Shown here: positions 1 through 64,000 of the stretch, piece by piece | How the letters are laid out: every line of letters begins with the position of its first letter | Position numbering within the stretch: the stretch's first letter is position 1 | Assembly: GCA_030649835.1 (NCBI GenBank) | Contig: JAUSES010000029.1 | Coordinates: forward strand, 4,130 to 68,129 | Reading direction: 5' to 3' | Length of the DNA stretch: 64,000 nucleotides | From: a bacterium | GTDB lineage: Bacteria > Patescibacteriota > Minisyncoccia > Phycocordibacterales > UBA1550 | Made by a program: the position numbers and the translations under genes | The notes under the pieces: model-generated | What the model was told of the DNA's origin: nothing | Databases searched by the model: none | What the model saw: the letters and a program-made list of their open reading frames with translations, nothing else

Positions 1-3000
1 CCTGTGCCGTTGGTAAAGCGTGCAACTACTCCGGTTGCGGTTTGTGAGACATGCAATCGTTGCTCTGGGGTGGTGGTGCCAATTCCCACATTCACTGCAA
101 ACGCTCCTGTCCCACCCAAAATGAGCGTATTTGAAGCGGTAGCTTGCGCCAAATAACCGATCGCGGCTGCATTGACGAGGTTGTTTGGAGTAGTCACGGT
201 GCCATCAGTGTATCCAGAGCTATATCCAATAAAAGTGTTCTGGTAGCCAACTGTGTTTGCGTTTCCTGATTGATATCCGATTGCCACAGATGAAGTGCCC
301 GTAGTATTGCTTGCTAGGGCTGAGTCTCCGATTGCAGTGTTTTGAATCCCACTTGAATTTGAAAACAATGCCGATTCCCCAATTGCAGTATTAGAATAAC
401 CTATTGTATTTAGATTAAGAGCTGAGTATCCAATTGCTACATTGAAAAAGCCTGTAGTATTTGAAAAAAGCGCTCTCCATCCTATTGCCGTGTTGAAGTC
501 AGAAGAAGTAGCGACATTAAGCGCCTGATATCCTATCGCAGTATTCTGTGAGCCGTCTGAAAGAAGCGCTGCTCCAGCACCTATCCCCGCTAGTGTTGAA
601 AAGTTTGTCGATGAAGCATACAAAATAGTATTTCCTGCCTGCTTGTAGCCGGAGTATTGGTCAGTGTTGATGAAGCCTGAAACGTCGAGTTTGTAGCCGG
701 GGATAGTCGTCCCTATTCCAACATTGTTTGATGAGTAATCATACACGAATCCGTTTGTTTCCACTGCGAATCCTCCAGCAAAGGTCGAGGTGGCGGTGGT
801 GCTTGTTGCCGTAAGGTAGTTGACCGTGGGACTTGTTGAGGAAGTGAGCGTCGTTCCATCAGAATGGAGCCACCCTTGTCCGAAGGATGTTTGACCCGTG
901 CCTCCCTTTGCGACTGTGAGGGTGCCGGAGATTGTGGCAAGAGTAGTCGTCGCCACCCATGCAGGCAAGCCGTTTGAAACACCGAGGACGTATCCACCGG
1001 TACCAATGCTGAGTTTGTTTAATACGTTTGCAGAGCCAGAATAGAGGAGATCACCTGCGGTATAGGTGGAGAAACCGGTACCACCGTAGAACTGGGAGAG
1101 CGTGGAGCTTGCAGAAACGAGACCACTAATTGCTTGGAGTGGGCCAGTCAATGTACCGAGTGAGAAGTTTGAAGTGAAAAGGTTGGTTGAGGATGCAGTG
1201 GTGGAGAAGGAATTTGTTGAGGTTGCGCTCGTTGTCGTTGCATTCGTAGAAACTAGACTCGGGAAGGTGTTGTTTGAAGTGGTAGTTGCGGTGAAGAATG
1301 CCCCCACAACTTCGCCCACGACGGAGAGTTTCGCGTAGGGGGTGGTGGTACCAATTCCCACATTCACGGCGTCCGCTCCAGTGCCACCGAGGACGATCGT
1401 GTTTGATGCACCGACGCGGGCATTTTTCCCGATGGCGGTAATGTTGGTAAGAACAGAGGTGCTTGCAACCGTTTCAGAACGTGAGGCTTGGTAACCAAGA
1501 AACGTTGCAAACGTGTCGATGACGGACCGCTGATCCTGAGTTGTCCCATCTCCATATCCTGCCTGATAACCAAGAGCAGTTCCTCCTTGCCCCGTGGTGT
1601 TTGAATAGAATGTACGAAATCCGTTCACTGTATTGCTTCCTCCTGAAATATTAGAAAAAAGCGAGTCCACGCCGCTAGCCGTGTTACTCCCTCCTGTTGT
1701 ATTAGAGGACATTGCAGACCTACCAATCGCCGTGTTGTTTCCTCCTGTAGTATTAGTTAGGAGTGCATTCATTCCCACACCTGTGTTATTGCCAGCAGTA
1801 GTGTTTGCAAAAAGCGAGCGATATCCAAGAGCCGTATTGCTATCCGACGATGTCGCCACATTAAGCGCCTGGTACCCTATCGCAGTATTCTGTATGCCAT
1901 CAAAAAGGAGTGCTGCTCCAGCGCCATTTCCCACGAGCGTTGAGAAGCTGGTGGATGATGCATATAAAATAGTATTTCCTGCTTGCTTGTAGCCGGAGTA
2001 TTGGTCAGTGTTGATGAAGCCTGAAACGTCGAGCTTGTAGCCGGGGATAGTCGTCCCTATTCCAACATTGTTTGATGAGTAATCATACACGAATCCGTTT
2101 GTTTCCACTGCGAATCCTCCCGCAAACGTGGAAGTGGCGGTGGTAGAAGTGGCATTTATGATATTTGAAGTGATCGTCCCTGCAACCGCAAGCATCGACA
2201 TCGGACTTGTCGTACCAATTCCCACATTCACGGCGTCCGCTCCAGTGCCACCGAGGACGATCGTGTTTGATGCACCGACGCGGGCGTTTTTCCCGATGGC
2301 GGTGCCGTTGGTGAGTGCTGTTGTGGATGCGACAGATGCATCACGTGAGGCTTGAAAACCAAAAAATGTCATAAATGTATCAATCACCGACTGCTGGTCT
2401 AGAGTGGTGCCGTCTCCTACTCCTGCTTGATACCCGATAGCAGTAGAAGAGGCGCCGGTGGTGTTGAACTGTAGGGCACCGTATCCATTTGCGGTGTTGG
2501 AAGAGCCGGTGGTGTTCTGGTTGAGTGAATAACTTCCCTCTGCGGTATTGTTCTCGCCCGTGGTATTAGCAGCTAGAGATACCACTCCGTTTGCTGTGTT
2601 TAAAGAGCCGGTAGTATTGTTAGCAAGCGACTGATAACCGCTTGAGGTATTAGAAGCCCCCGTAGTATTCAAAGTAAGAGCCCTATTTCCGTTTGCTGTA
2701 TTGAAAAGACCAGTGGTATTAGCACGGAGTGCAAAATAGCCATTTGCGGTATTGTAAGAGCCTGTTGTATTTCCCGAAAGAGCCTGCGCCCCTATCGCGC
2801 TATTCTGAATACCACTCGTGTTTGCGGTGAGCGCTATATATCCTACTGCTGTATTGTAGTCGGTAGATGTTGCTGTGTAGAGAGTTTGATAACCTATTGC
2901 CACATTCCCATCTCCCGATGTGTTAGAGTAAAGTGATTGATAACCATTACCAAGATTAAAAAAGCCCGTTGTATTTGAATAGCCTGCTTGATATCCAGTA

Positions 3001-4148
3001 GCAGAATTGCTAAATCCTGTTGTATTTGAACGAAGTGATTCATTCCCATTTGCGGTGTTTTGATAACCAGTGGTATTAGCGTATAGTGCCTTAAATCCAT
3101 TTGCTGTGTTTCTATATCCAGTTGTGTTGGAGAAAAGAGATTGATACCCCATTGAAGTAGATGACGCGCCTGTCGTATTAGAAAAAAGCGATTGATAGCC
3201 ATTTGTAGTATTTTCAGAGCCCGTAGTATTAGAGTAAAGGGACTGGTACCCCACAGCAGTTTGGTTACTGACAGTGGTATTTGAGTAGAGGGACTGATAG
3301 CCAAAAGCAGTATTGTTGGAGCCGGTGGTATTTGAAGCAAGAGATTGAGAGCCATTTGCAGTATTGTTAGAGCCGGTGTTGGTTAAAGCAGAGAGAGTGC
3401 CATACCCAATTGCGGTATTATTAGAGCCCGTAGTGGCAAAAACAAGGGCACCAGAACCGTTCGCGGTATTGTAGGATCCCGTAGTATTTAGAGAAAGGGA
3501 TTGGTCGCCATGTGCGGTGTTATCTGTTCCTGTAGTATTAAGGGTTAAGGCACCACGACCAGTTGCAGTGTTGGAAAATCCTGTAGTATTGGAACGAAGA
3601 GCCTGAACTCCAACCGCGGTATTATTATCCGACGATGTCGCCACATTAAGCGCCTGATACCCGATCGCAGTATTCTGTATGCCATCAAAAAGGAGCGCCG
3701 CTCCTGCGCCATTTCCCACGAGCGTTGAGAAGCTGGTGGATGATGCATATAAAATAGTATTTCCTGCCTGCTTGTAGCCGGAGTATTGGTCAGTGTTGAT
3801 GAAGCCTGAAACGTCGAGTTTGTAGCTAGGAATAGTCGTTCCAATCCCCACGTTGTTTGTAAAATAATCGTACACAAGTCCACTCGTTTCTGTGGCGAAC
3901 CCACCTGCAAAAGTAGAGGTTGCAGTGCTGCTGGTTGCTGTAAAATATCCAGCCGAAGCTGAGGCTCCGAGATTTGAGACCGAAACAGTACAGTCAGTTG
4001 TTGTTGGAGAACATGTTGGATCAAGTGTTTCACCCGGTGCGTATAATGGTGCCGCGAATACTGTACTCGAAAAAGCAAACAAGGAAAAAACAAACACGTA
4101 GTATGTTTTTTTAAATAATGCAAATCTGCGCGGGTAGATTATTCGCAT
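1..4148 (-). CDS. giant secreted repeat protein (partial; C-terminus lies beyond the window start). It has a signal peptide, then three near-identical modules, each with a tail-fibre-like 'NNVGIGTTxPxYKLDVSG...' segment followed by long runs of 15-16-aa Hep_Hag/YadA-head-like repeats (consensus SNTTGxxNTAxGxxAL)
   Basis: Manual translation of the minus strand from ATG at 4148..4146, with a TGA stop just upstream and GAGGT 7 nt upstream. Codon phase was checked at positions 4100-3981, 3368 and 2240 and stays open to position 1. Every ORF-track ORF in this span is in a different frame, i.e. a shadow ORF. The ORF is absent from the track, apparently because it is edge-truncated. The N-terminus reads MRIIYPRRFALFKKTYYVFVFSLFAFSSTVFAAPLYAPG... 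(signal peptide). Confidence 0.75.
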   Translation of the reverse strand, partial: MRIIYPRRFALFKKTYYVFVFSLFAFSSTVFAAPLYAPGETLDPTCSPTTTDCTVSVSNLGASASAGYFTATSSTATSTFAGGFATETSGLVYDYFTNNVGIGTTIPSYKLDVSGFINTDQYSGYKQAGNTILYASSTSFSTLVGNGAGAALLFDGIQNTAIGYQALNVATSSDNNTAVGVQALRSNTTGFSNTATGRGALTLNTTGTDNTAHGDQSLSLNTTGSYNTANGSGALVFATTGSNNTAIGYGTLSALTNTGSNNTANGSQSLASNTTGSNNTAFGYQSLYSNTTVSNQTAVGYQSLYSNTTGSENTTNGYQSLFSNTTGASSTSMGYQSLFSNTTGYRNTANGFKALYANTTGYQNTANGNESLRSNTTGFSNSATGYQAGYSNTTGFFNLGNGYQSLYSNTSGDGNVAIGYQTLYTATSTDYNTAVGYIALTANTSGIQNSAIGAQALSGNTTGSYNTANGYFALRANTTGLFNTANGNRALTLNTTGASNTSSGYQSLANNTTGSLNTANGVVSLAANTTGENNTAEGSYSLNQNTTGSSNTANGYGALQFNTTGASSTAIGYQAGVGDGTTLDQQSVIDTFMTFFGFQASRDASVASTTALTNGTAIGKNARVGASNTIVLGGTGADAVNVGIGTTSPMSMLAVAGTITSNIINATSTTATSTFAGGFAVETNGFVYDYSSNNVGIGTTIPGYKLDVSGFINTDQYSGYKQAGNTILYASSTSFSTLVGNGAGAALLFDGIQNTAIGYQALNVATSSDSNTALGYRSLFANTTAGNNTGVGMNALLTNTTGGNNTAIGRSAMSSNTTGGSNTASGVDSLFSNISGGSNTVNGFRTFYSNTTGQGGTALGYQAGYGDGTTQDQRSVIDTFATFLGYQASRSETVASTSVLTNITAIGKNARVGASNTIVLGGTGADAVNVGIGTTTPYAKLSVVGEVVGAFFTATTTSNNTFPSLVSTNATTTSATSTNSFSTTASSTNLFTSNFSLGTLTGPLQAISGLVSASSTLSQFYGGTGFSTYTAGDLLYSGSANVLNKLSIGTGGYVLGVSNGLPAWVATTTLATISGTLTVAKGGTGQTSFGQGWLHSDGTTLTSSTSPTVNYLTATSTTATSTFAGGFAVETNGFVYDYSSNNVGIGTTIPGYKLDVSGFINTDQYSGYKQAGNTILYASSTNFSTLAGIGAGAALLSDGSQNTAIGYQALNVATSSDFNTAIGWRALFSNTTGFFNVAIGYSALNLNTIGYSNTAIGESALFSNSSGIQNTAIGDSALASNTTGTSSVAIGYQSGNANTVGYQNTFIGYSSGYTDGTVTTPNNLVNAAAIGYLAQATASNTLILGGTGAFAVNVGIGTTTPEQRLHVSQTATGVVARFTNGT

Positions 4149-4196
4149 AATACCTCATTCATATTATACACTATCTTCGGTGCGTATGACGAGCAA

Positions 4197-4249
4197 AAAT
4201 CAATAGATGGGGAGGTTCGCTACGCGCACCTCCCCATCTATTGATTTTC
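4197..4249. terminator. perfect 21-bp-stem hairpin with a CGCTACGCG apex, between the ends of two convergent/minus-strand genes
   Basis: aaaatcaatagatggggaggt-tcgctacgcgc-acctccccatctattgatttt. Confidence 0.5.
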
Positions 4250-4266
4250 GCTTTCTGACACACAAA

Positions 4267-6183
4267 TTAAACCTCAAACTTCTTCTGAATAATTCCTCTC
4301 GGTGCCTCAACTTCTTGCGAGAAATCTGCCTGTGCGTAGGAGCCATCCTGTCCTTTTCTCATCACGCCCACATTGTATGTTCCCTTTGCCACCAACATAT
4401 AGTATCTGCCGAGTGCATCGGTAATACTTTTTCGCACCTCAACCTTACTATCCGGATGGGAAACTTTCACGACGCCAAAAGCAAGAGGGAGCCCCGTCTC
4501 TTTTTCAATGACTACCCCATGCGGTCTGTCCCCAGTTCCTACCTTGCGGAGAACCCAAACAAAAACATACAGTCCCCAAATTGCAAAATTATACGGCTGA
4601 GGATCAATAAAAATAATAAAAAGAGTTACAATAAAACCAACTATAAATAGGATGCGCGATAGTCGCTCAATAAAAATAATATTACGCGAATAAAACCCCA
4701 TAAGGTGCTGTGTGCGTTTTGCATATTCGTTCCAGTCAAACCCTTCGGGGTCCATGGGAATATCACGCGCAAGAAATGCCCCACCTTCAGTTAGTATAAG
4801 AGGTTCCCCAAAATATAGATTTCCGTAAAACTCATCCGCTGTTTTCCCCGCAAGCACCGTTGACGGAAATTTATAATTTGTTTTATTTACTACAATGCGA
4901 TAGATCCCCGGGGGCGCAAAAAACCCATACCGTCCATCAAGGTCAGTAAATGCCGTCGCAACTTCTTTCCCCTCAAGGGTTTGCAGTTCAACATACGCAG
5001 GATCAAGTGGTTGTTTTGTCACACTGTCATACACAGCGCCCCATGGGCGATGACGACGTTTGAGCCCAAACACGGTGAGCAGGAGTCCCCACAGCTGTGC
5101 GGGAAGTAGGAGCAACTCAGAAAATGAAAATGCCTGCGCAAACAGAAGCGAAAAGAGAGACGTGGTTCCTCCCATCACTACACCAGCAGTAGTTACCGTA
5201 TTACTTGTAATCGCCCCCTGAGGTGTATCTAAAACTATTTTTGCCCCTTGCCGAACATTATCAACTGACTTACGCGCCTGTACCGTACTTCTGTTTACTG
5301 ATTCTTTTGCATTTGAAAATGCGGTGCCTATGCTCGTGATAATATTACCGACTTGTTCTGAAACAGTGTTAACCACTGACGAAAAAGTACCTCCTCCTCC
5401 GCCACCCCCACCAGATGACCCACTATTATTTTGCCCTCCATTTTGCCCTCCATCGGGAGAAGGAATTGGGATTGGAGTAGGGGTTGGTTCTAATGTAGGA
5501 GTTGGAGTTGGGGTGGGCGCAGGTTCTGGTACGGGTGTAGGTTCGGGTATCGGCGTTGGAGGAGGTGTTGGTTCTGGGGTCGGTTCTGACGTTGGTGTAG
5601 GTGGCACAACCACTGGTCCCCCTCCCACAGGATCCGTTTCATTATTGTCACCTGTCCCTGTACACCCAGGATCTGTGGGATAATCTACTTTCCCATCACT
5701 GTCATCATCAATAACATTGCTACACTGTGGAGGTAACCAGTTTGTTTGTACTTTGTGTGAGAGCGTGCCACACGTGCTATCTGTCGCGCAGCTAAAAACA
5801 AGCCAGCCTTTTGTTTCACTCCACGCATAGCCATTAAAGTTTCCCGATGCATCGATGGTCACCCCGCCATTTGTGGGCTTAAAATTTATCCAGCCTGTGT
5901 TTTGCCCCCATGCATACCCGGTAAGGACGCCACTTCCGTTGTTTGTCACACCGCCATTTGTGGGTGCCAAATTGATCCAGCCAAAATTTGTACTCCATGC
6001 GTAACCAGTTATGTTTCCGCTATTCACCACCACGCCACCATTCGTACTACCAAAATTCACCAAAGAATTGTCATCCAAAAACCGCGCATACTTGTTTGTT
6101 GTATCAATGGTCCCCGCAGATGTAAGAAGAGGGACGGCGAAAAAGAAAAAAAGAGTGAGGGCGAGACGCTTCATTGACAACAT
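4267..6183 (-). CDS. modular membrane/surface protein: signal peptide, four Trp-rich beta-repeats (GYAWSxxxGWINF), a Pro/Thr-rich linker, a Gly-rich tract, TM helices and two carboxypeptidase-regulatory-like (CarboxypepD_reg-type) domains
   Basis: ORF-track translation shows a PTPEPTP linker, a GGGGGGGG run, hydrophobic helices, and motifs 'DLDGRYGFFAPPGIYRIVV' and 'DALGRYYMLVAKGTYNVGV'. The track starts at a TTG; the true start is probably MKRLAL at ~6174. Confidence 0.6.
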   Translation of the reverse strand: MLSMKRLALTLFFFFAVPLLTSAGTIDTTNKYARFLDDNSLVNFGSTNGGVVVNSGNITGYAWSTNFGWINLAPTNGGVTNNGSGVLTGYAWGQNTGWINFKPTNGGVTIDASGNFNGYAWSETKGWLVFSCATDSTCGTLSHKVQTNWLPPQCSNVIDDDSDGKVDYPTDPGCTGTGDNNETDPVGGGPVVVPPTPTSEPTPEPTPPPTPIPEPTPVPEPAPTPTPTPTLEPTPTPIPIPSPDGGQNGGQNNSGSSGGGGGGGGTFSSVVNTVSEQVGNIITSIGTAFSNAKESVNRSTVQARKSVDNVRQGAKIVLDTPQGAITSNTVTTAGVVMGGTTSLFSLLFAQAFSFSELLLLPAQLWGLLLTVFGLKRRHRPWGAVYDSVTKQPLDPAYVELQTLEGKEVATAFTDLDGRYGFFAPPGIYRIVVNKTNYKFPSTVLAGKTADEFYGNLYFGEPLILTEGGAFLARDIPMDPEGFDWNEYAKRTQHLMGFYSRNIIFIERLSRILFIVGFIVTLFIIFIDPQPYNFAIWGLYVFVWVLRKVGTGDRPHGVVIEKETGLPLAFGVVKVSHPDSKVEVRKSITDALGRYYMLVAKGTYNVGVMRKGQDGSYAQADFSQEVEAPRGIIQKKFEV

Positions 6184-6283
6184 TGTACAAAATTTGACAA
6201 CTTTCTACAATTTGATACACTACTTGAGTTAATGTCCGTCCCGAAAGCGGACTTTTTTGTTAATAATTAACTGAAAAATCACC

Positions 6284-7549
6284 ATGTTAGACTTAAAAAC
6301 ACTGGGTTCCGCGCTTGAACAGCTTGAAGTAGAGAGAGGGATTCCGCGCGCAAAAATCATTGAGGCTATTGAGCAGGCTCTTGCTGCTGCCTACAAAAAA
6401 GATTTTGGAAAGAAGGGGCAAATTGTCCGTGGGGTTTTTGATATAAACTCTGGCAAAGCAGAATTCATTCAAGTGAAAATTGTAGTTGATGAAAATGCCG
6501 TACGTATGCCGGACGACAGTGACGAGGAGGCGGAAGCAAAAGAAAAAGCGCTCAACGCTGATGTTCCCGAAGGTGAGGAAATCTCCCTCCGCCGTTTCAG
6601 CCCTGAGCACGACATTCTTCTCGCAGATGCGCGCCGTATCAAGCGCGACGCCGTTTCGGGCGACGAAGTTATTTTCCCTCTTGAGGCGCACGACGACTAC
6701 GGTCGCATCGCTGCGCAAACCGCAAAGCAGGTGATCATTCAGCGTATTCGCGAAGCAGAAAAAGTTTCTATCATTGGTGAATACGGCACAAAGACTGGCG
6801 ACATTGTGCAAGGCACCGTGCAGAGAATGGAGCGCGGAAACATTTTTGTTGACCTCGGCAAAACAACGGGTCTCCTTGCATACGAGGACCAGATCCCAAG
6901 CGAGCGCTACAAGCAAGGCGAGCGCATTAGCGCATTCTTATATAAAGTAGAGGAGACACCTCGTGGCATTGACGTACGTCTTTCTCGTGCGCATCCAAAA
7001 ATGATTGAGAAACTTTTTGCGCAAGAGGCTCCCGAGGTTGCCGCAGGCACCGTGCAAATCAAAGCAGTTGCTCGTGAAGCAGGCTCACGTGCAAAGGTTG
7101 CTGTGTCTTCCTCAGACGAACACATCGACCCCATCGGCTCCTGTGTGGGTCAGCGTGGTGTGCGTGTTTCTACCGTCATGAGTGAGCTCGGTGGTGAGAA
7201 AATTGACCTCATTATGTGGTCGGAGGATTCAAAAAAGTTTATCGAAGACTCTCTTTCTCCTGCACAAGTACAGTCTGTAGTTCTTGATGAAGAAAAACAC
7301 CAAGCCACGGTAACGGTTTCGGCAGACCAGCAGTCACTCGCAATCGGTCGCGGTGGACAAAATGTTCGCCTCGCCGCAAAGCTCACCGGCTGGAAGCTCG
7401 ACATCGTTGGTCTTGCAAGTGAAGTAGTAGCCGAAGCAACACCTGAAGGCGGAGTAAAAACAGAAGAGGCAACTGAGACCCTAGACCTAAAGGCTGCTGT
7501 AGCTGAAGCCACCTCTGAAACAACAGAAACTCCCGCAGTATCCGAATAA
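6284..7549 (+). CDS. nusA: transcription termination/antitermination factor NusA
   Basis: NusA N-terminal domain, S1 and KH regions in the translation (…GDIVQGTVQRMERGNIFVDLG…), with an acidic C-terminal tail. Confidence 0.9.
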   Translation: MLDLKTLGSALEQLEVERGIPRAKIIEAIEQALAAAYKKDFGKKGQIVRGVFDINSGKAEFIQVKIVVDENAVRMPDDSDEEAEAKEKALNADVPEGEEISLRRFSPEHDILLADARRIKRDAVSGDEVIFPLEAHDDYGRIAAQTAKQVIIQRIREAEKVSIIGEYGTKTGDIVQGTVQRMERGNIFVDLGKTTGLLAYEDQIPSERYKQGERISAFLYKVEETPRGIDVRLSRAHPKMIEKLFAQEAPEVAAGTVQIKAVAREAGSRAKVAVSSSDEHIDPIGSCVGQRGVRVSTVMSELGGEKIDLIMWSEDSKKFIEDSLSPAQVQSVVLDEEKHQATVTVSADQQSLAIGRGGQNVRLAAKLTGWKLDIVGLASEVVAEATPEGGVKTEEATETLDLKAAVAEATSETTETPAVSE

Positions 7550-7582
7550 TCCTATTAGCTAATAACCTAACACCTAAAACCT

Positions 7583-8119
7583 ATGTCTACAAATCTCTGG
7601 CATGATATTTCACTCGGCGACAATGCTCCTAAGGAAATCAACGTCATTGTTGAAATTCCAAAAGGCTCCAAAAATAAATACGAAATCGATAAAAAGACGG
7701 GGCTCATTGCGCTTGACCGCGCAATGCATAGCGCGCAGGATTACCCTTTTGACTACGGCTTTGTGCCACAAACACTGTGGGATGACGGCGATGCACTCGA
7801 CGTAGTGCTTCTCACTACCTATCCACTTGCTCCGGGGATTTTGGTAAGTGCTCGTCCAGTTGCTATTATGCACATGATTGATGGCGGTGAGGGCGACGAC
7901 AAAGTGATTGCAGTGCCTGTCGGCGATCCACGCTGGGCGGAAGTGCAGGATTTAAAAGACATCAACAAGCATACACTCAAAGAAATTGAGCATTTTTTCA
8001 CCACCTACAAAACAATTCAAAATAAAGTGGTGGAAGTGTCTGGGTTTGAAGGGAAGGATGCTGCCCATGCAGGGGTTTTAAAGAGTATTGAGCTCTATAA
8101 AAAAGAATTTGGGAAGTAG
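7583..8119 (+). CDS. ppa: inorganic pyrophosphatase (family I)
   Basis: Typical family-I PPase sequence (…VIVEIPKGSKNKYEIDKKTG…DGDALDVVLL…). Confidence 0.9.
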   Translation: MSTNLWHDISLGDNAPKEINVIVEIPKGSKNKYEIDKKTGLIALDRAMHSAQDYPFDYGFVPQTLWDDGDALDVVLLTTYPLAPGILVSARPVAIMHMIDGGEGDDKVIAVPVGDPRWAEVQDLKDINKHTLKEIEHFFTTYKTIQNKVVEVSGFEGKDAAHAGVLKSIELYKKEFGK

Positions 8120-8139
8120 CGGGGGGAACTAAAATACAC

Positions 8140-8290
8140 ACTCGGGACGGTGGGAACGGGAACCCACATGAGAAGGAAACGCACAGTCGCTACGCGACTG
8201 TGCGTTTCCTTGTTTTTATGTGTTCTTGCCATCCATATTCCTTCTGTCCCAAATGTTCCTACTGTCCCCTTTCTCTATCCCCTCTCTCCC
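8140..8290. repeat. intergenic palindromic element (family T copy 1) containing a rho-independent terminator hairpin (8173..8219) with a GCTACGCG apex
   Basis: ggaaacgcacagtcgctacgcgactgtgcgtttcc followed by a T-tract. It is flanked by gggacgg…gggaac on the left and gtcccaaatgttcc…ctgtccc on the right. Homologous copies lie at 44330..44445 and 50752..50900. Confidence 0.6.
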
Positions 8291-8389
8291 TTGTAGCCCA
8301 CACTCTTTCCTTATATACTACCTGTATGTGTGAGAAGAGGGGTCGTTGGGACTACAAAATTAATAGTTTTAAATAAACAAATAAAATAT

Positions 8390-9229
8390 ATGAGAAAAAA
8401 CATTATCGCCCTTGCTTTACTTATCGCCTTCGGCGGAGTTGGGATGGCGAGCGCAGAGACAGACGGAACAGGAAGCGCTGATGCATCCGTAACGACAAAC
8501 ACGAGCACGAGTGAGTCATCAACGGGAACCCTCGGGCTACCTCCGACAGTGCCAAAACTTCGCGCAGAAACACGTGAGCAAATGGAAATGAAGGCAAGAG
8601 TGCTTCGCGCGTCTACCACAGAGATGCGCAAGGACATGCGCGCCTCAACCACTGCAGCCATCAAAGTTATGCATGGAGAAATGAAGGGCGACATGAAAGA
8701 CGCACGACACGAAATGGAAGCGCGCGCAAAAGCACTTCGCGCATCAAGCACCATGGCGCGTGAAAACATGAAAGATGAACAGCACAAAAAGCGTCTTGAA
8801 CAAGCACGCAAGAAACTGGAGATGATTGACAAGCGTTTGGAAGCGGCAATTGAGCGCGTTCAAAAACTTTCTGACCGTGTTTCTGAAAGACTCAGCCAGC
8901 AACCAGCAGGCTCAACGACCGTTTCCCTATCTCATCTCGCAGAAGCTAAAGTAAAGCTCGATGAAGCGCGCACCAAATCTGCGTCCCTCAAGCTTTCTAT
9001 TGAAACAGCCCTCGCAAGCTCAGGCTCTGGAACCGCATCAAGCACCACACCAAAAGATGTACTCAAGGATGTGCGCGACGCAGTGAAAGATACTACCGAC
9101 TTGATAAAAGAAGCACACCGCCATGTTGTTCTTGCAATTTCTTCACTAAAGCCAGGACTTAAAAAAGATCGTCCTGCAACAACGACAGCACAAGTGGGCG
9201 CTACTACTAGTGCTACGGTAACTCAGTAA
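8390..9229 (+). CDS. secreted coiled-coil protein (signal peptide; K/E/R-rich helical repeats)
   Basis: The ORF-track ORF is 8330..9229. The likely true start is MRKNIIALALLIAFGGVGMASA at 8390, giving a signal peptide. Confidence 0.6.
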   Translation: MRKNIIALALLIAFGGVGMASAETDGTGSADASVTTNTSTSESSTGTLGLPPTVPKLRAETREQMEMKARVLRASTTEMRKDMRASTTAAIKVMHGEMKGDMKDARHEMEARAKALRASSTMARENMKDEQHKKRLEQARKKLEMIDKRLEAAIERVQKLSDRVSERLSQQPAGSTTVSLSHLAEAKVKLDEARTKSASLKLSIETALASSGSGTASSTTPKDVLKDVRDAVKDTTDLIKEAHRHVVLAISSLKPGLKKDRPATTTAQVGATTSATVTQ

Positions 9230-9341
9230 TCTTATTAGCGACGTAGGACGAGCGAAGCGAAAAGTAATCTTTTCATTTCCGAGCCGAGGAGCTAATATAA
9301 GGGTTGAATACCGCTTTTATTCGTATAATTCATTAACTATT

Positions 9342-9638
9342 ATGGACACCAACATGAACATGGGCACACAAATGCCTACAGAAAAAAAATCAACGGGTGC
9401 AACAATAAGCATTATTGTTATCGTACTCGTTCTTGCATTCGGCGCATACTACTTCCTAAAGCAGGTTCCTGCCGGAATGGACAATGGCGCCGTCACCGAA
9501 TCTGAACTCCAAAATGACCAAGTAGCAAACGCACTTTCTACTCAAGGGTCATCGACAGACATCGCTGATATCCAAAAAGACCTTGACGCAACCGACTTCT
9601 CCGGTATCGACGCAGGCCTAAGCGACGTAACAATCTAA
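9342..9638 (+). CDS. small single-pass membrane protein
   Basis: One hydrophobic helix (ISIIVIVLVLAFGAYYFL), followed by a terminator hairpin at 9664..9709. Confidence 0.5.
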   Translation: MDTNMNMGTQMPTEKKSTGATISIIVIVLVLAFGAYYFLKQVPAGMDNGAVTESELQNDQVANALSTQGSSTDIADIQKDLDATDFSGIDAGLSDVTI

Positions 9639-9663
9639 CAATCCTTTTCTCTCTCAAAAAATA

Positions 9664-9709
9664 AAGGACCGACCTTCTTGAATACTTAAGGTCGGTCCTT
9701 TATTTTTTG
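9664..9709 (+). terminator. rho-independent terminator
   Basis: aaaggaccgacc…ggtcggtccttt followed by attttttg. Confidence 0.6.
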
Positions 9710-9854
9710 TAAACTTTCCTGCCCCTACACCTATTCCCGCATTGTTTAGCTTTTAGAATATTCGGTTACGAGGCGACATTAATCCTTTTTATATTTTCCA
9801 TTCAGTGGTGGTTGTTTAGAAGAACAAAAGCGATACGGGGATAGGTGTAGGGGC

Positions 9855-10907
9855 TTGCAGAACTGTCTTCAAAAGTATATATTGGGGCTCATGATAAATA
9901 TCAAAACCACCCTAAAAAACATTTCTGAAAGCGAAGTAGAGATTCTTTGTGAGGTTCCCTCTGACACATTTGAGAAAGAACGCCCTATTGCACTCAAGAA
10001 AATTGGTGAGGAAGTAACACTTCCGGGTTTTCGCAAGGGGCACGTGCCGGAGTCAATGATTGTTCAAAAATTTGGTGAGGCACTCATCCTCGAAGAAATG
10101 GCAAACCTCGCCATGGACCGCGCCTACAGCGAGATTTTAAATCGCCACAAGGTGAATGCGATTGCAATGCCAAATGTACAGATAAAAAAGCTCGCTATGG
10201 GTAACCCTTTTGAGTTCACACTCACCTTTCAAGTGATGCCTGAAATAAAACTTCCTGATTATAAAAAAATTGCAAAGGAAGTGATGACTATTACAGAAAA
10301 AACTGATGTTACCGACGAGGAAGTGGCGCAAGCAGAAAAGGAGCTCAGCAAACAATTTGCAACCAAAGATCCCGAGGGAAAAGAAGTTCTCCCAGAAATA
10401 ACCGACGAACTTGCACAGAAGTTTGGACCATTTAAAGATGTGGCAGAGTTCCGCACAAAAATCCGTGAGTCAATCGCCCATGAAAAAACAACTCGCGCTC
10501 GCGAAAAGAAACGTATGCAGATTATGGAAAAGGTTGCAGACGGTATCACCACAAAGCTTCCACAAGTATTAATAGACGGTGAGCTTGAGAGAATGATCGG
10601 TCAGTTCAAACACGATGTGGAACAAATGGGGATGAAGTTTGAAGACTACCTCGCGACCACAAAGAAAACTATTGAGGAAATGCGCAAAGAATGGACTTCC
10701 GACGCAGAGAAGCGCGCGAAAGTGCAAATAGCCCTCAACGAAATTTCTCTTTTAGAAAAAATTGAGCCACTTGCAGACGACATCGAGCGCGAATCCAAAT
10801 TTTTCCTCGAAAAATACCCCGACACCGATCCCGCACGTGTCCGCCTCCACCTCTCCATGATGCTCACCAATGAAAAAGTCTTCCAGTTTTTGGAAGCTCA
10901 AAAATAA
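9855..10907 (+). CDS. tig: trigger factor (short form; the PPIase domain appears reduced or absent)
   Basis: N-terminal ribosome-binding domain with the GFRKGHVP signature. The start is possibly MINIKTT at 9891. Confidence 0.75.
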   Translation: MQNCLQKYILGLMINIKTTLKNISESEVEILCEVPSDTFEKERPIALKKIGEEVTLPGFRKGHVPESMIVQKFGEALILEEMANLAMDRAYSEILNRHKVNAIAMPNVQIKKLAMGNPFEFTLTFQVMPEIKLPDYKKIAKEVMTITEKTDVTDEEVAQAEKELSKQFATKDPEGKEVLPEITDELAQKFGPFKDVAEFRTKIRESIAHEKTTRAREKKRMQIMEKVADGITTKLPQVLIDGELERMIGQFKHDVEQMGMKFEDYLATTKKTIEEMRKEWTSDAEKRAKVQIALNEISLLEKIEPLADDIERESKFFLEKYPDTDPARVRLHLSMMLTNEKVFQFLEAQK

Positions 10908-10917
10908 TCTCAGAAAA

Positions 10918-10942
10918 GACCGGCATAATGCCGGTTTTTTCT
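10918..10942 (+). terminator. rho-independent terminator after tig
   Basis: gaccggcataatgccggtc followed by a T-tract. Confidence 0.55.
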
Positions 10943-11328
10943 TAGCTACAAATGATTTGATACTCCTCTTTAATAATCGCTTTCCACTCTGCTGTTTCGT
11001 TTTTGCTACTTAAATCAGTTTTTGTGTATACCAATAAAACTGAGACGGATTGTTTCTCCTTGTTTAACGCAACAATACATCTATTGCCCGAACTCTTTGC
11101 GGATTCTTTTGTTCCTGCTATCCTAAATTTCGTTTTTATAATTTGTACACCTTCTACATCACTAATAGTTTCGGCACGATCAGTCAGAAGTAGATTATCA
11201 ACACGCTCAAGCTCAGCAACAATCGCAAGTCGGGTAATGTCCCATTTCCCTTGGTACTTCTTTTGAAAACTTTTGATGAAATGCCGTTCGGCGAAATCTT
11301 CAATCATTACTGAAAAATTTCCTTGCAT
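10942..11328 (-). CDS. 128-aa protein encoded 12 nt downstream of the HTH-Panacea gene; candidate toxin partner (family not recognised)
   Basis: Operon position. The C-terminal beta-rich segment (NRCIVALNKEKQSVSVLLVYTKTD) is loosely RelE/YoeB-like. Confidence 0.35.
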   Translation of the reverse strand: MQGNFSVMIEDFAERHFIKSFQKKYQGKWDITRLAIVAELERVDNLLLTDRAETISDVEGVQIIKTKFRIAGTKESAKSSGNRCIVALNKEKQSVSVLLVYTKTDLSSKNETAEWKAIIKEEYQIICS

Positions 11329-11340
11329 AATTTTGAACGA

Positions 11341-12042
11341 CTAATACACCACCTCAGGGTCTTCCTGTGTAATGAGTTCGTATGGGATAAGTTCATTGTC
11401 GCGACACAAAAAATATGGAAGTTGATTGTGGGTAAAGTTTACAATTTCATTCGTGTTTTTATCCTTCCACTTTGTTGCAATTTTTTTCATAAGCGACATC
11501 TCCTCTACAGAAAGTGTTCGTATCTTTTCATTTTTATTGCTATCTGATTCGCTCACGAGAAGCATGCCTTTGCCATCAGTATTTTTGCGGTCTATCACAA
11601 TTTTGCCAGACTCCTCAAGCTCGTCGAGTGCGCGAAAAAAGGTATCTGGTACGGGACCATATGAAATCTTCCGATACTGCATGCCACTCATACTTTCAAG
11701 ATGTTCATAGAACCACGCGAAATCTGCAAGATAAAGCAACTTCGCAAGTTTTGTTTTAGTTACTTTGCCGTCATCTTTTTGCGTTAGACTCATGCGTAGA
11801 AAAGAAAGGATCATGTGTTTGTACTTTTCAATGTCGGGGATGGTGCCAGAGAGTAGAGTATCCACTCCGATACTAAAAAAACTTGCGAGCTTCTTTACTT
11901 CATCCACATCAAGCGGTTGTTTCCCTGCCTCTATCGCTGTATATGTTGAGCGAGAAACACCTATCGCTGTGGCGACCTGTTCCTGCGAAAGCCCTCGCCC
12001 TACCCGAAGACTCTTTATGAATTGTGCATATTTATTAGTCAT
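11341..12042 (-). CDS. XRE-family HTH protein fused to a Panacea (DUF4065, SocA/PanA-like antitoxin) domain
   Basis: N-terminus LSQEQVATAIGVSRSTYTAIEAGKQ is an HTH_3 motif. KLAKLLYLADFAWF…YRKISYGPVPDTFF matches the Panacea signature KLxKLLYxAxxW…YGPV. The likely start is MTNKYAQ at 12042; the track ORF extends to a TTG at 12078. Confidence 0.6.
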   Translation of the reverse strand: MTNKYAQFIKSLRVGRGLSQEQVATAIGVSRSTYTAIEAGKQPLDVDEVKKLASFFSIGVDTLLSGTIPDIEKYKHMILSFLRMSLTQKDDGKVTKTKLAKLLYLADFAWFYEHLESMSGMQYRKISYGPVPDTFFRALDELEESGKIVIDRKNTDGKGMLLVSESDSNKNEKIRTLSVEEMSLMKKIATKWKDKNTNEIVNFTHNQLPYFLCRDNELIPYELITQEDPEVVY

Positions 12043-12173
12043 ACACAGATTATACACTGTTTTATGCACAGAAAGCAAGCAATTTTGGTCAAGAATTCAC
12101 ACAAAGGGTGGTATAATGAATGTGCTGGCGTAGTCGAGCCAGCACCTAAATTACTAGAAAATTCGTAGAATTT

Positions 12174-12377
12174 ATGAAGTATTACGTAAACAAAAACCAG
12201 CAAACAAACGGCGACCATGAAGTGCACACAGCAAACTGTTCGCGATTACCGAACCTCGAGAATCGGTTATACCTTGGAGACTTTCTTTATTGCTCACAAG
12301 CAGTAAATGAAGCAAAGAGGTATTATCGGCAATCTAATGGCTGTTATTACTGTTCAAACCCTTGCCATACACAGTAG
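12174..12377 (+). CDS. small Cys/His-rich conserved hypothetical protein (possible Zn-binding)
   Basis: 67 aa with C22, C40, C57, C60, C64 and H65. An extended -10 (TGgTATAAT, 12109..12117) and a 5'-UTR hairpin (12122..12145) lie upstream. Confidence 0.45.
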   Translation: MKYYVNKNQQTNGDHEVHTANCSRLPNLENRLYLGDFLYCSQAVNEAKRYYRQSNGCYYCSNPCHTQ

Positions 12378-12518
12378 ACCAAAGAGGTAAATTGAGCAAA
12401 ATGTGACGGACTATTGAGAGCCAACGGAGAAGGAGGAACGATTTTATGGCCAATCACCTGCGGTGCTAGAAAGGCACACCTCGCTCATAACAAAACCCAC
12501 GAAAGTGGATTTTGTTAT

Positions 12519-12779
12519 TTATATAATTAGAATTATTTGAATTAAAAAACTAAAAGCAATAAGTAGTAGCCCAAAATAACTAAGTTTTTTATATCTTTCG
12601 TACTTTCTTTTTTCAGTTTCGTCAGTTTGTTCTAAAAGAAGACAACTGTCCCCCTCAGGATTAACCCGAGGAGGTAGCCCGAAGAAAAACAATATCATTG
12701 TTCCAACCAACCCAAAAAATGCGCTCCACAATTCAAGATTCATTAAATAGCCAATGAGAATTTCTAAATAATTCTCCAT
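12519..12779 (-). CDS. small two-TM membrane protein, immediately downstream of the restriction-modification gene
   Basis: Two hydrophobic helices. Start lies 3 nt after the stop of the upstream gene. Confidence 0.4.
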   Translation of the reverse strand: MENYLEILIGYLMNLELWSAFFGLVGTMILFFFGLPPRVNPEGDSCLLLEQTDETEKRKYERYKKLSYFGLLLIAFSFLIQIILII

Positions 12780-12781
12780 AT

Positions 12782-15487
12782 CTATTTACTCGTGTACTTC
12801 TTATATAGCTCAAATAAAAATTCAATGCGGGATTCTTTGGTGGGGAATTTTTTGTTGTAGCAGGCGTCGACGGCGCGGTCGAGGTCGGTGTGGGCTTTGA
12901 CGAGCTCGGGTGGCATGGTGTTGGGATCGTATAGATCAGCAAGTGAGCTATGTGGAAATTGCGCACGAGCATCAAGCACACCTTGTGCGGACTCCTCTAC
13001 TTTTTTCTTTTGTTCATCTAAAATATTTTCTGGCCAGGGGAAGTTGTTATAAACAATGTTGATTGAATAATTGTAGTCACTTTTTAATCTTCCACACACT
13101 CTATTAACCCATGTCATGTGCATCAAGGAACTAAGTATTCCAAAAATATATAATAAATTATCTGAAACAACTGATGCTCCTTTGTTGTTGATAACGACAT
13201 TTTTGTGCATAAATCCAATGGGGATTACATCCCTGCTTTCAGAAGAAATGAGTGGGAAAAATAAAAAATTTTCCTCTGGTTGTCTCCTCTCTGCAAAAAT
13301 GGCAGGTGTACTTGCTAATTTTTGAGTTGCTTCACGCGAACTTTCTAAGCGGTGATTTTTAGTCTTCTCAATTCTTTCTAAAACCATCGGCATCATTCTT
13401 AATTTTGAAGGCTCAACACCAACAAGCCACAAGCAATATCGTTTTCTGCTGTTAATTAGTTCCTCAGATCCAATATACTCTCTAAAATACTCTGCACTTT
13501 GTGGTTCAGAATTAACGAACTCGAGGTACTCTTCTTTTGTAAAAATAAGATTACCTCCGTCATTCGGCATACTTCCAAAATTCATTTCTGGGACATTACA
13601 AATGGGCTTTCTGCGACTTTCCAAAAAAATATCATTTCCTTCTGAAAGATACGAGTTGATCTTTTTAACTTCTTTTTCCTTTGGCTCGCTTTTTATTGTC
13701 TCGTATTCATAGAGATATTTTTTAGAAGTCTCCACTGTCGCAAAACCCACAATGACACAATACACAGCTGCAACTCCAGGCGCATCATTATTCCATTTGA
13801 ATGTCTGATGTGCGAAGTGAATTACAATGCCATATTTTTCTTTTAATCTCTTCCACAAAATTCCCACTTGCTCACCTTGGCAGATTGAGTTAGTAGAAAC
13901 GAACGCGGTTTTGATATTGGTACCAACCATATATCGTGATGCCTTTTCATACCATGCAGTTACAAAATCCAAATTGCCTGCACCTTTTGCATTATCAAAA
14001 ATACTCAAGAACACCTCTTTTTGCCCTTTGCTCATTATTCGAGCGCCCACAAAAGGCGGATTACCGAGGATGTACGAGAGTTTGTGCTTGGGTACAACTT
14101 CTTCCCATTTTCTAGTAAGCGCGTTATCATTTACAATTGTCGCTGGTTCACGAAGCGGTAAGCGCAGGTATGGAATGCCAAATTTTGCCGAGAGCTCGTT
14201 GTTCATCTGATGATCTACAAGATACATTGCCGTGCGCGCAATCAGCGCTGGCGACTCCTCTATTTCTATTCCATAAAACTGATTAACATTGAGGAGCGAG
14301 AGGTCTTCGGTGCCAAACATTCTCATCTGTCCTGTTTTATTTTTTATATCAAGGATTTCGAGCTCAAGCCTGCGAAGTTCGCGATACGTAACCACAAGGA
14401 AGTTGCCGCAGCCGCACGCTGGGTCGAGGAATGTGAGCTTTGCAAGCTTTTGATGAAATGCATCAAGTTTTTTTGGATCATACTTCGCTTGATCAAATTC
14501 AACATACAACTCATCAAGAAAAAGTGGTTGAATGACTTTTAAAATATTTTTTTCAGAAGTATAGTGGGCTCCGAGCTGACGTCGACTATCTTCGTTCATT
14601 ACCCCTTGGAACAGGGAGCCGAAAATAGATGCTGATATTTCTGACCAACCAAAACTGCAACACTTCACGAGCTTTAGGCGCGCTCCTGCATCCAAAGATA
14701 CTGGAGCGATACGTTCCGCAAAAACTCCGCCGTTGATGTGTGGGAATGCGTTTAACTGCTCATCGAGATTTGTTTGTCGCTTTTCTCGTGGAGTGTTGAG
14801 GACTTCAAAAATTTGGAGCAAGTGAATGCCTAAATCACTACCGTCTATATTTGTGCGGTCTTCTATATAGGTGCGAAACTGCCCTTGCTGAAATATTCCA
14901 GTGTCCTCGGCAAAGAGGCAGAACAATATACGTGCGAGAAAAACATCAAGGTCATGCCCGCTGTATCCCGTCTTTGCAATCTCGTTGTGAAAATCCGCCA
15001 TCAATTTTGCCGCCTTGATGCTTGCCTCTTCTTCTTTTTCATAATGACGAACAGTATACCCAGAAATGAACCCAAAAAGTTCTATGTTTTTATGTAAATC
15101 TTTAAGCAAAAATTCTTCGTGCTTATTTTCTTCCAAGTCATATACTCGTATTTTTTCAAAATCGGAAACAACAATATAGCGTGGTAGCTCTGCGTTTTTT
15201 AATCCCGGGATATAGTCCTTTGCTTGAGCATATGCTTTGTCGAGGTCTTTGCCTCGCGACTTGTGTTCCGCAAGCATCACCCCTTTCCAGAGAACGTCGA
15301 TAAACCCCTGCGCGCCATCCTGCTTTTTAACATTATATTCAAATGCTGCGACCCTGCGACGAGGAACGCCAAAAACCTCAAAAAATCCGTCCCAAAAACT
15401 TTTTGCTTCTGCGTCTTCGTTGCATTCTCGCTCCCATTCGTGGGCAAAAACGAGGGCGCGGTTTCGTATTTCGTTGAGACTTATCAT
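12782..15487 (-). CDS. Type IIG/IIL single-polypeptide restriction-modification enzyme, MmeI family (N-terminal PD-ExK nuclease, N6-adenine methyltransferase, TRD)
   Basis: FIDVLWKGVMLAEHKSRGKDL matches the MmeI nuclease D-x9-E-x-K motif. LDPACGCGNFLV is motif I. GNPPFVG is motif IV (N6-A methyltransferase). The C-terminal LADLYDP…AH.DLD..V tail is MmeI-like. Length is ~900 aa. Start ATG at 15487 with GGAGG upstream. Confidence 0.75.
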   Translation of the reverse strand: MISLNEIRNRALVFAHEWERECNEDAEAKSFWDGFFEVFGVPRRRVAAFEYNVKKQDGAQGFIDVLWKGVMLAEHKSRGKDLDKAYAQAKDYIPGLKNAELPRYIVVSDFEKIRVYDLEENKHEEFLLKDLHKNIELFGFISGYTVRHYEKEEEASIKAAKLMADFHNEIAKTGYSGHDLDVFLARILFCLFAEDTGIFQQGQFRTYIEDRTNIDGSDLGIHLLQIFEVLNTPREKRQTNLDEQLNAFPHINGGVFAERIAPVSLDAGARLKLVKCCSFGWSEISASIFGSLFQGVMNEDSRRQLGAHYTSEKNILKVIQPLFLDELYVEFDQAKYDPKKLDAFHQKLAKLTFLDPACGCGNFLVVTYRELRRLELEILDIKNKTGQMRMFGTEDLSLLNVNQFYGIEIEESPALIARTAMYLVDHQMNNELSAKFGIPYLRLPLREPATIVNDNALTRKWEEVVPKHKLSYILGNPPFVGARIMSKGQKEVFLSIFDNAKGAGNLDFVTAWYEKASRYMVGTNIKTAFVSTNSICQGEQVGILWKRLKEKYGIVIHFAHQTFKWNNDAPGVAAVYCVIVGFATVETSKKYLYEYETIKSEPKEKEVKKINSYLSEGNDIFLESRRKPICNVPEMNFGSMPNDGGNLIFTKEEYLEFVNSEPQSAEYFREYIGSEELINSRKRYCLWLVGVEPSKLRMMPMVLERIEKTKNHRLESSREATQKLASTPAIFAERRQPEENFLFFPLISSESRDVIPIGFMHKNVVINNKGASVVSDNLLYIFGILSSLMHMTWVNRVCGRLKSDYNYSINIVYNNFPWPENILDEQKKKVEESAQGVLDARAQFPHSSLADLYDPNTMPPELVKAHTDLDRAVDACYNKKFPTKESRIEFLFELYKKYTSK

Positions 15488-15541
15488 GTGTTTTACGTCC
15501 TCCAAGTATACGCCCAATTGTTTTTAATACAAAACGTGCGA

Positions 15542-16255
15542 CTATTTCACAAGTGCCAAGGTGAGTGCGACGATTGCTGCTGTTTCGGCGCGGAGGATTT
15601 GGGGGCCGGTGGTAACAATGGGGATTTTGTGTGAGTGTAAAAACGCTATTTCCTCATCTGTGAAACCTCCTTCGGGGCCGATGAACAGCGAAACGGGTGA
15701 GACTGTGTGCTTCGTGAAATACTCTCGCGCGGATGTTTCTCCACGTGGGTCAAACACGATAAAGTTTTTGTGGGGGATATCTTCCGTTTTTATAATTTCT
15801 AAAATCTCTGGCACCGTTGTGCGCCCAGACTGTTCTGATGCTTCACGCACTATCTTTTGCGCGCGTTCATAGTTCACTCCCTTCTTTTCACTTCGGTCTG
15901 CTTGCACGGGCACAATGCGCGAGGCACCAAGCTCGGTTGCTTTTTCCAACACCATTTCAAAATTATCCTTTTTAATAAGTGCTAGATACAAAGTAACTTC
16001 ACGAAGTGATGAAGGAATGTGTTTCTTTTCCAAAACTTTAAGTGTTGCGAGACTTTTAGACAGTGAAACAAATTCACACAAGGCCTCATCCCCTTTCCCA
16101 TCAAAAAGAACAGCCTTGTCGCACGCCTCCATGCGAAGCACATTCCGCCATTGATTAAGGAGACCCTTGTCCACTAGATTAAACTCAGCGCCCTCAGGCG
16201 GAAGCTCTTTCTTCGGAAAATCCTTATCGTCCACAAAAAATCTATGTAGTTTCAT
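15542..16255 (-). CDS. rsmE: 16S rRNA (uracil1498-N3)-methyltransferase RsmE
   Basis: The RsmE C-terminal motif FIGPEGGFTDEE is present. Confidence 0.8.
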   Translation of the reverse strand: MKLHRFFVDDKDFPKKELPPEGAEFNLVDKGLLNQWRNVLRMEACDKAVLFDGKGDEALCEFVSLSKSLATLKVLEKKHIPSSLREVTLYLALIKKDNFEMVLEKATELGASRIVPVQADRSEKKGVNYERAQKIVREASEQSGRTTVPEILEIIKTEDIPHKNFIVFDPRGETSAREYFTKHTVSPVSLFIGPEGGFTDEEIAFLHSHKIPIVTTGPQILRAETAAIVALTLALVK

Positions 16256-16381
16256 CCCGTTAGAAGTAGGAAATTATTAAAAATTTCCGTAGTTAACTAA
16301 TAAATTGTCAGCCTAAATACATTTATCATAAATTCCCCCTAAACGCCACCCCTGAACCATATGACTTCTAACGGGATTCAT
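16253..16381. repeat. family-1 TIR element copy A (CATCCCGTTAGAAGT … ACTTCTAACGGGATTCAT), with an internal ggaaat…atttcc hairpin
   Basis: The left terminus CAT is the rsmE start codon. Copies also lie at 29577..29703, ~38914..39043 and 55077..55254. Confidence 0.7.
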
Positions 16382-16391
16382 GTTGTTAAAA

Positions 16392-16670
16392 TTATTCAAA
16401 CAAAGAGGCGTGTGTGCCAATGTTTACCAAAAGCAATACTAACACGTCTTTTTCTTTGCGATACAGAAGTAAAATATCATTTTGAACATGACATTCTCGT
16501 ATTCCAACGAATTCACCTTTCAACTCATGATCTTTATATTGAGCAGGGATTTTTTCGCTTTTCTTAAGCAACAAAACTACTTCATCAAGCTTTTTAATAT
16601 GGAAATCCTTGTGCTGCTCAACACGCTTAAGTGACTTTCTGTATTGATTCGATGAAATAACGTGGTACAT
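16392..16670 (-). CDS. type II toxin, YafQ/RelE family
   Basis: YKDHELKGEFVGIRECHVQNDILLLYR matches YafQ-like toxins. Confidence 0.7.
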   Translation of the reverse strand: MYHVISSNQYRKSLKRVEQHKDFHIKKLDEVVLLLKKSEKIPAQYKDHELKGEFVGIRECHVQNDILLLYRKEKDVLVLLLVNIGTHASLFE

Positions 16671-16672
16671 AT

Positions 16673-16960
16673 TTATTTACCAAGAATTTCACGGTGCATC
16701 TGTTCAACATCGTCATACGCTTTAATCTTTCCACTTTTATAATCCCTAAGGGTTTTTTCTGCAATACGTACCAACTCTCGTTTCTTTTCCTCAGGCCAAT
16801 AGTCGGCACTCATTACCGGAAAAGGAATGGACTTTGTATTTACTACTTGTGCAAGAAAAAGCTTCATTCCTGTCGACATATCCAAACCCATAGACTTAAA
16901 GATTTTACTCGCATCACTTTTCATCTTCTTGTCCACCCTAAATTGTAGTGTTGTGGTCAT
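16673..16960 (-). CDS. type II antitoxin, RelB/DinJ family
   Basis: TTLQFRVDKKMKSDASKIFKSMGLDMSTGMKLFLAQVV is a DinJ-like RHH. It lies 3 nt upstream of the toxin. Confidence 0.7.
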   Translation of the reverse strand: MTTTLQFRVDKKMKSDASKIFKSMGLDMSTGMKLFLAQVVNTKSIPFPVMSADYWPEEKKRELVRIAEKTLRDYKSGKIKAYDDVEQMHREILGK

Positions 16961-17094
16961 AAATACAGTATACACCCGCAATCTTCCTTGTCAATACATT
17001 GTCACTACATCAAAATAGTCTATCAGGTCAGCGCAGAAAACAAAAACTCGGCCTGCCGTGAAGCAGACCGAGGTATTGAAAATGAATGCAAAAA

Positions 17095-17601
17095 TTAAAT
17101 AGTGCGACGAAAAAAAACGAAATTTGTATCTGCGCTCCATTCACCGTCATAATGATAATTATTGGGAAGATTCTTCCTTAAATCACTCCTTTTGTAATAC
17201 TCTTGAATTCGTTTATATTCGTTCAAGACAACATTCACCTCCTCTATTAAAGCAACTTCGAATCCACCTTTATCTGAGAGACTGCTACATTGTAAGAACA
17301 TTTGTAGTCCGCGACGACTTTGCGGAAATAGCTCATAGCCAAGCTCTGAAATACGAGCATATGTGTTTCTAAGTTTTGCGCCATTTCCAAAGCCAAGATT
17401 ACGATTAGACGCTATGACTAACTCAGCCCCCGTCTCCTTGCTGTACGTCCTTTCATAATGTCCAACATCCTTAATGGAAGTGGCGGCCTGACTCAAAGCA
17501 GTCAACACCATATTTCTGAGGCATTCTTTTCTGTCTTTTGCCAGCCTATGATTAACACCAGGGGTAATTGTACTAAATGTTGAAAAACGTGAATTGTTCA
17601 T
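17095..17601 (-). CDS. hypothetical protein (168 aa, no recognisable domain)
   Basis: ORF only. Confidence 0.35.
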   Translation of the reverse strand: MNNSRFSTFSTITPGVNHRLAKDRKECLRNMVLTALSQAATSIKDVGHYERTYSKETGAELVIASNRNLGFGNGAKLRNTYARISELGYELFPQSRRGLQMFLQCSSLSDKGGFEVALIEEVNVVLNEYKRIQEYYKRSDLRKNLPNNYHYDGEWSADTNFVFFRRTI

Positions 17602-17740
17602 CGTGCTTCTCCCAAAGTTGATAAAACGGTTAAATTTTGCCCCTCAATCCTCAAAGGACTACTGAAACAAATATAGCAAGTATTTAGGCTTTTGTCAAGT
17701 CAAAATTTGCAACAATTTAGAATTGTGGTACGATACCCAC

Positions 17741-18337
17741 ATGTCCTACTTAATCCCAACTGTTATTGAAAAGTCGCCACAAGGCGAACGTGCGTATGAT
17801 ATTTACTCGCGCCTACTCAAGGAGCGCATCATTTTCCTTTCGGGCGCTATTGATGATGACACGGCAAACATCACCATCGCTCAGCTTCTTTTTCTTGAAT
17901 CTGAAGATCCAAAAAAAGATATTTCTTTATACATCAACTCCCCCGGTGGCTCCGTGACTGCAGGAATGGCGCTCTACGACACCATGCAACACGTGAAGCC
18001 AGATGTTTCTACTATTTGTGTTGGAATGGCAGCATCAATGGGTGCAGTGCTTCTCTCTGCGGGCGCAAAGGGTAAGCGTTTCATACTTCCCAATGCTGAG
18101 GTAATGATTCACCAGCCACTCGGGGGCACCGAGGGGCAGGCGTCCGACATCGCCATCACTGCAAAACATATTTTGAAAATAAAGGAGAATTTGAATAAAA
18201 TACTTTCAAAAAACACCGGCAAGCCTCTCGCACAAATAGAAAAAGACACCGACCGCGACTTTTTCATGTCCGCCGAAGAGGCTAAAAAGTATGGCATCAT
18301 CGACGAGATTTACAAACCCAAGAATCCGCGAAGCTAG
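17741..18337 (+). CDS. clpP: ATP-dependent Clp protease proteolytic subunit
   Basis: [11 protein letters not shown] (Ser), MIHQP (His) and the Asp of the catalytic triad are present. Confidence 0.9.
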
Positions 18338-18403
18338 CCTGCAAAAAAACATCCCCCGCCTTTTTGAAAAAGGCGGGGGATGTTTTTTTGCAGGCTAGCT
18401 TCG
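18331..18403. terminator. long perfect palindrome acting as a bidirectional terminator between clpP (+) and the AAA ATPase gene (-)
   Basis: gaagctagcctgcaaaaaaacatcccccgcc tttttgaaaaa ggcgggggatgtttttttgcaggctagcttc. Confidence 0.6.
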
Positions 18404-18414
18404 GCCAAATATCA

Positions 18415-19566
18415 CTAAAGCAGGTACTCCGGCCATGTATCTTTATTGATCACTTTAATACCTAAATTCTTAAATCTCTTTGCAAAAGCTTCTCTAGTTA
18501 ATGCATTAACCTTACTATCTTGCCATTTGCATTCAAAAGCATTGATATATTCACTTTTTCTTTCAACTATATCCACCTCACTCCCGCTATAGGTGCGCCA
18601 AAAACACATATCGACTGATTCATTTTCATGACGATATTTCTTGAGTCGTTCAATAAATACAAAATTTTCCCACAGTTGTCCGATGTCAGTGCGATTTTCA
18701 ATTTGTGCAAAGTTACTTACCACTGCATTACGAATACCGAGATCAACAAAATAGTATCGTTTATTTTTCCCAATTTCGTTTCTTTCGTTCTCAGTATTTA
18801 CGCTTGTTGAAGATGCAATAATGAATGATTTTTCTAAAATACCAATATATTTTTCTACTGTAGTTCGCGACAGCTGTACCCTTGTTGCAATCTCGTTAAT
18901 AGACACATCGTGCCCAATTTGGAGTGCCAACATTTTAAGCACACTTCTAATTCCTTCATGATTTCTTACCCCCTCAAATTCAAGAATGTCTTTATACAAA
19001 TACGCTTGCGTGATATCACGCATCATTATTTCTTTTAGCTTCGTATCATTTTCTTTGCGTATTGCTGGATAATTACCGTATACCAAAACATCGTGAACGA
19101 CCGAAAGCGTCATCACTCGCCCCAAAGTGAGGTCTATCTCGTGCATATCAAGAGGATAGAGATTGAGATAGCTTGCCCTTCCCGTGAGTGGCTCCGTGGT
19201 ATGGTGCGCGAGTCCGAAAGCAGAAGAACCTGTCACTATAAAAATGGCATCCTTATATGTATCCACCAAGAACTTTAAGGTAAGTCCCGGCTCTTCCAAA
19301 TACTGAGCCTCATCTATGATCACCAATTTTGCATTATTGAGGATCGGCGACACTCTCCCTATTGTTCGTGAGGAAAGCTCCTTTGCTGCAATCCGGTCAT
19401 CCCCCTGTAGCCAAACCTTTTTGCCAGAATAGGCGTCAAAATAATCTCGCAGTAGTGTTGTTTTTCCTGCCTGACGCGGTCCATAGACAACAAGGACTTT
19501 TCCTTCTCGCGCAAATTTTTCAATGTTCTTAGATTGTCTGCGAATGAATTTCATTACTGAAAGCAT
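18415..19566 (-). CDS. AAA+ ATPase with a C-terminal DUF4143-like domain (ATP-binding protein)
   Basis: Walker A VVYGPRQAGKTTLL, Walker B VIIDEAQ; the architecture is typical of AAA_14/DUF4143 proteins. Confidence 0.65.
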   Translation of the reverse strand: MLSVMKFIRRQSKNIEKFAREGKVLVVYGPRQAGKTTLLRDYFDAYSGKKVWLQGDDRIAAKELSSRTIGRVSPILNNAKLVIIDEAQYLEEPGLTLKFLVDTYKDAIFIVTGSSAFGLAHHTTEPLTGRASYLNLYPLDMHEIDLTLGRVMTLSVVHDVLVYGNYPAIRKENDTKLKEIMMRDITQAYLYKDILEFEGVRNHEGIRSVLKMLALQIGHDVSINEIATRVQLSRTTVEKYIGILEKSFIIASSTSVNTENERNEIGKNKRYYFVDLGIRNAVVSNFAQIENRTDIGQLWENFVFIERLKKYRHENESVDMCFWRTYSGSEVDIVERKSEYINAFECKWQDSKVNALTREAFAKRFKNLGIKVINKDTWPEYLL

Positions 19567-19818
19567 AGCATACTAGCAATTTTAAAGCAAATATCGCAAA
19601 CATAGTTACATAATTAAAGCAAATATCGCTTTTTTTGAGTGTCTTCACCTCCTGCCCACAGTCTCAAACACTTGCTTGTGCTCAGCACAAGCGGTATTAT
19701 AAAAATGTACCCAATTTTGTAATTTATATTGACACTTTTATTAAGGGGCGATAACCACCCGCAGATTTGGAGAAAACCGCATAAACATTAAGGATTTCGA
19801 GAACTGGCGGGATTATAT

Positions 19819-21351
19819 ATGGACATTAACATTGCACTCACGCTGGGCGGCGTGATGGCAATTTTGGTCGGAGCGATACTAGGCTATGTTTTGCGGTGGT
19901 TTATTTCAATCAGCAAACGGGGATCTGTTGAAATAGAAATAAAGCAGGTGCTCCTTTCTGCAAAGGAAGAGGCACAAAAAATAATAGAAGATGCCGACCG
20001 AAAAGCCGAAGTGTACGGACGCGAGCTTCACGAGGAAGAACGCGAACAAAGTGAACGATTCAAAAAAATAGAAGAGCGACTTATAAAAAAAGAAGAGTTT
20101 CTCGACAAACGACAGCTTGATGTAGATGGCGAAGCAAATCAGATAAAAGAAAAGGAGGAGGAGCTCCGTATGCTCCGTGAAAAAACAAAAAAAGAAACGG
20201 AGCTTGCGCGTCATGAGCTTGAGCGTGTTGCACATCTCGACACAGAGAGCGCAAAAGAGGAATTACTAAAGCGCGTGGAAATGCAGAGTGAGGAAGACAT
20301 CCTCGTACGTATCAAAAAAATAGAGACCGATGGAGAAGCTCGCCTTGCATTAAAAGCACGCGATATCCTTGCGACATCCATTCAGCGTCTCGCTACTTCC
20401 ACCGTCGCAGAAATGATGGCAACTTCGGTTCCTATTGCATCAGATGAAATCAAGGGGAAGATTATTGGGAAGGAAGGCCGTAATATCCGCGCATTTGAGC
20501 GCGCAGCGGGTGTTGAGGTTATTATTGATGACACCCCAGGCTCTATCCTCATTTCATCTTTTGACCCCGTTCGTCGGCAAATCGCTCGTGTAGCACTCGA
20601 GCAACTCATAGAAGACGGGCGTATCCAGCCTGCAAAAATAGAAGAGGCTGTGGAAAAAGCAAAAGAAGAAGTAAATAAAATAACGAGAGAGAAAGGCGAG
20701 CAGGCTGCATATGAGTGTGGTGTGTTCAACCTTGACCCGCGCATCATTGCCATCCTTGGGCGCCTTCATTTCCGTACAAGCTTCGGACAAAATGTTTTGC
20801 AACACTCAATAGAAATGGCGCACATAGGCGGAATGATAGCAGAGGAAATAGGCGGAGATGTCGCCGTCACAAAAGCAGGAGCGCTCCTTCACGACCTCGG
20901 CAAGGCGGTAGACCACGAAGTGCAAGGGACCCATGTGGAAATTGGAAGAAAGATTCTGCAAAAGTTTGGCGTGGATGTGCGGATCATCCAAGCAATGCAG
21001 TCCCACCACGAGGAATACCCCTACGAGACACTAGAGTCAATTATTGTCCAGACTGCAGACTCCATTTCTGGTGGGCGCCCCGGTGCGCGACGTGACTCTG
21101 CAGAAAACTACATAAAGCGCCTTGAAGACCTTGAGGGTATTGCAAAATCCTTCCCCGCTGTGGAAAAAACCTATGCAATACAAGCCGGAAGAGAGCTTCG
21201 CGTGTTTGTACGCCCAGAGGAAATCAGCGACCTCGAAGCAAAGAAGCTTGCGCGCGACATCGCAATACGCGTAGAAAAGGAGCTCAAGTACCCAGGTGAA
21301 ATAAAAGTAGCAGTGATTCGTGAATCACGAGCGATAGAGTACGCGAGGTAG
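19819..21351 (+). CDS. rny: ribonuclease Y
   Basis: N-terminal TM, coiled coil, KH (IIGKEGRNIRAFE) and HD (LLHDLGKAVDHE) domains. Confidence 0.9.
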   Translation: MDINIALTLGGVMAILVGAILGYVLRWFISISKRGSVEIEIKQVLLSAKEEAQKIIEDADRKAEVYGRELHEEEREQSERFKKIEERLIKKEEFLDKRQLDVDGEANQIKEKEEELRMLREKTKKETELARHELERVAHLDTESAKEELLKRVEMQSEEDILVRIKKIETDGEARLALKARDILATSIQRLATSTVAEMMATSVPIASDEIKGKIIGKEGRNIRAFERAAGVEVIIDDTPGSILISSFDPVRRQIARVALEQLIEDGRIQPAKIEEAVEKAKEEVNKITREKGEQAAYECGVFNLDPRIIAILGRLHFRTSFGQNVLQHSIEMAHIGGMIAEEIGGDVAVTKAGALLHDLGKAVDHEVQGTHVEIGRKILQKFGVDVRIIQAMQSHHEEYPYETLESIIVQTADSISGGRPGARRDSAENYIKRLEDLEGIAKSFPAVEKTYAIQAGRELRVFVRPEEISDLEAKKLARDIAIRVEKELKYPGEIKVAVIRESRAIEYAR

Positions 21352-21373
21352 GACAGAAATAAAATTGTGTATT

Positions 21374-21414
21374 AGTAAGCCCCTGATTTTGCTTCGCAAA
21401 ATCAGGGGCTTACT
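21374..21414 (+). terminator. rho-independent terminator after rny
   Basis: agtaagcccctgattttgc ttcg caaaatcaggggcttact. Confidence 0.6.
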
Positions 21415-21461
21415 AAATTAATAGTTCAAAAAATAAACCCCCAAAAGTCCAAGTCCCCAAT

Positions 21462-21497
21462 TTCGCAATAAACAGCTATAGCTGTTTATTGCGCGAA
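21462..21497. promoter_or_regulatory. ~35-bp palindrome P1 (ttcgcaataaacagctatagctgtttattgcgcgaa) just upstream of the PaaX-like gene
   Basis: Perfect dyad. A near-identical palindrome P2 lies at 22141..22190, just downstream of the same gene. Confidence 0.6.
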
Positions 21498-21505
21498 TCA
21501 ATTAA

Positions 21506-22111
21506 GTGGTATATACTATCAAAATGTCCGCAAGTAAACTCCAAAGGCATGCGCGCCAAAAGCCCCGTCGTAGTGCCTTGCAGCAAAAAATTCTTCTTCT
21601 CTTGTCCGCTGGCCTCGCGCTCGGGCTTACCCGTAACCCAAATCAATACTTTCGCATTGTACGAGAGGCAGGAAAAGAGTTGGACAAAATAAACCGCGGC
21701 TCTCTTAATCGCGCGATCCGCTCTCTGTATGAATCAAAGCTTGTTTCCACAAAAGACAACCATGATGGCACACTGACACTAGTGTTGTCTAAAGAAGGGA
21801 AGCAGCTTGCGTTGACGTACAACATTAATAACATGGAGATAAAAAAGCCGACACAATGGGACGGAAAGTGGCGGATTGTGATGTTTGATGTGCCAGAGCC
21901 ACTCAAAAAAGTGCGCGACTCGCTTCGTATGCATTTTAAAAATATGGGATTTTATGAATTTCAGAAATCTGTGTTTGTGCATCCGTATCCGTGCGCAAAG
22001 GAGATAGAGTATATTGTGGAGTTTTATGAGGCGCAAAAATATATTCGATTTATTGTTGCGACAGATATTGATAACGCACTGGAGCTGAAGAAGAATTTCC
22101 ATCTTCTTTGA
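21506..22111 (+). CDS. PaaX-like transcriptional regulator domain protein (wHTH plus PaaX-C-like domain)
   Basis: WDGKWRIVMFDVPEPLKKVRDSLRMHFKNMGFYEFQKSVFVHP resembles the PaaX C-terminal domain (Cas2/VapD-like fold). Confidence 0.45.
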   Translation: MVYTIKMSASKLQRHARQKPRRSALQQKILLLLSAGLALGLTRNPNQYFRIVREAGKELDKINRGSLNRAIRSLYESKLVSTKDNHDGTLTLVLSKEGKQLALTYNINNMEIKKPTQWDGKWRIVMFDVPEPLKKVRDSLRMHFKNMGFYEFQKSVFVHPYPCAKEIEYIVEFYEAQKYIRFIVATDIDNALELKKNFHLL

Positions 22112-22140
22112 ACGCTCAGTGTCACCGCCCCCGCCGCCAC

Positions 22141-22190
22141 TCTCTCCCGCGCAATAAACAGCTATCGCTGTTTATTGCGCGGGAGAGAGC
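22141..22190. repeat. 45-bp palindrome P2 (ctctcccgcgcaataaacagcta tcg ctgtttattgcgcgggagag)
   Basis: It shares its core with P1 and sits between convergent genes, so it is likely also a terminator. Confidence 0.6.
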
Positions 22191-22317
22191 TAGTGGGAAA
22201 CATTAGTGTTATTTCCGTACGTGTCTTTAGTAAGGGGTTTTATGGTTTTGCAGAAAAAAGCCCACTGCGCCTTGGGAGACGAGCGGGCTGAATTAGAACC
22301 AAAATATTGTATAGAGG

Positions 22318-23049
22318 TTAAGAAACTGCTGAACGGAGACCGCACCGCGCGCCCGAACTGCCGGGGCCGTCCCAATGCACGCGCACCCTGTCGTCGTCCA
22401 GGCCCACGCTCGGCACATAGCCATCGGCACGGCGAGAACCGGTGCAGAGTGTCCACCCAATGATGTCCAAGTGTTCCCCCGTTTCATCGAAATAAGAAAT
22501 CTCGAGAAACATCCTCTCAAGAAGCGTCATTCCGATTTTCATGTCAGGATCCGCTTGGTAGGTCGACTTGCCCAAATACTTCTCATCAGGTTCTACCCCT
22601 ACACGTACCCAAATGGCATACGTTTCCTTGGTGTCGCGCGCATTTTTTGTAACACTCTCATCAAGGTTATCAGAATATTTCCAACACTTGAATGCTTTGC
22701 TCATTCGGTCATACACTTGATTCAGTGTCAGTCCACGCGCGATGATAAGCAAACGCCAATCGCCTTCTGTTGGCACATCAGGGATATGCACGTCAGCTAC
22801 ATTGAGGTCAAGCGAAAAATACTTCTGGTAGAATTTCCGCCAGGCTTCGCGCTTCTCAACATACAAGTCGGTTTGATTGAACATCTCCCGTAATTGCTTG
22901 CGGATTGATTCCTTCTTGCCGATATAATACTGTAGTTGGGAATCAGTCATTTGACTGAAAATTGCTATTAGTATCTCAGTGATAAACCCGATGAGAATGC
23001 CGATTTTCGTAAAGAATTTCGGGCTTTTGGGGGTCTGTTCCATTTTCAT
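22318..23049 (-). CDS. hypothetical membrane-anchored protein (N-terminal TM). The 3' ~130 nt are anomalously GC-rich.
   Basis: ORF. The N-terminal helix is IGILIGFITEILIAIF. Confidence 0.4.
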   Translation of the reverse strand: MKMEQTPKSPKFFTKIGILIGFITEILIAIFSQMTDSQLQYYIGKKESIRKQLREMFNQTDLYVEKREAWRKFYQKYFSLDLNVADVHIPDVPTEGDWRLLIIARGLTLNQVYDRMSKAFKCWKYSDNLDESVTKNARDTKETYAIWVRVGVEPDEKYLGKSTYQADPDMKIGMTLLERMFLEISYFDETGEHLDIIGWTLCTGSRRADGYVPSVGLDDDRVRVHWDGPGSSGARCGLRSAVS

Positions 23050-23279
23050 GGTCTTTTCCTTTGTAAAAGTGCTACGACTTCCAGATCTGCTGGACCAGTA
23101 ACTAGCTTCAAGAATAGCACGATTGGATAGAACTTGTCAAGTAGCATAAAAATCCTTGTATCTATTGCGTAAAAAAACAGACGGGGGTATACTATTTGAT
23201 AAGGGGGCTCGGGGAGCCGTTGCGCCCGAGAAACTCGGTTTTAGTATTAAAAGTTTAATAGTTAATTACATAATATATT

Positions 23280-23552
23280 ATGAACAAAGCAGCTATCGCA
23301 GAAATCATCCACGAGAAAATGGGTGGTACAAAAGTTTCAGCAGAGCAGACACTTGAGGCAATCCTCGAGGCAATGGTAAAGACCCTTAAGGGTGGTGGGG
23401 AGGTTTCAATCGCAGGACTTGGTATCTTTTCAACAAAGGCACGCGCAGCTCGCACCGCACGTAACCCAAAGACTGGTGAAGCTATTCAGGTGAAAGCAAC
23501 AACCGTTCCAAAGTTCCGCGCCGCAAAGGCTCTCAAGGACGCAGTAAAGTAG
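23280..23552 (+). CDS. hup: DNA-binding protein HU
   Basis: IHF/HU fold sequence (…GEVSIAGLGIFSTKARAARTARNPKTGEAIQV…). Confidence 0.9.
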   Translation: MNKAAIAEIIHEKMGGTKVSAEQTLEAILEAMVKTLKGGGEVSIAGLGIFSTKARAARTARNPKTGEAIQVKATTVPKFRAAKALKDAVK

Positions 23553-23612
23553 GTTCAAAAAAAAGAAAACTCAGGCTTTTAAAAAGCCTGAGTTTTCTTT
23601 TTTTTTGAACCT
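23553..23612. terminator. bidirectional palindromic terminator between hup (+) and the methyltransferase gene (-)
   Basis: gttcaaaaaaaagaaaactcaggcttttt aa aaagcctgagttttctttttttttgaac. Confidence 0.6.
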
Positions 23613-23627
23613 ACAAGTACAGTCCAT

Positions 23628-24236
23628 TTAGATTTTATAAATAAACCATGCGCCAACAATCCCACCCAACAACGGCACAAAAGATATTTTCTTAGATTTG
23701 ATGACCTCAAATATTTTTGGGTCTGTAATTCGTCCATGTCGAGCGCGAGCCCCCAATCGTAGTGCATTGATTCCTTTTTCTTTTGACCGAGTACGAAGTG
23801 TGTCACTTACTGCCACTTGCGTCATTTTGTCAGTTGGTTCAATAACGAGCAAGACACCGCCATGTTTTACCGCACTAAAAAGCGAGATTAGGGCGGCAGA
23901 CTTATCTTCAAGTGTCGCAAGTAAAGAAGACGCGGAAACAACATCCGCACTTTCTTTCTTGAGATGCAATGCATCTCCAACCTCAAAAACCGCATTTGAC
24001 CTTTCATTGTGAGCAATTCTCCTTGCCTCACGAATCATAAAAGGATCTGTGTCTATTCCTGTTGCGTCGTATCCATTTTCTACGGCAAGACGGGTCATGA
24101 GCCCTGGCCCACAGCCAACATCAAGCCACTTCCCGTTTTCAATCCTTGGAAGAATGTTCACCGCTTCAGAGTGTAGGTTTTTGTAAAAAACTGCTCCTTG
24201 TAACCAAACAAATAATTTTGCACTTAGATAGCTCAT
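23628..24236 (-). CDS. class I SAM-dependent methyltransferase
   Basis: LDVGCGPGLMT is motif I. Confidence 0.7.
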   Translation of the reverse strand: MSYLSAKLFVWLQGAVFYKNLHSEAVNILPRIENGKWLDVGCGPGLMTRLAVENGYDATGIDTDPFMIREARRIAHNERSNAVFEVGDALHLKKESADVVSASSLLATLEDKSAALISLFSAVKHGGVLLVIEPTDKMTQVAVSDTLRTRSKEKGINALRLGARARHGRITDPKIFEVIKSKKISFVPLLGGIVGAWFIYKI

Positions 24237-24620
24237 TTATTGGTCGTTAGACTTTTTCGGCATCCAAAACAAGAGAAGAGCCACAAAAGCCGTCGCATTT
24301 ACCATCGGGAATAATGACACCGACAAAGCGAGTGTACCATTTATCGTATAGAATATTCCCACCGCAAGATCGACAATCTGGATAAATAACATGTTTTTTA
24401 TCCAAAATACATTCTTTTCTGGATTTTTGGCGATAGCAAACATCCCTACCCCGTATGCGAGAAACCGTGCGGCCAGCATTCCAAGCAAATAAGCGCCGTC
24501 AGTGGGAATGACGGAGAGCCCCATCCATCCAACAAGATTAAGTGGCACAAAAAGAAGCCCAGCCCCTAAAATGAGTTGCACAACACCAATTAATCTTAAT
24601 AGAATCTTCAATTTTTTCAT
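24237..24620 (-). CDS. four-TM membrane protein, directly abutting the downstream methyltransferase gene
   Basis: Hydropathy; operon adjacency. Confidence 0.45.
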   Translation of the reverse strand: MKKLKILLRLIGVVQLILGAGLLFVPLNLVGWMGLSVIPTDGAYLLGMLAARFLAYGVGMFAIAKNPEKNVFWIKNMLFIQIVDLAVGIFYTINGTLALSVSLFPMVNATAFVALLLFWMPKKSNDQ

Positions 24621-24705
24621 AATATTTTTTAAAAATTAATAAACTTGCACCTCAAAAGAATAGCAAGTATACTATCTAATGTAAAGTAGTTACCTTTTAG
24701 AAACC

Positions 24706-25044
24706 ATGAAAAACACAAAACTTATCAAAGATGTCCCGTCTCTCTGTAGTCCAGACTGTCCTGTGAAAAAGACTGCCGATATTATTGATGGGAAATGGGT
24801 TACCCTTATTGTTCGTGACCTTTTATCAGGCAAAAAAAGATATTCGGAATTATTAAAGTCCCTTGTGGGCGTTAGTCCCAAAATCCTTGCAGCACGACTA
24901 AAATATCTTGAGGAAAAGGGAATCCTCACGAGAAAGCCTTATCCTACGGTCCCTCCAAAAACAGAATATGAATTAACAAAATTAGGACTAAAATTAAAGG
25001 ACGTTGTACTTGCAATGGAGGTGTTTGGAGAACATCTTTCATAA
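24706..25044 (+). CDS. HxlR-family winged-helix transcriptional regulator
   Basis: CPV…IIDGKWVTLIVRDLLSGKKRYSELLKSL…YPTVPPKTEYELT is HxlR-type. Confidence 0.75.
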   Translation: MKNTKLIKDVPSLCSPDCPVKKTADIIDGKWVTLIVRDLLSGKKRYSELLKSLVGVSPKILAARLKYLEEKGILTRKPYPTVPPKTEYELTKLGLKLKDVVLAMEVFGEHLS

Positions 25045-25133
25045 AATATGACATCTCTCATACTACCTTCCTATTGCATTTTTTAGTAAACTGGTTTACT
25101 ATATCTTAACCCTGCTAATGGGGCAAATAAAAA

Positions 25134-25553
25134 ATGTGGATTAAAACTTATAGCAAAAAAGTAACGGGAGTGAATATAAATAAAATCTGGAGCGTTTGGA
25201 CTGATGTAAATAATTGGCATACATGGCAAGATGATATTGATTATGCAAAAATAGAAGGAGTATTTGAAGTTGGTAATACTTTTCTGCTCAAGCCAAAGGG
25301 TGGCCCTAAAGTGAAGATTGAAATTATTAGAGTTGAAGAAACTGTAAATTTTACTGATCTAACTAAATTTCCTCTTGCGAAAATGATTGGATCTCACGAT
25401 TTTATTATAGATGGGAACGAATTAGAAATTCGAACAACAATGTCCATAAAGGGGCCATTGTCTTTCCTATGGAGAAAAATAGTTGCAGAAGGTGTTGCAA
25501 ATGGAATGGAGGAGCAAACTAATAAACTTATTGAGCGTGCAAGAAATGTCTAG
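25134..25553 (+). CDS. SRPBCC (polyketide cyclase/AHSA1-like) family protein
   Basis: Typical partner of HxlR regulators; beta-rich 139-aa protein. Confidence 0.5.
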   Translation: MWIKTYSKKVTGVNINKIWSVWTDVNNWHTWQDDIDYAKIEGVFEVGNTFLLKPKGGPKVKIEIIRVEETVNFTDLTKFPLAKMIGSHDFIIDGNELEIRTTMSIKGPLSFLWRKIVAEGVANGMEEQTNKLIERARNV

Positions 25554-26016
25554 ACAATCTACTTTTAAACATGAGGAAGCTGACGACAGCGCAGGGTTCT
25601 TGCTTTGGAAAATAACAGTTCTGTGGCAAAAAAAGCTGTCAACAGTACTTGATCGCTTTAAGATTACTCAAACACAATATGCAATACTTGCTTCTTTAAG
25701 GTGGTTTGAAGAAAGAAATGAGCCACTGAAACAATCTCACCTAGCAGAACATACAAAAATAGACAAAATGACCCTCTCTAAAGCTATTCGGATGCTCGAG
25801 AAAAATGGATTAGTACTTCGGAAGAAATCAGTGCGTGATAGCCGAGCTACGGATGTTTTCTTTACTCCCCAAGGAAAAAAAATTACTGAGAAAGCTATCG
25901 TTGCTATTGAAAAAGCTGATGATGAGTTTTTTGCATGCCTCACCATAAAAACCCTTATTGAGTATAAAACCTTTACTAAGGTAATTATCTCGACAAATGA
26001 CTCCGCCTCGAATTAA
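25546..26016 (+). CDS. MarR-family transcriptional regulator
   Basis: wHTH (QYAILASLRWFEE…LAEHTKIDKMTLSKAIRMLEKNGLV). Its start overlaps the upstream stop as ATGTCTAG. Confidence 0.7.
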   Translation: MSRQSTFKHEEADDSAGFLLWKITVLWQKKLSTVLDRFKITQTQYAILASLRWFEERNEPLKQSHLAEHTKIDKMTLSKAIRMLEKNGLVLRKKSVRDSRATDVFFTPQGKKITEKAIVAIEKADDEFFACLTIKTLIEYKTFTKVIISTNDSASN

Positions 26017-26336
26017 AAAACTAAAACCTTATCAGATTGTTCGATCATCTTGAGGAGGTCATTCATTGTGGAGGTCGGAGCAATTTCTATTTTCTCTTTA
26101 CCGCGGATCTTTAGACAACTTCCACAAGCATAAATTTGGCCATTTAGTTTTTGAAACTCCAAAACCTTTACTGATATATCAAAATCGGTACTATCGGAAA
26201 TGGTATCAATCTCAGAGCCTTCATTCATTAGAAAAATTTCTACCTGATGCCCTGCTTTCATAGCGGTTAGACCAAGACGAAATGTATTATAGACACTTTC
26301 TATTTTATTCGTCTGTAGGATGATGCCAAGTTTCAT
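26013..26336 (-). CDS. DsrE/DsrF/TusD-like sulfur-relay family protein
   Basis: 107 aa with a DsrE-like fold and a conserved Cys (YACGSC). Confidence 0.55.
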   Translation of the reverse strand: MKLGIILQTNKIESVYNTFRLGLTAMKAGHQVEIFLMNEGSEIDTISDSTDFDISVKVLEFQKLNGQIYACGSCLKIRGKEKIEIAPTSTMNDLLKMIEQSDKVLVF

Positions 26337-26354
26337 GATTTATTTATCTTTAAA

Positions 26355-26372
26355 AAGTTTTCTGTGTGGGAT
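26355..26372. repeat. direct repeat of the 3' end of tRNA-Gly(TCC) (gtgtgggataggggaa vs gtgcgggataggggaa), ~210 bp distal to the tRNA
   Basis: 16/17 nt match with tRNA positions 26565..26580. Confidence 0.55.
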
Positions 26373-26565
26373 AGGGGAACCGGGGTCAAGTTTCTAAGCT
26401 CGTAAACTTGCTAAGAACTTTCTCCCCCGGGAGTCCAAGACACAAATCTGCTGATTCGTCTGCGCCCTTTCGCAAGCTCAAGGTGCCCGCCTCCGCCTTT
26501 CGATTCTCCGTACCCGCTACAAAATGCAACAACGCAGAAACTTTCGTTTCAGCGTTGGCATTTTG

Positions 26566-26636
26566 TGCGGGATAGGGGAATCGAACTCCTGATTTCAGTT
26601 TGGAAAACTGAAGTTATACCATTTAACTAATCCCGC
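26566..26636 (-). tRNA. tRNA-Gly (anticodon TCC)
   Basis: Cloverleaf: acceptor GCGGGAT/ATCCCGC, anticodon loop TTTCCAA, T-loop TTCGATT. Confidence 0.85.
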
Positions 26637-26727
26637 AATTTCTTAGAGAATATCAGAAACGACCGAGTTTCGCAACTGCGAAACTCGGTCGTTTCTAACA
26701 CCTACCAACTAAAACCTATCAACTGTT

Positions 26728-27594
26728 TTAGCCCACAATTGACCTCACTTTTGTCACAATCTCATCCAGTGTAAAGTTTGCCTTTACCATAAAATCTTTT
26801 GCTCCGAGTGTCATTGCCTTGTCAAAATCTTCCTTCTGTCCAAGGTTACTCAATATAACAACAGGGATATCAGCTGTCTTTGGTTCATTCTTAATGCGCT
26901 TTAGTATTTCAAAACCATCCACTCCTGGCAAAATAAGGTCACACAAAATTATTTTTGGCTTCCGTTCTGACAAAATGGTAAATGCTGCCTGTGCATCTAT
27001 CGCATTTTGCACATCAAAACCTTCACCTGATAGTTTTCTGACAAGGAGTTCGCGTAAAAATTTATCATCCTCAATAACTAGTATAAATATTTTTTCGCCC
27101 GTAGAAGGGGCGGGTGTTTCGCTTATTTTTTTTTCATCGTTCATAATTTCTTTAGTTACTCCTGTGCTTTTTATATTTTGTGCCCTAATTCCCCATTCTC
27201 CAGGTGGCGCCATCCCTCCACCTGAGAGCACGTGTTCAACTTTTTCTAAAACTTCATTTGGATCAAATACCGCCTTAATTAAAAATTCTCGCGCACCAAG
27301 CTCCTGCGCACGCTTTATTTCTAGTGGCTGGCCAGAGTTTGAAATAATTATAACAGGAATCGTTCTAAGCTCTGCGTCGGCAAAAAGGTCCTCAAGAACC
27401 TCAATCCCCCCTTTGCGAGGCATTAAAATATCCAAAAGAACACAGTCTGGTCGTTTAGCACGGATCTTTTCCATTGCGATAACCCCATCCTCGGCCTTAT
27501 CCACTATGTAGCCATTTTTTTCAAGCTTCTCCGAGAGTACATCTCGCAAGATAGCATCGTCCTCAACAATTATTATTCTTTTTTTCTCAGGCAT
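26728..27594 (-). CDS. response regulator with two receiver (REC) domains and no output domain
   Basis: Two copies of the D-D-K receiver pattern (IIVEDD…LLDILMP… and ILVIEDD…LCDLILP…). Confidence 0.8.
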   Translation of the reverse strand: MPEKKRIIIVEDDAILRDVLSEKLEKNGYIVDKAEDGVIAMEKIRAKRPDCVLLDILMPRKGGIEVLEDLFADAELRTIPVIIISNSGQPLEIKRAQELGAREFLIKAVFDPNEVLEKVEHVLSGGGMAPPGEWGIRAQNIKSTGVTKEIMNDEKKISETPAPSTGEKIFILVIEDDKFLRELLVRKLSGEGFDVQNAIDAQAAFTILSERKPKIILCDLILPGVDGFEILKRIKNEPKTADIPVVILSNLGQKEDFDKAMTLGAKDFMVKANFTLDEIVTKVRSIVG

Positions 27595-27611
27595 AATATT
27601 TATATATTATA

Positions 27612-29579
27612 TTATGAAATCGTCTTGTTTGCCAGCGAAACATCATTGTGTCCACTTCCGGCCCCAACGATGTTCACAGATTCTCCATTATTTGATACAT
27701 CCTCTTTTGGTATTAGCTCTGTAATGGTTGGTATCAATACGGTAAAAGCTGTTCCCTTGCCTTCAACAGTATCAACCCATATCTGCCCGCCGTGGCGCAC
27801 TACAATACTCTTTACAATAAAGAGTCCTAGTCCTGAACCATCTGTCTGCAAATGAATCACATTTGCAGCACGGAAAAACTTAGAAAATAGTTTTGGAAGG
27901 TCTGTTTTAGGAATACCTACACCCGTATCACTAATTTTTATCTCTATATAATCACCATGTTTACTAACTGAGATGGTGACCCTCCCCCTTGGGAACGTGT
28001 ACTTCATAGCATTATCAACAATGTTCTGGAGCGCTATGAGAAGTTTTTCTGGATCAAAAACAAAGTCAGGAATTGTGCCAGCATGATTTTCAAGCCGTAC
28101 CTCAATATTTCGTTCTTTTGAAGGAAGGACGGTGCTTTCCATAAGCATACTAAGAAGTCTCATAAAGTCATTTTTCCCAAAATCATACCCAAACTTACTA
28201 TTCTCTATACGTGAAACATTAAGTAAGTCATTAACGAGCTGGATCATTTTCTCGTTCGTTTCATACCCACGCCTTAACATACCTTTTTGGGTCTCAGAGA
28301 CTTCACCAAGATCTCCATCAAGTAACAGCTTAAGTACCCATTTCACTCCCGAAAGCGGTGTGCGTAGCTGATGTGCAGCCACAGAGATAAAATCTGATTT
28401 CAGTTTATCAAATTCTCTTAGGCTACCTACCATGGAGTTAAAAACATCTCCGAATTGCCCAATCTCATCGTTAGATGTATGCTCTACAGTTTGATTAAAA
28501 TCACCCCCCGCTATTTTTTTAGCAACCAAAGAGTATTTACGTATAGGACCAACGACCTCCGTTTCCAAAATAACAGCGAGTACAACAACGAGAATTACCG
28601 TAAACACTAAACCAATCCACAACATGCGAAGTTTAAGTTGGTTCACCCGAACCTTATAGACATCTTTAAATACCTGAATTTCGGTTAGTCCTGCTATTTG
28701 TTTTTTCCCGTCTGTTCCAACAAAAAATACTGGATTTAATCGCACAATAACATCTACGGTTTTCCCGTTTGGCGTTATGTATGTACGATCAATTTCAAAC
28801 GGGGCCTTTAGTTCGCCACTCATTACACCAAGACGAGCTTTTTTATACTCAGGAGGATCGTCCTTAGTTTCGTTTGGGTTGTTTTGAGTACTTGCTATAA
28901 TATTTAATTTTTCATCAAAAATGATAAAGTTATTAAAAAAATAGAAGTCTTTTACGCTATTTACAATTCGCTGAAGTACGTCAACACTAATTTTTCTAGT
29001 AACAATAAGTGAGCGCATATTTTGGTCAACAAATCTCGTAACAACCTGAAGAACCTTTTTCGCTTCTTCAATATCTGACAAATTTTTTGAGCGCGACGAG
29101 ACAGAAATATCAATAACATTTACCATTTCTGATGAAGTATCGTCGCCTTTAAAAAACACAGGAACATGTCTCTCAAATTCGTAAAAAGTCCCCCTGTCTT
29201 TTTCTGCACTTATTCCCACTCTTTCAACTTCTATCTTTTTCAAGATTTCCCTGTCCTCAAAACTAATCTCCTTTCCTATCAGCTCGTGGTCTTTTGCAGC
29301 AACATAGTATCCGCGCGCATCATTAACATTAATATATTTCAGCTCAGAGCCTGCTCCAATTTTATCTATTGTTGTTTGTAGAGTATCTTGCTGTATATAA
29401 TTTTGAATAAAGGTACGTTCTATCTGATCCCCCAAAATATTTATCACCCCTTGTGAGTCTTCTAAAACTTGCTGTCGTAGGTTTACCGAAACCATATCTA
29501 CGATAACCCAAAAAACTATCGCGAGAATAAACGTAGTTACCGTAACCAAAACAAGATTTACTTTTGTGCCAAGCTTCAT
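27612..29579 (-). CDS. sensor histidine kinase (N-terminal TM, extracytoplasmic domain, HAMP, HisKA, HATPase_c)
   Basis: H-box SVAAHQLRTPL and G-boxes DTGVGIP / GSGLGL. Confidence 0.85.
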   Translation of the reverse strand: MKLGTKVNLVLVTVTTFILAIVFWVIVDMVSVNLRQQVLEDSQGVINILGDQIERTFIQNYIQQDTLQTTIDKIGAGSELKYINVNDARGYYVAAKDHELIGKEISFEDREILKKIEVERVGISAEKDRGTFYEFERHVPVFFKGDDTSSEMVNVIDISVSSRSKNLSDIEEAKKVLQVVTRFVDQNMRSLIVTRKISVDVLQRIVNSVKDFYFFNNFIIFDEKLNIIASTQNNPNETKDDPPEYKKARLGVMSGELKAPFEIDRTYITPNGKTVDVIVRLNPVFFVGTDGKKQIAGLTEIQVFKDVYKVRVNQLKLRMLWIGLVFTVILVVVLAVILETEVVGPIRKYSLVAKKIAGGDFNQTVEHTSNDEIGQFGDVFNSMVGSLREFDKLKSDFISVAAHQLRTPLSGVKWVLKLLLDGDLGEVSETQKGMLRRGYETNEKMIQLVNDLLNVSRIENSKFGYDFGKNDFMRLLSMLMESTVLPSKERNIEVRLENHAGTIPDFVFDPEKLLIALQNIVDNAMKYTFPRGRVTISVSKHGDYIEIKISDTGVGIPKTDLPKLFSKFFRAANVIHLQTDGSGLGLFIVKSIVVRHGGQIWVDTVEGKGTAFTVLIPTITELIPKEDVSNNGESVNIVGAGSGHNDVSLANKTIS

Positions 29580-29703
29580 CCCGTTAGAGGTAGGAAACGC
29601 TGTGCGTTTCCGTAGTTATTTAATAAATAGTAATACATCAATGTTTTATTATTATAATCCCGCTCTCTCATTATACAAACCTGATGACCTCTAACGGGAT
29701 TCA
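29577..29703. repeat. family-1 TIR element copy B (CATCCCGTTAGAGGT … ACCTCTAACGGGATTCAT)
   Basis: The left terminus CAT is the histidine-kinase start codon. Internal hairpin ggaaacgctgtgcgtttcc. Confidence 0.7.
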
Positions 29704-29824
29704 TTTCAATATAGTATAGCAGAATTTTTTTATTAAAAGTGAAGCGTGGGTGTGTATAAATGGAAGAATGGAAAAACAATTGGGCGCCCGCAAGCGGACG
29801 CCCAATAGATCAATTCATTGTCTT

Positions 29825-30349
29825 TCACTCCTTTGGGGAAAAAATCCCTATTGCGTCAAAAAGAAGCTTGTCGAAATCAGAGCCTAAAGGATTCTCCTTT
29901 AAAAGCTCGTCAACACGCATGACTATTTCACTATATCCAAAGGTATATCTAAAAACTGTCAGTTCATCTTCTCTATCCCCAAAAACACGAAAAAAGAACG
30001 GCCCGTCAACCAAAGCAATATCCTTGTCACGATTTCCCCATTGCGCATATTTGGTTGCAGGAATTACAACTGTCTGCATTTTTTCGGATCCCTTGTAAAG
30101 ATCCACATCTGGATTTTCAACCAAACCAAAAATACGGTACCTAACTTGCTCGTGTCCAACGAGCTCTGGGAAGTAGCCTTTGTAAACCTCTCTCAGACAT
30201 ACTCCCTCAACCAAAAATGGTACACCTGCATTCCATCTTACTTCCAAGTTAATCTTATCTCTCATTGCGAGGATTCCACCTAGGTCAACAAATCCATCGG
30301 TATTACCAAGCCCCTCCTCGGGTAAAGGAAAGCCACTATTTCTCTTCAT
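29825..30349 (-). CDS. hypothetical protein (174 aa)
   Basis: ORF only. Confidence 0.35.
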   Translation of the reverse strand: MKRNSGFPLPEEGLGNTDGFVDLGGILAMRDKINLEVRWNAGVPFLVEGVCLREVYKGYFPELVGHEQVRYRIFGLVENPDVDLYKGSEKMQTVVIPATKYAQWGNRDKDIALVDGPFFFRVFGDREDELTVFRYTFGYSEIVMRVDELLKENPLGSDFDKLLFDAIGIFSPKE

Positions 30350-30686
30350 TTGCTACCTCCATTTAAATAATGCACTTCGAAAAAAATAAAAGTTTTATTT
30401 ACACCTACCCTCCCTTACCCTACGCTTGTAGTTGCAAAAGTCAATGTGCCAAAACAGCTTCTTTCTGTGGGTACTGTGGTCACGGATCACTAAGTCTCCT
30501 CATTTGCTCTGCAAATTACGGGGACTAAGTATCCGCTACCCCACCTCGCGGTTTTTGAAAAAATCGGAAAGAAAACTTTTTTTAAAAACATCGCTGCGGT
30601 CGGCACAGCAGTACGGAAGCAAAGCTGTTTGCTTCTTAATTCAAACAGTTACGCAAGCTTATGAGTAACTGTTTGAATTACTGTTG

Positions 30687-30758
30687 TGCCCTCAATAGGA
30701 ATCGAACCTATATTGCAAGCTTCGGAAGCTTGAATCCTATCCATTGAATGATGAGGGC
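30687..30758 (-). tRNA. tRNA-Arg (anticodon CCG)
   Basis: Acceptor GCCCTCA/TGAGGGC, anticodon loop TTCCGAA, T-loop TTCGATT. Confidence 0.8.
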
Positions 30759-30889
30759 TTATAGATAAAACTGTCCTTACTCCGCGCTGAGTTAAATTCC
30801 GTGGAACTCTTTATAGACTAAGCATAACAATGATGTGGGCTTTTTGGTACTGGGGTCCGTTGTACTACGGACGCAAATCCTGTACAGAG

Positions 30890-31963
30890 TTAATTAATCT
30901 CAATATCAATATGTCTCACCGCGGGGATTTCTTTTTTAATTCTTTCTTCTATTTTATCAATACGTTTCCCAATAACCCGTGGCACGCGATCAGTATAGTC
31001 CACGACATACTTGAGAAAATCCTGATAATCCCCTCTTATGGTTTCATAATCTTCCTTAAGCATTCCGCCGTTTGAAAGTTCGCGGAAAAGCGCTGTGCCA
31101 TTCACCTCCACTTCACACTTTGCGCGATATTTCCCAAGCTCTACCACAGATGATTTGAAATCATGTACGCGCTCAATCATGGGGTCCGCAACAAGTATTT
31201 CGATAATTCGCTCCTGCACTTCCTCGGGGATAGACTTTTCCACAAGGAAGCGCTTGTTTTTCATAATCAAAACAACCGCAACCCATGCCAAGAGGACACC
31301 GATGATAATGGAACCACCGGCATCCCACATTGGATTACCCGTAATGTATGAAAGCCAAATAGAAACCATTGCGACAGAAACACCAAAGACTGCGACTCCA
31401 TCTTCATACACCACGGCAAGCACTGTCGGATCACCATCCTGAAATGTCTCCGAAAACGTTGCGTCCTCCCCTCTCGCTTTCCACAACTCACGAAAAGCAA
31501 CAGAGAAAGTAATCATCTCCACCACAAAAGAAACTCCTAATATTATAAATATTTCGGGCTTGAAAAAAATTTCCTCTGGATGAAGCAGTGTGCTGATGCC
31601 GTGATAGACAGTAACTCCAGCACCAACAAAAAATACTCCACAGGCGGAAATTAACGCCCAAAAGAAACGCTCGAGCCCATATCCATATGAAGAATCTTCG
31701 TCGGGTGCGCGGCGACTTTTCACAATTCCCACAAGCAAAAGAGTTTGGTTTGCAGTGTCAGCGAGGCTGTGCACTGCCTCAGAAAAAAGTGAACTTGAAC
31801 CAGAAACAGCAAACCCGATAGCCTTCAAAATAGTAATAACAAAATTACCTAGCAATGCAAATATTACAGAAATAAATCCGTGCTCTTGCATGTAAGGACG
31901 AGCACCTCTATTTAGTTTTTCATTAATATTCATAGTTTTTACCAAAATCTGGTAAAACATCAA
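30890..31963 (-). CDS. cation diffusion facilitator (CDF) family metal efflux transporter
   Basis: Six TM helices plus a C-terminal cytoplasmic domain, with the typical HSLADT motif. The start may be at 31933. Confidence 0.75.
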   Translation of the reverse strand: MMFYQILVKTMNINEKLNRGARPYMQEHGFISVIFALLGNFVITILKAIGFAVSGSSSLFSEAVHSLADTANQTLLLVGIVKSRRAPDEDSSYGYGLERFFWALISACGVFFVGAGVTVYHGISTLLHPEEIFFKPEIFIILGVSFVVEMITFSVAFRELWKARGEDATFSETFQDGDPTVLAVVYEDGVAVFGVSVAMVSIWLSYITGNPMWDAGGSIIIGVLLAWVAVVLIMKNKRFLVEKSIPEEVQERIIEILVADPMIERVHDFKSSVVELGKYRAKCEVEVNGTALFRELSNGGMLKEDYETIRGDYQDFLKYVVDYTDRVPRVIGKRIDKIEERIKKEIPAVRHIDIEIN

Positions 31964-31974
31964 TACAAAATTCT

Positions 31975-32320
31975 AGTCGGGGTGCCGTGCCCAAGGCATG
32001 AATCAGCTGATTCAGAATCGAACTCGGCCTAATCTAAATTTCTTATGGAAATTTCCGCGGAAGTGTTTGGACACTTCCGGTTAAAGCTTTAGTCGGGGTG
32101 CCGAGGAATCCCCGCCTGCCATCGCCTGACTGATCCTTACGAAGCGATTGGCAGTGGCGGGCAGGGAACTCGGCCTATATTCTAGTGAGTGAGCGAAAAG
32201 TAAATACCAATTTACTTTTCCGAGCGAACGACGAATATATTGTACCCAGTTATATCTAAATTTCTAAAGGAAATTTCCGCGAAAGCATCTATATGCTTTC
32301 GGTTAAAGAATGTGTCGGGG
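31975..32320. repeat. two degenerate tRNA-Pro 3'-fragment copies (gtcggggtgccg…aactcggcc), each interrupted by an insertion of ~27 or ~60 nt and followed by a conserved ~60-nt hairpin segment
   Basis: Compared against the intact tRNA at 32315..32385; shared downstream block atctaaatttctNaNggaaatttccgcg…ttNcggttaaag. Confidence 0.55.
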
Positions 32321-32385
32321 TGCCGAGAATCGAACTCGGCCTATCTGCTCCCAAAGCAGACGTACTACCGATATACTACACCCCG
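32315..32385 (-). tRNA. tRNA-Pro (anticodon GGG)
   Basis: C1:G72 and A73 as in bacterial tRNA-Pro, anticodon loop TTGGGAG, T-loop TTCGATT. Confidence 0.75.
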
Positions 32386-32399
32386 ACACATTCTTCAAC

Positions 32400-32495
32400 C
32401 CCACGCAGACGTACTACCGATATACTACACCCCGACTAAAGCTTCAACCCCAAAGCAGACGTACTACCGATATATAACTGCATACAATATATCCT
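32400..32495. repeat. two additional partial copies of the tRNA-Pro 5' half (gcagacgtactaccgatata…) in tandem upstream of the tRNA
   Basis: Period ~45-49 bp with three copies including the tRNA itself. Confidence 0.55.
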
Positions 32496-32647
32496 GCGTT
32501 CGCTCGAAAATACAAACTCCATGTTTGTATTTTACTCACTCACTTGGATATACTACACCCCGTTACACGTGAAACGTAGGAGAATATTAGCACACAAGAG
32601 GCAAATTACGAAATTTGAACACTTGGAACCAGAACATGGGGTAGGTT

Positions 32648-33070
32648 TTACAAAACAAAATTTTCCAAAAACTTTACTTTCGCTGTGCGATTTTTGACAT
32701 CTATCTGCACAGTTATCGCATCAAATACCCACTCAATCTGGTCTTCTGGTCGTCTTTCATACAAATAAACCTGTGTCGTTCGCCTTAAACGCTTTAATTT
32801 ATAAGGGTGCAGATTGTCTTCTGCCCTATATTTATCCGTCCTACTGGAAATACATAGGTCCGACCTATGTGAAGTAGGTATGTTTTCACGTGTAACGCTT
32901 TTTACCTCAATAAAATGCAAAATTTTGCCTTTTTTAGCAATAATATCTATTTCCCCGCATTTTCTGAGAAAATTCTGCTCAATTATTGAAAAACCCTTAT
33001 TTTCTAAGTATTTTTGAGCAATATCCTCTCCTAAACGCCCAATTTTCTGCTTTTCCGTCTTTTCAGCCAT
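32648..33070 (-). CDS. YraN-family (UPF0102) endonuclease
   Basis: GEIDIIAKKGKILHFIEVKS is the YraN signature. Confidence 0.7.
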   Translation of the reverse strand: MAEKTEKQKIGRLGEDIAQKYLENKGFSIIEQNFLRKCGEIDIIAKKGKILHFIEVKSVTRENIPTSHRSDLCISSRTDKYRAEDNLHPYKLKRLRRTTQVYLYERRPEDQIEWVFDAITVQIDVKNRTAKVKFLENFVL

Positions 33071-33453
33071 TAAATATAGTGTAGCATCTTGAGCGTTTCC
33101 CGTGAAGCACGCATTTTACGCTTTTTTGATCCGCCAAGCCCCGTCCTTGGCAAGATTGCCAGGGACGGGGCTTGGCGGATTGCTGGCGTTTCCCGTGAAA
33201 CATCCAATTTTAGGACAATTTTAGAGATCAAAATAGACTATTTCACATGAAACCTATATTTATCAAGGTTTTATGGAAAAATATGGGTATTTTAGCACGT
33301 TTTAGGATCTAAAAAGACCGATTTTAATGTCCTTTATCAACAGTATCCACATGGTTATCCACAGTTTTGGGTCATTTTCCCCATATTTTCCGCCTCAAAC
33401 CGTTGACATGGTGTGTCGGCGTGGTGATTTTGAGAGCAAATGTCCTTTAAAAA

Positions 33454-34191
33454 ATGTGCGAATTTGTATTAAATTGTACTCCTGTGTTATACTTTATACG
33501 TATGCGTACAGACAAAGAGAAGGCGACACAGCTTCGTAGGTTTGGTAAAAGCTATCAGGAAATCGCAGGCGAGCTAGGAATCCCTAAAAGCACTTTATCA
33601 GCGTGGTTTGGCGCCTCTTTGTGGTCACAGAAAATAAAAGATGATCTGAATGTTGTTACACATAGAAAGCACACGATCCGCATAGAAGAGCTCAACAAGG
33701 TGCGTGGGGAACATCTTAGGAATCTTTATATTCAAGCACGACATGAGGCACTTGAGGATTTTGAAATTCTAAAATACCATCCAGCTTTTATTTCAGGTGT
33801 TATGCTCTATTGGGGCGAAGGGGACAAGGCTTCCCTTCACCGCGTATCGCTAACCAACACCGATCCAGCAATGATAAGAATATTCATGGGGTTCCTTAAA
33901 GATGTGTGTGGAGTTGAGGAAAAGAGAATTAAGGCCTGGCTCCTTTTATATCCAGATCTTCAAGAATCTGAGTGCAAAAAATATTGGAAAGAGGAGGCAC
34001 ATTTACAAAATGTAATCTTCAATAAAAGCATGGTAATAGACGGGAGGCATAAAACAAAACGTCTAGGGCATGGTGTTTGCACTGTTGGTGTTTCTAGTAG
34101 ATATTTTAAAGAAAAAATGTTATTGTGGATTTCGTTGTTCCCTGATATGCTTGCAAACAGGGAACTATATGGGAAAGATGCGGATATATGA
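33454..34191 (+). CDS. HTH-domain protein with a possible LAGLIDADG-like nuclease domain
   Basis: N-terminal HTH SYQEIAGELGIPKSTLSAWF. LYWGEGDKAS loosely resembles the LAGLIDGDG motif. The true start may be 33502. Confidence 0.4.
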   Translation: MCEFVLNCTPVLYFIRMRTDKEKATQLRRFGKSYQEIAGELGIPKSTLSAWFGASLWSQKIKDDLNVVTHRKHTIRIEELNKVRGEHLRNLYIQARHEALEDFEILKYHPAFISGVMLYWGEGDKASLHRVSLTNTDPAMIRIFMGFLKDVCGVEEKRIKAWLLLYPDLQESECKKYWKEEAHLQNVIFNKSMVIDGRHKTKRLGHGVCTVGVSSRYFKEKMLLWISLFPDMLANRELYGKDADI

Positions 34192-34256
34192 GTACATATA
34201 TCCGCGACATTCGTGAAAAGTGAATATTATGGGTATACTCACTTTGTCACTCATTT

Positions 34257-34327
34257 GCGGATATAATTTAGTGGTAGAATTCCTCGTTGCCAACGAGAGA
34301 GTGGGAGTTCGATTCTCCCTATCCGCA
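34257..34327 (+). tRNA. tRNA-Gly (anticodon GCC)
   Basis: Acceptor GCGGATA/TATCCGC, anticodon loop TTGCCAA, T-loop TTCGATT; terminator hairpin gccccgaaaggggc+T5 at 34337..34362. Confidence 0.85.
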
Positions 34328-34511
34328 CAATTAAAATTGCCCCGAAAGGGGCTTTTTAATTGTGCGGATAGAGCAAGCCTCCTGCTTGGCTTGCGTGGAG
34401 AATCGAAAGCCGGAATATATTTTTGTAATCAAAAATAATGAGGTGGGGTCGAGGGTACTTAGATTTTTGTGAGTAATGCGATACAAAAAGCTTAGTAACC
34501 CGTGACCGAAA

Positions 34512-34527
34512 GCCCTATCCGCACAAT
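34512..34527. repeat. direct repeat of the tRNA-Gly(GCC) 3' end (ccctatccgcacaat), ~195 bp distal to the tRNA
   Basis: Exact 15-nt repeat of 34318..34332. The intervening segment starts with tgcggatagag (tRNA 5'-like) and contains ggagaatcgaaagccgg, shared with the element next to tRNA-Gly(TCC). Confidence 0.55.
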
Positions 34528-34579
34528 AAATATAAAATAGTCAGCCTCTCTTGAGAGGCTGACTATTTTATATTTATTG

Positions 34580-34651
34580 TGCCCACGCCAGGATTCGAAC
34601 CTGGAATAACGGTTTCGAAGACCGTTGTGATATCCATTTCACTACGAGGGC
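34580..34651 (-). tRNA. tRNA-Arg (anticodon TCG)
   Basis: Acceptor with one T·T mismatch, anticodon loop CTTCGAA, T-loop TTCGAAT. Bidirectional terminator hairpin at 34541..34566. Confidence 0.7.
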
Positions 34652-34720
34652 GTACGAAGACTGTACCGCAAAAGTAGTCAAAAGGCAAAAAAAACGGTAT
34701 GCTTTCAATACTTATTAAAT

Positions 34721-36190
34721 ATGGAAATCAACTATCCAATTCCAAAAGAAGTTTCACGTGTAACAGAAACATTGCGAAACGCAGGTTTTGAGGCGTATTT
34801 GGTGGGTGGATGTGTGCGTGACATATTGCAGGGGATTAAGCCAAAGGATTGGGATGCCACAACAAACGCAACTCCCGAGCAAATCCAGGCACTTTTTGAG
34901 AATTCTTTTTATGAAAATGACTATGGCACAGTTGGAATTGTGAATGAAACAGAGGATGAAACACTGAATGTGGTGGAAGTTACTCCTTACCGCACAGAAG
35001 GTGCCTATACCGACAAACGCCGTCCAGACAGCGTTTCGTTTCACGGGAAACTAGATGATGATCTCACAAGACGGGACTTTACTATCAACGCCATTGCATT
35101 TGATGATTCTAAAGGACATCTAAAGGACATTAGCAACGGACTAAAGGACATTAAGGACAAAGTCTTAAGGACAGTGGGAAACCCTGAGGAACGTTTCAAT
35201 GAAGACGCTCTCCGCGTACTTCGTGCAGTACGTCTTGCCACAGATCTTGGTTTCACGATTGAGTCAGAAACACAAAATGCCATTGTTAAGAAAGCGGGGG
35301 ATTTGAAGCATATTTCTATGGAGCGTATTCGTGATGAATTTTCCAAGATGATTATGACAAAGAATCCTATGGTCGGCATTGTGATATGCCAGAAGCTTGG
35401 GCTACTCAAATACATTGCGCCTGATCTTGAGCGGGGGATTGGGGTAGAACAAAACGGCGACCATATTTACACCGTGTGGGAGCACAACCTTCGCGCCCTT
35501 CAGCATGCAGCCGACCGCGACTGGCCACTTCACGTGCGCCTCGGTGCGCTCTTTCATGATGTTTCAAAACCAGAGACTCGCAGATGGTCAGATGAAAAAA
35601 ATAACTGGACATTTTATGGACACGATGTGGTGGGTGGGCGTGTTACAGAAAAAGCTCTTGAGCGTTTGAAATATCCTAAAAAAATTGTGGAGGTAGTTAC
35701 ACTCCTCGTAAGGCACCATTTGTTTTTCTCCGACATAGAAAAGATTACGCTTTCTGCCGCACGTCGCATTGTAAAAAATGTTGGCCCCGACAACGTATGG
35801 GACTTGATGAAGGTGCGCGCCTGCGACCGTATCGGCATGGGTCGCCCAAAAGAAGCGCCGTATCGTTTGCGTAAGTATGAATCAATGATTGAAGAGGCGA
35901 TGCGCGCTCCGGTATCTGTAGGAATGCTCAAGATTGACGGTGTAAAAATTATGGAAGTTACTCGTGAAACACCTGGACCAAAACTTGGATTCATCCTCCA
36001 CGCACTCCTCGAGGAAGTTCTCGACGACCCAGAGCGCAACACTGAAGAGTACCTCGTGAAACGCACTCTCGACCTCGCAAAGCTCCCCATTGATGAACTA
36101 AAAAAACTCGGCGAAGAAGGGAAGGGGAAAAAGGATGAGGCCGAACAAGGAGAACTCGCGGTAATCCGAAAGCGACACGGGGTAAATTAA
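34721..36190 (+). CDS. cca: CCA-adding tRNA nucleotidyltransferase with HD domain
   Basis: Pol-beta nucleotidyltransferase motif (GGCVRD…WDATT), RRDFTINAIA, and HD motif (HNLRALQH…LFHDVSKP). Confidence 0.8.
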   Translation: MEINYPIPKEVSRVTETLRNAGFEAYLVGGCVRDILQGIKPKDWDATTNATPEQIQALFENSFYENDYGTVGIVNETEDETLNVVEVTPYRTEGAYTDKRRPDSVSFHGKLDDDLTRRDFTINAIAFDDSKGHLKDISNGLKDIKDKVLRTVGNPEERFNEDALRVLRAVRLATDLGFTIESETQNAIVKKAGDLKHISMERIRDEFSKMIMTKNPMVGIVICQKLGLLKYIAPDLERGIGVEQNGDHIYTVWEHNLRALQHAADRDWPLHVRLGALFHDVSKPETRRWSDEKNNWTFYGHDVVGGRVTEKALERLKYPKKIVEVVTLLVRHHLFFSDIEKITLSAARRIVKNVGPDNVWDLMKVRACDRIGMGRPKEAPYRLRKYESMIEEAMRAPVSVGMLKIDGVKIMEVTRETPGPKLGFILHALLEEVLDDPERNTEEYLVKRTLDLAKLPIDELKKLGEEGKGKKDEAEQGELAVIRKRHGVN

Positions 36191-36226
36191 AAAATCCAAG
36201 GATGAACCTTGGATTTTAAATTTTGA

Positions 36227-36556
36227 TTACTCCGACACCATCTTTTTAGGTTCATATTTCACAACGGGCAAATGCGCGTTTTCAGGTCGTCTAAAAAACT
36301 CTGGAAAGCGTTCGTCTTTAAATCCGTGAACGGCAAAATACCGATTGGTTCCTGTCATCCACACTAGGTGAATATAATGTTTAGGTGTTGCATTTTCACT
36401 ACCATAGAAAGGGTCAGGGCCAGTCTCACAATTTCCTAAGGTTTGATAAGAACCAAGCGGCAAGTCCCATGAGCGAAGCTCCTTTCGCTCCTTAAAGCCA
36501 ACATCCCTTTCTCTATTCATCTTTTCTGCTTGTTCTTTTCCCGTCAACAAAATCAT
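36227..36556 (-). CDS. hypothetical protein (109 aa)
   Basis: ORF. It is preceded by the shared leader motif (family 3). Confidence 0.4.
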   Translation of the reverse strand: MILLTGKEQAEKMNRERDVGFKERKELRSWDLPLGSYQTLGNCETGPDPFYGSENATPKHYIHLVWMTGTNRYFAVHGFKDERFPEFFRRPENAHLPVVKYEPKKMVSE

Positions 36557-36620
36557 TATAATCTCCTTCTCGATACCGTCGAGAATGTCGGTTGGGCGGT
36601 TGCCCGCTTCAATGAACGGC

Positions 36621-37004
36621 CTAATGTCCCCGGAAGAACATTACTGCTAGTTTTTCGTATTCCGGATCTTCGGGGTAAATTACTTTAATCGAATAAGCTC
36701 CGGGAGAACTGGTAACTGAACCATAAGCATCATCGGAAGCGGAATGCATTCTTACGGAGTGACCATCTCGCTCGGCCACAACCGTGTAAACTCGCCCGCC
36801 CGCTTCTGTGAGACAAGTGTAACCCCTCCCTACAGTTTTGCATTTCTTTACTATCAGCTTGAACGATTCTGGGGCCGCCATCGCTTCTGAACGATTTTTT
36901 TGAGAGATCGACTCGCTCGCTGCCGAAATTATCACAAAAAATAAGAGGAACAAGAGAATAAGCACGAACACCACTCCAACGGATCCTTTTTGTTTACTAA
37001 TCAT
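36621..37004 (-). CDS. membrane-anchored hypothetical protein
   Basis: Start MISKQKG. N-terminal TM helix, preceded by the family-3 leader. Confidence 0.45.
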   Translation of the reverse strand: MISKQKGSVGVVFVLILLFLLFFVIISAASESISQKNRSEAMAAPESFKLIVKKCKTVGRGYTCLTEAGGRVYTVVAERDGHSVRMHSASDDAYGSVTSSPGAYSIKVIYPEDPEYEKLAVMFFRGH

Positions 37005-37059
37005 TTTGACACTCCTCAACCCAGGAACACGCCTGGAATCGTTGGGCGACTACCCGTTG

Positions 37060-37650
37060 TTACTGTTTGCACGCACAACCTTCATATTCTTGACGAATTC
37101 TCGTTACTAAGAAACAACAAGGGAGAAAAATTACGAGCCATATCAAGCCAACAATTATTCCTCTCTCGTGGGATCCTGGATTGCTATCACTTGGCAGAAA
37201 CATGGAAAGAAAAATTGCCATAGCGAATGTAAGTACGACCAGGATTACTCTTGTCATTTTTCTACTCGAAAAATAATACTGATCAACAATCTTACTTGGG
37301 TATTTATCCCTTTTTTTCACTTCGTCTTCACTGTTTGCTGGCACCATCCACCCAGAGTGAAATCCTTCAGTAGTACTACCGCTAGGCGTATCCGCTCTAA
37401 CGACTACATGTTGTCCGAGCCCAAGCGGGTCTACTCTTTCTCTATTCCACAGATCTCCTGGATTAACGTCGAATGTTTTTATTACTTCAATGCGTGCTGA
37501 ACCAAATTTCAATAAATTCTCATTTTGATTCATATACTTCTTTGAGCCGCTCCATTTCCGAAAAACAACTATGTCCCCTTTATTGAATTGATAACCAATT
37601 AGGAGCTTGTCGCAAAAAAGCAACATAAACCAACGCATCAACTGTTCCAT
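37060..37650 (-). CDS. hypothetical protein with C-terminal TM helices
   Basis: Start MEQLMRWF with GAGGAG 7 nt upstream, preceded by the family-3 leader. Confidence 0.45.
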   Translation of the reverse strand: MEQLMRWFMLLFCDKLLIGYQFNKGDIVVFRKWSGSKKYMNQNENLLKFGSARIEVIKTFDVNPGDLWNRERVDPLGLGQHVVVRADTPSGSTTEGFHSGWMVPANSEDEVKKRDKYPSKIVDQYYFSSRKMTRVILVVLTFAMAIFLSMFLPSDSNPGSHERGIIVGLIWLVIFLPCCFLVTRIRQEYEGCACKQ

Positions 37651-37879
37651 TTTATTCTCCTCAATCCAGGAACGCGCCTGGAATCGTTGGGCGACTGCCC
37701 GTTTCAATGAACTTCCTATTAGGAGTATAGACTATTGCCATAAATAATGTTGAAATAATAATATTTTTGACGAATTGTCCGTACTTAATGCTACTAAACC
37801 TTATAAAATAAGAATATTATAATTGTTCTTTAACAATGAAACAATTGACATAAATGTTGTCATTTTGTATTATTTAAAC

Positions 37880-38641
37880 ATGAAAACACTTACACACAAG
37901 CTTGAGCGACTCGGGCTATCAGAAAAAGAATCAGCAACCTATTTAACGCTCTTGGAGGCGGCCTTTGGCTTGTCTATCGCCATAATTTCTAAAAAAACCT
38001 CTATAAAAAGAAGTACGGTATATCTCACCCTAGAGTCCCTCAAAAAACGTGGTCTCGTCAGCATGACAAAAAATCGTAACCGTCATGTGTATGTAGCCGA
38101 AGACCCAAGAATCTTTGACCAAAAAATAAAAGAGCAGGGGGTATACCTTCAAGAAATTCTCCCTGAACTTCTTTCTATAACGAATGTCCTTGCGAGAAAA
38201 CCACAAATTAGATTTTTTGAAGGTATTGAAGGTATCAAGGAAGTCTATAGAGATACGCTGCAACAACCAAAGGGGAGCGAGATACTCGCGTGGGCAACGG
38301 ATGACTTTGACGAGAAGTTTGACCCATTGTGGTTGACAGAGAAATATGTACCGTCACGAGTCGGCGCAAAAATACATTCTCGCGTCTTGGCGCCAAATAC
38401 GTCATATCTTAAAGACTTAGCGGGAGATAATGTTGCCGCACTTCGCAAAATTAGATTACTGCCACCTGAAGAAGCTACCTTTACAGTGGAAGTAAATCTA
38501 TACAATAAAAGGAAGGTCGCACTGGTTGCACCCAGCGAACAATTCGGTATCATCATTGAAAGCCAATCGGTATTTGAAACACTGAAAGCGATATTTGAAA
38601 ATGCGTGGAAAAATTCAAGTGACTCAAAGATTTTAAACTAG
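37880..38641 (+). CDS. TrmB-family transcriptional regulator
   Basis: N-terminal wHTH LGLSEKESATYLTLLEA…IAIISKKTSIKRSTVYLTLESLKKRGLV. Confidence 0.65.
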   Translation: MKTLTHKLERLGLSEKESATYLTLLEAAFGLSIAIISKKTSIKRSTVYLTLESLKKRGLVSMTKNRNRHVYVAEDPRIFDQKIKEQGVYLQEILPELLSITNVLARKPQIRFFEGIEGIKEVYRDTLQQPKGSEILAWATDDFDEKFDPLWLTEKYVPSRVGAKIHSRVLAPNTSYLKDLAGDNVAALRKIRLLPPEEATFTVEVNLYNKRKVALVAPSEQFGIIIESQSVFETLKAIFENAWKNSSDSKILN

Positions 38642-38660
38642 CACATTCAACTAATACTAC

Positions 38661-38790
38661 TTAATCTCTAGCGTGATCGGGCAGTGGTCCGAACCATAGA
38701 AATCGCTCATGATTGATGCCTGTTTCACGCGGGGGAGGAGGTCGGGGGAAATGAAAAAGTAGTCAATGCGCCAGCCGATAATATCTACTT
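38661..38790 (-). pseudogene. truncated duplicate of the 3' end of xth (~42 codons, ~85% identical to 40164..40290)
   Basis: Minus-strand translation is …IIGWRIDYFFISPDLLPRVKQASIMSDFYGSDHCPITLEIK*, compared with the Xth C-terminus …VGWRIDYFFISPDLLPHVKQATIMTDFLGSDHCPITLVM*. Confidence 0.75.
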
Positions 38791-38795
38791 TTTTT

Positions 38796-38847
38796 CCTAA
38801 CTATCTACTTATAAAATACTATCGTATTTTATAAGTAGATAGTTAGG
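38796..38847. repeat. 52-bp near-perfect palindrome (cctaactatctacttataaaatac tatcg tattttataagtagatagttagg) at the junction of the xth fragment and the toxin-antitoxin cassette
   Basis: Seen directly in the sequence. Confidence 0.7.
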
Positions 38848-38913
38848 GAGCATAACAATTACTTCGAAAAACTCGCTTGCAAACAAGTTAATCTTAAGAT
38901 AAACTTACGGTAT

Positions 38914-39043
38914 ATGAATCCCGTTAGAGGTCGCTCAGTTTATTAAACAGCACCTGCGGGACTTTATGATAAAAGGTTAGATTTATTTACTATGCGATAA
39001 TTAACTACGGAAATGCATGGCATTTCCTACCTCTAACGGGATG
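38914..39043. repeat. family-1 TIR element copy C in inverse orientation (ATGAATCCCGTTAGAGGT … TTTCCTACCTCTAACGGGATG)
   Basis: The right terminus ATG is the start codon of the Phd-like antitoxin. Coordinates are ±2 nt. Confidence 0.65.
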
Positions 39044-39292
39044 AAAACAGCTACCAAAAACATTGTGGGGCTCAAGGAATTGCGAGAAAATATGGACTCG
39101 TATATTTCTGGTGTTCAAAAAGGTAAGTCTTTTATTGTGGTTCGACGTTCAGAGCCAATTTTTCGCCTTTCTCCTGTTGATATTTGGGGAGACGAGGGCG
39201 TGTGGGAAACTGCTGTCGATTTCACCAAAATAAAAAAGGGAGGTGTGCCACTTGCTGATGTAATTGCTTCACTTAAGCGCCGCAATGCATAA
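39041..39292 (+). CDS. type II antitoxin, Phd/YefM-like
   Basis: IVGLKELRENMDSYISGVQKGKSFIVVRRSEPIFRL. Overlaps the toxin start as ATGCATAA. Confidence 0.6.
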   Translation: MKTATKNIVGLKELRENMDSYISGVQKGKSFIVVRRSEPIFRLSPVDIWGDEGVWETAVDFTKIKKGGVPLADVIASLKRRNA

Positions 39293-39527
39293 GATAGACA
39301 AGTTCCTTGCAAAACTGGATGCAGAGCGGCGGGAAAAGGTCCTTGCCATTCTTTTGCGAATACAATCCGAGAATTTTGAAAATCTCGATATCAAAAAACT
39401 AAAAGGGTTCACCCAAATCTATCGCGTGCGTGTTGGTCAATGCCGTATCAAATTTGAAACAGTGCAGAGTAGCATCAACATTATTAATATTGAATTTAAA
39501 GGGGATAATACTTACAAAAACAGCTGA
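39285..39527 (+). CDS. type II toxin, RelE/ParE family
   Basis: LKGFTQIYRVRVGQCRIKFE…INIINIEFKGDNTY. Confidence 0.6.
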   Translation: MHKIDKFLAKLDAERREKVLAILLRIQSENFENLDIKKLKGFTQIYRVRVGQCRIKFETVQSSINIINIEFKGDNTYKNS

Positions 39528-39778
39528 TAAACCTTATGGTCTCCTACTGCCAAAAGCGCCACTTCATTTTCAGACATGTATTCAAAAACGATACGATTTT
39601 TGTAGTCAACAGAAAAACCATAAAACTTTTTCAGTCTTCCCTTTAACTTGTGTACTTCTAACCGCTGATGATTATTTACATCTTTAAACAAGTCAATCTT
39701 TTCAATTACATCATCCTGTAAACCCACTGGCAACTTCTTAAAGAGTCTCAAGAATCTAGGCGTGTATGCAACTTTCAT
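39512..39778 (-). CDS. type II toxin, RelE/ParE family
   Basis: HKLKGRLKKFYGFSVDYKNRIVFEY…ALLAVGDHKVY. Confidence 0.65.
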   Translation of the reverse strand: MKVAYTPRFLRLFKKLPVGLQDDVIEKIDLFKDVNNHQRLEVHKLKGRLKKFYGFSVDYKNRIVFEYMSENEVALLAVGDHKVYQLFL

Positions 39779-39780
39779 AA

Positions 39781-39999
39781 TTAGATTCTTTTCGCAAGTT
39801 CGCGCAAATCCCCACGCAATATTTTGCCATCTCTTACTTCTTGCGATGCCTCAAGGACAGCTCGCACTGCCTCATCTTCAGAAAAACGAGTGAGGGCGCG
39901 ACGAACGACATCTGCCTTGTTGGCTGCGTTACCGCTTTTTACTTGGTTGTTTATGAATTTCTCCAGTTCAGGAGATAGTGGGACGGATAGTGTGGACAT
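39781..39999 (-). CDS. type II antitoxin, ParD/CopG (RHH) family
   Basis: LSVPLSPELEKFINNQVKSGNAANKADVVRRAL. AT-rich inverted repeats tgatat/atatca upstream (40000..40050) are a candidate operator. Confidence 0.65.
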   Translation of the reverse strand: MSTLSVPLSPELEKFINNQVKSGNAANKADVVRRALTRFSEDEAVRAVLEASQEVRDGKILRGDLRELAKRI

Positions 40000-40068
40000 A
40001 TGATATATATTTAATGATATGATATTATCATACTAAATTATCATATAATTTTCAAGTCTTCTTCGAGC

Positions 40069-40118
40069 CTCACCCACCATACATTCCAAGTCATGACTTG
40101 GAATGTATGGTGGGTGGG
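40069..40118. repeat. 48-bp perfect palindrome (cacccaccatacattccaagtcatgacttggaatgtatggtgggtg) between the ParD promoter region and the xth stop
   Basis: Seen directly in the sequence. Confidence 0.7.
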
Positions 40119-40163
40119 TGACTTTAACTCCTATCTCAATTCAAACACAATAGGGCAGTGGCC

Positions 40164-40928
40164 CTACATCACTAGCGTGATTGGGCAGTGGTCGGAGCCG
40201 AGGAAGTCGGTCATGATGGTGGCTTGTTTCACGTGGGGGAGGAGGTCGGGGGAGATGAAGAAATAGTCAATGCGCCAGCCGACGTTGCGCGCGCGGGCGC
40301 CGGTTTTCATATCCCAGTACGTGTATGCATCTTTTTTGTTTGGATTGAGGTGCCGATAAATATCTACATAGCCATGGTAAATGAGCTCATCTATCCATGC
40401 GCGCTCCTCGGGGAGGAAGCCGGTGTTCTTTTCATTTTCTTTTGGGCGGGCGAGGTCCACTGCCTCATGCGCGGTATTCACATCTCCGCAAATAATAATC
40501 TTGTGCCCTTTTTTGCGGAGGCTCTCGGTAAATTCCAAAAAATGATCGTAAAAATCGAGTTTATATTTAAGTCGCACGGGTCCACCACCACCATTGGGGA
40601 AGTAACAATTCAAAAGGACAAAGTCTTGAAAGTAAAGGACAAGGAGTCTCCCTTCTTGATCCATGTCCCTTATCCCCATTCCTTCTTCTACTTTTTCTGG
40701 CTTCACTTTTGTATACACCGCGACCCCGCTGTAGCCCTTGCGCATCTTTGAATGTGAAAAATATGAAAAATAGCCTTTTGGATTGCGCACTTCTTCGGGA
40801 AGTTGCTCTGCCTCTACTTTTGTTTCCTGTAGACACAAAATATCCGCATCCCTTTTTATAATATCGGCAAAATTCCCCTTCTTGTGTATCGCGCGCAATC
40901 CATTTACGTTCCAGGATATAAGTTTCAT
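40164..40928 (-). CDS. xth: exodeoxyribonuclease III
   Basis: AP-endonuclease family sequence (…SWNVNGLRA…LCLQETK…DHCPITL). Confidence 0.9.
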   Translation of the reverse strand: MKLISWNVNGLRAIHKKGNFADIIKRDADILCLQETKVEAEQLPEEVRNPKGYFSYFSHSKMRKGYSGVAVYTKVKPEKVEEGMGIRDMDQEGRLLVLYFQDFVLLNCYFPNGGGGPVRLKYKLDFYDHFLEFTESLRKKGHKIIICGDVNTAHEAVDLARPKENEKNTGFLPEERAWIDELIYHGYVDIYRHLNPNKKDAYTYWDMKTGARARNVGWRIDYFFISPDLLPHVKQATIMTDFLGSDHCPITLVM

Positions 40929-41019
40929 ATTGAATCAATAATAACACATCCGACCATTGTACATTTTATGAATAGGTACTAAGCTTATGTTGTATCAGTT
41001 TACAGAGAGGAGGTGTTTC

Positions 41020-41301
41020 ATGAGTACATTCACTACCAACAAAGAGGATCAAGAATATCGAATAGTTAGACAAGAGATCCAAGCACTGCAGGAAAGTATT
41101 GTGCGTCAACGGGCAGAAATTATTGCACTAATCACAAAACTTGAACTTATTCGCACCAGAAAAGTATTTTCATTGAAAGAACAAGTCGAGAAAAGTGAGC
41201 AAGCGAAGTTAGCCGAGCGGCAACTCAATGAATCACGTCGCTCCCTCAATCGCTCCGAAGCACGAGTCTTGGAACTGGCACAATTGATTGGCATCGATTA
41301 G
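41020..41301 (+). CDS. small coiled-coil protein
   Basis: ORF 40987..41301, probable start MSTFTTNKED. Confidence 0.4.
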   Translation: MSTFTTNKEDQEYRIVRQEIQALQESIVRQRAEIIALITKLELIRTRKVFSLKEQVEKSEQAKLAERQLNESRRSLNRSEARVLELAQLIGID

Positions 41302-41331
41302 CGCGTCATGAAACATTTCGTGGCGCGTTTT

Positions 41332-42261
41332 TTATTTATTGTGAAATTTTTTGTGCACATCTCTCAACTGGTTGTCGGTGATGTGGGTGTAGATTTGGGT
41401 GGTGGAAATGTTGGCGTGGCCGAGCATCATTTGGACAGAGCGAATGTCTGCGCCATTTTGGAGAAGGTCGGTGGCGAAGCTATGGCGCAAAATGTGCGGA
41501 GTAACTTTATCCATTATTCCCGCCTTGGTAGCATAAAACTTTACCATGCGCTCAATGGAGCGGGGAGTGAGGCGCGTGGAGCCATCTTCGCGGGTGCGTT
41601 TTGTTTCACTAACAAAAAGCGCATCGTCCATGTCAGTTCTTTTTTTCAAATATGCGGTGATGGCTTTTTTTGCATCATCGGAAATAAATACCACACGTAC
41701 TTTTTCACCTTTTCCTCGTACAGATATTTCGTCACGCGTGAGGTCGATGTCGCGCTGTAGTGCACACAATTCTGAAAGGCGAAGCCCTGTGGAGAAAAAT
41801 AATTCCAAAATCGCTTTGTCACGGAGCTCCTTGATACTTTCGCCGCTGGGCGCATCAAGAAGGCGACGCAGGTCAACCGGTTTCAAAAGGTCAATCGTGC
41901 GCTCGGCTACTTTTGCAAGTTCAATTTTTTCTGGCGCGTACGACTCCACACCGCGCTTTCGCAAATACTTTAAAAAACTCCGCAAAGCAATGAGATAATA
42001 ATTTTGCGTTTTCTTTTTGAGTGTTTCCGCGCGCCCCTCGTGTACTCCGGCGCTTTGGCGGTTGAGCCACAAGCGAAACGTACGCATCATCTCGTCGGTG
42101 ATGTCGCTTGGCACTGAAGCACCACTTGCTACCAAAAATCGGGTGAGGTAACGCTCGTAATTTTCAATTGTATTCAAACTTCTCCCACGTTCTATTTCCA
42201 AATACTCTAAATATTGACGGGCATATTTACCAAGCGGGGTTTGGGGGATATTGTGCGACAT
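41332..42261 (-). CDS. tyrosine site-specific recombinase, XerC/XerD family
   Basis: RHSFATDLL, LGHANISTTQIYTH and the catalytic Tyr. The probable start is MSHNIP at 42261; the ORF-track N-terminal extension to 42516 runs through a repeat element. Confidence 0.8.
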   Translation of the reverse strand: MSHNIPQTPLGKYARQYLEYLEIERGRSLNTIENYERYLTRFLVASGASVPSDITDEMMRTFRLWLNRQSAGVHEGRAETLKKKTQNYYLIALRSFLKYLRKRGVESYAPEKIELAKVAERTIDLLKPVDLRRLLDAPSGESIKELRDKAILELFFSTGLRLSELCALQRDIDLTRDEISVRGKGEKVRVVFISDDAKKAITAYLKKRTDMDDALFVSETKRTREDGSTRLTPRSIERMVKFYATKAGIMDKVTPHILRHSFATDLLQNGADIRSVQMMLGHANISTTQIYTHITDNQLRDVHKKFHNK

Positions 42262-42414
42262 GAGTACAGTATACAACTGACGACTCACAACTACCAACCA
42301 ACTGACTGACTGGCGCATTTGGCCTTCGGCCAAATGCGCTTTAACGTGCGTTTTTGTAGACCACACACCCCCAGTATCTAGCCAGGAAATTGCATCCTTC
42401 GAATCGTCTTTTGA

Positions 42415-42520
42415 ATTAGCAAATTCACGTCTTGGACGCAGACTCTCAGTAGACACTCCTGGGAAGCAATCCAGTGAGTTGGTACTTAATCCTGGATTGC
42501 TTCGCCTTGCTCGCAAAGAC
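42415..42520. repeat. family-2 element (partial copy): …attcacgtcttggacgca…cctggattgcttcg…ctcgcaaagac
   Basis: Homologous to 57650..57765 and 60225..60330. Confidence 0.6.
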
Positions 42521-42636
42521 GGAGTTTGAAGTTATATAAGGTGTGAGGTGTTACGCGTTTTTTAGTTGTTAGTTGTAAATTGTATCTCGTTAGTTGTATC
42601 TTGTCAGTTGAGAGTAGTTAGTGGTATTATTTCCCC

Positions 42637-42891
42637 ATGAGCTCGTCAAGCAAATATATTGTCATTACCGAATCCCACGACCTGGACGACGGCCCGATGG
42701 ACTCTGCTACAAAAGCTCATGAGGAGGCTGACGAGGCGTCCCTTCTTGCTCTTGAAAAACAAGGCATTTCTATTCTTAGTGAAGAAAGCAGTCCTGCAAG
42801 CGATGAACATCGCGACAATTTTGTTGAAGAATTAATGAATAACAGTGGTATTGAGATAGTTTCTAGTGTTGATAATGAAGAGGAGTTTTAA
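42637..42891 (+). CDS. small acidic hypothetical protein
   Basis: ORF; D/E-rich. Confidence 0.4.
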   Translation: MSSSSKYIVITESHDLDDGPMDSATKAHEEADEASLLALEKQGISILSEESSPASDEHRDNFVEELMNNSGIEIVSSVDNEEEF

Positions 42892-42902
42892 TATAAAATA
42901 AT

Positions 42903-44315
42903 ATGGTAGCAACATTTGTTCTTGTCTATATGCTGATGATGATACCAATAGGTATCTATGCATCAAAGCGGGTCAAGTCTTCTCAGGATTTTGCACTCGC
43001 GGGCAGGCATTTGCCTTTTTCTATGGCAATGGCGACCGTGTTTGCCACATGGTTTGGTTCAGAGACATTTATGGGCGCGGGGTCACGCATGGCAGAGGGG
43101 GGCTTTCTTTCTGTTATTGAAGATCCGTTCGGCGCAGGGCTTTGTCTCATACTCATTGGTTTCTTTTTTGCAAAAAAACTCTACGCGCGTCACAACCTCA
43201 CTATCGGTGACTATTTTCACGAGCGCTACAACAAAGTTGTCGCGACAATGCTTTCCGTTGCAATCATTCTCACCTATTTTGGTTGGGTGGCTGCGCAGTT
43301 TGTCGCGCTCGGCATCATCCTCAATCTGCTCCTCGGTATCCCAGCAATAACCGGAATGCTCATTGCGGCAATTATCATCGTAATCTACACCTACATCGGC
43401 GGTATGTGGGCGGTGTCTATTACTGACACCGTGCAAATGGCGGTAATAGTCATTGGTCTTATTGTTATTTTAGTTGAGGTGCTTTCTCAAAACGGTGGTG
43501 TTTCGTCTATTATTGCAAACACTCCTTCTGACTTTTTTAGAGTAACCCCAAGCGATGCCACCACAAAAGACTGGCTTGCATGGGTCGCCGCATGGATGAC
43601 CATCGGGCTTGGGTCTATTCCCCAACAAGATGTGTATCAGCGTGTCATGTCTGCAAAGTCTGCAGTAATCGCAAAGTGGGCATCGGTCTCTGCGGGGGTT
43701 CTTTACTTCACTATTGCGCTTATTCCACTTACGCTTGGGCTCATCGCTCGCATAAAATATCCCGAGCTCGTGATAAGCGACCCGCAACAACTCCTCCCTA
43801 CACTTATTTTGGACAATACAAACATGATCACGCAAATATTTTTCTTTGGTGCACTTCTCTCTGCCATTATGAGCACCGCGTCCGGCGCGCTCCTCGCTCC
43901 CGCAACACTCCTTGGAGAAAATGTGATTAAGCCATTTTACAACAATATTTCTGACAAAACTCGTCTCTCTATTATTCGTTTCTCTATTATTGTTGTTGCT
44001 TTGGGAGCACTTGCCCTTGCTTCATCTCAAGGGAGTATTTATGAGCTAGTTAGTGGCGCGTATTCAATAACTCTTGTTTCAGCATTTATTCCGCTGGTGT
44101 TTGGGCTCTACACACACAAAGCAAATAGTCTGGGGGCCCTCTTTGCGATTATTCTTGGTGCGGGGGGTTGGCAATTTACCGAGCTCTACGTTACAGACCC
44201 GATGGTTCCCGCAACACTTGTTGGTTTAGGCCTTAGTTTCTCGGGAATGCTGCTTGGGATTTTACTTGAGAAACATATTCACAAGGTAACTCATCACTTT
44301 AGGAAAACAACTTGA
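42903..44315 (+). CDS. sodium:solute symporter (SSS) family transporter
   Basis: ~13 TM helices; PutP/PanF-like N-terminal region with GRxL and GSETFMG motifs. Confidence 0.75.
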   Translation: MVATFVLVYMLMMIPIGIYASKRVKSSQDFALAGRHLPFSMAMATVFATWFGSETFMGAGSRMAEGGFLSVIEDPFGAGLCLILIGFFFAKKLYARHNLTIGDYFHERYNKVVATMLSVAIILTYFGWVAAQFVALGIILNLLLGIPAITGMLIAAIIIVIYTYIGGMWAVSITDTVQMAVIVIGLIVILVEVLSQNGGVSSIIANTPSDFFRVTPSDATTKDWLAWVAAWMTIGLGSIPQQDVYQRVMSAKSAVIAKWASVSAGVLYFTIALIPLTLGLIARIKYPELVISDPQQLLPTLILDNTNMITQIFFFGALLSAIMSTASGALLAPATLLGENVIKPFYNNISDKTRLSIIRFSIIVVALGALALASSQGSIYELVSGAYSITLVSAFIPLVFGLYTHKANSLGALFAIILGAGGWQFTELYVTDPMVPATLVGLGLSFSGMLLGILLEKHIHKVTHHFRKTT

Positions 44316-44329
44316 AAACAAAAGGAACA

Positions 44330-44445
44330 TTTGGGACAGGAAGAACCGAGAGACAAGTGAACGCCCAATCGCTACGCGATTGGGCGTTCACTTGTCTCTA
44401 TTCCTTGTTCCCACCCGTCCCAAACGTTCCCCCTGTCCACGCGTA
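44330..44445. repeat. family-T palindromic element copy 2 (gggacagg…agagacaagtgaacgcccaatcgctacgcgattgggcgttcacttgtctct…gtcccaaacgttcc…cctgtcc)
   Basis: Hairpin with a GCTACGCG apex; likely terminator of the transporter gene. Confidence 0.6.
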
Positions 44446-44481
44446 TTGCATTTTTAGGCAAGATATGCTACAGTACTGTCA

Positions 44482-44745
44482 ATGATTACGACAAAGCAGA
44501 AACAAACTATTATCAAGAAAGCGCAGGTTCATGCGACAGATACTGGCTCACCAGAGGCTCAGGTTGCTATTCTTTCAAAGAGTATTGACCTTCTCGCTCT
44601 TCATTTGAAGAAAAACCACAAGGACAACCATTCAAGACGTGGCCTCCTTCAGATGGTTGCAGATCGTCGCACACACTTGAACTACTTGAAGCGAAAGAGT
44701 AAAAATCGCTATGAGGTGCTCGTCAAGAAGATCGGCCTCAAGTAA
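44482..44745 (+). CDS. rpsO: 30S ribosomal protein S15
   Basis: 87 aa (…GSPEAQVAILSKSIDLLALHLKKNHKDNHSRRGLLQMV…). Terminator hairpin at 44878..44908. Confidence 0.9.
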   Translation: MITTKQKQTIIKKAQVHATDTGSPEAQVAILSKSIDLLALHLKKNHKDNHSRRGLLQMVADRRTHLNYLKRKSKNRYEVLVKKIGLK

Positions 44746-45024
44746 CGAATTCCCCATTTTTGCGTATTTCTTTGTTGCTCGTTTTGTTTGCTCTCGCGAA
44801 GTACTGTTCGTACATCTTGGTCGCAAACATCACTCGCGCCTCGAACTACACTAAAAATGAGAAATTCTGGCCATAAGAAACTCCGCTTCGCGGAGTTTCT
44901 TATTTTCTCGCTTCATGCGATACTATTTGTGGGTACAACTAATCATTTTTAATAAACGAGTCACTGGCATTTTTTGTATTTTCTAATGGCTAGTGGCCAA
45001 CAACTAACAACTATTTTATATATG

Positions 45025-45615
45025 GCAATTATCAAACAAAAAGAACAGCGCGTTGCAATGTTCATTGACGCACAAAACCTTTATCATAGCGCTCGCAATC
45101 TATACGGAGCAAGAGTTAATTTCGGCGCAGTGCTTAAAGAAGCAGTGGCAGGCAGGCACCTCGTGCGCGCTATCGCATACGTCATCACCACAGAAGGTGA
45201 AGACGAGAAAAACTTTTTTGAAGCATTAAACTCCCTCGGTATTGAAACGAAAACCAAAGACCTTCAAATCTTTTTTGGTGGAGCAAAAAAAGCCGACTGG
45301 GACGTGGGTCTTGCGGTGGATGCTATTCGTCTCGGCTCAAAAGTGGATGCGGTGGTGCTCGCATCGGGCGATGGTGACTTTGTTCCGCTCGTAGAATATT
45401 TAAAATTTATGGGAACACAGGTTGAAGTCATCACCTTTGGACGCTCAGCATCAGGCAAGCTCCGTGAGGTTGCCGATGACTTTATCGATATGTGCGATGA
45501 CCAGCGCAAATATCTCCTCGGCTCTCGTGGAGGAAACTCAAACGGTGGAAACACTCGTCGCCCTGCTCGCAAGCAAGCACCTCGCGGAAGGAAAGAACCT
45601 CCAAAGACAGAGTAG
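45025..45615 (+). CDS. NYN/LabA-like domain protein (PIN-like nuclease fold)
   Basis: VAMFIDAQNLYHSAR … VVLASGDGDFVPLVEYLK. Terminator at 45633..45658. Confidence 0.65.
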   Translation, partial: AIIKQKEQRVAMFIDAQNLYHSARNLYGARVNFGAVLKEAVAGRHLVRAIAYVITTEGEDEKNFFEALNSLGIETKTKDLQIFFGGAKKADWDVGLAVDAIRLGSKVDAVVLASGDGDFVPLVEYLKFMGTQVEVITFGRSASGKLREVADDFIDMCDDQRKYLLGSRGGNSNGGNTRRPARKQAPRGRKEPPKTE

Positions 45616-45672
45616 AAAATTCAAAAAATAAGCCCGACACTTGCGTGTCGGGTTTTTTGATTGCTTTCGCAA

Positions 45673-45873
45673 TCAAATTATTTCAGTTCTTGAAATGTCG
45701 TTGTGAATTGGTCTTTTGTCTTGTTTTTGGGCAAGTGCGGCAAATTCTTCCCTCCTCTTTTTTTGATCTATCTCATGTGCCATCATGCGTTGTGCAAATT
45801 TCCCAGCACCCGGTGACCCCGTGTGTGGATGTGTTTGTTGTGTGGCCCCTTGTTTCACTATCTGATTGCTCAT
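45673..45873 (-). CDS. small hypothetical protein (66 aa)
   Basis: GGAGAAGAT immediately upstream of the ATG. Confidence 0.4.
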   Translation of the reverse strand: MSNQIVKQGATQQTHPHTGSPGAGKFAQRMMAHEIDQKKRREEFAALAQKQDKRPIHNDISRTEII

Positions 45874-46003
45874 ATCTTCTCCAATTTTGGAACAAAAAAA
45901 TCAACAGATTGCTCTGTTGAACCAGCCCACACCCTAACACACTAGACATAAAGTTGCAAGTCCGCGCTTTGATAGCGCGCCTGAACAGGCTATAATACAT
46001 GCA

Positions 46004-46993
46004 ATGGAACGAATGATCCCCCACAAAAAATTATTGCCGGGTGTGTACCAAGGAACACCTGAGCAGTTTGACCAAAAGAAAGATGCTGGTCCGCGTCTCT
46101 TTCGTACTATGAAAATGGACGTTGCCGATGCAGTAAAAAACCAAAATGAAACGGCTGTTTCCATAGCGATAGCTGAGGAAAAGAAGAAGGCAGTCGCGCG
46201 GGCAAAAGAGGCAGAGCAGAAACCGACAGTGGCCTCTGCGCCTCCTGCGCCGAAGCCTATTGGGCGCATCATTGTTGTGATTATCGTTTTGCTCGTGATC
46301 GCGCTTACGGGGCTTGCCTCCGTGTATCTTTTGCCAAAAATTAAACAAATAAACCTTCCCACGATTTCTTTTCCTTCGTTTAGTAAAGCAGAAAAAGAAA
46401 GTGCTGTGGTTATACCGATCGTGCCCACACTACTTCCTGCACTCATTCCTGTTCAATACGAAAAGCGTTTTGATATGAGCATGGAGTCAAGAGAGGGTAT
46501 TCTTTCTGGGGTCGCAGGAGCACTGACGGAGGAGCTTCCCTTGGGGGCGATGAAGAACATCTACTTTAGCGAAAAGGCGGGTAGTGCCATTTCATCCTCT
46601 CGTTTTTTTAGTTTTTTTGGAGTTCAAACTCCCGATATTCTCAACCGCTCACTTGAAAAACCTTTTATGGTAGGGCTCGTGGGCGACACCACGGGAAAGC
46701 CTGCGCCATTTCTCATATTAAAAGTTTCCTCATATGAAGCTGGTCTTGCGGGGATGCTTGAGTGGGAGGCGGGGCTACCTGCTTTTTTCAGCACAGTGTT
46801 TGGGTCAAACATCACACAGACAGCAACTCCCACAGCAAAGTTCCGCGATATTGTTATCCTAGAAAAGGATGCACGATTATTCACTCCCGCATTTGGAGAG
46901 CCCATTGCCTATGCATTTGCAAATCCAAATACTATTGTGATTGCTGGAAGTCGTACTGCGCTTGAAACACTTCTTCCGCTAAAAAATAATTGA
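46004..46993 (+). CDS. membrane-anchored hypothetical protein (single TM)
   Basis: Helix IIVVIIVLLVIALTGLASVYLL. Confidence 0.45.
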   Translation: MERMIPHKKLLPGVYQGTPEQFDQKKDAGPRLFRTMKMDVADAVKNQNETAVSIAIAEEKKKAVARAKEAEQKPTVASAPPAPKPIGRIIVVIIVLLVIALTGLASVYLLPKIKQINLPTISFPSFSKAEKESAVVIPIVPTLLPALIPVQYEKRFDMSMESREGILSGVAGALTEELPLGAMKNIYFSEKAGSAISSSRFFSFFGVQTPDILNRSLEKPFMVGLVGDTTGKPAPFLILKVSSYEAGLAGMLEWEAGLPAFFSTVFGSNITQTATPTAKFRDIVILEKDARLFTPAFGEPIAYAFANPNTIVIAGSRTALETLLPLKNN

Positions 46994-47091
46994 CATCCCT
47001 ATCCATATACCATAGTATCTTAATCAGAATACCTGTTCAAAAAACTAGTCACCATCAACCCACTTTCTACATTTTATCGAGGAGAAGTTAT

Positions 47092-47940
47092 ATGCAAGCT
47101 AAAATAATAAATGGTCATGAAATCGCAGAGAAAATACGTGCCTCATTAAAAAGTCAGCTTGAAGGGATTCAATTAAAACTCGGAATCCTCTGTTCAGATA
47201 CATCGCCTGCTTCAATCTCGTACCAAGAAACCCTCATAAAAATTGCTCGCTCGCTTGATATACAGGTGGAAATTGTTCGTTTCCAAAAGGGTACTCCCCA
47301 GGAGGCTTTTAAGACAAAAATCTCTGAGTGGAATGAGGACACTGAAATACATGGAATCTTTCTGCTGCAACCACTTTTTGAGGGTATTAATGTAAGCGAA
47401 CTTAGAGTGCTTATTCACCCCCTGAAAGATATTGAGTGTGTTCACCCATATAATTCGAGCCTTAAACACTTCTCGGAAGATCACGTTGGGTCGTGCACCG
47501 CAAAGGCAATAATGGAGATCTTAGAATCCACTGGTGTCCAGTTAGAGGGTGCGGAGATTGTGGTTGTGGGGCACAGTAACATTGTTGGACAGCCGGTAAG
47601 CAAGCTGCTTATTGAAAGAAATGCGACTGTCACAACCTGCAACAAAGCAACATCAAACAGGGGGCTTCTTCGTAATCACGTAGAGCGTGCCGAAGTGCTT
47701 GTAGTTGCCGTCGGTAAAGCAAACTGCATTCCAGGAGATTGGATAAGGGTGGGCTCTGTGGTTATTGATGTTGGGTTTAATGATGTTGGCAATGGAAAAG
47801 TTGCTGGGGACGTCGAATTTGCTGTTGCGCAAAAACGGGCCAGTTACATCACTCCTATGGTTGGTGGTGTGGGCCCAGTCACTGCAATTATTGCAATGAG
47901 GCAATTGCTAATTGCTTACAAATTGCAACAAAAAAAGTAG
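47092..47940 (+). CDS. folD: bifunctional methylenetetrahydrofolate dehydrogenase/methenyl-THF cyclohydrolase
   Basis: Start MQAKIING with GGAGAAG upstream. GHSNIVGQPVS…VGGVGPVT are FolD motifs. Confidence 0.8.
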   Translation: MQAKIINGHEIAEKIRASLKSQLEGIQLKLGILCSDTSPASISYQETLIKIARSLDIQVEIVRFQKGTPQEAFKTKISEWNEDTEIHGIFLLQPLFEGINVSELRVLIHPLKDIECVHPYNSSLKHFSEDHVGSCTAKAIMEILESTGVQLEGAEIVVVGHSNIVGQPVSKLLIERNATVTTCNKATSNRGLLRNHVERAEVLVVAVGKANCIPGDWIRVGSVVIDVGFNDVGNGKVAGDVEFAVAQKRASYITPMVGGVGPVTAIIAMRQLLIAYKLQQKK

Positions 47941-48034
47941 TTTATGAGACAGCTCGTTTACTCAAGCCATTTTGGCAGAAGTAGACGAGCTGTTTTTATT
48001 AAAATTTAAGAATACGAGAGATGCTCGCTCCTTT

Positions 48035-48643
48035 TTATATAAACGAATTTACTCCTGATGCCGCACGAATTTGCTGTAATGCCCCCAGTATGTAGTCGCG
48101 CTTTTCTTTGCAAAACCCAACATCCGTAATACCATCCAAGTTCACCACCACGTTGACCTTAGAACCAAGTAGACATGCGAGCAATAAATATCGACCTACT
48201 TCAACATCGCTTATCACTGACGGATTACAAATTTTTCCCAACCTCTCCGCCACAAGAAGAACCTTCAAACATATTTTAAATACTGCGAACGGAACTTCTG
48301 ATGAAGCCTTCAATGCTTCCTGTATGGCTTTTGCTCGTATTTCAGTTTCAATAGAATTTTCTTTGGGCAACCTGCGTGCCACTATGACCGCTTTGAAACT
48401 AGCGGCATCCTGTTCTGCAAGATTAAGAAGATTACGTCGGTTTGTTTCTAAATTTACAAGAATTAATCGAATCTCTTCATCGACCTTAGTAAATTTTTGT
48501 TTACCAAGAGTAAGATTACAGACCATTGCCAATAAGGCAACCCCTTGAGCCCCTGTTATTGCTGTTACGACTCCCCCACCAGGCGTAGGGTTAGCGCTAG
48601 CAAGATCATCAAAATACTCCGCTATTGTCTGTTTACTAAACAT
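48035..48643 (-). CDS. formiminotransferase-cyclodeaminase C-terminal-like (methenyl-THF cyclohydrolase FchA-like) protein
   Basis: GGGVVTAITGAQGVALLAMVCNLTLGK. Confidence 0.65.
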   Translation of the reverse strand: MFSKQTIAEYFDDLASANPTPGGGVVTAITGAQGVALLAMVCNLTLGKQKFTKVDEEIRLILVNLETNRRNLLNLAEQDAASFKAVIVARRLPKENSIETEIRAKAIQEALKASSEVPFAVFKICLKVLLVAERLGKICNPSVISDVEVGRYLLLACLLGSKVNVVVNLDGITDVGFCKEKRDYILGALQQIRAASGVNSFI

Positions 48644-48737
48644 GATTGATTATCATCTTACCGTAACTATCACAAAGTATCTACATGGTCCTCCCTAAAT
48701 ATTGCATTTCATACTTCATATGATAAACTGTTCTCAT

Positions 48738-49097
48738 ATGATAAATACCGACGATCTCAAAAATACTCTTCTGGAAGAAAAGGCACGGCTCATGCTCGAG
48801 CTTTCTGGTGTTGGACATGAAAATCCTGAGATAGAGGGCGACTGGCAACCATCTGCGCCAGACTTAAATATCCCCACCGCAGACATCAATGATACCGCAG
48901 ACAGCATGGAAGCTTTTGAAGAAGCTGCTGCCATAGAAGTGGAGCTTGAAGCGCGACTTCTTGAAGTAGACTCTGCGCTCTCACGCATTGAAGCCGGCAC
49001 ATACGGCATTTGTCGCATCTGCGGAAGCGCCATCGAAGATGCGCGTTTGCATGCAAACCCCGCAGCACCAACCTGCATCGCGCACCGAGAAGGATAA
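48738..49097 (+). CDS. DksA/TraR-family C4 zinc-finger protein
   Basis: C-terminal CRICGSAIEDARLHANPAAPTCIAH, a four-Cys finger. A hairpin at 49082..49124 overlaps the stop. Confidence 0.65.
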   Translation: MINTDDLKNTLLEEKARLMLELSGVGHENPEIEGDWQPSAPDLNIPTADINDTADSMEAFEEAAAIEVELEARLLEVDSALSRIEAGTYGICRICGSAIEDARLHANPAAPTCIAHREG

Positions 49098-49201
49098 GTT
49101 GCTCCGCAACTTATCCTTCTCGGTGCGCACAATTGACCTGTGACAATTAACATGTGACGAATGCACCCTCTGTCAATTGTCAAATGTTAATTGTTAAACG
49201 T

Positions 49202-49218
49202 CCCCCCCCCTTTTTTTT
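49202..49218 (+). promoter_or_regulatory. C9T8 homopolymeric tract directly abutting the comM start codon
   Basis: cgtccccccccc tttttttt ATG. No Shine-Dalgarno sequence. Confidence 0.5.
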
Positions 49219-50751
49219 ATGCAATTTTCAAAACTATTTTCTGCGCAAATAGTTGGTCTTGTCCCCCATATTGTTGAAGTTGATCTCTCCAAGGGGCTCA
49301 ACAATTTTTCTCTAGTGGGGCTTCCGAGTGCGTCGGTAGATGAGTCCCGCGACCGCGTGAGCGCTGCAGTCAAAAACTCTGGCTACGAATCACCAAAACA
49401 AAAAAATCAAAAAACAGTAATCTCCCTCGCGCCTGCCGAGCTCAAAAAAGAGGGCTCGCATTACGACCTCGCCATCGCACTCGCGTATCTTTTTGCATCC
49501 GGTGAAACAAACTTTGACCCCAAAGGGAAACTTTTTCTCGGCGAGCTCGCGCTGGACGGCACCCTTCGCCCCATTCACGGTGCTCTTCTCATTACCAACG
49601 CCGCAAAACAAGCCGGCTTCACAGAAATATTTTTACCAAAAGTGAATGCCGAGGAAGCCGCACTCGTAGAGGGGATAGTTGTGTATGGTGTGCGCAATCT
49701 CATTGAAGCACTGCACCACCTTGATAAAAAGATGAAATTTAATTTGACCGCGTTTGAGCGAACTGAAAAAACTCCACAGACAAATACAACAAACAAAACA
49801 AACGTTGATCTCTCGCACATCAAGGGACAAGAGTTTGCAAAACGCGCACTTGAAATAGCCGCCGCAGGCAATCACAACCTTGCTTTGTGGGGGCCACCAG
49901 GAACAGGGAAGACAATGCTCGCGCAGGCGTTTCCGCACTTGCTCCCCGATTTACAAAATGAACATTCGCTGGAGGTGACTGGTATTCACTCGGTCGCAGG
50001 AACACTCCGTGAAAACATTATGACGCGCCCGCCTCTTCGCGCGCCACATCACACTGCCTCGTACCCTGCGGTTATTGGCGGAGGAACCACACCAAAGCCG
50101 GGGGAGATTACACTCGCGCATCGCGGTGTGCTTTTTTTAGATGAATTTCCTGAGTTTGATAGGCGTGTCATTGAGTCACTTCGTGAGCCACTTGAAGAGG
50201 GGCACATTCGCATCACGCGTTCAAAAGGTCATGACACATTTCCTGCACGATTCATTTTGCTCGCCGCAATGAACCCATGCCCGTGTGGAAAATATGGAAG
50301 CGAAGAACGCTGTACCTGTATGCCCGGCACGCTCGCTTCATACACGCGGAAAATTTCTGGCCCCATTGTAGACCGCATTGAGCTTTGGGTAAAAGTTTCC
50401 CACATGAGCCACGATAAACTCTCACAAAAAAGTGCGAGTGAAAACACGGAGAGAGTTCGTGCGCGGATTGAATCTGCGCGCAAAGTACAACAAGCACGCT
50501 TCGCAAACCATTCGCGTAAGATTACGACCAATAGCGAAATGCGCGCAGATGATATTGAAACTTTTATACAACTCTCACCAAAACTTCGCACTCTTTTCAA
50601 TGCTTCCGCTGAACGCCTCAGGCTTTCCCCACGCGCACATCACAAAACCATCAAGGTCGCCCGCACCATTGCAGACCTCGACCAGTCTCCCGATATCCAA
50701 GAAAAACATCTCCTCGAAGCCTTTGCATATAGACCAACGGAGCTGAGGTAG
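49219..50751 (+). CDS. comM: YifB/ComM-family Mg-chelatase-like AAA+ ATPase
   Basis: ChlI-type ATPase with Walker A GPPGTGKTMLA and an N-terminal Lon-protease-like domain. Confidence 0.85.
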   Translation: MQFSKLFSAQIVGLVPHIVEVDLSKGLNNFSLVGLPSASVDESRDRVSAAVKNSGYESPKQKNQKTVISLAPAELKKEGSHYDLAIALAYLFASGETNFDPKGKLFLGELALDGTLRPIHGALLITNAAKQAGFTEIFLPKVNAEEAALVEGIVVYGVRNLIEALHHLDKKMKFNLTAFERTEKTPQTNTTNKTNVDLSHIKGQEFAKRALEIAAAGNHNLALWGPPGTGKTMLAQAFPHLLPDLQNEHSLEVTGIHSVAGTLRENIMTRPPLRAPHHTASYPAVIGGGTTPKPGEITLAHRGVLFLDEFPEFDRRVIESLREPLEEGHIRITRSKGHDTFPARFILLAAMNPCPCGKYGSEERCTCMPGTLASYTRKISGPIVDRIELWVKVSHMSHDKLSQKSASENTERVRARIESARKVQQARFANHSRKITTNSEMRADDIETFIQLSPKLRTLFNASAERLRLSPRAHHKTIKVARTIADLDQSPDIQEKHLLEAFAYRPTELR

Positions 50752-50900
50752 GGGAACGAGGGGGACACACGGGACAGGAAGAACGAAAAATATACGAAAC
50801 AACGCGCTGTCGCGTAGCGACTGCGCGCTTCTTCCCCGTGTGGGGTTCCCCTTGTGTGCCCCTGTTCTTCTTGTCCCAAATGTTTCCCCCCCCCCGCCCC
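50752..50900. repeat. family-T palindromic element copy 3 (gggacaggaagaac…cgcgctgtcgcgtagcgactgcgcg…gttcttcttgtcccaaatgtttccccccccc)
   Basis: Outer IR gggacaggaagaac/gttcttcttgtccc, a GCGTAGCG apex hairpin, and a terminal C9GC5 tract. Confidence 0.6.
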
Positions 50901-51974
50901 CTAAAACGGATTCTTCGCTCCACGCACTTCAAAGTGCAAATGTGAACCACTAGATTTTCCTGTATTCCCCACCTCGCCAATAAATTGCCCCTTGTCCACG
51001 CGTCCACCCACTGCGGTAAATACAGTGCTCAAATGTCCATACAAAGTTTGTGTACCGTTTGGATGTTCAATCACAATATAGTTGCCATAGCCACCCCCAC
51101 ACGTTCGTCCACAAGCGCCTGTTTTAAACTTGCTTACAATCACAATACCTTCCGCCGAGGCATACACTGGAGTCCCCCTCGGTGCGCCATAGTCCACACC
51201 ATTGTATCCATGAATCCCCTGTGTCTTGTGTCCCAAAGGAACTGGGTGAGCATAGTATCCATTATATGCAGGATATGAAGCAATAGTACGAGAGCGACTT
51301 CCACTTGTGGTGCTTCCTGATGTTGTTGGCACTACTACCTCAGCTCCATTTGGCACAATGACAATATCTCCCACAGAAAGTTTTTCTGTCGCAGTCATGT
51401 CGTTAAATTCAAGAATTTCTGCCATATCTCCTTTGTATTTCTTTGCAATACTCTGAAGTGTGTCTCCTTTTTGTACCGTGTGCTGAACGCCGTCAATTGG
51501 TAAAACAACAAGGTGCTGACCGTCACGAAGCGTAGCCCCTCGAGAAAGGTCGTTTGCCCAAAGAATAGTGTTGACTGACACCCCAAACATTTTCGCCACC
51601 TGAGCTATCGTGTCCCCAGAACGAACAACGTAGAGACTTACTTTACCCTGATGATCTCCTTGCTCCACGTCAGCGAGGGTTCCGGATGGTCCTGTTTCTG
51701 AAAGGAGGGCGCTGTCGTCCACAACAGTAATATCGCCACCTCCTTTTGCGGGATTTGGGTCAAAATTAACCGCCCCTTCCAAAAGGCTAATTGTCTGCGA
51801 ATTCTGCGCCTCAGAACGCACCGCCAAAACAGCTGTATTATTTGACTTCTTTTCAGATAAATAGAAAAAACCCCTAGCCTCTACTACGGCAAGGGGGGCG
51901 AGGAGCCCAAAAATAACAGACAAAAGAAAAACTAAGGTGCTCAAAAACCCGCCGAAAGTCGCGCCCTTTTGCAT
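50901..51974 (-). CDS. M23-family peptidoglycan endopeptidase with two LysM domains
   Basis: LysM copies (YVVRSGDTIAQVA…, HTVQKGDTLQSIA…) and the M23 HxH motif (GSHLHFEV). Confidence 0.8.
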   Translation of the reverse strand: MQKGATFGGFLSTLVFLLSVIFGLLAPLAVVEARGFFYLSEKKSNNTAVLAVRSEAQNSQTISLLEGAVNFDPNPAKGGGDITVVDDSALLSETGPSGTLADVEQGDHQGKVSLYVVRSGDTIAQVAKMFGVSVNTILWANDLSRGATLRDGQHLVVLPIDGVQHTVQKGDTLQSIAKKYKGDMAEILEFNDMTATEKLSVGDIVIVPNGAEVVVPTTSGSTTSGSRSRTIASYPAYNGYYAHPVPLGHKTQGIHGYNGVDYGAPRGTPVYASAEGIVIVSKFKTGACGRTCGGGYGNYIVIEHPNGTQTLYGHLSTVFTAVGGRVDKGQFIGEVGNTGKSSGSHLHFEVRGAKNPF

Positions 51975-52217
51975 GGTTACCTCTGCTTTTATTCCAGCTT
52001 TCCTCGAGATGGAAAGACCAAAAATAGTCCACCACGACTTTTTTCGGGTAAACCTTGAAAAATATGAGTATTTCGCCCGGACTGCTTTCTTTTGCCCTCG
52101 TCCGAGGTCCTGTAATTTTGTAGAAATAGGTCTATATAATAGGTGCCGTTCGGTCGTACGGTCAGGTCGGGAAAAGTCGTGTTTTCTGTGAACCTGGGGC
52201 CAATCCCCATGGTTAAG

Positions 52218-52403
52218 GGTCGGTCCAAGATTTAATGTCTAGCAAAAACTTTAAAATTTACTGCGAAAATCATGAATCTCGAGGAGGCATATATCATATG
52301 CTGACAAGAGATTGATGATTTGCAGCGGAAATTTTAGGGTTTTGGCAGACAAACAAGCGCAAGCTGTATCTTTATGCCCTGTGTTTAAATCTTGGACCGA
52401 CCC
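52218..52403. repeat. long-range inverted repeat (gggtcggtccaagatttaa … ttaaatcttggaccgaccc) enclosing ~145 nt within a 580-bp intergenic region
   Basis: 18-19-bp perfect arms. Confidence 0.6.
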
Positions 52404-52484
52404 TGTTTAACGATAGCATAAATCATTACTGAAAAGGAGGGCTCTGGGGATATGTTGTGGACAACTTTTGGGTCGAAAATCCCT

Positions 52485-52512
52485 TGACTTTTCTATATAT
52501 TCTTGGCATAAT
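52485..52512 (+). promoter_or_regulatory. sigma-70-type promoter (TTGACT, 16-nt spacer, CATAAT) upstream of the 836-aa gene
   Basis: Consensus-like hexamers ~40 nt upstream of ATG 52554. Confidence 0.5.
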
Positions 52513-52553
52513 TCTATGTACATAAACACAAGCTTGTGTAATAATTCAAACTA

Positions 52554-55064
52554 ATGAACAACTCAAAAGAAACATTTGAATTTAAACCTCATCTGCAAGA
52601 AATTTCTGATGTAGAAGTCATCGGCACCCCTTCAACATTGGACTCAACAAACCCAAATAAGCCTGCGGAAGCAGCGAGCTACGGCATGGGTGCCCACTTT
52701 GAAAAGGCAGGAATCACAGCAGCAAGCTTTCCTGCTGAAAAACCAGAGGCGCCTGTCGCCTCTGCGGCAAACGAGACTTTTGAAAAAGGCACGGCCGGGA
52801 CAGTGAACGAGAATAAGGCTCCTCGCGGTGGAAGAGGGACAAAAGGGGCGCCAGATGAAATCAAAGAAGCTATTGAGGAGGCACAGAAAATAGAAGTCAA
52901 AATTGACCACGATTTTGCAAAACTAAAGAAGCACAAGGATGATCTCGTTCGTACGCTCGCCAAACTTCACCTTCAAGAAACTGAGGCCCTGAGGCGTGGG
53001 GTTTCTCTTGATCTTCAAAAAAAACTACGAGGCAAGGTAGATAGAGCTCAAGCAAGCCTTGATAAAATAAATGGCATTCTTCCAAAGACAACAGAAAATG
53101 GTGCGCCGAGCGAACATCAGGCTATTTTAAAAATAGTTGAAGATTATAGAAAAAATAAAGATGTCCTTAAAAAACTTTATTCAAAAATAGGAAAGGCAGA
53201 AAACGACCTTAAGAAAAAGCCGGGGGACGGCAGGATACAAGGAGAGGAAAATCGCGCTCAAGCAGAAAAGGCAATCGTGGAAACAAACCTTGCAAAAATT
53301 GCAGCCGATGCTGAGCAACTACTTGCAAAAACAGAGGCTCCATCGCTTTCAGAAGAGGCGGGGCTTTCATACACACACGCACAAGCTGTTGCCGACCGCA
53401 AGGAATGGGAAGAGCGTCACAAAAATGCGCAGGCAGATGCCGTGCTTGAATCAGTGCCAGCAGAGAATGAAATTGAGTTTGAGTCACAAGCAGTAGAAAA
53501 ATCAGCACAAGAAAACTACGCGGAGGGGTGGGAGCGTATTTGGGGTAAAAAAGAAACAGAAAAAAACAATTCAGAAATTCCCACCCTTACCGAGGTGGTT
53601 GAGGAGCCAATTGCAAAATTTGAATTGTCCGAAAGAGCGCGAAGTGGTCTCAACCCTGAACAACTAGAACTTTTTGAGAAGGTGCAGGAAGGAATTTCTA
53701 ATGCGGAAAAATCCGCCACAGAGCAAGTAAAAAAAGCAGGGATGCCAGAAAAAATGTTGGGTCTTTTACGCAAAGGTGGGGAGTCATATTCAAAGTTGCC
53801 ACTAAAAACAAAACTTCTTGTTTCTATAGCACTCTTTGGAGTAGCGTGGGCAGCAGGCGGAACCATTGCGAGCGTAGCAATAGGAGGTTCTGCTATCCAG
53901 CGCGCCCTCGGTGGTATGGCAACATTTGTCGCAGCAGAAGGGGCATTGAAAGCAAGTGCGGAAAAGGGTGGGGGTGGGCGTGGAAAATTTGAAAAATCTC
54001 GACACACCGCGGAAGCTCTGCTTGCCGGGTTCCTCGTTGGAGGTGGGGCACTCGGTCTTGCTATCAATAATGCTTTGGCTGAAGGACTCCCTTCTCATGA
54101 AACAGCAACCGCGCCTGTGGAAACTGATGCTGAAAAAATTGAAAAGTTGCGATCAGAAATAATGCCTAAAGCAAATCTTGCAGCGCTTGATACTGCACCA
54201 AATACTGACTACACTGCTGTCGCAGAGGCAGGGGATTCTCGTTGGACTCTCGTGGGCGAGGCCCTTGCCAAGGGCCCTTACGAAAAGGAGTTCAGTCTTC
54301 TTCCTCAAGGTCAGCAGGAATACGTCATTGATGCAATCAAGGATAAACTTACTGCGGGAATGACCGCGGAACAAGCGAATATGCTGAACGTAGGAGATGA
54401 AATTGATTTCAAAGAAATTTTTGCAGACAAGGATTTCATAGAGAAAACGTTTGCTGATGCGCAAAACCTCAGCACGCCGGAGCTCGAAAATATTGCGAAT
54501 TACAATCCTGATGAAGTTGCAGATGCGCCCACGGTTAAGGAAATTTTTGAACCTAAAGTAATGGATTTTTCTCCCCACGGTGCGCTTGAGGGGTCATCTT
54601 CTCCAGTACCAACAATTCCATCAGAAATTCTTCCGGGAGATCCTCCAAAAATTATAGAAAACTTCTCTCTTGAAAACCTTTCTACTCCAGATGCTCCCAC
54701 GCTAACTGAAAATCTAGCTTCAATATCTCCTATTTTTACGCCGAGCGATCCACAGATTCTTATTTACGCAAAAGAGGTAACAGACAATAATATACAATCA
54801 GTTTTTGGTAAGGTGGGTGGGTTTCTTGGATTTGGTTCTTCAGACGGGCAAGAAATATTTAAAAACTTTGCCGACAAGCCGGTTGACCAATTTATTGGAA
54901 CGAAGGCTCCGTCAGTACTTACTGTGGATGAAGGAAAAATGAAAGAACTAATTGAAAAATCAGTTGAGCAGACGCATGTCAAATCAATGCCTGGAGAAAA
55001 GGTTGTGGATTATTTAAACCGCTCTGCAGCAATCAACATTGAAAGGTTCACAAAAAACGGTTAA
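52554..55064 (+). CDS. large coiled-coil protein (836 aa) with central Gly/Ala-rich TM segments
   Basis: ORF. The N-terminal ~400 aa are K/E-rich helical. TM-like segments LLVSIALFGVAWAAGG… and LLAGFLVGGGALGLAI. Confidence 0.5.
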   Translation: MNNSKETFEFKPHLQEISDVEVIGTPSTLDSTNPNKPAEAASYGMGAHFEKAGITAASFPAEKPEAPVASAANETFEKGTAGTVNENKAPRGGRGTKGAPDEIKEAIEEAQKIEVKIDHDFAKLKKHKDDLVRTLAKLHLQETEALRRGVSLDLQKKLRGKVDRAQASLDKINGILPKTTENGAPSEHQAILKIVEDYRKNKDVLKKLYSKIGKAENDLKKKPGDGRIQGEENRAQAEKAIVETNLAKIAADAEQLLAKTEAPSLSEEAGLSYTHAQAVADRKEWEERHKNAQADAVLESVPAENEIEFESQAVEKSAQENYAEGWERIWGKKETEKNNSEIPTLTEVVEEPIAKFELSERARSGLNPEQLELFEKVQEGISNAEKSATEQVKKAGMPEKMLGLLRKGGESYSKLPLKTKLLVSIALFGVAWAAGGTIASVAIGGSAIQRALGGMATFVAAEGALKASAEKGGGGRGKFEKSRHTAEALLAGFLVGGGALGLAINNALAEGLPSHETATAPVETDAEKIEKLRSEIMPKANLAALDTAPNTDYTAVAEAGDSRWTLVGEALAKGPYEKEFSLLPQGQQEYVIDAIKDKLTAGMTAEQANMLNVGDEIDFKEIFADKDFIEKTFADAQNLSTPELENIANYNPDEVADAPTVKEIFEPKVMDFSPHGALEGSSSPVPTIPSEILPGDPPKIIENFSLENLSTPDAPTLTENLASISPIFTPSDPQILIYAKEVTDNNIQSVFGKVGGFLGFGSSDGQEIFKNFADKPVDQFIGTKAPSVLTVDEGKMKELIEKSVEQTHVKSMPGEKVVDYLNRSAAINIERFTKNG

Positions 55065-55076
55065 TATTACACAAAC

Positions 55077-55254
55077 ATGAATCCCGTTAGAGATGAAAGC
55101 GTTATGTTTTTGTCACCAATAGGATATACTGAAGCTATTACTATTAACAGATTGATATAATAAGGATACGGAAACTTGTCCCGTTAGAAGCCGCGAGAGA
55201 ATCGCAACGCTGAGTTGCTTCTAACGGGATAAATTTCCTATCTCTAACGGGATG
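55077..55254. repeat. family-1 TIR element copy D (ATGAATCCCGTTAGAGAT … TTTCCTATCTCTAACGGGATG) with a nested inner copy of the arms (cccgttagaag…cttctaacggg)
   Basis: The right terminus ATG (55252) is the start codon of the downstream gene. Confidence 0.7.
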
Positions 55255-55584
55255 AATAACACAGAACTCAGAGAAATTTTAATAAAAGAACTTGGCATTG
55301 AGGGACTGCCCGAGGAAGCGCAGGATGAAATCGTGGGCAAGCTTGGGGAGATTATTTTGAAGTCGCTTACGGTTGCGATTTTTGACAAGCTTTCTGGCGA
55401 GGCGCGAGAGGAATTTGAGCGCATTAGTGAAGCGGGGGATTCTGATTTGATTCAGGAATTTCTTGAAAAAAGTGTTCCAGACTTACATCTTCTTATGGAA
55501 GAGGAGGTCAAAAAAACGCTAAATAACTTTGCAGACAAGGGTGCGAGCGGAGAGGAGAGACCAAAAGAAAGGGGAGAGATATAG
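55252..55584 (+). CDS. small acidic hypothetical protein (110 aa)
   Basis: ORF. Followed by a 62-bp perfect palindromic terminator at 55591..55652. Confidence 0.45.
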   Translation: MNNTELREILIKELGIEGLPEEAQDEIVGKLGEIILKSLTVAIFDKLSGEAREEFERISEAGDSDLIQEFLEKSVPDLHLLMEEEVKKTLNNFADKGASGEERPKERGEI

Positions 55585-55666
55585 AGTCAGCACAAAAAAG
55601 AAACAGATGCCTCGCCAAAACTTTGGCGAGGCATCTGTTTCTTTTTTGTGCTAAAGTAGCTACACC

Positions 55667-57610
55667 ATGGAACACCTCGCTCATCTAAATGAAAAACAAA
55701 AAGAGGCGGCGATGCACAAAAATGGCCCTCTTCTCATCATTGCAGGTGCGGGAACTGGCAAGACGAGCACACTCACGCACCGTATTTTAAATCTCGTAAA
55801 GGAAGGTATTGCGCCGAGCGAAATACTCGCCATCACCTTTACCAACAAAGCCGCAAAAGAAATGGGCGACCGCGTAAGTGAGCTTTTTTTGAAACACGGT
55901 TTTGATGCCGGCGTACGCTACGGCGACGCGCGTCCCTTCATTGGCACGTTTCACTCTCTTGGCGTGCACATTCTCCGTGCGCATGCGCAGGTGTTTGGGC
56001 TCACAAAACATTTCACTATTGTAGACAAAAATAGCGCAAGCTCGCTTATCAAGGAGGCGATGAAGGAGCAGGGGCTGGATTCAAAACAGTTTCCTCCGGA
56101 CCGCATTGCGGGCGTCATCTCTCGGCAAAAGGGCGCGCTTGTTACGCTTGCTCAATATAAAAGCGATGTGGGAAATGCGTACTTCCCGATGATTGTTTCC
56201 GCTGTATGGGAGCGCTATGAGCGTCTCCTCGCACGCGAAAGCGCGCTTGATTTTGATGATCTTATTTTAAAAACAGTAATCCTTCTTCGTGACCACGCTG
56301 AAATCCGCCGTGCATATCAATCACGCTGGAAGTACGTTCATATCGATGAATACCAAGACACCAACGCAGTGCAGTATGAAATGGCGCGCTTGCTCGCGGG
56401 TGAAACAATGAACATTTGCGCGGTGGGGGACGGCGACCAAAACATTTACAGCTGGCGTGGCGCAAACCTTCAAAACATTTTGAATTTTGAAAATGACTAC
56501 AAGGGCGCACAGACAATTCTTCTCGAGGAAAATTATCGCTCTACACAAACCATTCTCGCTGCTGCAAACGACATTATCAAAAAAAACACGGTACGTAAAG
56601 AAAAAAATCTTTTTACCAGAAATGCAGAGGGCGACAAAATTTCTCTCATTGAAAGCTACGATGAAGGGGGCGAGGCGCGCACCGTAGGAGAAAAAATAAA
56701 ACACCTAATAGACAGTGGCACCGACCCAGAAGCTATTGCCGTGCTCTACCGTGCAAACTTTCAATCCCGCGCACTTGAAGAAGCGTTTCTTATGATGGAG
56801 ATACCGTACCAAGTCCTTGGTGTTCGTTTTTTTGAACGTAAAGAAGTGAAGGATGTTTTATCTTTCATTCGCGCGGCTCTCAACCCCGAAAGTCTGTCGG
56901 ATATCAAGCGCATTATTGATTCACCTCCGCGCGGTATCGGAAAAGCGACCCTCATGAAAATGTTTGCAAAAGACGAAGCGAGCCTCACGCCCGCTGCCCA
57001 AAAGCGCGTGAAGGAATTTTGGGCACTTCTAGAGTCAATCAAGGAATTCGCTCTTGTAGAAAAAACCTCCAATCTTATTAAATTTGTTTCTGAAAAATCA
57101 GGACTTGAGACATCTCTCAAGACAGGGACCGACGAGGACAATGACCGTCTTGAAAATATTCACGAGCTCGTAACGCTCGCCACAAAGTACGACTTTCTCC
57201 CACCAGAAGAGGCAGTGGAAAAACTTTTGGGAGATGCAGCTCTCGCAAGCGACCAAGACTCAATGATGAAAAGCTCCCGTGCAGTCAAAATGATGACGGT
57301 GCACGCTGCAAAAGGCCTTGAATTCCCTTACGTATTTGTGACAGGGTTGGAGCAAGATTTGTTTCCGCACAAACGCATGGGGCCAGGAACTGGCTCAAAA
57401 GAAGACAGCGAGGAGGAGCGCCGGCTTTTTTATGTGGCTATCACGCGCGCAAAGAAAAAACTTTATCTTTCGTACGCATCCGTACGCACTATTTTCGGAC
57501 AGCGCCAGGTAAATGCTCCGTCAGAATTCCTATCCGACATCGACGACGCTCACACCGAGCACGAAGTTGGCAACACCGACAACGAGCCGGTGATTAATAT
57601 CAGCTGGTAA
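55667..57610 (+). CDS. pcrA: ATP-dependent DNA helicase, UvrD/PcrA/Rep family
   Basis: Motif I AGAGTGKT, motif II DEYQDTN, motif VI VAITRAKK. Confidence 0.85.
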   Translation: MEHLAHLNEKQKEAAMHKNGPLLIIAGAGTGKTSTLTHRILNLVKEGIAPSEILAITFTNKAAKEMGDRVSELFLKHGFDAGVRYGDARPFIGTFHSLGVHILRAHAQVFGLTKHFTIVDKNSASSLIKEAMKEQGLDSKQFPPDRIAGVISRQKGALVTLAQYKSDVGNAYFPMIVSAVWERYERLLARESALDFDDLILKTVILLRDHAEIRRAYQSRWKYVHIDEYQDTNAVQYEMARLLAGETMNICAVGDGDQNIYSWRGANLQNILNFENDYKGAQTILLEENYRSTQTILAAANDIIKKNTVRKEKNLFTRNAEGDKISLIESYDEGGEARTVGEKIKHLIDSGTDPEAIAVLYRANFQSRALEEAFLMMEIPYQVLGVRFFERKEVKDVLSFIRAALNPESLSDIKRIIDSPPRGIGKATLMKMFAKDEASLTPAAQKRVKEFWALLESIKEFALVEKTSNLIKFVSEKSGLETSLKTGTDEDNDRLENIHELVTLATKYDFLPPEEAVEKLLGDAALASDQDSMMKSSRAVKMMTVHAAKGLEFPYVFVTGLEQDLFPHKRMGPGTGSKEDSEEERRLFYVAITRAKKKLYLSYASVRTIFGQRQVNAPSEFLSDIDDAHTEHEVGNTDNEPVINISW

Positions 57611-57649
57611 ATAATAGACCTCCTTCAAAAGTCGTAATCTTACCACCGA

Positions 57650-57765
57650 GTGTCTTTATCTGTCTTTGCGAGAAGGTACCCCGACGTGGCAATCTACAGG
57701 TTATTCCTGGATGCTTCTGAATCAGCAGATTCACGTCTTGGACGCAAGCCTCGCAAAGACACGAG
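57650..57765. repeat. family-2 element copy (gtctttgcgag … gattcacgtcttggacgca … ctcgcaaagac)
   Basis: Terminal IR GTCTTTGCGAG/CTCGCAAAGAC. Confidence 0.6.
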
Positions 57766-57929
57766 GAAGGACTTTTGAAAGAGGTCTAATATTTACAATT
57801 TTGTGCTTCCTCTACCATGTCTTCGCACATACATCCCAGCAATAGAACGCTATAGCGTTCTATTGCGCGGAGGAGATTTTTATAAAATATTGTGGTTTTT
57901 GAAGGGTGGTTGGTATACTCATAACATCT

Positions 57930-58799
57930 ATGGTTTATGCGAAAAAATCACTGGGGCAGAATTTTTTAAATTCGAAAACTGTTGCACGTGACATTGTGCG
58001 GGCAGGGGAACTTTTGCCTACCGACACCGTACTTGAGATCGGCCCAGGGAAGGGGTTTCTTACAGTCGAGCTTCTTGCGACGGGGGCCCGTGTGGTTGCA
58101 GTAGAAAAAGACGACAGAATGATACCAATACTTCAGGAAAAGTTTGCAAATGAGATCAAAAAAGGCCAACTTTCGCTCATTAATGCTGATATCATGGATG
58201 TTTTTCAAAATAAAGGACCGTCCTTTATTTTTGGGGCAAAGAAGGAGAAAATAAAGGACGGTCCTTTATTTGAATACAAACTTGTGGCTAATATTCCATA
58301 CTATTTAACAGGACAAATTATTCGCACATTTTTAGAAGCGGGAAAAAAGCCCGAGCGAATGATCTTGATGCTCCAAAAAGAAGTAGCAACACGCATCGTT
58401 GCACGCGACAAAAAAGAAAGCATCCTTTCCATCGCGGTAAAAGCCTATGGCACACCAAAGCTTATAAAAAAGGTCCCTGCGCGCTACTTTACTCCCTCAC
58501 CAAAGGTTGACTCTGCTATTCTTGCTATTTTAAATATTTCAGGAAAACATTTTCTCGACAAAAAATCGGAGGAACATTTTTTTGAAATTGTTCGCGCTGG
58601 CTTTGCTCACAAAAGAAAATTCCTTGCAGGAAATTTAAAGGAATTTTTTAAAGAAAAAACGGCAGATATTCTCAAAGGTGCAAATATTTCAGAAACTGCG
58701 CGAGCAGAAAACCTCACTCTGGAAAATTGGCTCGCTATTGCGAAACGAAGTCCACGGGCACACCAGTGTCTGAAGACAAGGATGTCCCCGCGGTCATAA
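57930..58799 (+). CDS. rsmA: 16S rRNA (adenine1518/1519-N6)-dimethyltransferase RsmA/KsgA
   Basis: MVYAKKSLGQNFL…LEIGPGKGFLT…NIPY. The 3' end may be shorter than the ORF. Confidence 0.8.
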   Translation: MVYAKKSLGQNFLNSKTVARDIVRAGELLPTDTVLEIGPGKGFLTVELLATGARVVAVEKDDRMIPILQEKFANEIKKGQLSLINADIMDVFQNKGPSFIFGAKKEKIKDGPLFEYKLVANIPYYLTGQIIRTFLEAGKKPERMILMLQKEVATRIVARDKKESILSIAVKAYGTPKLIKKVPARYFTPSPKVDSAILAILNISGKHFLDKKSEEHFFEIVRAGFAHKRKFLAGNLKEFFKEKTADILKGANISETARAENLTLENWLAIAKRSPRAHQCLKTRMSPRS

Positions 58800-59223
58800 T
58801 TGAGCCTATTGCAGGAGGTAGAGTGAAGCATCCATCCGGCACTGTCACCAAGCATAATGGTGCTGCGCCCTTGGTATACGACCCTAAAATCCAATTACCT
58901 GGAGGTTCTGTTGAAAGCCATGTATACCCTGCCCACATCCCAACAGGGCTATAAACTGTATGGGTATAATCGTACATAAAAGTTTCTGCTGTTTGTATAA
59001 ATTCTCCCCCCGCAGGCGGTCCTACAACCACATAGGCAAGGGCTGCTCCCTCTGAGCATGTACACGGAGTTGTAGACAAAATCTGCCCGCCAAAACCTAA
59101 AAGTGCTCCTGCTTTTTGTGTTTTTGCGCTAAACGAAACTCCAACAACCAAAATAGCAATCGCAAAACTAAGCAAAACTGTTTGCGCTCGGGTTTTTTTG
59201 AAAATTTTAAATAGAAATTTCAT
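58735..59223 (-). CDS. secreted/membrane-anchored hypothetical protein
   Basis: N-terminal hydrophobic helix; Cys-containing motif TTPCTCSEGA. Confidence 0.4.
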   Translation of the reverse strand: MKFLFKIFKKTRAQTVLLSFAIAILVVGVSFSAKTQKAGALLGFGGQILSTTPCTCSEGAALAYVVVGPPAGGEFIQTAETFMYDYTHTVYSPVGMWAGYTWLSTEPPGNWILGSYTKGAAPLCLVTVPDGCFTLPPAIGSIMTAGTSLSSDTGVPVDFVSQ

Positions 59224-59224
59224 A

Positions 59225-60175
59225 TTACAGAAGTTTCAACGAAAAAGGTTTTGCATTGCTTACACCATTTTCATTCATTATATATACCGACACAGGAATT
59301 GAGAAATTTTTTATTTTTGGCGTACTGGTCGCATTGTTGAAAAGATTTTTCGGGATTACAAAACTCATGGTAGCACCATCTATAGATGAAACATTTTTAA
59401 AAGCACCGATGCCTGCGACCATCATTGTGTTGCCCGTGCTCAAAAATCCACTACCGATAACTACTACAGTATCTCCCGTTGAGACAGCCGTAGGCAAAAC
59501 ACTCTCTATTTTTGGCCCCGCTGTCACACCGTCTGTCACAATAAAAAATGCATCTTTATTGCTTTCTCCGCGCGCATTTTTTACAAAAAGAGGATACACG
59601 CCTTTTGGAATTTCTGGAACTTTTAAAGAAATAGACTGTCCGTTCCACGAGGTCGCCCATGAGACAGCGTGGTCAGCGCCAAAATACACCGTGTTGTCCT
59701 TTGGCGTAAAACCAGCGCCTGAAATTGAAATCGTGGTCCCCGGCTTTGCAGAATACTGCGAAGGGAACATCACGACTACTTTTCCTTTTTCAACTGCAAG
59801 TGTAGGAAGTTCTTTCAAAGGAATGTTTGTCGCTGGTGCTCCTATAGTGAGTGCCTTTATTTTTTCTCTTGTTTTGGGGCCAAAAATTCCAGTGCCGAAG
59901 GGAAGCCCATTAGGAGTGAGTATTTCCGCGCGATATTTCTCTTGGAATTTTACCAACCCGCGTTTTGTCCCAGCGCCAAAATAACTGGTTTCATTACCCA
60001 CCGACCCCACACCGCTTTCCGCCACACGCGTATCGCTATCCGTATTCAAAAAAACTTGAAGCGCACGCACGTCATCCCCCCGCATTCCCAAAGAAAGTGT
60101 GCGGGTGAATGTTGCCCCAAAAACGACATTAGGAAAAACGAGAACGGCTACAAAAAATATCCCTAAAAACTTCAT
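59225..60175 (-). CDS. secreted protein with a peptidoglycan-binding (PG_binding_1-like) domain and IPT/TIG-like beta domains
   Basis: LSLGMRGDDVRALQVFLN…GYFGAGTKRGLVKFQEKY. Start MKFLGIFF. Confidence 0.55.
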   Translation of the reverse strand: MKFLGIFFVAVLVFPNVVFGATFTRTLSLGMRGDDVRALQVFLNTDSDTRVAESGVGSVGNETSYFGAGTKRGLVKFQEKYRAEILTPNGLPFGTGIFGPKTREKIKALTIGAPATNIPLKELPTLAVEKGKVVVMFPSQYSAKPGTTISISGAGFTPKDNTVYFGADHAVSWATSWNGQSISLKVPEIPKGVYPLFVKNARGESNKDAFFIVTDGVTAGPKIESVLPTAVSTGDTVVVIGSGFLSTGNTMMVAGIGAFKNVSSIDGATMSFVIPKNLFNNATSTPKIKNFSIPVSVYIMNENGVSNAKPFSLKLL

Positions 60176-60224
60176 TTCTAAATGATACCATATTATTTTT
60201 GGAACCATTCACCTCACTACGTAA

Positions 60225-60330
60225 ATTTAGTTTCAGTCTTTGCGAGCGAAGCAATCTAGGGTCCTGGATAGCGCCCGAGACGTGAATCTGGTGATTCAGC
60301 CACGCACTACGTGCTCGCAAAGACAGGGAT
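60225..60330. repeat. family-2 element copy in inverse orientation
   Basis: gtctttgcgagcgaagcaatc…cgagacgtgaatctg…ctcgcaaagac. Confidence 0.6.
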
Positions 60331-60386
60331 GAAGGAAGTCTCTCTTTTTTGCTGTACAAAAAATACCTGCACGGTATACTAATATC

Positions 60387-62042
60387 ATGAACATACAAGA
60401 AGTCCTTCACGGTGAAAATAGGAAAAAGATTATTATTGGCATTGTGGTAGTTATTGTAATTATTCTTTTGCTTAGCATTACCGTTAGTGTTGGCAAAAAA
60501 AATACCTCCGAAGCAGATTTGGCGAAGCAAACCGAAACTCAAATTCTTGCAGACCTTGCTCAGCTTTCCCCACCCGGAGAAGGGGAGAATGGCGTCCTCT
60601 CACACAGCGAACGCGTGCGTCTTGAAATGCCCCTTATTACGCTCTCAGCAGACACCACCACCGTTGCCCCAGGGCAACCTGCAGTGATTACGTGGGCTTC
60701 AAAAAATGCAACAGATTGTGCCGACGGTATTGGTAACCAAATTCGCCTTGAGGGAAGCTACTCTATTACTCCAAAAGAAGACTATACTCTAGATATTTTG
60801 TGTACCGGCCCAAAAGGCGCGGCGGCACAGTCTCTCACGATATCTGTCATTACAGCTCCGCTCATAAATTTGTCTGCATATCCTACCGAGGTTGCGCCCG
60901 GGCAACAATCATTTATTACATGGAATACTTCCAATGCAACAAGCTGTCTTGATGGTAGTGGAAAAACACTTCGGCTAAATGACACACTCGCCATTACTCC
61001 TCTGCGAGCCTACACTTTTGAAATAAAATGCACCGGCGAAAAAGGAACAGCCAAAAAGTCCCTCGCAATAGCAGTTAATCCCCGAGCTCAATATGCCACT
61101 ACAAAAACAGGAACTACCGGCACTGTTGGTACGGTAAAAACGGGGACACCACCAACTGATTCAAAAACACCGATAAAAGTAGCGCCTATTATCGTTTCTG
61201 CTCCCGGAGAACGAACGGTGACAAGTGTGGGCCCCGGGCCAAAAATCACACTCACTTTTAATCCTGACACACTTCTAAAGGATACTGATTCATCCACTTT
61301 TTCGTGGACAGTAGAAAACGCTACTTCCTGTACTCACTCTGCCCCCACGGGAATAGTTGTTCCCAGTGCAACAAACAGTTCTGCTACGCGCCTGCTTACG
61401 GGAGCAGCCGTAGACGAAGCAGGTCTTTTTAGTGAAATGACTGGCTCAAAACAAATTTGGCTCCCAAGTGGAAAAACGAGCGCAAAAATTACTTTTAACT
61501 GCGTAAGCGTCGACGGTAGATCCACCGCATCAAATACACTTTCGCTGGACAATGCGCTTGCTTCCATTACTGCTAAGCCAACAATTGAACTTTTTGCAAA
61601 TCCCGGCACGGTATCAGCCGGTGGCACATCCGAAGTCTCGTGGGAAACCACAAACACAATCCCTGGCGGACAATGTTTTGCAAGAGTTACCGCAGAAGCA
61701 CATGTTTATAATCCAGTTACAGATACCTATGGGAGTTCCTTATACAGCTCAAAAGCAGGTGTGCCGGTAAACGGAAAAATGAAGGTTACTCCCGGACTTT
61801 CAAACAGCCCTATTCCAGGGGGTGGCACTAGTTTTAATGAAATAAACGCAGGAGCAGTAACTGGTCTTGGGCCCGGGCTTACAAGCCTCCTGGGTGGTGG
61901 CGATGATACCTCTTGGTACACCCCCGCGAACGTTACTCTCTATTGTGGAAACAGGTTTGGAACAACAGAGAAATCAATTACGGTGCAGGTTCCTCCACCA
62001 CCCGACTGTGGTGGATGGCTTTCGTGTACTTTTCGTTTCTAA
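60387..62042 (+). CDS. membrane-anchored surface protein with ~5 tandem Ig-like repeat domains
   Basis: Repeats of the form TxVAPGQxxxITWxxxNATxCxDG…C(T)GxKG. Confidence 0.5.
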   Translation: MNIQEVLHGENRKKIIIGIVVVIVIILLLSITVSVGKKNTSEADLAKQTETQILADLAQLSPPGEGENGVLSHSERVRLEMPLITLSADTTTVAPGQPAVITWASKNATDCADGIGNQIRLEGSYSITPKEDYTLDILCTGPKGAAAQSLTISVITAPLINLSAYPTEVAPGQQSFITWNTSNATSCLDGSGKTLRLNDTLAITPLRAYTFEIKCTGEKGTAKKSLAIAVNPRAQYATTKTGTTGTVGTVKTGTPPTDSKTPIKVAPIIVSAPGERTVTSVGPGPKITLTFNPDTLLKDTDSSTFSWTVENATSCTHSAPTGIVVPSATNSSATRLLTGAAVDEAGLFSEMTGSKQIWLPSGKTSAKITFNCVSVDGRSTASNTLSLDNALASITAKPTIELFANPGTVSAGGTSEVSWETTNTIPGGQCFARVTAEAHVYNPVTDTYGSSLYSSKAGVPVNGKMKVTPGLSNSPIPGGGTSFNEINAGAVTGLGPGLTSLLGGGDDTSWYTPANVTLYCGNRFGTTEKSITVQVPPPPDCGGWLSCTFRF

Positions 62043-62180
62043 TTGTTTCGTGGGCAAAATAACCGGGACCATTTGGCTTCGCCAAATGGTCCCGGTTATT
62101 TTTGAACCTCCCAATATTTGTCAATTATCTCTACCTCTTCTCTTTTCTCTCTGCTATACTATGTGTGAGAAGTGTAGAAT

Positions 62181-62963
62181 ATGGGACAACATTCAAAAAA
62201 AATTTTTTCTGTCCTTTTCGCACTTCTCATTGGTGCGGGTATTATTTTCTTTGCGTGGAAAGGGGGTGGGGTAACGTACCTAAAAGATTCATCAACGACC
62301 ACGAATGAAGAATGGAAAGACACCCTAAGCGTCATCCCCGAAATCTCTCCGTTAAAAACTCTTGGGTTTTCTGGAGGGGTTGCAACAGGGAAAAACGATG
62401 CTACCACCACCACGAGCGCCCTTGCGCGTGACCTTTTGGTGGAGTATGCGCTCACACAGACAAGCGCAGCTTCTACAACCTTAAGCGATGCAGAAGTGGG
62501 TGGAATAGCGCAAACACTTGCTGAACGCGCGCGCGCAAATTCCACGATAAAAACCTACACCGAAAAAGATTTGCATATCGTTCCCGCGAGCACTTCGTCT
62601 TTAGCAATCTATCAAAAAGAAGTTTCTCAAGCACTCGCTCTTTTTCAAAAAGAAAATACTGTAAACGAGCTCCGTGTCGTCTATGAAGCAACCCAAACAA
62701 AAGACGCATCCTCGCTAACGGTGCTTGCCACCTCAGTGAACGCCTACCAAAAGCTTATCAAAACCCTGCTTGCGTTAAATATCCCAAAATCCGTCGTCCC
62801 GTTTCATCTTCTCCTTTTAAAATCACAAGCAACTCTTGTTTCCGGAATACAAGATATGGCACAAATGCTCGCTGACCCCGTGCGCGGAATGAACGGCCTC
62901 GCAACATACCAAAAGGGAACCCAACTTGTAGCCCAAATAAATAAAATTCTCAGTCCAAAGTAA
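62181..62963 (+). CDS. membrane-anchored hypothetical protein
   Basis: ORF with an N-terminal TM helix. Confidence 0.45.
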   Translation: MGQHSKKIFSVLFALLIGAGIIFFAWKGGGVTYLKDSSTTTNEEWKDTLSVIPEISPLKTLGFSGGVATGKNDATTTTSALARDLLVEYALTQTSAASTTLSDAEVGGIAQTLAERARANSTIKTYTEKDLHIVPASTSSLAIYQKEVSQALALFQKENTVNELRVVYEATQTKDASSLTVLATSVNAYQKLIKTLLALNIPKSVVPFHLLLLKSQATLVSGIQDMAQMLADPVRGMNGLATYQKGTQLVAQINKILSPK

Positions 62964-62968
62964 TTTTT

Positions 62969-64000
62969 ATGAAACATATTTCTCGCGCAATTTTAAGAAC
63001 TCTCGCCATCATCGTTTTTTCAAGTGGCACTCTTTTTTCACCAAACATCGTACGAGCAATAAACATAGGTGACGCAACACAACAGGTGAGTGGCGACTGT
63101 GTGTTGGTTGGGGTAGAAACATGGGCGGCAGCAAAAACTGAATCCTTGGTGAGTGGGGCTGTTAGTATTGCGAATAACGTAACCTCTGTTCCAATTTCAA
63201 ACATTCTTATAGAAAACTCGACAGCAACGAGCGACGCATACGCAGGAAAAATAGAGCCTTGGTACACTTGTATTGGCTACAGTATTGGACAACTTGTGCT
63301 CAAGGAACTTACTGATCAAACAATTGCGTGGATTCGTGGTGGCTTCAACGGGAGCCCCTCGTATTCAATAGACACGCACAAGCTTTTTACTGACCTTGCG
63401 GATATGGTGGCTAGCACACTTGCGCGGGATATTCGCAACTATAATATGTGTGACTTTAGGGTTGGTTACAAAAACGACCTTGCAAATTGGGTTGAAACAT
63501 CAGGAAATGATCGAGCAAAGCTTCCTGAAAGATATGCTTGTCCTTTTCAGGATGAGTTCAACTTCACTGCATCAGAGCTCTATGGAAACTTCCAAAAGGG
63601 TGGGTGGAAATTTTTTGAAAAAACCCTCAATGATAACGGAAATCCCTTTGGGGTTGCGGTGATGACTGCAGGCGAGCTCACGAGAGCCCAGGAGCAGGAG
63701 GTGCGGATTCAGGAACAGCGCTTAAGCTGGGGGGCAGGGTTCCTTGAAATTATAGATGAGGACAAATGTATATACCCCGAAGGAATCACCAAGGAAATGG
63801 TTGATGAGATGGCTACAAGTGGAAACTCTGCAGCTGCGGTTTCGTATAAAAAATCCTACTGCGGCGTGACCACACCGGGAAAGGCGATTGAATCAGCAAT
63901 GACGGAATACTCTAAAGTAAGTTGGGATAGACTTAAGCTTGCTGATAACCTTAGCAAGATTACTGCAGCACTCATTAATAGACTCAGTGATGATGCGATA
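62969..64000 (+). CDS. secreted hypothetical protein (partial; continues beyond the window end)
   Basis: Manual translation from ATG 62969 (MKHISRAILRTLAIIVFSSGTLFSPNIVRA…) stays open to 64000. Absent from the ORF track, probably because it is edge-truncated. Confidence 0.6.
   Translation, partial: MKHISRAILRTLAIIVFSSGTLFSPNIVRAINIGDATQQVSGDCVLVGVETWAAAKTESLVSGAVSIANNVTSVPISNILIENSTATSDAYAGKIEPWYTCIGYSIGQLVLKELTDQTIAWIRGGFNGSPSYSIDTHKLFTDLADMVASTLARDIRNYNMCDFRVGYKNDLANWVETSGNDRAKLPERYACPFQDEFNFTASELYGNFQKGGWKFFEKTLNDNGNPFGVAVMTAGELTRAQEQEVRIQEQRLSWGAGFLEIIDEDKCIYPEGITKEMVDEMATSGNSAAAVSYKKSYCGVTTPGKAIESAMTEYSKVSWDRLKLADNLSKITAALINRLSDDAI

Follow-up and report, generated by a model that had tools for sequence, protein, structure and literature searches.

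A duplicated xth 3' end beside two toxin-antitoxin pairs as a probable recombination scar in a Patescibacterium

The stretch between a TrmB-family regulator gene and the exodeoxyribonuclease III gene xth in an uncultivated Patescibacterium is probably the scar of a single-crossover or one-sided homologous recombination with the DNA of a relative, which would have spliced two gene layouts together. It was analysed within a window of 64,000 nucleotides, the whole stretch of DNA available to us here, and its features are listed in Table 1. A preliminary description had read the region as the footprint of an inserted toxin-antitoxin (TA) cassette; a DNA-joining event at the xth 3' end stands, while a discrete mobile TA cassette does not, because the same block is scar-free in the relative L097. 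We regard the locus as an ordinary scar at a gene-exchange hotspot and not as a new mobile cassette. Related loci are given as L followed by a number.

Table 1. Features of the xth region (window positions).
Feature	Position	Strand	Details
CCA-adding enzyme gene	34721..36190	+	Pfam PolyA_pol/HD; far border of the variable xth-CCA gap
TrmB-family regulator, "new" type	37880..38641	+	PF01978, E = 3e-13
xth' fragment (copy A)	38657..38783	-	85% identical to copy B
Non-homologous junction	38784..38795		TrmB/xth' block to PAL1-Phd block; xth homology ends at 38783
PAL1	38796..38847		52-nt perfect hairpin (24+4+24)
Phd-RelE promoter/operator	38877..38913	+	TTGCAA-17-TAAACT, operator AAGTTAATCTTAAGATAAACTT; read from sequence
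Family-1 element C	38919-39041	+	123-nt MITE-like insert; 13-nt terminal inverted repeats TCCCGTTAGAGGT
Phd/YefM-like antitoxin	39041..39292	+	83 aa; PF02604 E = 0.008 (16 bits, below curated cut-off of 29.8); TIGR01552 E = 0.0014 (17.9 bits, below curated cut-off of 20.8)
RelE-type toxin	39285..39527	+	80 aa; profile match to RelE3 structure 3bpq
RelE/HigB-like toxin	39512..39778	-	88 aa; PF05015 E = 2.5e-4; TIGR02385 E = 2.9e-4, both below cut-offs
ParD-like (ribbon-helix-helix) antitoxin	39781..39999	-	72 aa; TIGR02606 E = 6.7e-10 (38.9 bits, below cut-off of 46.2); PF03693 E = 0.007; ParD structure 3kxe E = 0.013
ParD-HigB promoter, AT-rich	40000..40055	-	TTGAAA-17-TATGAT and inverted-repeat operator TATGATA-A-TATCATA
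PAL2	40071..40116		46-nt perfect hairpin (23+23)
Small terminator-like hairpin	40150..40167	-	TAGGGC-CACT-GCCCTA with T-rich tail; overlaps xth stop codon
Copy B, 3' end of intact xth	40164..40287	-	
xth (exodeoxyribonuclease III), intact	40164..40928	-	254 aa; PF03372 E = 1e-34
Xer-type tyrosine recombinase	41332..42270	-	TIGR02224/TIGR02225 E ~1e-72

The xth terminus and its neighbourhood in relatives

When the two copies of the xth terminus were aligned, as the preliminary description had suggested, positions 38664-38778 and 40168-40282 matched without gaps over 115 nt, 98 of them identical (85.2%; self-BLAST E = 1e-30), a significant similarity that bears out the reported duplication. This repeat, the sole gene-fragment repeat in that part of the window, includes two identical 19-nt runs and brackets a 1.5-kb stretch with two type II TA operons. 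Copy A holds the final ~41 codons and the stop of an xth allele, with no start codon. Its minus-strand translation is the Xth C-terminus IGWRIDYFFISPDLLPRVKQASIMSDFYGSDHCPITLEIK followed by a stop, and it is thus still translatable as an Xth C-terminal fragment, as had been claimed. The reading frame contains neither frameshift nor internal stop, and its own stop codon (38657-38659) lies one codon beyond the stop position of xth and 15 nt from the TrmB stop. It appears to be a pseudogene piece of a foreign or displaced xth allele.

The differences between the copies follow codon structure: 12 are synonymous and 9 non-synonymous (synonymous excess P = 5e-4; dN/dS = 0.15, dS = 0.70), and eight of the ten changes specific to copy A fall in third codon positions (P = 0.003). 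Copy A has kept an ancestral Arg and the usual ending LE[IL]K-stop, and copy B is derived at both. Since the differences are mostly at synonymous sites, the fragment would come from another lineage's working xth; comparison of the sequences thus indicates alleles of different lineages, and the simple duplication of the xth end allowed for in the preliminary description is not sustained.

The order Xer > xth > gap < CCA-adding enzyme is conserved among relatives, with the CCA-adding enzyme gene convergent with xth in nearly all of them. The gap spans 27-113 nt in L005, L007, L010 and L011, and ~9-10 nt separate the two stop codons in the empty gap of L010 and L011. Its gene content differs in L002, L003, L004, L006, L008, L009, L012, L013, L029 and L125. 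These loci show the xth-CCA gap to be a gene-exchange hotspot, often holding type II TA pairs, in Yonathbacteria-like Patescibacteria. Next to xth, the ParD-HigB pair occurs alone in L004, L006 and L009 and the Phd-RelE pair alone in L003 and L089-L096. Both pairs stand in the window's order in L097-L099, where nucleotide homology runs unbroken from Phd across xth as far as Xer (75-78%). The xth-ParD-HigB-RelE-Phd block of L097, which belongs to another species, is contiguous with xth and contains no xth fragment, no PAL1 or PAL2 and no family-1 element; a discrete cassette with its own ends, as first proposed, does not agree with this joining of the same block to xth.

The TrmB side has a different distribution. 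The window protein is only 26-27% identical to the TrmB-like gene at the same place in L097 and L006, and its close homologues are found in L119 (89%) and in L120 and L122 (76%). An xth 3' remnant of ~27-36 nt abuts the same TrmB type in the more distant relatives L120 and L122, with a score reached by 0 of 2000 and 7 of 2000 shuffles, respectively, which suggests that the adjacency of this TrmB and xth is old. In L119, the relative nearest to the window in the TrmB block, the place of an xth fragment is taken by the 3' remnant of a TrmB-like gene of the L097 type. Truncated TrmB-like remnants occur in L003 and L089, and in L008 a 5' fragment of a foreign-type xth lies ~1 kb upstream of the resident gene. 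The empty site that had been expected, an intact xth directly abutting this TrmB, was not found in the available relatives.

L120 has another TA pair, unlike those of the window, between its xth remnant and an intact xth. Remnants of the xth end thus stand next to TA genes in two lineages, the window and L120, an observation that a dedicated mechanism might explain as well.

Toxin-antitoxin pairs, palindromes and element C

Only four ORFs lie between the xth copies, all of them TA genes, and they agree with the Phd/RelE-type pair and the convergent ParD/ParE-type pair with AT-rich operator repeats of the preliminary description. In the Phd-RelE pair the antitoxin comes first and the RelE start overlaps the Phd stop by 8 nt; the Phd-like orthologues in relatives (88-91% identical) are also located beside RelE. 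A family profile of the RelE-type toxin, based on 25 homologues, matched RelE3 (3bpq, E = 1.4e-7) and aRelE (1wmi, E = 0.011), and PF05016 is present in distant members of the family. The RelE/HigB-like toxin had no PDB sequence match. The promoter/operator of Phd-RelE is kept in L003, L089, L093 and L097, and the ParD-HigB promoter is kept in L004, L006, L009 and L097 up to ~40049-40055. The palindromic AAGTTAATCTTAAGATAAACTT is an operator-like sequence, with autoregulation and toxin neutralisation both putative. Only 8 nt lie between this operator region and the original Phd ATG at 38914, and the ancestral Phd-RelE mRNA was probably leaderless.

Both long perfect palindromes of the preliminary description are real, with the correction that PAL2 measures 46 and not 48 nt. 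PAL1 lies 155 nt beyond TrmB and PAL2 48 nt downstream of the xth stop. Both have unique sequences and belong to a genome-wide class of long perfect hairpins; 18 of these were counted in the window, the majority within ~55 nt of a gene 3' end. At the position equivalent to PAL1, L003 has a different 46-nt perfect palindrome and L089 has none; the site corresponding to PAL2 lacks it in L097, L004 and L006. Membership of this mostly post-gene class and the lack of PAL2 in those three relatives argue against the palindromes as cassette ends. No clear T-run was seen at PAL1 or PAL2; PAL1, which precedes the Phd promoter, is a probable terminator or insulator. The small terminator-like hairpin at the xth stop also occurs in L097.

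Element C is flanked by TGAA repeats (38915-38918 and 39042-39045), and its last A together with the following TG rebuilds the Phd ATG. Three further family-1 copies are present in the window. Flanking duplications of TGAA or TAGA accompany six of seven copies, and all long copies are placed precisely at an ATGAA start codon, share one orientation and rebuild the ATG. Empty sites exist in relatives both at the Phd site (L003, L089, L093, L097) and at the Xer site. Family-1 thus has the terminal inverted repeats, target duplication, multiple copies and empty sites of a MITE family, and no transposase-encoding autonomous partner was found in the window and ~1 Mb of related loci, a small part of those genomes. 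Element C, which had been counted as part of the cassette, is, as the empty sites show, a separate and apparently later insertion on the Phd start codon.

Family-1 resembles bacterial MITEs such as Correia elements and Rickettsia palindromic elements (PMC3184786) in its short length (51-171 nt), terminal inverted repeats and short flanking duplications, in its multiple copies with filled and empty sites in relatives, and in one in-frame copy within a coding region (L012). Unlike them, its long copies occur only on ATGAA start codons, in a single orientation and with the ATG rebuilt; a limited literature search retrieved no described element with this target preference. Family-1 may, tentatively, be a mobile family targeting the first codon (A|TGAA) of near-leaderless genes, that is, a start-codon-homing regulatory insertion. 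If so, insertion would turn a leaderless mRNA into one with a ~125-nt structured leader. This leader would hold the new AUG sequestered in a 14-bp terminal stem and would also carry a conserved hairpin, an internal -10-like box and a short upstream ORF beginning MNPV(R/K). As the most unusual by-product of the analysis, the start-codon-associated family-1 merits separate study.

Alternative origins of the repeat

A tandem duplication arising in place at the xth end, through slippage or unequal crossing-over in this genome, followed by insertion of the TA genes and neutral decay of the spare copy, would agree with the 85% identity of copies A and B, as the xth ends of the sampled relatives reach at most 83% with copy A. 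We consider it very unlikely, however, given the mostly synonymous divergence and third-position bias in a frame free of frameshifts and internal stops, and given the ancestral states that copy A keeps and copy B does not; moreover, a dS of 0.70 equals a species-level divergence, and over that span a fragment free of selection should have lost its open frame and codon structure. Still less credible is an assembly chimera joining contigs of two co-occurring related strains. The sample series does contain related organisms (L121 comes from a sister run), and in an independent assembly of run SRR13727527 two contigs, matching 32407-40100 and 40087-42437, both end at the centre of PAL2. Nevertheless, these contigs match with 0 mismatches, whereby the TrmB/xth-fragment/PAL1/Phd junction, 38784-38795 included, is reproduced in an independent (Logan) contig and is no assembler-specific artefact; there is no shared repeat at this junction to lead an assembler astray, and the join across PAL2 fits the synteny in L097, L004 and L006.

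Integrative islands and prophages can insert in a gene 3' end and supply a replacement end. The window is alike in that the gene has remained whole and that, beyond the insert, there is a displaced and diverged second copy of its 3' end; it is unlike them in that the insert has neither an integrase nor a conserved att core, L097 is scar-free, and the junctions vary by lineage. We judge it unlikely that the 1.5-kb TA unit is an integrative element with an att site overlapping the xth 3' end, carrying a replacement xth end and moved in trans, e.g. by Xer in the style of IMEX or dif modules. Gene-end direct repeats do flank the unit and share the two 19-nt runs, a XerC/D-like recombinase gene is available 1 kb away, L120 also has its own TA pair in such a position, and Xer-moved TA modules are known in Acinetobacter (PMC6449649, PMC13141974). 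Those Xer-dependent dif modules and IMEX are likewise small and integrase-less, are often TA pairs and gather near the site of Xer action. The window modules, in contrast, have no 28-bp pdif/dif-like sites, the hairpins are unique perfect palindromes and not conserved XerC/XerD binding sites, and the empty gaps of L010 and L011 leave no room for a 28-bp site. No dif-like XerC/XerD site (11-6-11) was detected at the module borders, and the two unit boundaries share no repeat except the xth sequence. There is no recombinase inside the unit, and the Xer gene, which the preliminary description had noted ~1 kb away, lies next to xth in essentially all relatives irrespective of gap content, empty gaps included; comparison of these loci marks it as a conserved housekeeping neighbour. 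An identity of 85% over 115 nt with codon-structured divergence is unlike a recently recombined att core, and scar positions and lengths vary (L119, L120, L003, L089, L008). No independent occurrence with the same junction or core was found: L097 has no repeat, L120 has its short xth remnant and L119 its TrmB-like one. A role of the xth 3' end as a dedicated site for the capture of integrase-less TA modules is improbable.

Chromosomal integrons are cassette arrays that include TA cassettes. The window is similar in that small TA operons accumulate and hairpin-forming sequences lie between genes. An integron cassette was rejected, as the recombinase scores as XerC/D and reaches 122 bits with the integron-integrase model against a cut-off of 265; the palindromes, perfect, unique, following ordinary genes genome-wide and having no RYYYAAC...GTTRRRY core arrangement, were likewise rejected as attC sites.

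Proposed recombination and its significance

A recombination scar with a relative's DNA thus remains the preferred reading. The insert is flanked by a partial duplicate of the homologous anchor and has one non-homologous junction, and the two anchor copies derive, by their dN/dS of 0.15 and third-position bias, from different lineages. One parental layout would have been CCA - small genes - TrmB (new type) > < xth, in which TrmB and xth converge directly, and the other xth > ParD > HigB > < RelE < Phd. The second is seen uninterrupted in L097, and the first would be represented by the L120 and L122 remnants, no intact example having been found. The splice would have relied on homology at one end, in xth or in a neighbouring conserved gene, and on a non-homologous join at the second end (38784-38795), either by a Campbell-type single crossover of a circularised fragment or by homology-facilitated illegitimate recombination (HFIR) of imported linear DNA. 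By either route, a 125-nt xth 3' end of the other lineage would be left dead beside TrmB as copy A, with copy B kept in the intact xth. The family-1 insertion at the Phd ATG and both long hairpins of terminator type would have arisen later or independently. This scheme assumes natural transformation or uptake of foreign DNA by the organism, and uptake, like the route, is deduced; as to direction, either the TA block would have entered a TrmB-xth genome or the TrmB block a TA-xth genome, and GC3, identity by segment and comparison of the C-termini favoured neither. No genome among those available has the exact pre-event state, i.e. an intact xth abutting this TrmB or the same species with no fragment (the closest public Xth proteins are 87-88% identical), and the event is consequently reconstructed, not observed.

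In experiments, 109-950 bp of the homologous anchor became duplicated when re-circularised fragments integrated by a single crossover, and HFIR gave one homologous and one illegitimate end (PMC3240628). The window is alike in its partial anchor duplication flanking the insert (~125 nt), in its one homologous and one non-homologous junction, and in the placement of foreign genes next to a conserved gene. It differs in that the process is deduced from comparative sequence, that the anchors differ by ~15% between donor and recipient, and that the host is an uncultivated Patescibacterium in which DNA uptake and recombination are putative.

A duplicated gene end together with palindromes need not mean a mobile cassette; here the palindromes belong to a generic hairpin class and the recombinase is a housekeeping protein. 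The dN/dS of a pseudogene fragment offers a simple way to separate imported alleles from local duplications, and gene-end fragments may persist as datable scars. The conserved xth, Xer and CCA-adding enzyme genes would act as homology anchors around a slot that turns over between species, and the locus would thus provide a sequence-level example of accessory-gene exchange in the small genomes of uncultivated Patescibacteria.

The repeated xth terminus and its source

Comparison of the window with itself recovered the 3' end of the intact xth gene (copy B) and a fragment of the same end beside the TrmB gene (copy A), and no other gene-fragment repeat nearby. The two align over 115 nt without gaps at 85.2% identity (38664-38778 against 40168-40282, E = 1e-30) and bound a unit of 1504 bp. 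This is the duplicated terminus reported in the preliminary description, which was also right that copy A can be read as an Xth C-terminal fragment and that two long perfect palindromes (PAL1 and PAL2) and two toxin-antitoxin (TA) pairs, Phd/RelE-like on the plus strand and ParD/HigB-like on the minus strand, lie between the copies. The xth homology of copy A, of which GGCAGTGGTCCGAACCATAGAAATCGCTCATGATTGATGCC is a copy-specific stretch, breaks off abruptly at 38783.

Features of the xth region and repeats discussed in the text
Feature	Coordinates	Strand	Remarks
Copy A	stop at 38657-38659	minus	reads as IGWRIDYFFISPDLLPRVKQASIMSDFYGSDHCPITLEIK and its own stop; no start codon, hence a gene fragment
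Intact xth	40164-40928	minus	PF03372, E = 1e-34; its 3' end is copy B
Phd-like antitoxin	39041-39292	plus	profile matches below curated cut-offs
RelE-like toxin	39285-39527	plus	overlaps the Phd-like gene by 8 nt; family profile matches RelE3 structure 3bpq, E = 1.4e-7
RelE/HigB-like toxin	39512-39778	minus	matches of ~3e-4, below cut-offs
ParD-like antitoxin	39781-39999	minus	TIGR02606, E = 6.7e-10
ParD promoter			TTGAAA-17-TATGAT; carries inverted repeat TATGATA-A-TATCATA
PAL1	38796-38847		perfect, 24+4+24 nt
PAL2	40071-40116		perfect, 23+23 nt; 48 nt past xth
Further palindromes (examples)	18329-18403, 55589-55652, 34521-34582, 23557-23605, 44349-44399		37-nt arms in the first
Family-1, long copies	16255-16376, 29579-29699	minus
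Family-1, long copies	38919-39041 (copy C), 55082-55252 (copy D)	plus
Family-1, variant nested in copy D	55179-55229		51 nt
Family-1 in relative L005	4948-5065		at xer start codon
Family-1 in relative L012	5013-5080		68-nt variant
YafQ-type TA pair	16392-16981	minus	toxin PF15738, E = 4e-27, and upstream small ORF
Leader copies	36591-36623, 36996-37058, 37641-37718		before minus-strand genes
Leader copy in relative L119	921-985
Three-copy repeat	454-800, 1798-2144, 3609-3927		~320-370 nt, 79-87% identical
Additional repeat, same area	1345-1580, 2209-2444

Of the substitutions between the copies, 12 are synonymous and 9 non-synonymous (dS = 0.70, dN/dS = 0.15), a significant synonymous excess (P = 5e-4). 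When the changes were polarised with eight relatives, third codon positions accounted for 8 of the 10 specific to copy A (P = 0.003). Copy A also keeps an arginine common to all eight relatives and the usual ...LE[IL]K ending before the stop, and copy B is derived at both. The synonymous excess, the third-position bias and the ancestral states together argue that copy A evolved within a working xth of another lineage and that its reduction to a fragment is recent. This all but excludes duplication in place followed by decay. The stop codon of copy A lies 15 nt from the convergent TrmB stop, as tight as in normal convergent pairs here; judging by this spacing, xth in the source genome probably faced a TrmB of the window's type directly.

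The gap between xth and the CCA-adding enzyme gene in relatives

The nearest genomes belong to the Patescibacteria, Paceibacteria / Candidatus Yonathbacteria group and conserve the order Xer > xth > gap < CCA-adding enzyme. The gap is only 27-113 nt in four of the related loci (L005, L007, L010 and L011), with about ten bases between the xth and CCA-adding enzyme stop codons in the last two; differing genes occupy it in ten others (L002, L003, L004, L006, L008, L009, L012, L013, L029 and L125). The gap is a hotspot with TA genes often among its tenants. ParD-HigB occurs without Phd-RelE in L004 and L006, where it immediately follows xth, and in L009, where it is 1 kb off, and Phd-RelE occurs without ParD-HigB, convergent on xth with assorted small genes in between, in L003 and L089-L096. 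No available relative showed the empty site expected earlier, with an intact xth immediately next to this TrmB. Nor did a metagenome scan with the TrmB protein reveal such a state or another TrmB next to xth, the best relatives there having 43% identity or less. Closer Xth relatives reach a maximum of 88% identity, and the gaps of the two best matches hold other genes and do not show the state before the event.

The order of the window, TrmB-like > Phd > RelE > < HigB < ParD < xth < Xer, is matched by L097-L099, of which one is an ENA contig of 145 kb and two are shorter. Between the Phd start codon and the ParD promoter (window 39041-40049) nucleotide homology is unbroken at 75%; it restarts 28 nt below the xth stop and continues through xth (76%), and Xer is 78% identical. 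Locus comparison showed that L097 lacks the xth fragment, PAL1, PAL2 and the MITE-like family-1 element, and has 54 nt separating its TrmB-like gene from Phd. Since the block occurs there free of scars, the double-TA block attached to xth is a layout existing in the clade, and the repeats and palindromes of the window do not define it as a unit. Of the insertion footprint described earlier, a DNA-joining event at the xth end is supported and a discrete cassette is not.

Within single relatives, the identity of xth to the window diverges strongly from that of the flanking genes: Xth, Xer and CCA-adding enzyme are 71%, 83% and 82% identical in L010, and 81%, 71% and 86% in L009. These uneven values indicate that recombination around xth has probably been frequent throughout the clade.

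TrmB in the window shares only 26-27% identity with the TrmB-like gene at the same place in L097 and L006, whose two copies are 88% identical to each other. Homologues 76% identical to the window's TrmB occur in L120/L121 and L122-L124, where the TrmB stop is abutted by a short xth 3' remnant, identical to the L120 xth end at 21/27 positions in L120 and 28/36 in L122; these scores were reached by 7 and 0 of 2000 shuffles, respectively. A different TA pair (91 + 79 aa) separates remnant and intact xth in L120, and both xth and Xer are missing in L122. The order in L122-L124 is TrmB, xth remnant (~36 nt of the xth end left), 91-aa gene and NYN gene; the ribosomal protein S15 gene, xth and Xer lie between TrmB and NYN in L120 and are absent from the contig in L122-L124. 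This suggests that xth and the single Xer gene may both have been deleted at the locus in the L122-L124 lineage. The TrmB of L119 is 89% identical to that of the window, and L119 also matches on the CCA side; in place of the xth piece, its TrmB is followed by ~95 nt left over from the 3' end of the TrmB-like gene of L097 type. Shortened pieces of the latter gene lie upstream of Phd in L003 and L089. A 9-10-nt match between the right arm of PAL1 (TAAGTAGAT) and the TrmB-like stop region of L003 was set aside as too short. In L008, 76 nt of an xth 5' end lie ~1 kb upstream of the resident xth, to which they are 75% identical, and their protein sequence is nearer to the window's Xth; this foreign-type fragment (MKLISWNVNGLRAIHKK..., 4935-5010 against 6001-6076 in the resident gene, with unrelated ORFs between) mirrors the 3' scar of the window. 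Gene-end remnants, varied in kind, length and position, are thus common around the xth locus.

Family-1 elements, palindromes and other repeats

Family-1 copy C, previously counted as part of the cassette, is a separate insert. The Phd promoter (TTGCAA-17-TAAACT) and the operator-like AAGTTAATCTTAAGATAAACTT are conserved in L003, L089, L093 and L097, where they run directly into ATGAAAAC... and so present the empty site. The window reads ATGAA, TCCCGTTAGAGGT ... ACCTCTAACGGGA, TGAAAAC at this site. The insert is 123 nt long, has 13-nt terminal inverted repeats (TCCCGTTAGAGGT; family ends TCCCGTTAGAGG) and is flanked by a TGAA duplication; the last A of the element rebuilds the Phd ATG. L004 and L008 likewise have an empty site at xer, as against the filled site of L005. 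All four long window copies and the L005 copy occupy an ATGAA start codon with the ATG rebuilt and in the same orientation relative to the gene. The start codon lies 8-9 nt after a -10-like hexamer in the four window copies and 16 nt after it in L005. The downstream genes (RsmE, histidine kinase, DUF5663, Phd and Xer) are unrelated. Because the window holds 793 TGAA sites and only about 14 ORFs starting with ATGAA, this placement is far from chance.

The family interior contains a -10-like TATGAT/TATAAT box of its own and an upstream ORF starting MNPV(R/K). The predicted RNA fold has a 14-bp terminal stem and a conserved hairpin (z = -3 to -6) with compensatory changes (GGAAAT/ATTTCC, GGAAAC/GTTTCC, GGGAAT/ATTCCC). 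The L012 variant lies in frame at xer codons 5-6 and adds 72 nt (24 codons); the variant nested in the hairpin loop of copy D has the same terminal repeats, as does that of L012. IS200/IS605-style insertion, with no duplication and a left-flank target, was rejected on the TAGA repeat present on both sides of the L012 copy in place of TGAA; this different flanking repeat favours a true target duplication. No Rfam family matched, and no autonomous partner was seen in the window or in ~1 Mb of related loci. Nineteen viral-contig matches to the terminal repeat were judged to be chance, being without a paired repeat and mostly in one conserved phage gene. Copy C has no connection with the xth event and stands out as the region's most unusual feature.

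The two palindromes had also been assigned to the cassette. They belong to a window-wide class of 18 perfect palindromes (arms 12-37 nt), each unique in sequence, and none arose in twenty shuffles of the window. Most lie within ~55 nt of a gene 3' end or between convergent genes, and the three-base loops of several are closed by GC (GCTTCGC, GCTACGC). Their occurrence varies even among closely related species: PAL2 is absent from the orthologous position in L097, L004 and L006, and at the PAL1 position L003 has a different 46-nt perfect palindrome and L089 none. They are best read as putative terminator or insulator hairpins of the host genome; neither PAL1 nor PAL2 has a clear T-run. Their perfection makes a templated origin, rather than gradual selection, possible. 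Rfam searches at gathering and permissive thresholds returned only tRNAs, plus meaningless miRNA-precursor matches on palindromes.

Elsewhere in the window, the YafQ-type TA pair sits directly upstream of family-1 copy A (not the xth fragment). A conserved ~60-80-nt leader precedes three adjacent small minus-strand genes (109, 127 and 196 aa). Within it are the hairpins GGGCAGTCGCCC and CCAGGCG(C/T)GTTCCTGG, followed by GAGGAG and ATG; it may act as a cis-regulatory RNA or as a common promoter/leader. The three-copy repeat near the window start probably represents paralogous genes or a repeat family.

Probable origin of the scar

The simplest account is that a layout of the type [CCA ... TrmB(new) > < xth] was joined to one of the type [xth > ParD > HigB > < RelE < Phd], with homology used on one side and a non-homologous junction (38784-38795) formed on the other. 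In E. coli, re-circularised fragments lacking part of the anchor gave anchor duplications of 109-950 bp by single crossover, and homology-facilitated illegitimate recombination joins one homologous and one illegitimate end, with insertion usually coupled to deletion (PMC3240628). Both routes would yield the structure of the window. The imported side is not told by GC3 along xth (0.84-0.86 in copy B, ~0.73 in copy A by hand count), segment-wise identity to relatives, C-terminal peptides or comparison with L097; the peptide of copy A is slightly closer to the consensus of the nearest Xth proteins, a weak hint that it may be the resident xth end.

An assembly chimera is an unlikely origin for the arrangement. 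In an independent assembly of run SRR13727527, two contigs agree with window positions 32407-40100 and 40087-42437 at 0 mismatches; the TrmB, xth fragment, PAL1 and Phd junction is therefore not peculiar to one assembler. Both contigs end at the centre of PAL2, as a perfect palindrome would predict. A site-specific element using xth as its attachment site keeps some weight because xth-end remnants beside TA genes recur in the window and L120, but it is improbable: the unit contains no recombinase, the Xer gene that the preliminary description noted ~1 kb away neighbours xth whatever the gap holds, there is no dif-like site (nor room for one in the empty gaps), and the junctions are not reproduced from lineage to lineage. 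A dif/IMEX reading was ruled out for lack of sites, and an integron on both integrase and attC structure. The xth feature is best read as a scar left by recombination at a hotspot rich in TA genes. It adds one more case to a known type of event and is mainly relevant to the genome dynamics of uncultivated Patescibacteria.

Follow-up and report, generated by a model that had tools for sequence, protein, structure and literature searches.

What are the three short inverted repeats that stand between genes of this patescibacterial contig, and how did they come to be there? The window considered here, namely the whole stretch of 64,000 nucleotides that was analysed, contains three intergenic segments which a sequence-only reading had described as one family with inverted ends and a conserved core, either a MITE or a structured RNA. 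Our results revealed that the three copies are real, non-coding, hairpin-forming repeats, and they are probably decayed and mosaic members of a very widespread family of palindromic, non-autonomous DNA repeats, of the same kind as REPs, REPINs and BIMEs.

Three repeat copies in the window

The copies, first placed near 42415..42520, 57650..57765 and 60225..60330, were recovered at the positions given in Table 1, where their refined lengths are 89-117 nt instead of about 100-130 bp. They can be aligned past the terminal repeat, and all three share the core together with an inner arm of the form C[GA]..GCAATC / GATTGC..CG. Of the six terminal arms, five match exactly, with GTCTTTGCGAG or its complement at 42510-42520 (-), 57662-57672 (+), 57750-57760 (-), 60236-60246 (+) and 60314-60324 (-). 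When one mismatch is allowed, the window holds 6 matches to the terminal repeat against 1.16 expected, a number reached in 0 of 100 shuffles; the sixth match, at 38186, lies inside a coding sequence and is unrelated. The core ATTCACGTCTTGGACGCA, found without mismatch at 42423 and 57729 and with 3 mismatches at 60270-60287 on the minus strand, gives 3 matches in the window against 0.02 expected, and no additional copy beyond the three was found within the window. Chance resemblance or an assembly artefact, for which the shortness of the terminal repeat would speak, has a practically negligible probability, considering the shuffle controls, the hundreds of independent occurrences in other genomes, among them isolate genomes and complete plasmids, and an independent short-read assembly which reproduces the flank at 100% identity.

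Table 1. Positions and parts of the three copies, and of the related modules, in the window
Feature	Position	Strand	Sequence and remarks
Copy 1	42405..42521	+	Outer tags CGTC...GACG; left head truncated to CGTCTTT (42405-42411), core directly after
Copy 1, core	42412-42439	+	Extended by AGAC to 42443, then spacer
Copy 1, complete inner hairpin	42463-42474 / 42491-42504		GAAGCAATCCAG / CCTGGATTGCTTCG; then linker CCTTG
Copy 1, tail	42510-42520		CTCGCAAAGAC
Copy 2	57661..57761	+	Outer tags TGTC...GACA
Copy 2, head	57662-57672		GTCTTTGCGAG; then linker AAGGTACCCCGA
Copy 2, inner arm	57685-57700		CGTGGCAATCTACAGG; loop TTATT, then degenerate inner arm CCTGGAT-GCTTC (57706-57717)
Copy 2, core	57718-57745		In the 3' linker position; then AAGC and tail (57750-57760)
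Outer 18-bp inverted repeat around copy 2	57616-57633 / 57770-57787		AGACCTCCTTCAAAAGTC / GACTTTTGAAAGAGGTCT
Copy 3	60236..60324	-	Outer tags AGTC...GACA; parts given in plus-strand reading; head 60236-60246
Copy 3, inner arm	60247-60260		CGAAGCAATCTAGG; truncated partner CCTGGAT (60263-60269)
Copy 3, core	60271-60298	-	3 substitutions
Copy 3, mini-hairpin segment	60299-60313		Then tail (60314-60324)
Solo core variant	31987-32014	-	TGAATCAGCTGATTCATGCCTTGGGCAC; within the T-arm of a partial tRNA-Pro copy

Copy 1 lies in the 375 nt between two divergent genes, XerC with its start at 42261 on the minus strand and an ORF at 42637, copy 2 has its head 52 nt past the PcrA/UvrD stop codon (57610), and copy 3 is located in the 178 nt that separate a TIG/PG-binding gene on the minus strand (59225-60208) from its divergent neighbour (60387-62042). 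The earlier description of the copies as lying after the recombinase and helicase genes is thus right for copy 2, which is downstream of PcrA/UvrD, and wrong for copy 1, which is upstream of the recombinase gene. In the ORF track an 85-codon N-terminal extension of the XerC/D gene runs through copy 1; as the sequence-only reading had argued, this extension is not coding, because the homologues have 309-311 aa and the real start, MSHNIPQ, is at 42261. The outer inverted repeat around copy 2 (2 matches in the window against 0.02 expected) makes with it a composite hairpin of 172 nt (57616..57787) with an MFE of -68.2 kcal/mol and a z of -5.65.

A hairpin family across phyla

The terminal repeat of the window is the minor T-variant of a cross-phylum hairpin family with the pattern (C)GTC[A/T]TTGCGAG - linker - CG[AA/CG/TG]GCAATCC - loop - mirror image. 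The unit of this family is an arm of about 30 nt, which consists of (C)GTC[A/T]TTGCGAG, a linker, CG..GCAAT and CC(A/T)G, and in the dimer two arms stand head-to-head with the CGTC tags outermost and a variable loop of 8-72 nt (median 25) between them; as a single strand, DNA or transcript, such a dimer is predicted to form a hairpin of 80-100 nt with a junction at the linkers. The combination GTCTTTGCGAG-N55-85-CTCGCAAAGAC was found at over 112 loci, in genomes that belong to at least 10 phyla, against about 1 by chance (596e9 x 31 / 4^22, our own arithmetic). The hosts include Legionella, Methylobacterium, Sphingomonadales, Chitinophagaceae/Flavobacteriia, Omnitrophota, Chloroflexota, Nitrospirota, Deferribacteraceae, Bacillota and many Patescibacteria. 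Many of the host records are MAGs, in which binning errors are possible, and several hosts are isolates; an origin of the cross-phylum matches solely in contaminated bins is contradicted by these isolates and by the window itself. In IMG/VR the A-variant occurs at at least 120 loci and the T-variant has no matches, while plasmids of Novosphingobium, Methylosinus and Methylobacterium carry the family unannotated, at at least 40 places in one record.

The elements are regular in size, with a length peak at 80-100 nt and an arm spacing sharply peaked at 60-120 nt; among 349 heads and 344 tails, 277 of the 327 head-to-next-tail spacings are no longer than 120 nt. The C of the tag at position -1 and the G at +1 are each present in 72 of 88 elements. 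The inner stem ends with CAG/CTG, CAG being the commonest inner extension, and matched inner dinucleotides (CG/CG and TG/CA) are about threefold enriched by our own arithmetic; since the search pattern itself prescribed the outer stems, their conservation in the fetched set is by construction. By the linker, of 5 nt or 11-12 nt, two unit types can be distinguished, and mixed dimers predominate (97/197). A solo unit is seen in locus L360 at 5923-5953.

These features bear on the proposal of a MITE, namely a deletion derivative of an IS with terminal inverted repeats GTCTTTGCGAG... which is moved by the IS transposase in a cut-and-paste manner. MITEs such as Correia/NEMIS, ERIC and RUP have a similar size, inverted ends, many intergenic copies and transcripts that form hairpins, and our elements are likewise short, multi-copy, intergenic, inverted at their ends and variably present among relatives. 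However, the family has neither target-site duplication nor parent IS: 83 of 88 elements have a flanking direct repeat of length 0, the 2.6 Mb of loci that were fetched contain no IS element or transposase either enclosed by the arms or adjoining them, and no transposase, Y1 included, was found among the window ORFs scanned. Neither a longer form with a gene between the sharply spaced arms nor a recurrent neighbouring protein or gene was found across 112 family loci, and solo half-units exist. Moreover the whole element is a hairpin, and its complementarity is not confined to the ends. In the strict sense, then, a MITE origin is decidedly unlikely.

The other earlier proposal was a structured non-coding RNA, cis-regulatory or sRNA, which would act in one orientation as a 3' stabiliser, a terminator or a protein-binding RNA. 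In fact the strong folds expected by it are predicted, for the 172-nt composite as well as for the copies (z -2.4 to -4.4), some arm pairing is compensatory, pairing in the two core hairpins is complete (100% of cells) and 3 of the pairs show compensatory changes, and the family is concentrated at the 3' ends of genes (by crude ORF calls, 18 convergent, 25 tandem and 3 divergent contexts), where copy 2 fits and copies 1 and 3, on the promoter side of divergent genes, do not. Nevertheless the element is close to a perfect palindrome, both strands fold equally well, the orientation relative to the upstream gene is unbiased (52:44), the sense strand has no excess of G-U over A-C (9:15), the neighbouring genes are unrelated, and the core stands in both orientations inside coding sequences. 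Rfam at gathering threshold returned only tRNAs and RNase P for the window and 18 loci, and at E<=1 it returned nothing on the elements; no intrinsic terminator was called at any copy, and there is no U-tract, the tails being followed by acgagg, agggat and ggagtt. Such an RNA gene is unlikely, while incidental effects of the elements at the RNA level may occur.

An independent mini-palindrome within the copies

The conserved core had been regarded as the core of the family itself; it turned out to be an independent mini-palindrome nested in the window copies, a double mini-hairpin of 28-32 nt which carries compensatory changes. In this Yonathbacteria-like Patescibacteria genome, the linker or junction position of the hairpin family is filled by this second module. 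In the solo variant at 31987-32014, CGTC/GACG has become TGCC/GGCA, double compensatory changes that preserve the second hairpin. The supposed separation from the tRNA-fragment repeats (family T) consequently holds only in part, as this core variant lies inside one of them. The core is also found in the loops of other hairpins in the fetched loci L211 and L220.

Furthermore, the core stands in-frame in conserved genes of related Patescibacteria, in segments that tolerate it: in GyrA, S5 and a DEAD-box helicase it stands in N-terminal tails ahead of the first Pfam domain, IF-2 carries it between the EF-G_D2 and IF-2 domains, and L10 within its C-terminal extension. It encodes ESADSRLGR in one orientation and RPRRESADS / RPRREFGNS on the opposite strand. 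Ogata et al. in 2000 reportedly described the Rickettsia palindromic elements (RPE) as in-frame insertions in genes, of 100-150 nt. The core resembles the RPE and the intragenic REPs in its in-frame position in tails and linkers of housekeeping proteins and in the same replication and translation gene classes, but it differs from the RPE by its length of about 30 nt, its sequence and its host group, the Patescibacteria. Intragenic REPs are given in the lists of PMC3733652.

Probable gain of the copies relative to close relatives

In close relatives with 85-92% protein identity, copies 1 and 2 are absent at the orthologous sites. The PcrA-KsgA spacing is 19 or 36 nt in the relatives against 320 nt here, where the spacer contains four or more palindromic modules, nested or side by side, and the XerC upstream region is 55-156 nt in three relatives, with the element absent, against 375 nt here. 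Therefore the copies are probably recent gains; that they are mobile is read from presence and absence between relatives, a pattern which differential loss would give identically. Copy 3 is located at a synteny break relative to the relatives, and its nearest match outside the window is at loci L144/L222/L231, with 86% over 63 nt.

This pattern also bears on the view that the repeats are binding sites of a host protein kept by selection at each locus, either a dimeric regulator with TGAATC-N4-GATTCA as its operator or a nucleoid or recombination protein with its sites in the arms. Such a view would agree with the perfect 16-bp palindrome TGAATCAGCTGATTCA, and with the location of copies 1 and 3 in divergent promoter regions, copy 1 adjoining xerC. 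It is highly improbable, however: relatives with the same genes have no such sites, the flanking genes are unrelated, the same modules occur in-frame in genes, in a tRNA fragment and nested in hairpins, and an arm spacing of 8-72 nt is ill suited to a dimer which binds double-stranded DNA.

Relation to known palindromic repeats

REP-type repeats are usually described as lineage-specific and tied to a lineage-specific RAYT transposase, and Bertels and Rainey in 2011 and Nunvar in 2010 are said to have described the REPINs and the RAYT transposases. BIMEs are enterobacterial intergenic mosaics of small palindromic units in alternating orientation, with two types that pair preferentially, and have gyrase, IHF and Pol I as partners; the mosaic build and the preferential pairing of two types are alike in our family, while sequences and hosts differ. 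REPINs, which PMC3733652 and PMC6006769 summarise, are dispersed, extragenic and non-autonomous, and consist of two inverted palindromic units of about 25-30 nt with a GTAG tag in one bulged hairpin; they are thought to move as single-stranded DNA hairpins, and each family, largely of one lineage, goes with a single-copy RAYT gene that has REPs of this family on its flanks. The window family likewise has two inverted units of about 30 nt in one long bulged hairpin and is dispersed, extragenic and non-autonomous, but its ends have no GTAG, no RAYT was seen among the window ORFs scanned, and its sequence is nearly the same across phyla.

The comparison with the CGTC-tagged REPs is closer in detail. 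In Di Nocera, De Gregorio & Rocco 2013 (BMC Genomics 14:522, PMC3733652), these have units with 4-5-nt loops and 8-9-bp stems that begin with two complementary pairs (A-T / T-A), and a 3-nt tail near CCA; they form head-to-head dimers with 20-100-bp spacers, mixed heterodimers being common and singletons existing, and are located downstream of ORFs, some of them inside larger palindromes or inside genes. TGTC or CCTC also occur as tag variants, 5 phyla are reported, and no dedicated transposase is given. Our family has the same outward tag, an unpaired outer tetranucleotide CGTC (TGTC in copy 2), spacers of tens of nt, and a body with AT(T) at its start and (A)AT at its end, after which comes CCA; head-to-head dimers predominate, and heterodimers, the insertion into larger palindromes and the hosts in Alphaproteobacteria and Bacteroidota are also alike. 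For the family at large the location is likewise mostly downstream of ORFs, but two of the three window copies, on the promoter side of divergent genes, depart from it. The A-variant ATTGC...GCAAT with CCAG fits the stem and tail rule, whereas the T-variant of the window, TTTGC...GCAAT, breaks the first A-T pair.

On the other hand, the family body ATTGCGAG-CGNAG-CGAAGCAAT is not self-complementary, and the host range is wider, with at least 10 phyla including Patescibacteria. By definition a REP unit is a palindrome, which the family's unit of about 30 nt is not: at best it has a 5-bp stem (z about 0), and alone it barely folds (A-variant -2.7 kcal/mol, z +0.1; T-variant -2.2 kcal/mol, z +0.7), and only the dimer folds, while the reconstructed CGTC-1 and CGTC-3 units fold strongly at -9.0 and -10.9 kcal/mol (z -5.5 and -4.8). 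From the peptide lists of PMC3733652, CGTC-1 was rebuilt as ATTCCCGC (VIPAKAGI), CGTC-2 as ATTCTGAAC-like (RHSELVSGS), CGTC-3 as ATTGCCGGG (VIAGLDPAI) and CGTC-4 as ATTCCGTGG (VIPWLDHGI). As so reconstructed, none of the four contains the ATTGCGAG...CGAAGCAAT body, and CGTC-3 shares with the family the head CGTCATTGC and the tail GCAATCCA. Since PMC3733652 lists N. aromaticivorans under CGTC-2, the family could be identical with a published subfamily.

A possible route of spread and its consequences

The modules are repeatedly nested in other palindromes, copy 2 in the 18-bp outer inverted repeat and the core in hairpin loops. Taking the copies as palindromic repeats of the REP kind, we suppose that they would spread as DNA, in the form of single-stranded hairpins, and that an enzyme whose gene lies elsewhere would move them in trans, as the Y1/HUH RAYT moves REPINs; hairpins already present at gene ends, or the sites next to them, would be their preferred targets. 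The effects on the host would be incidental, namely long hairpins at the ends of mRNAs, DNA prone to form cruciforms, and hot spots of insertion or rearrangement. We know of no mobilising enzyme for the CGTC-tagged repeats, which have been without a mobiliser since 2013. A bolder reading, which we hold as possible though rather doubtful, is that the arms of about 30 nt, nearly identical from Legionella to Patescibacteria, are the recognition site of a putative trans-acting single-stranded DNA enzyme that spans phyla, and that the core is an ultra-small mobile element of Patescibacteria. Such an enzyme would be the "missing" mobiliser of the CGTC-tagged repeats, and the core as an element of its own would insert into hairpin loops, into tRNA genes and in-frame into essential genes.

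The window thus presents a CGTC-tagged hairpin family that folds only as a dimer, with arms almost identical in at least ten phyla, and apparently still acquired by a minimal Patescibacteria genome. The question of the CGTC mobiliser can herewith be treated as a comparative problem, in which the genes that track the repeat across phyla are sought and tiny genomes serve as a filter: if the putative enzyme exists, the list of candidate genes for it would be short, since genomes of about 1 Mb or smaller (one related contig has 784 kb) are acquiring the elements. Together with the nested 30-nt module, the elements introduce short extra peptides into ribosomal proteins, GyrA and IF-2. For annotation, they create false N-terminal extensions, as for xerC here, and small false ORFs. 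They also break short-read assemblies, and a short-read contig of the same organism ends 8 nt before copy 2.

Three hairpin repeats in the window

The three intergenic copies that the sequence-only reading had proposed are all present in the window, and they fold well on either strand (z -2.4 to -4.4). With at most one mismatch allowed, the outer 11-mer arm has six matches against 1.16 expected, a number attained in no shuffle of the window; the sixth match lies in coding sequence and is unrelated. Moreover, the 18-mer of the inner sequence, hereafter the core, occurs three times against 0.02 expected, without mismatch in the first two copies, and with three substitutions on the minus strand in copy 3. 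A scan by 7-mers and the inner arm found no additional copies in the 64 kb. The N-terminal extension of the XerC/D frame through copy 1, from which the copy had been argued to be non-coding, is indeed spurious. It reads LRARRSNPGL... ahead of the true start MSHNIPQ, and the XerC homologues are mostly 309-311 aa long (n = 120). Rfam gave no match on the elements at either the gathering or a lenient threshold, and weak matches to miRNA models belong to a different AT-rich palindrome inside ksgA.

Positions of the hairpin repeats and other features (window coordinates unless an outside locus is named)
Feature	Position (strand)	Detail
Copy 1	42405-42521	Divergent region, upstream of xerC
Copy 2	57661-57761	52 nt past the PcrA stop codon
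Copy 3	60236-60324	Divergent region, upstream of TIG/PG-binding gene
Exact 11-mer GTCTTTGCGAG or complement	42510(-), 57662(+), 57750(-), 60236(+), 60314(-)	
Sixth 11-mer match	38186	Coding sequence
XerC/D true start	42261	
PcrA-KsgA spacer	57611-57929	320 nt; KsgA ATG at 57930
Weak miRNA-model matches	58193-58286	Inside ksgA
Core variant	31987-32014	Inside partial tRNA-Pro copy, T-arm
tRNA-Pro region	31976-32500	
Intact tRNA-Pro(tgg)	32314-32385(-)	
Partial tRNA-Pro copy with hairpin insert	32107-32165	
PaaX_M/Cas2-like gene	21506-22111	Within 21464-22181
PaaX_M/Cas2-like Pfam gene, close relative	L356 8040-8745	Exactly between pcrA and ksgA
Solo hairpin	57838-57869	pcrA-ksgA junction
24-nt palindromes	58207-58271	Two in-frame copies within ksgA; 9658-9705 also listed
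Long perfect palindromes	55589-55652, 42311-42340, 44349-44399, 18329-18403, 34521-34582	Gene ends
MmeI-type enzyme	12782-15517	
Coding repeats, 51-nt period	1-4100(-)	
Tandem hairpin elements, Legionella quateirensis	L014 1770-2204	
Hairpin with family-head octamer, relative	L364 2455-2500	Upstream of xerC

Empty sites in related genomes

At 85-93% identity, the homologues of PcrA/UvrD and XerC carry the names Candidatus Yonathbacteria, Parcubacteria or Minisyncoccia, and therefore the window comes from the chromosome of a Patescibacteria (CPR) bacterium. The genes are of ordinary kinds (NusA, trigger factor, ClpP, RNase Y, KsgA, PcrA, XerC, an SSF symporter and an MmeI-type R-M enzyme), and no transposase was found among the scanned ORFs of the window. 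The MmeI-type enzyme, a fused restriction-modification protein, is complete with 5/5 MmeI Pfam domains.

Comparison with the relatives revealed sites without the element. In two relatives whose PcrA is 91% identical, the PcrA-KsgA spacer is only 19 and 36 nt long and holds only the conserved TGGTATACT promoter, while the extra sequence of the much longer window spacer comprises an 18-bp outer inverted repeat around copy 2, plus another palindrome; the outer repeat and copy 2 form together a 172-nt composite hairpin (z -5.65). Two other relatives have whole genes at this junction. Likewise, the region upstream of XerC is 55-156 nt in three relatives, without the element, against 375 nt in the window, and copy 3 lies at the point where synteny with the relatives stops. 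An inversion of the adjacent 551-aa gene, with copy 3 as its mark, was tested and rejected, this gene being not homologous to the relatives' neighbour. One short-read contig from this organism ends 8 nt short of copy 2 and begins within the palindrome upstream of pcrA, breaks that are as expected because these are repeats. The window copies are probably recent gains; differential loss could also have produced such a pattern.

Host range and variants of the family

A wide search for the terminal inverted repeat, in which the pattern GTCTTTGCGAG-N55-85-CTCGCAAAGAC was scanned against one genome per species, yielded more than 112 genome loci where about one is expected by chance on our own estimate. 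Among the matches listed, the hosts are Gamma- and Alphaproteobacteria, Bacteroidota, Omnitrophota, Chloroflexota, Nitrospirota, Deferribacteraceae, Bacillota, Neomarinimicrobiota, Fischerbacteria and many Patescibacteria. More than one locus was contributed by several genomes, and many of the host records are MAGs. About a quarter of the pattern matches are other sequences with only the 11-mer in common, such as the TCTTTGCG tandem repeats of Clostridia and Blastocatellia. The elements share the design (C)GTCTTTGCGAG - linker - CG[AA/CG/TG]GCAATCC(AG) - loop in the 5' half, and (CT)GGATTGC[TT/CG/CA]CG - linker - CTCGCAAAGAC(G) in the 3' half after the loop.

The A-variant GTCATTGCGAG...CTCGCAATGAC, which carries GTC[A] for GTC[T], was found at no fewer than 120 IMG/VR loci; there the same pattern scan gave zero matches to the T-variant, and therefore the T form of the window is the minor variant. 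An A head and a T head can co-occur within a single element. Unannotated copies of the family are also found on plasmids of cultured Novosphingobium, Methylosinus and Methylobacterium, at no fewer than 40 places on the Novosphingobium plasmid pSA1.

In Legionella quateirensis three hairpin elements lie in tandem with a period of 176 nt, and in Legionella sp. MAG loci (L001, L005 and L071) an extra inverted repeat TAAGG(A/T)AA... surrounds the element, so that larger composite or clustered arrangements exist in some hosts. In one relative, the xerC upstream region has a hairpin AGCGTGCAG-ATTGCGAG-ATGC-TTCG-GCAT-CTCGCAAT-CTGCACGCT, whose octamer ATTGCGAG/CTCGCAAT is that of the family head in a different context, without the GTC tag or inner arm.

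Anatomy of the repeat

In the fetched loci, where the outer stems are fixed by the query pattern, the palindrome reaches 1-2 bases past the 11-mer, with C at -1 and G at +1 in 72 of 88 elements, and therefore a CGTC tag stands on both outer ends; a target-site duplication is absent in 83 of the 88. The distance from head (the outer 11-mer arm) to tail (its complement) has a sharp peak at 80-100 nt, and no long "autonomous" form with a gene between the two was found in these loci. By length, the linkers form two groups, of 5 nt (144 arms) and of 11-12 nt (97 arms), mixed-linker dimers being the commonest (97/197), and many linkers contain a mini-hairpin of their own, which makes the fold a junction and not a plain stem. 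Of 208 parsed elements, 129 have a matched variable dinucleotide in the inner stem; CG/CG and TG/CA matches exceed random assortment about threefold, mismatched mixed dimers being nonetheless common. Past GCAATC the inner stem extends by a mean of 3.2 bp more, against 0.6 in shuffles, most frequently as CAG/CTG. In a close relative one solo unit was detected upstream of its pcrA, and a single unit does not fold alone (z ~0).

Clustering of every ORF in the 112 genome loci brought out no recurrent neighbour protein family, the sole cluster covering more than two loci (9 members, 8 loci) being without annotation. By crude ORF calls, the gene context is convergent in 18 cases, tandem in 25 and divergent in 3, and no polarity relative to the upstream gene is seen either by linker asymmetry (52:44) or by G-U versus A-C mismatches (9:15, p 0.31).

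Classification and possible mechanism

Several known classes are at variance with the elements in their signatures: a retron ncRNA was rejected as no RT lies nearby, an integron attC site as the RYYYAAC/GTTRRRY boxes are missing, self-cleaving ribozymes as the conserved ribozyme cores are missing, and CRISPR repeats as there is no regular array. Searches of the literature with the arm sequences as text strings gave only primer coincidences, those on REP in the Candidate Phyla Radiation or on REPIN/RAYT across phyla brought up nothing relevant, and the RepRanger and HUH phylogenomics papers added nothing on CGTC elements.

The closest description in print is the CGTC-tagged REP superfamily (PMC3733652). 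Its units have a CGTC or TGTC tag and a body opening with AT and closing with a CCA tail; they form mostly head-to-head dimers, tags outward, with 20-100-bp spacers and frequent heterodimers; they are sited downstream of ORFs, some dimers lying within larger palindromes; and units inside genes for replication and repair are described, with no associated transposase (PMC3733652). In tag, dimer layout, nesting, intragenic units and missing transposase our family agrees with that account. In body ends the A-variant agrees, and the T-variant of the window breaks the first A-T pair; in placement the family at large agrees, and of the window copies only copy 2 does, copies 1 and 3 lying between divergent genes. 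Two defining points differ: the unit here is not a palindrome, and none of the four CGTC families has this body so far as their sequences are recoverable from the peptide tables, only the head CGTCATTGC and tail GCAATCCA being in common with CGTC-3; the control CGTC-1 and CGTC-3 units were back-translated from the peptide lists of PMC3733652 and complemented with known sequences. For these two reasons the family is not filed under any described family.

The repeat is dispersed, symmetric and DNA-level; it is polymorphic for presence and absence, and is repeatedly nested within other palindromes. We consider a REP-like classification of the window repeats likely, the family probably working like CGTC-type REP dimers (REPIN-/BIME-like) and probably being descended from them. 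By analogy with RAYT/REPIN, a trans-acting enzyme encoded elsewhere may spread it in the form of a single-stranded hairpin. The repeat would prefer existing hairpins at gene ends, and could affect the host incidentally by providing mRNA-end hairpins and rearrangement hot spots. This specific transposition-like mechanism is proposed tentatively, with much less confidence than the REP-like class; no mobilising enzyme is known for the family, and differential loss may stand in for gain.

The core as a separate element

What had been taken as the conserved core of the family turned out to be a separate element, a 28-32-nt double mini-hairpin which in the window copies occupies the linker position. 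Copy 2 and a Minisyncoccia locus (L081) have it 3' of the inner hairpin, and copies 1 and 3 and L144 have it 5' of that hairpin. A metagenome scan with a 17-nt core pattern listed 120 loci, mostly chance matches to so short a pattern, and about 20 further distinct contexts were left once the adjacent first hairpin was required. In these contexts the core stands alone between genes, adjoins a tRNA gene (L116), occupies the loop of an unrelated hairpin (L211, L220) or forms a tandem with mini-hairpins resembling it (L137, L152, L209).

Its consensus (C)TGAAT[C/T]A[G/C]C[A/T][G/A]ATTCA-CGTCTTGG[A/G]CGC forms two adjacent hairpins. In 24 distinct instances 240 of 240 pair cells are paired, helix 2 being largely fixed by the search pattern. 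Both-sided changes occur at three pairs, namely C-G to T-A in helix 1 (14:10) and two pairs in helix 2; the helix-2 double-change instances, L081b and the window copy in the tRNA fragment, were obtained independently of the search pattern. Moreover, the core lies in-frame within conserved genes in five cases, in the N-terminal tails of GyrA, S5 and a DEAD-box helicase, between domains of IF-2 and in a C-terminal extension of L10, encoding ESADSRLGR or, on the other strand, RPRRESADS / RPRREFGNS. The nested core acts like a miniature counterpart of the Rickettsia palindromic elements.

Other palindromes and repeats nearby

The PaaX_M/Cas2-like gene of the window has near-perfect hairpins GCAATAAACAGC-TATA-GCTGTTTATTGC on either side; in a close relative a gene with that Pfam annotation has similar flanking hairpins, and the solo hairpin at the window pcrA-ksgA junction is of the same type. 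The gene with its hairpins looks like a small mobile cassette, and the solo hairpin like its scar. The tRNA-Pro region holds, beside the intact gene, several partial 3'-end copies, one with a different hairpin insert of ~57 nt (85% match in L217), and three tandem 49-nt repeats; the arrangement resembles att-site duplications and is probably the repeat family that had been named family T.

Within ksgA, the 24-nt palindromes AAAATAAAGGAC(C/G)GTCCTTTATTT encode ...KGPSFIF...KIKDGPLF... in a loop of variable length among relatives, KsgA having 289 aa in the window against 265-272 aa in the relatives; they are palindromes of a further family, inserted within a gene. Many long perfect palindromes with 24-37 bp arms stand at gene ends, and the palindrome separating the DUF5663 gene from pcrA keeps its position in relatives but with another sequence; the long palindromes are probably terminators or the earlier family 1. 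Finally, the coding repeats at the start of the window consist of 17-aa units of NTTG...NTA.G type, presumably akin to hep_Hag or YadA-head motifs, and are probably part of a putative large surface protein.
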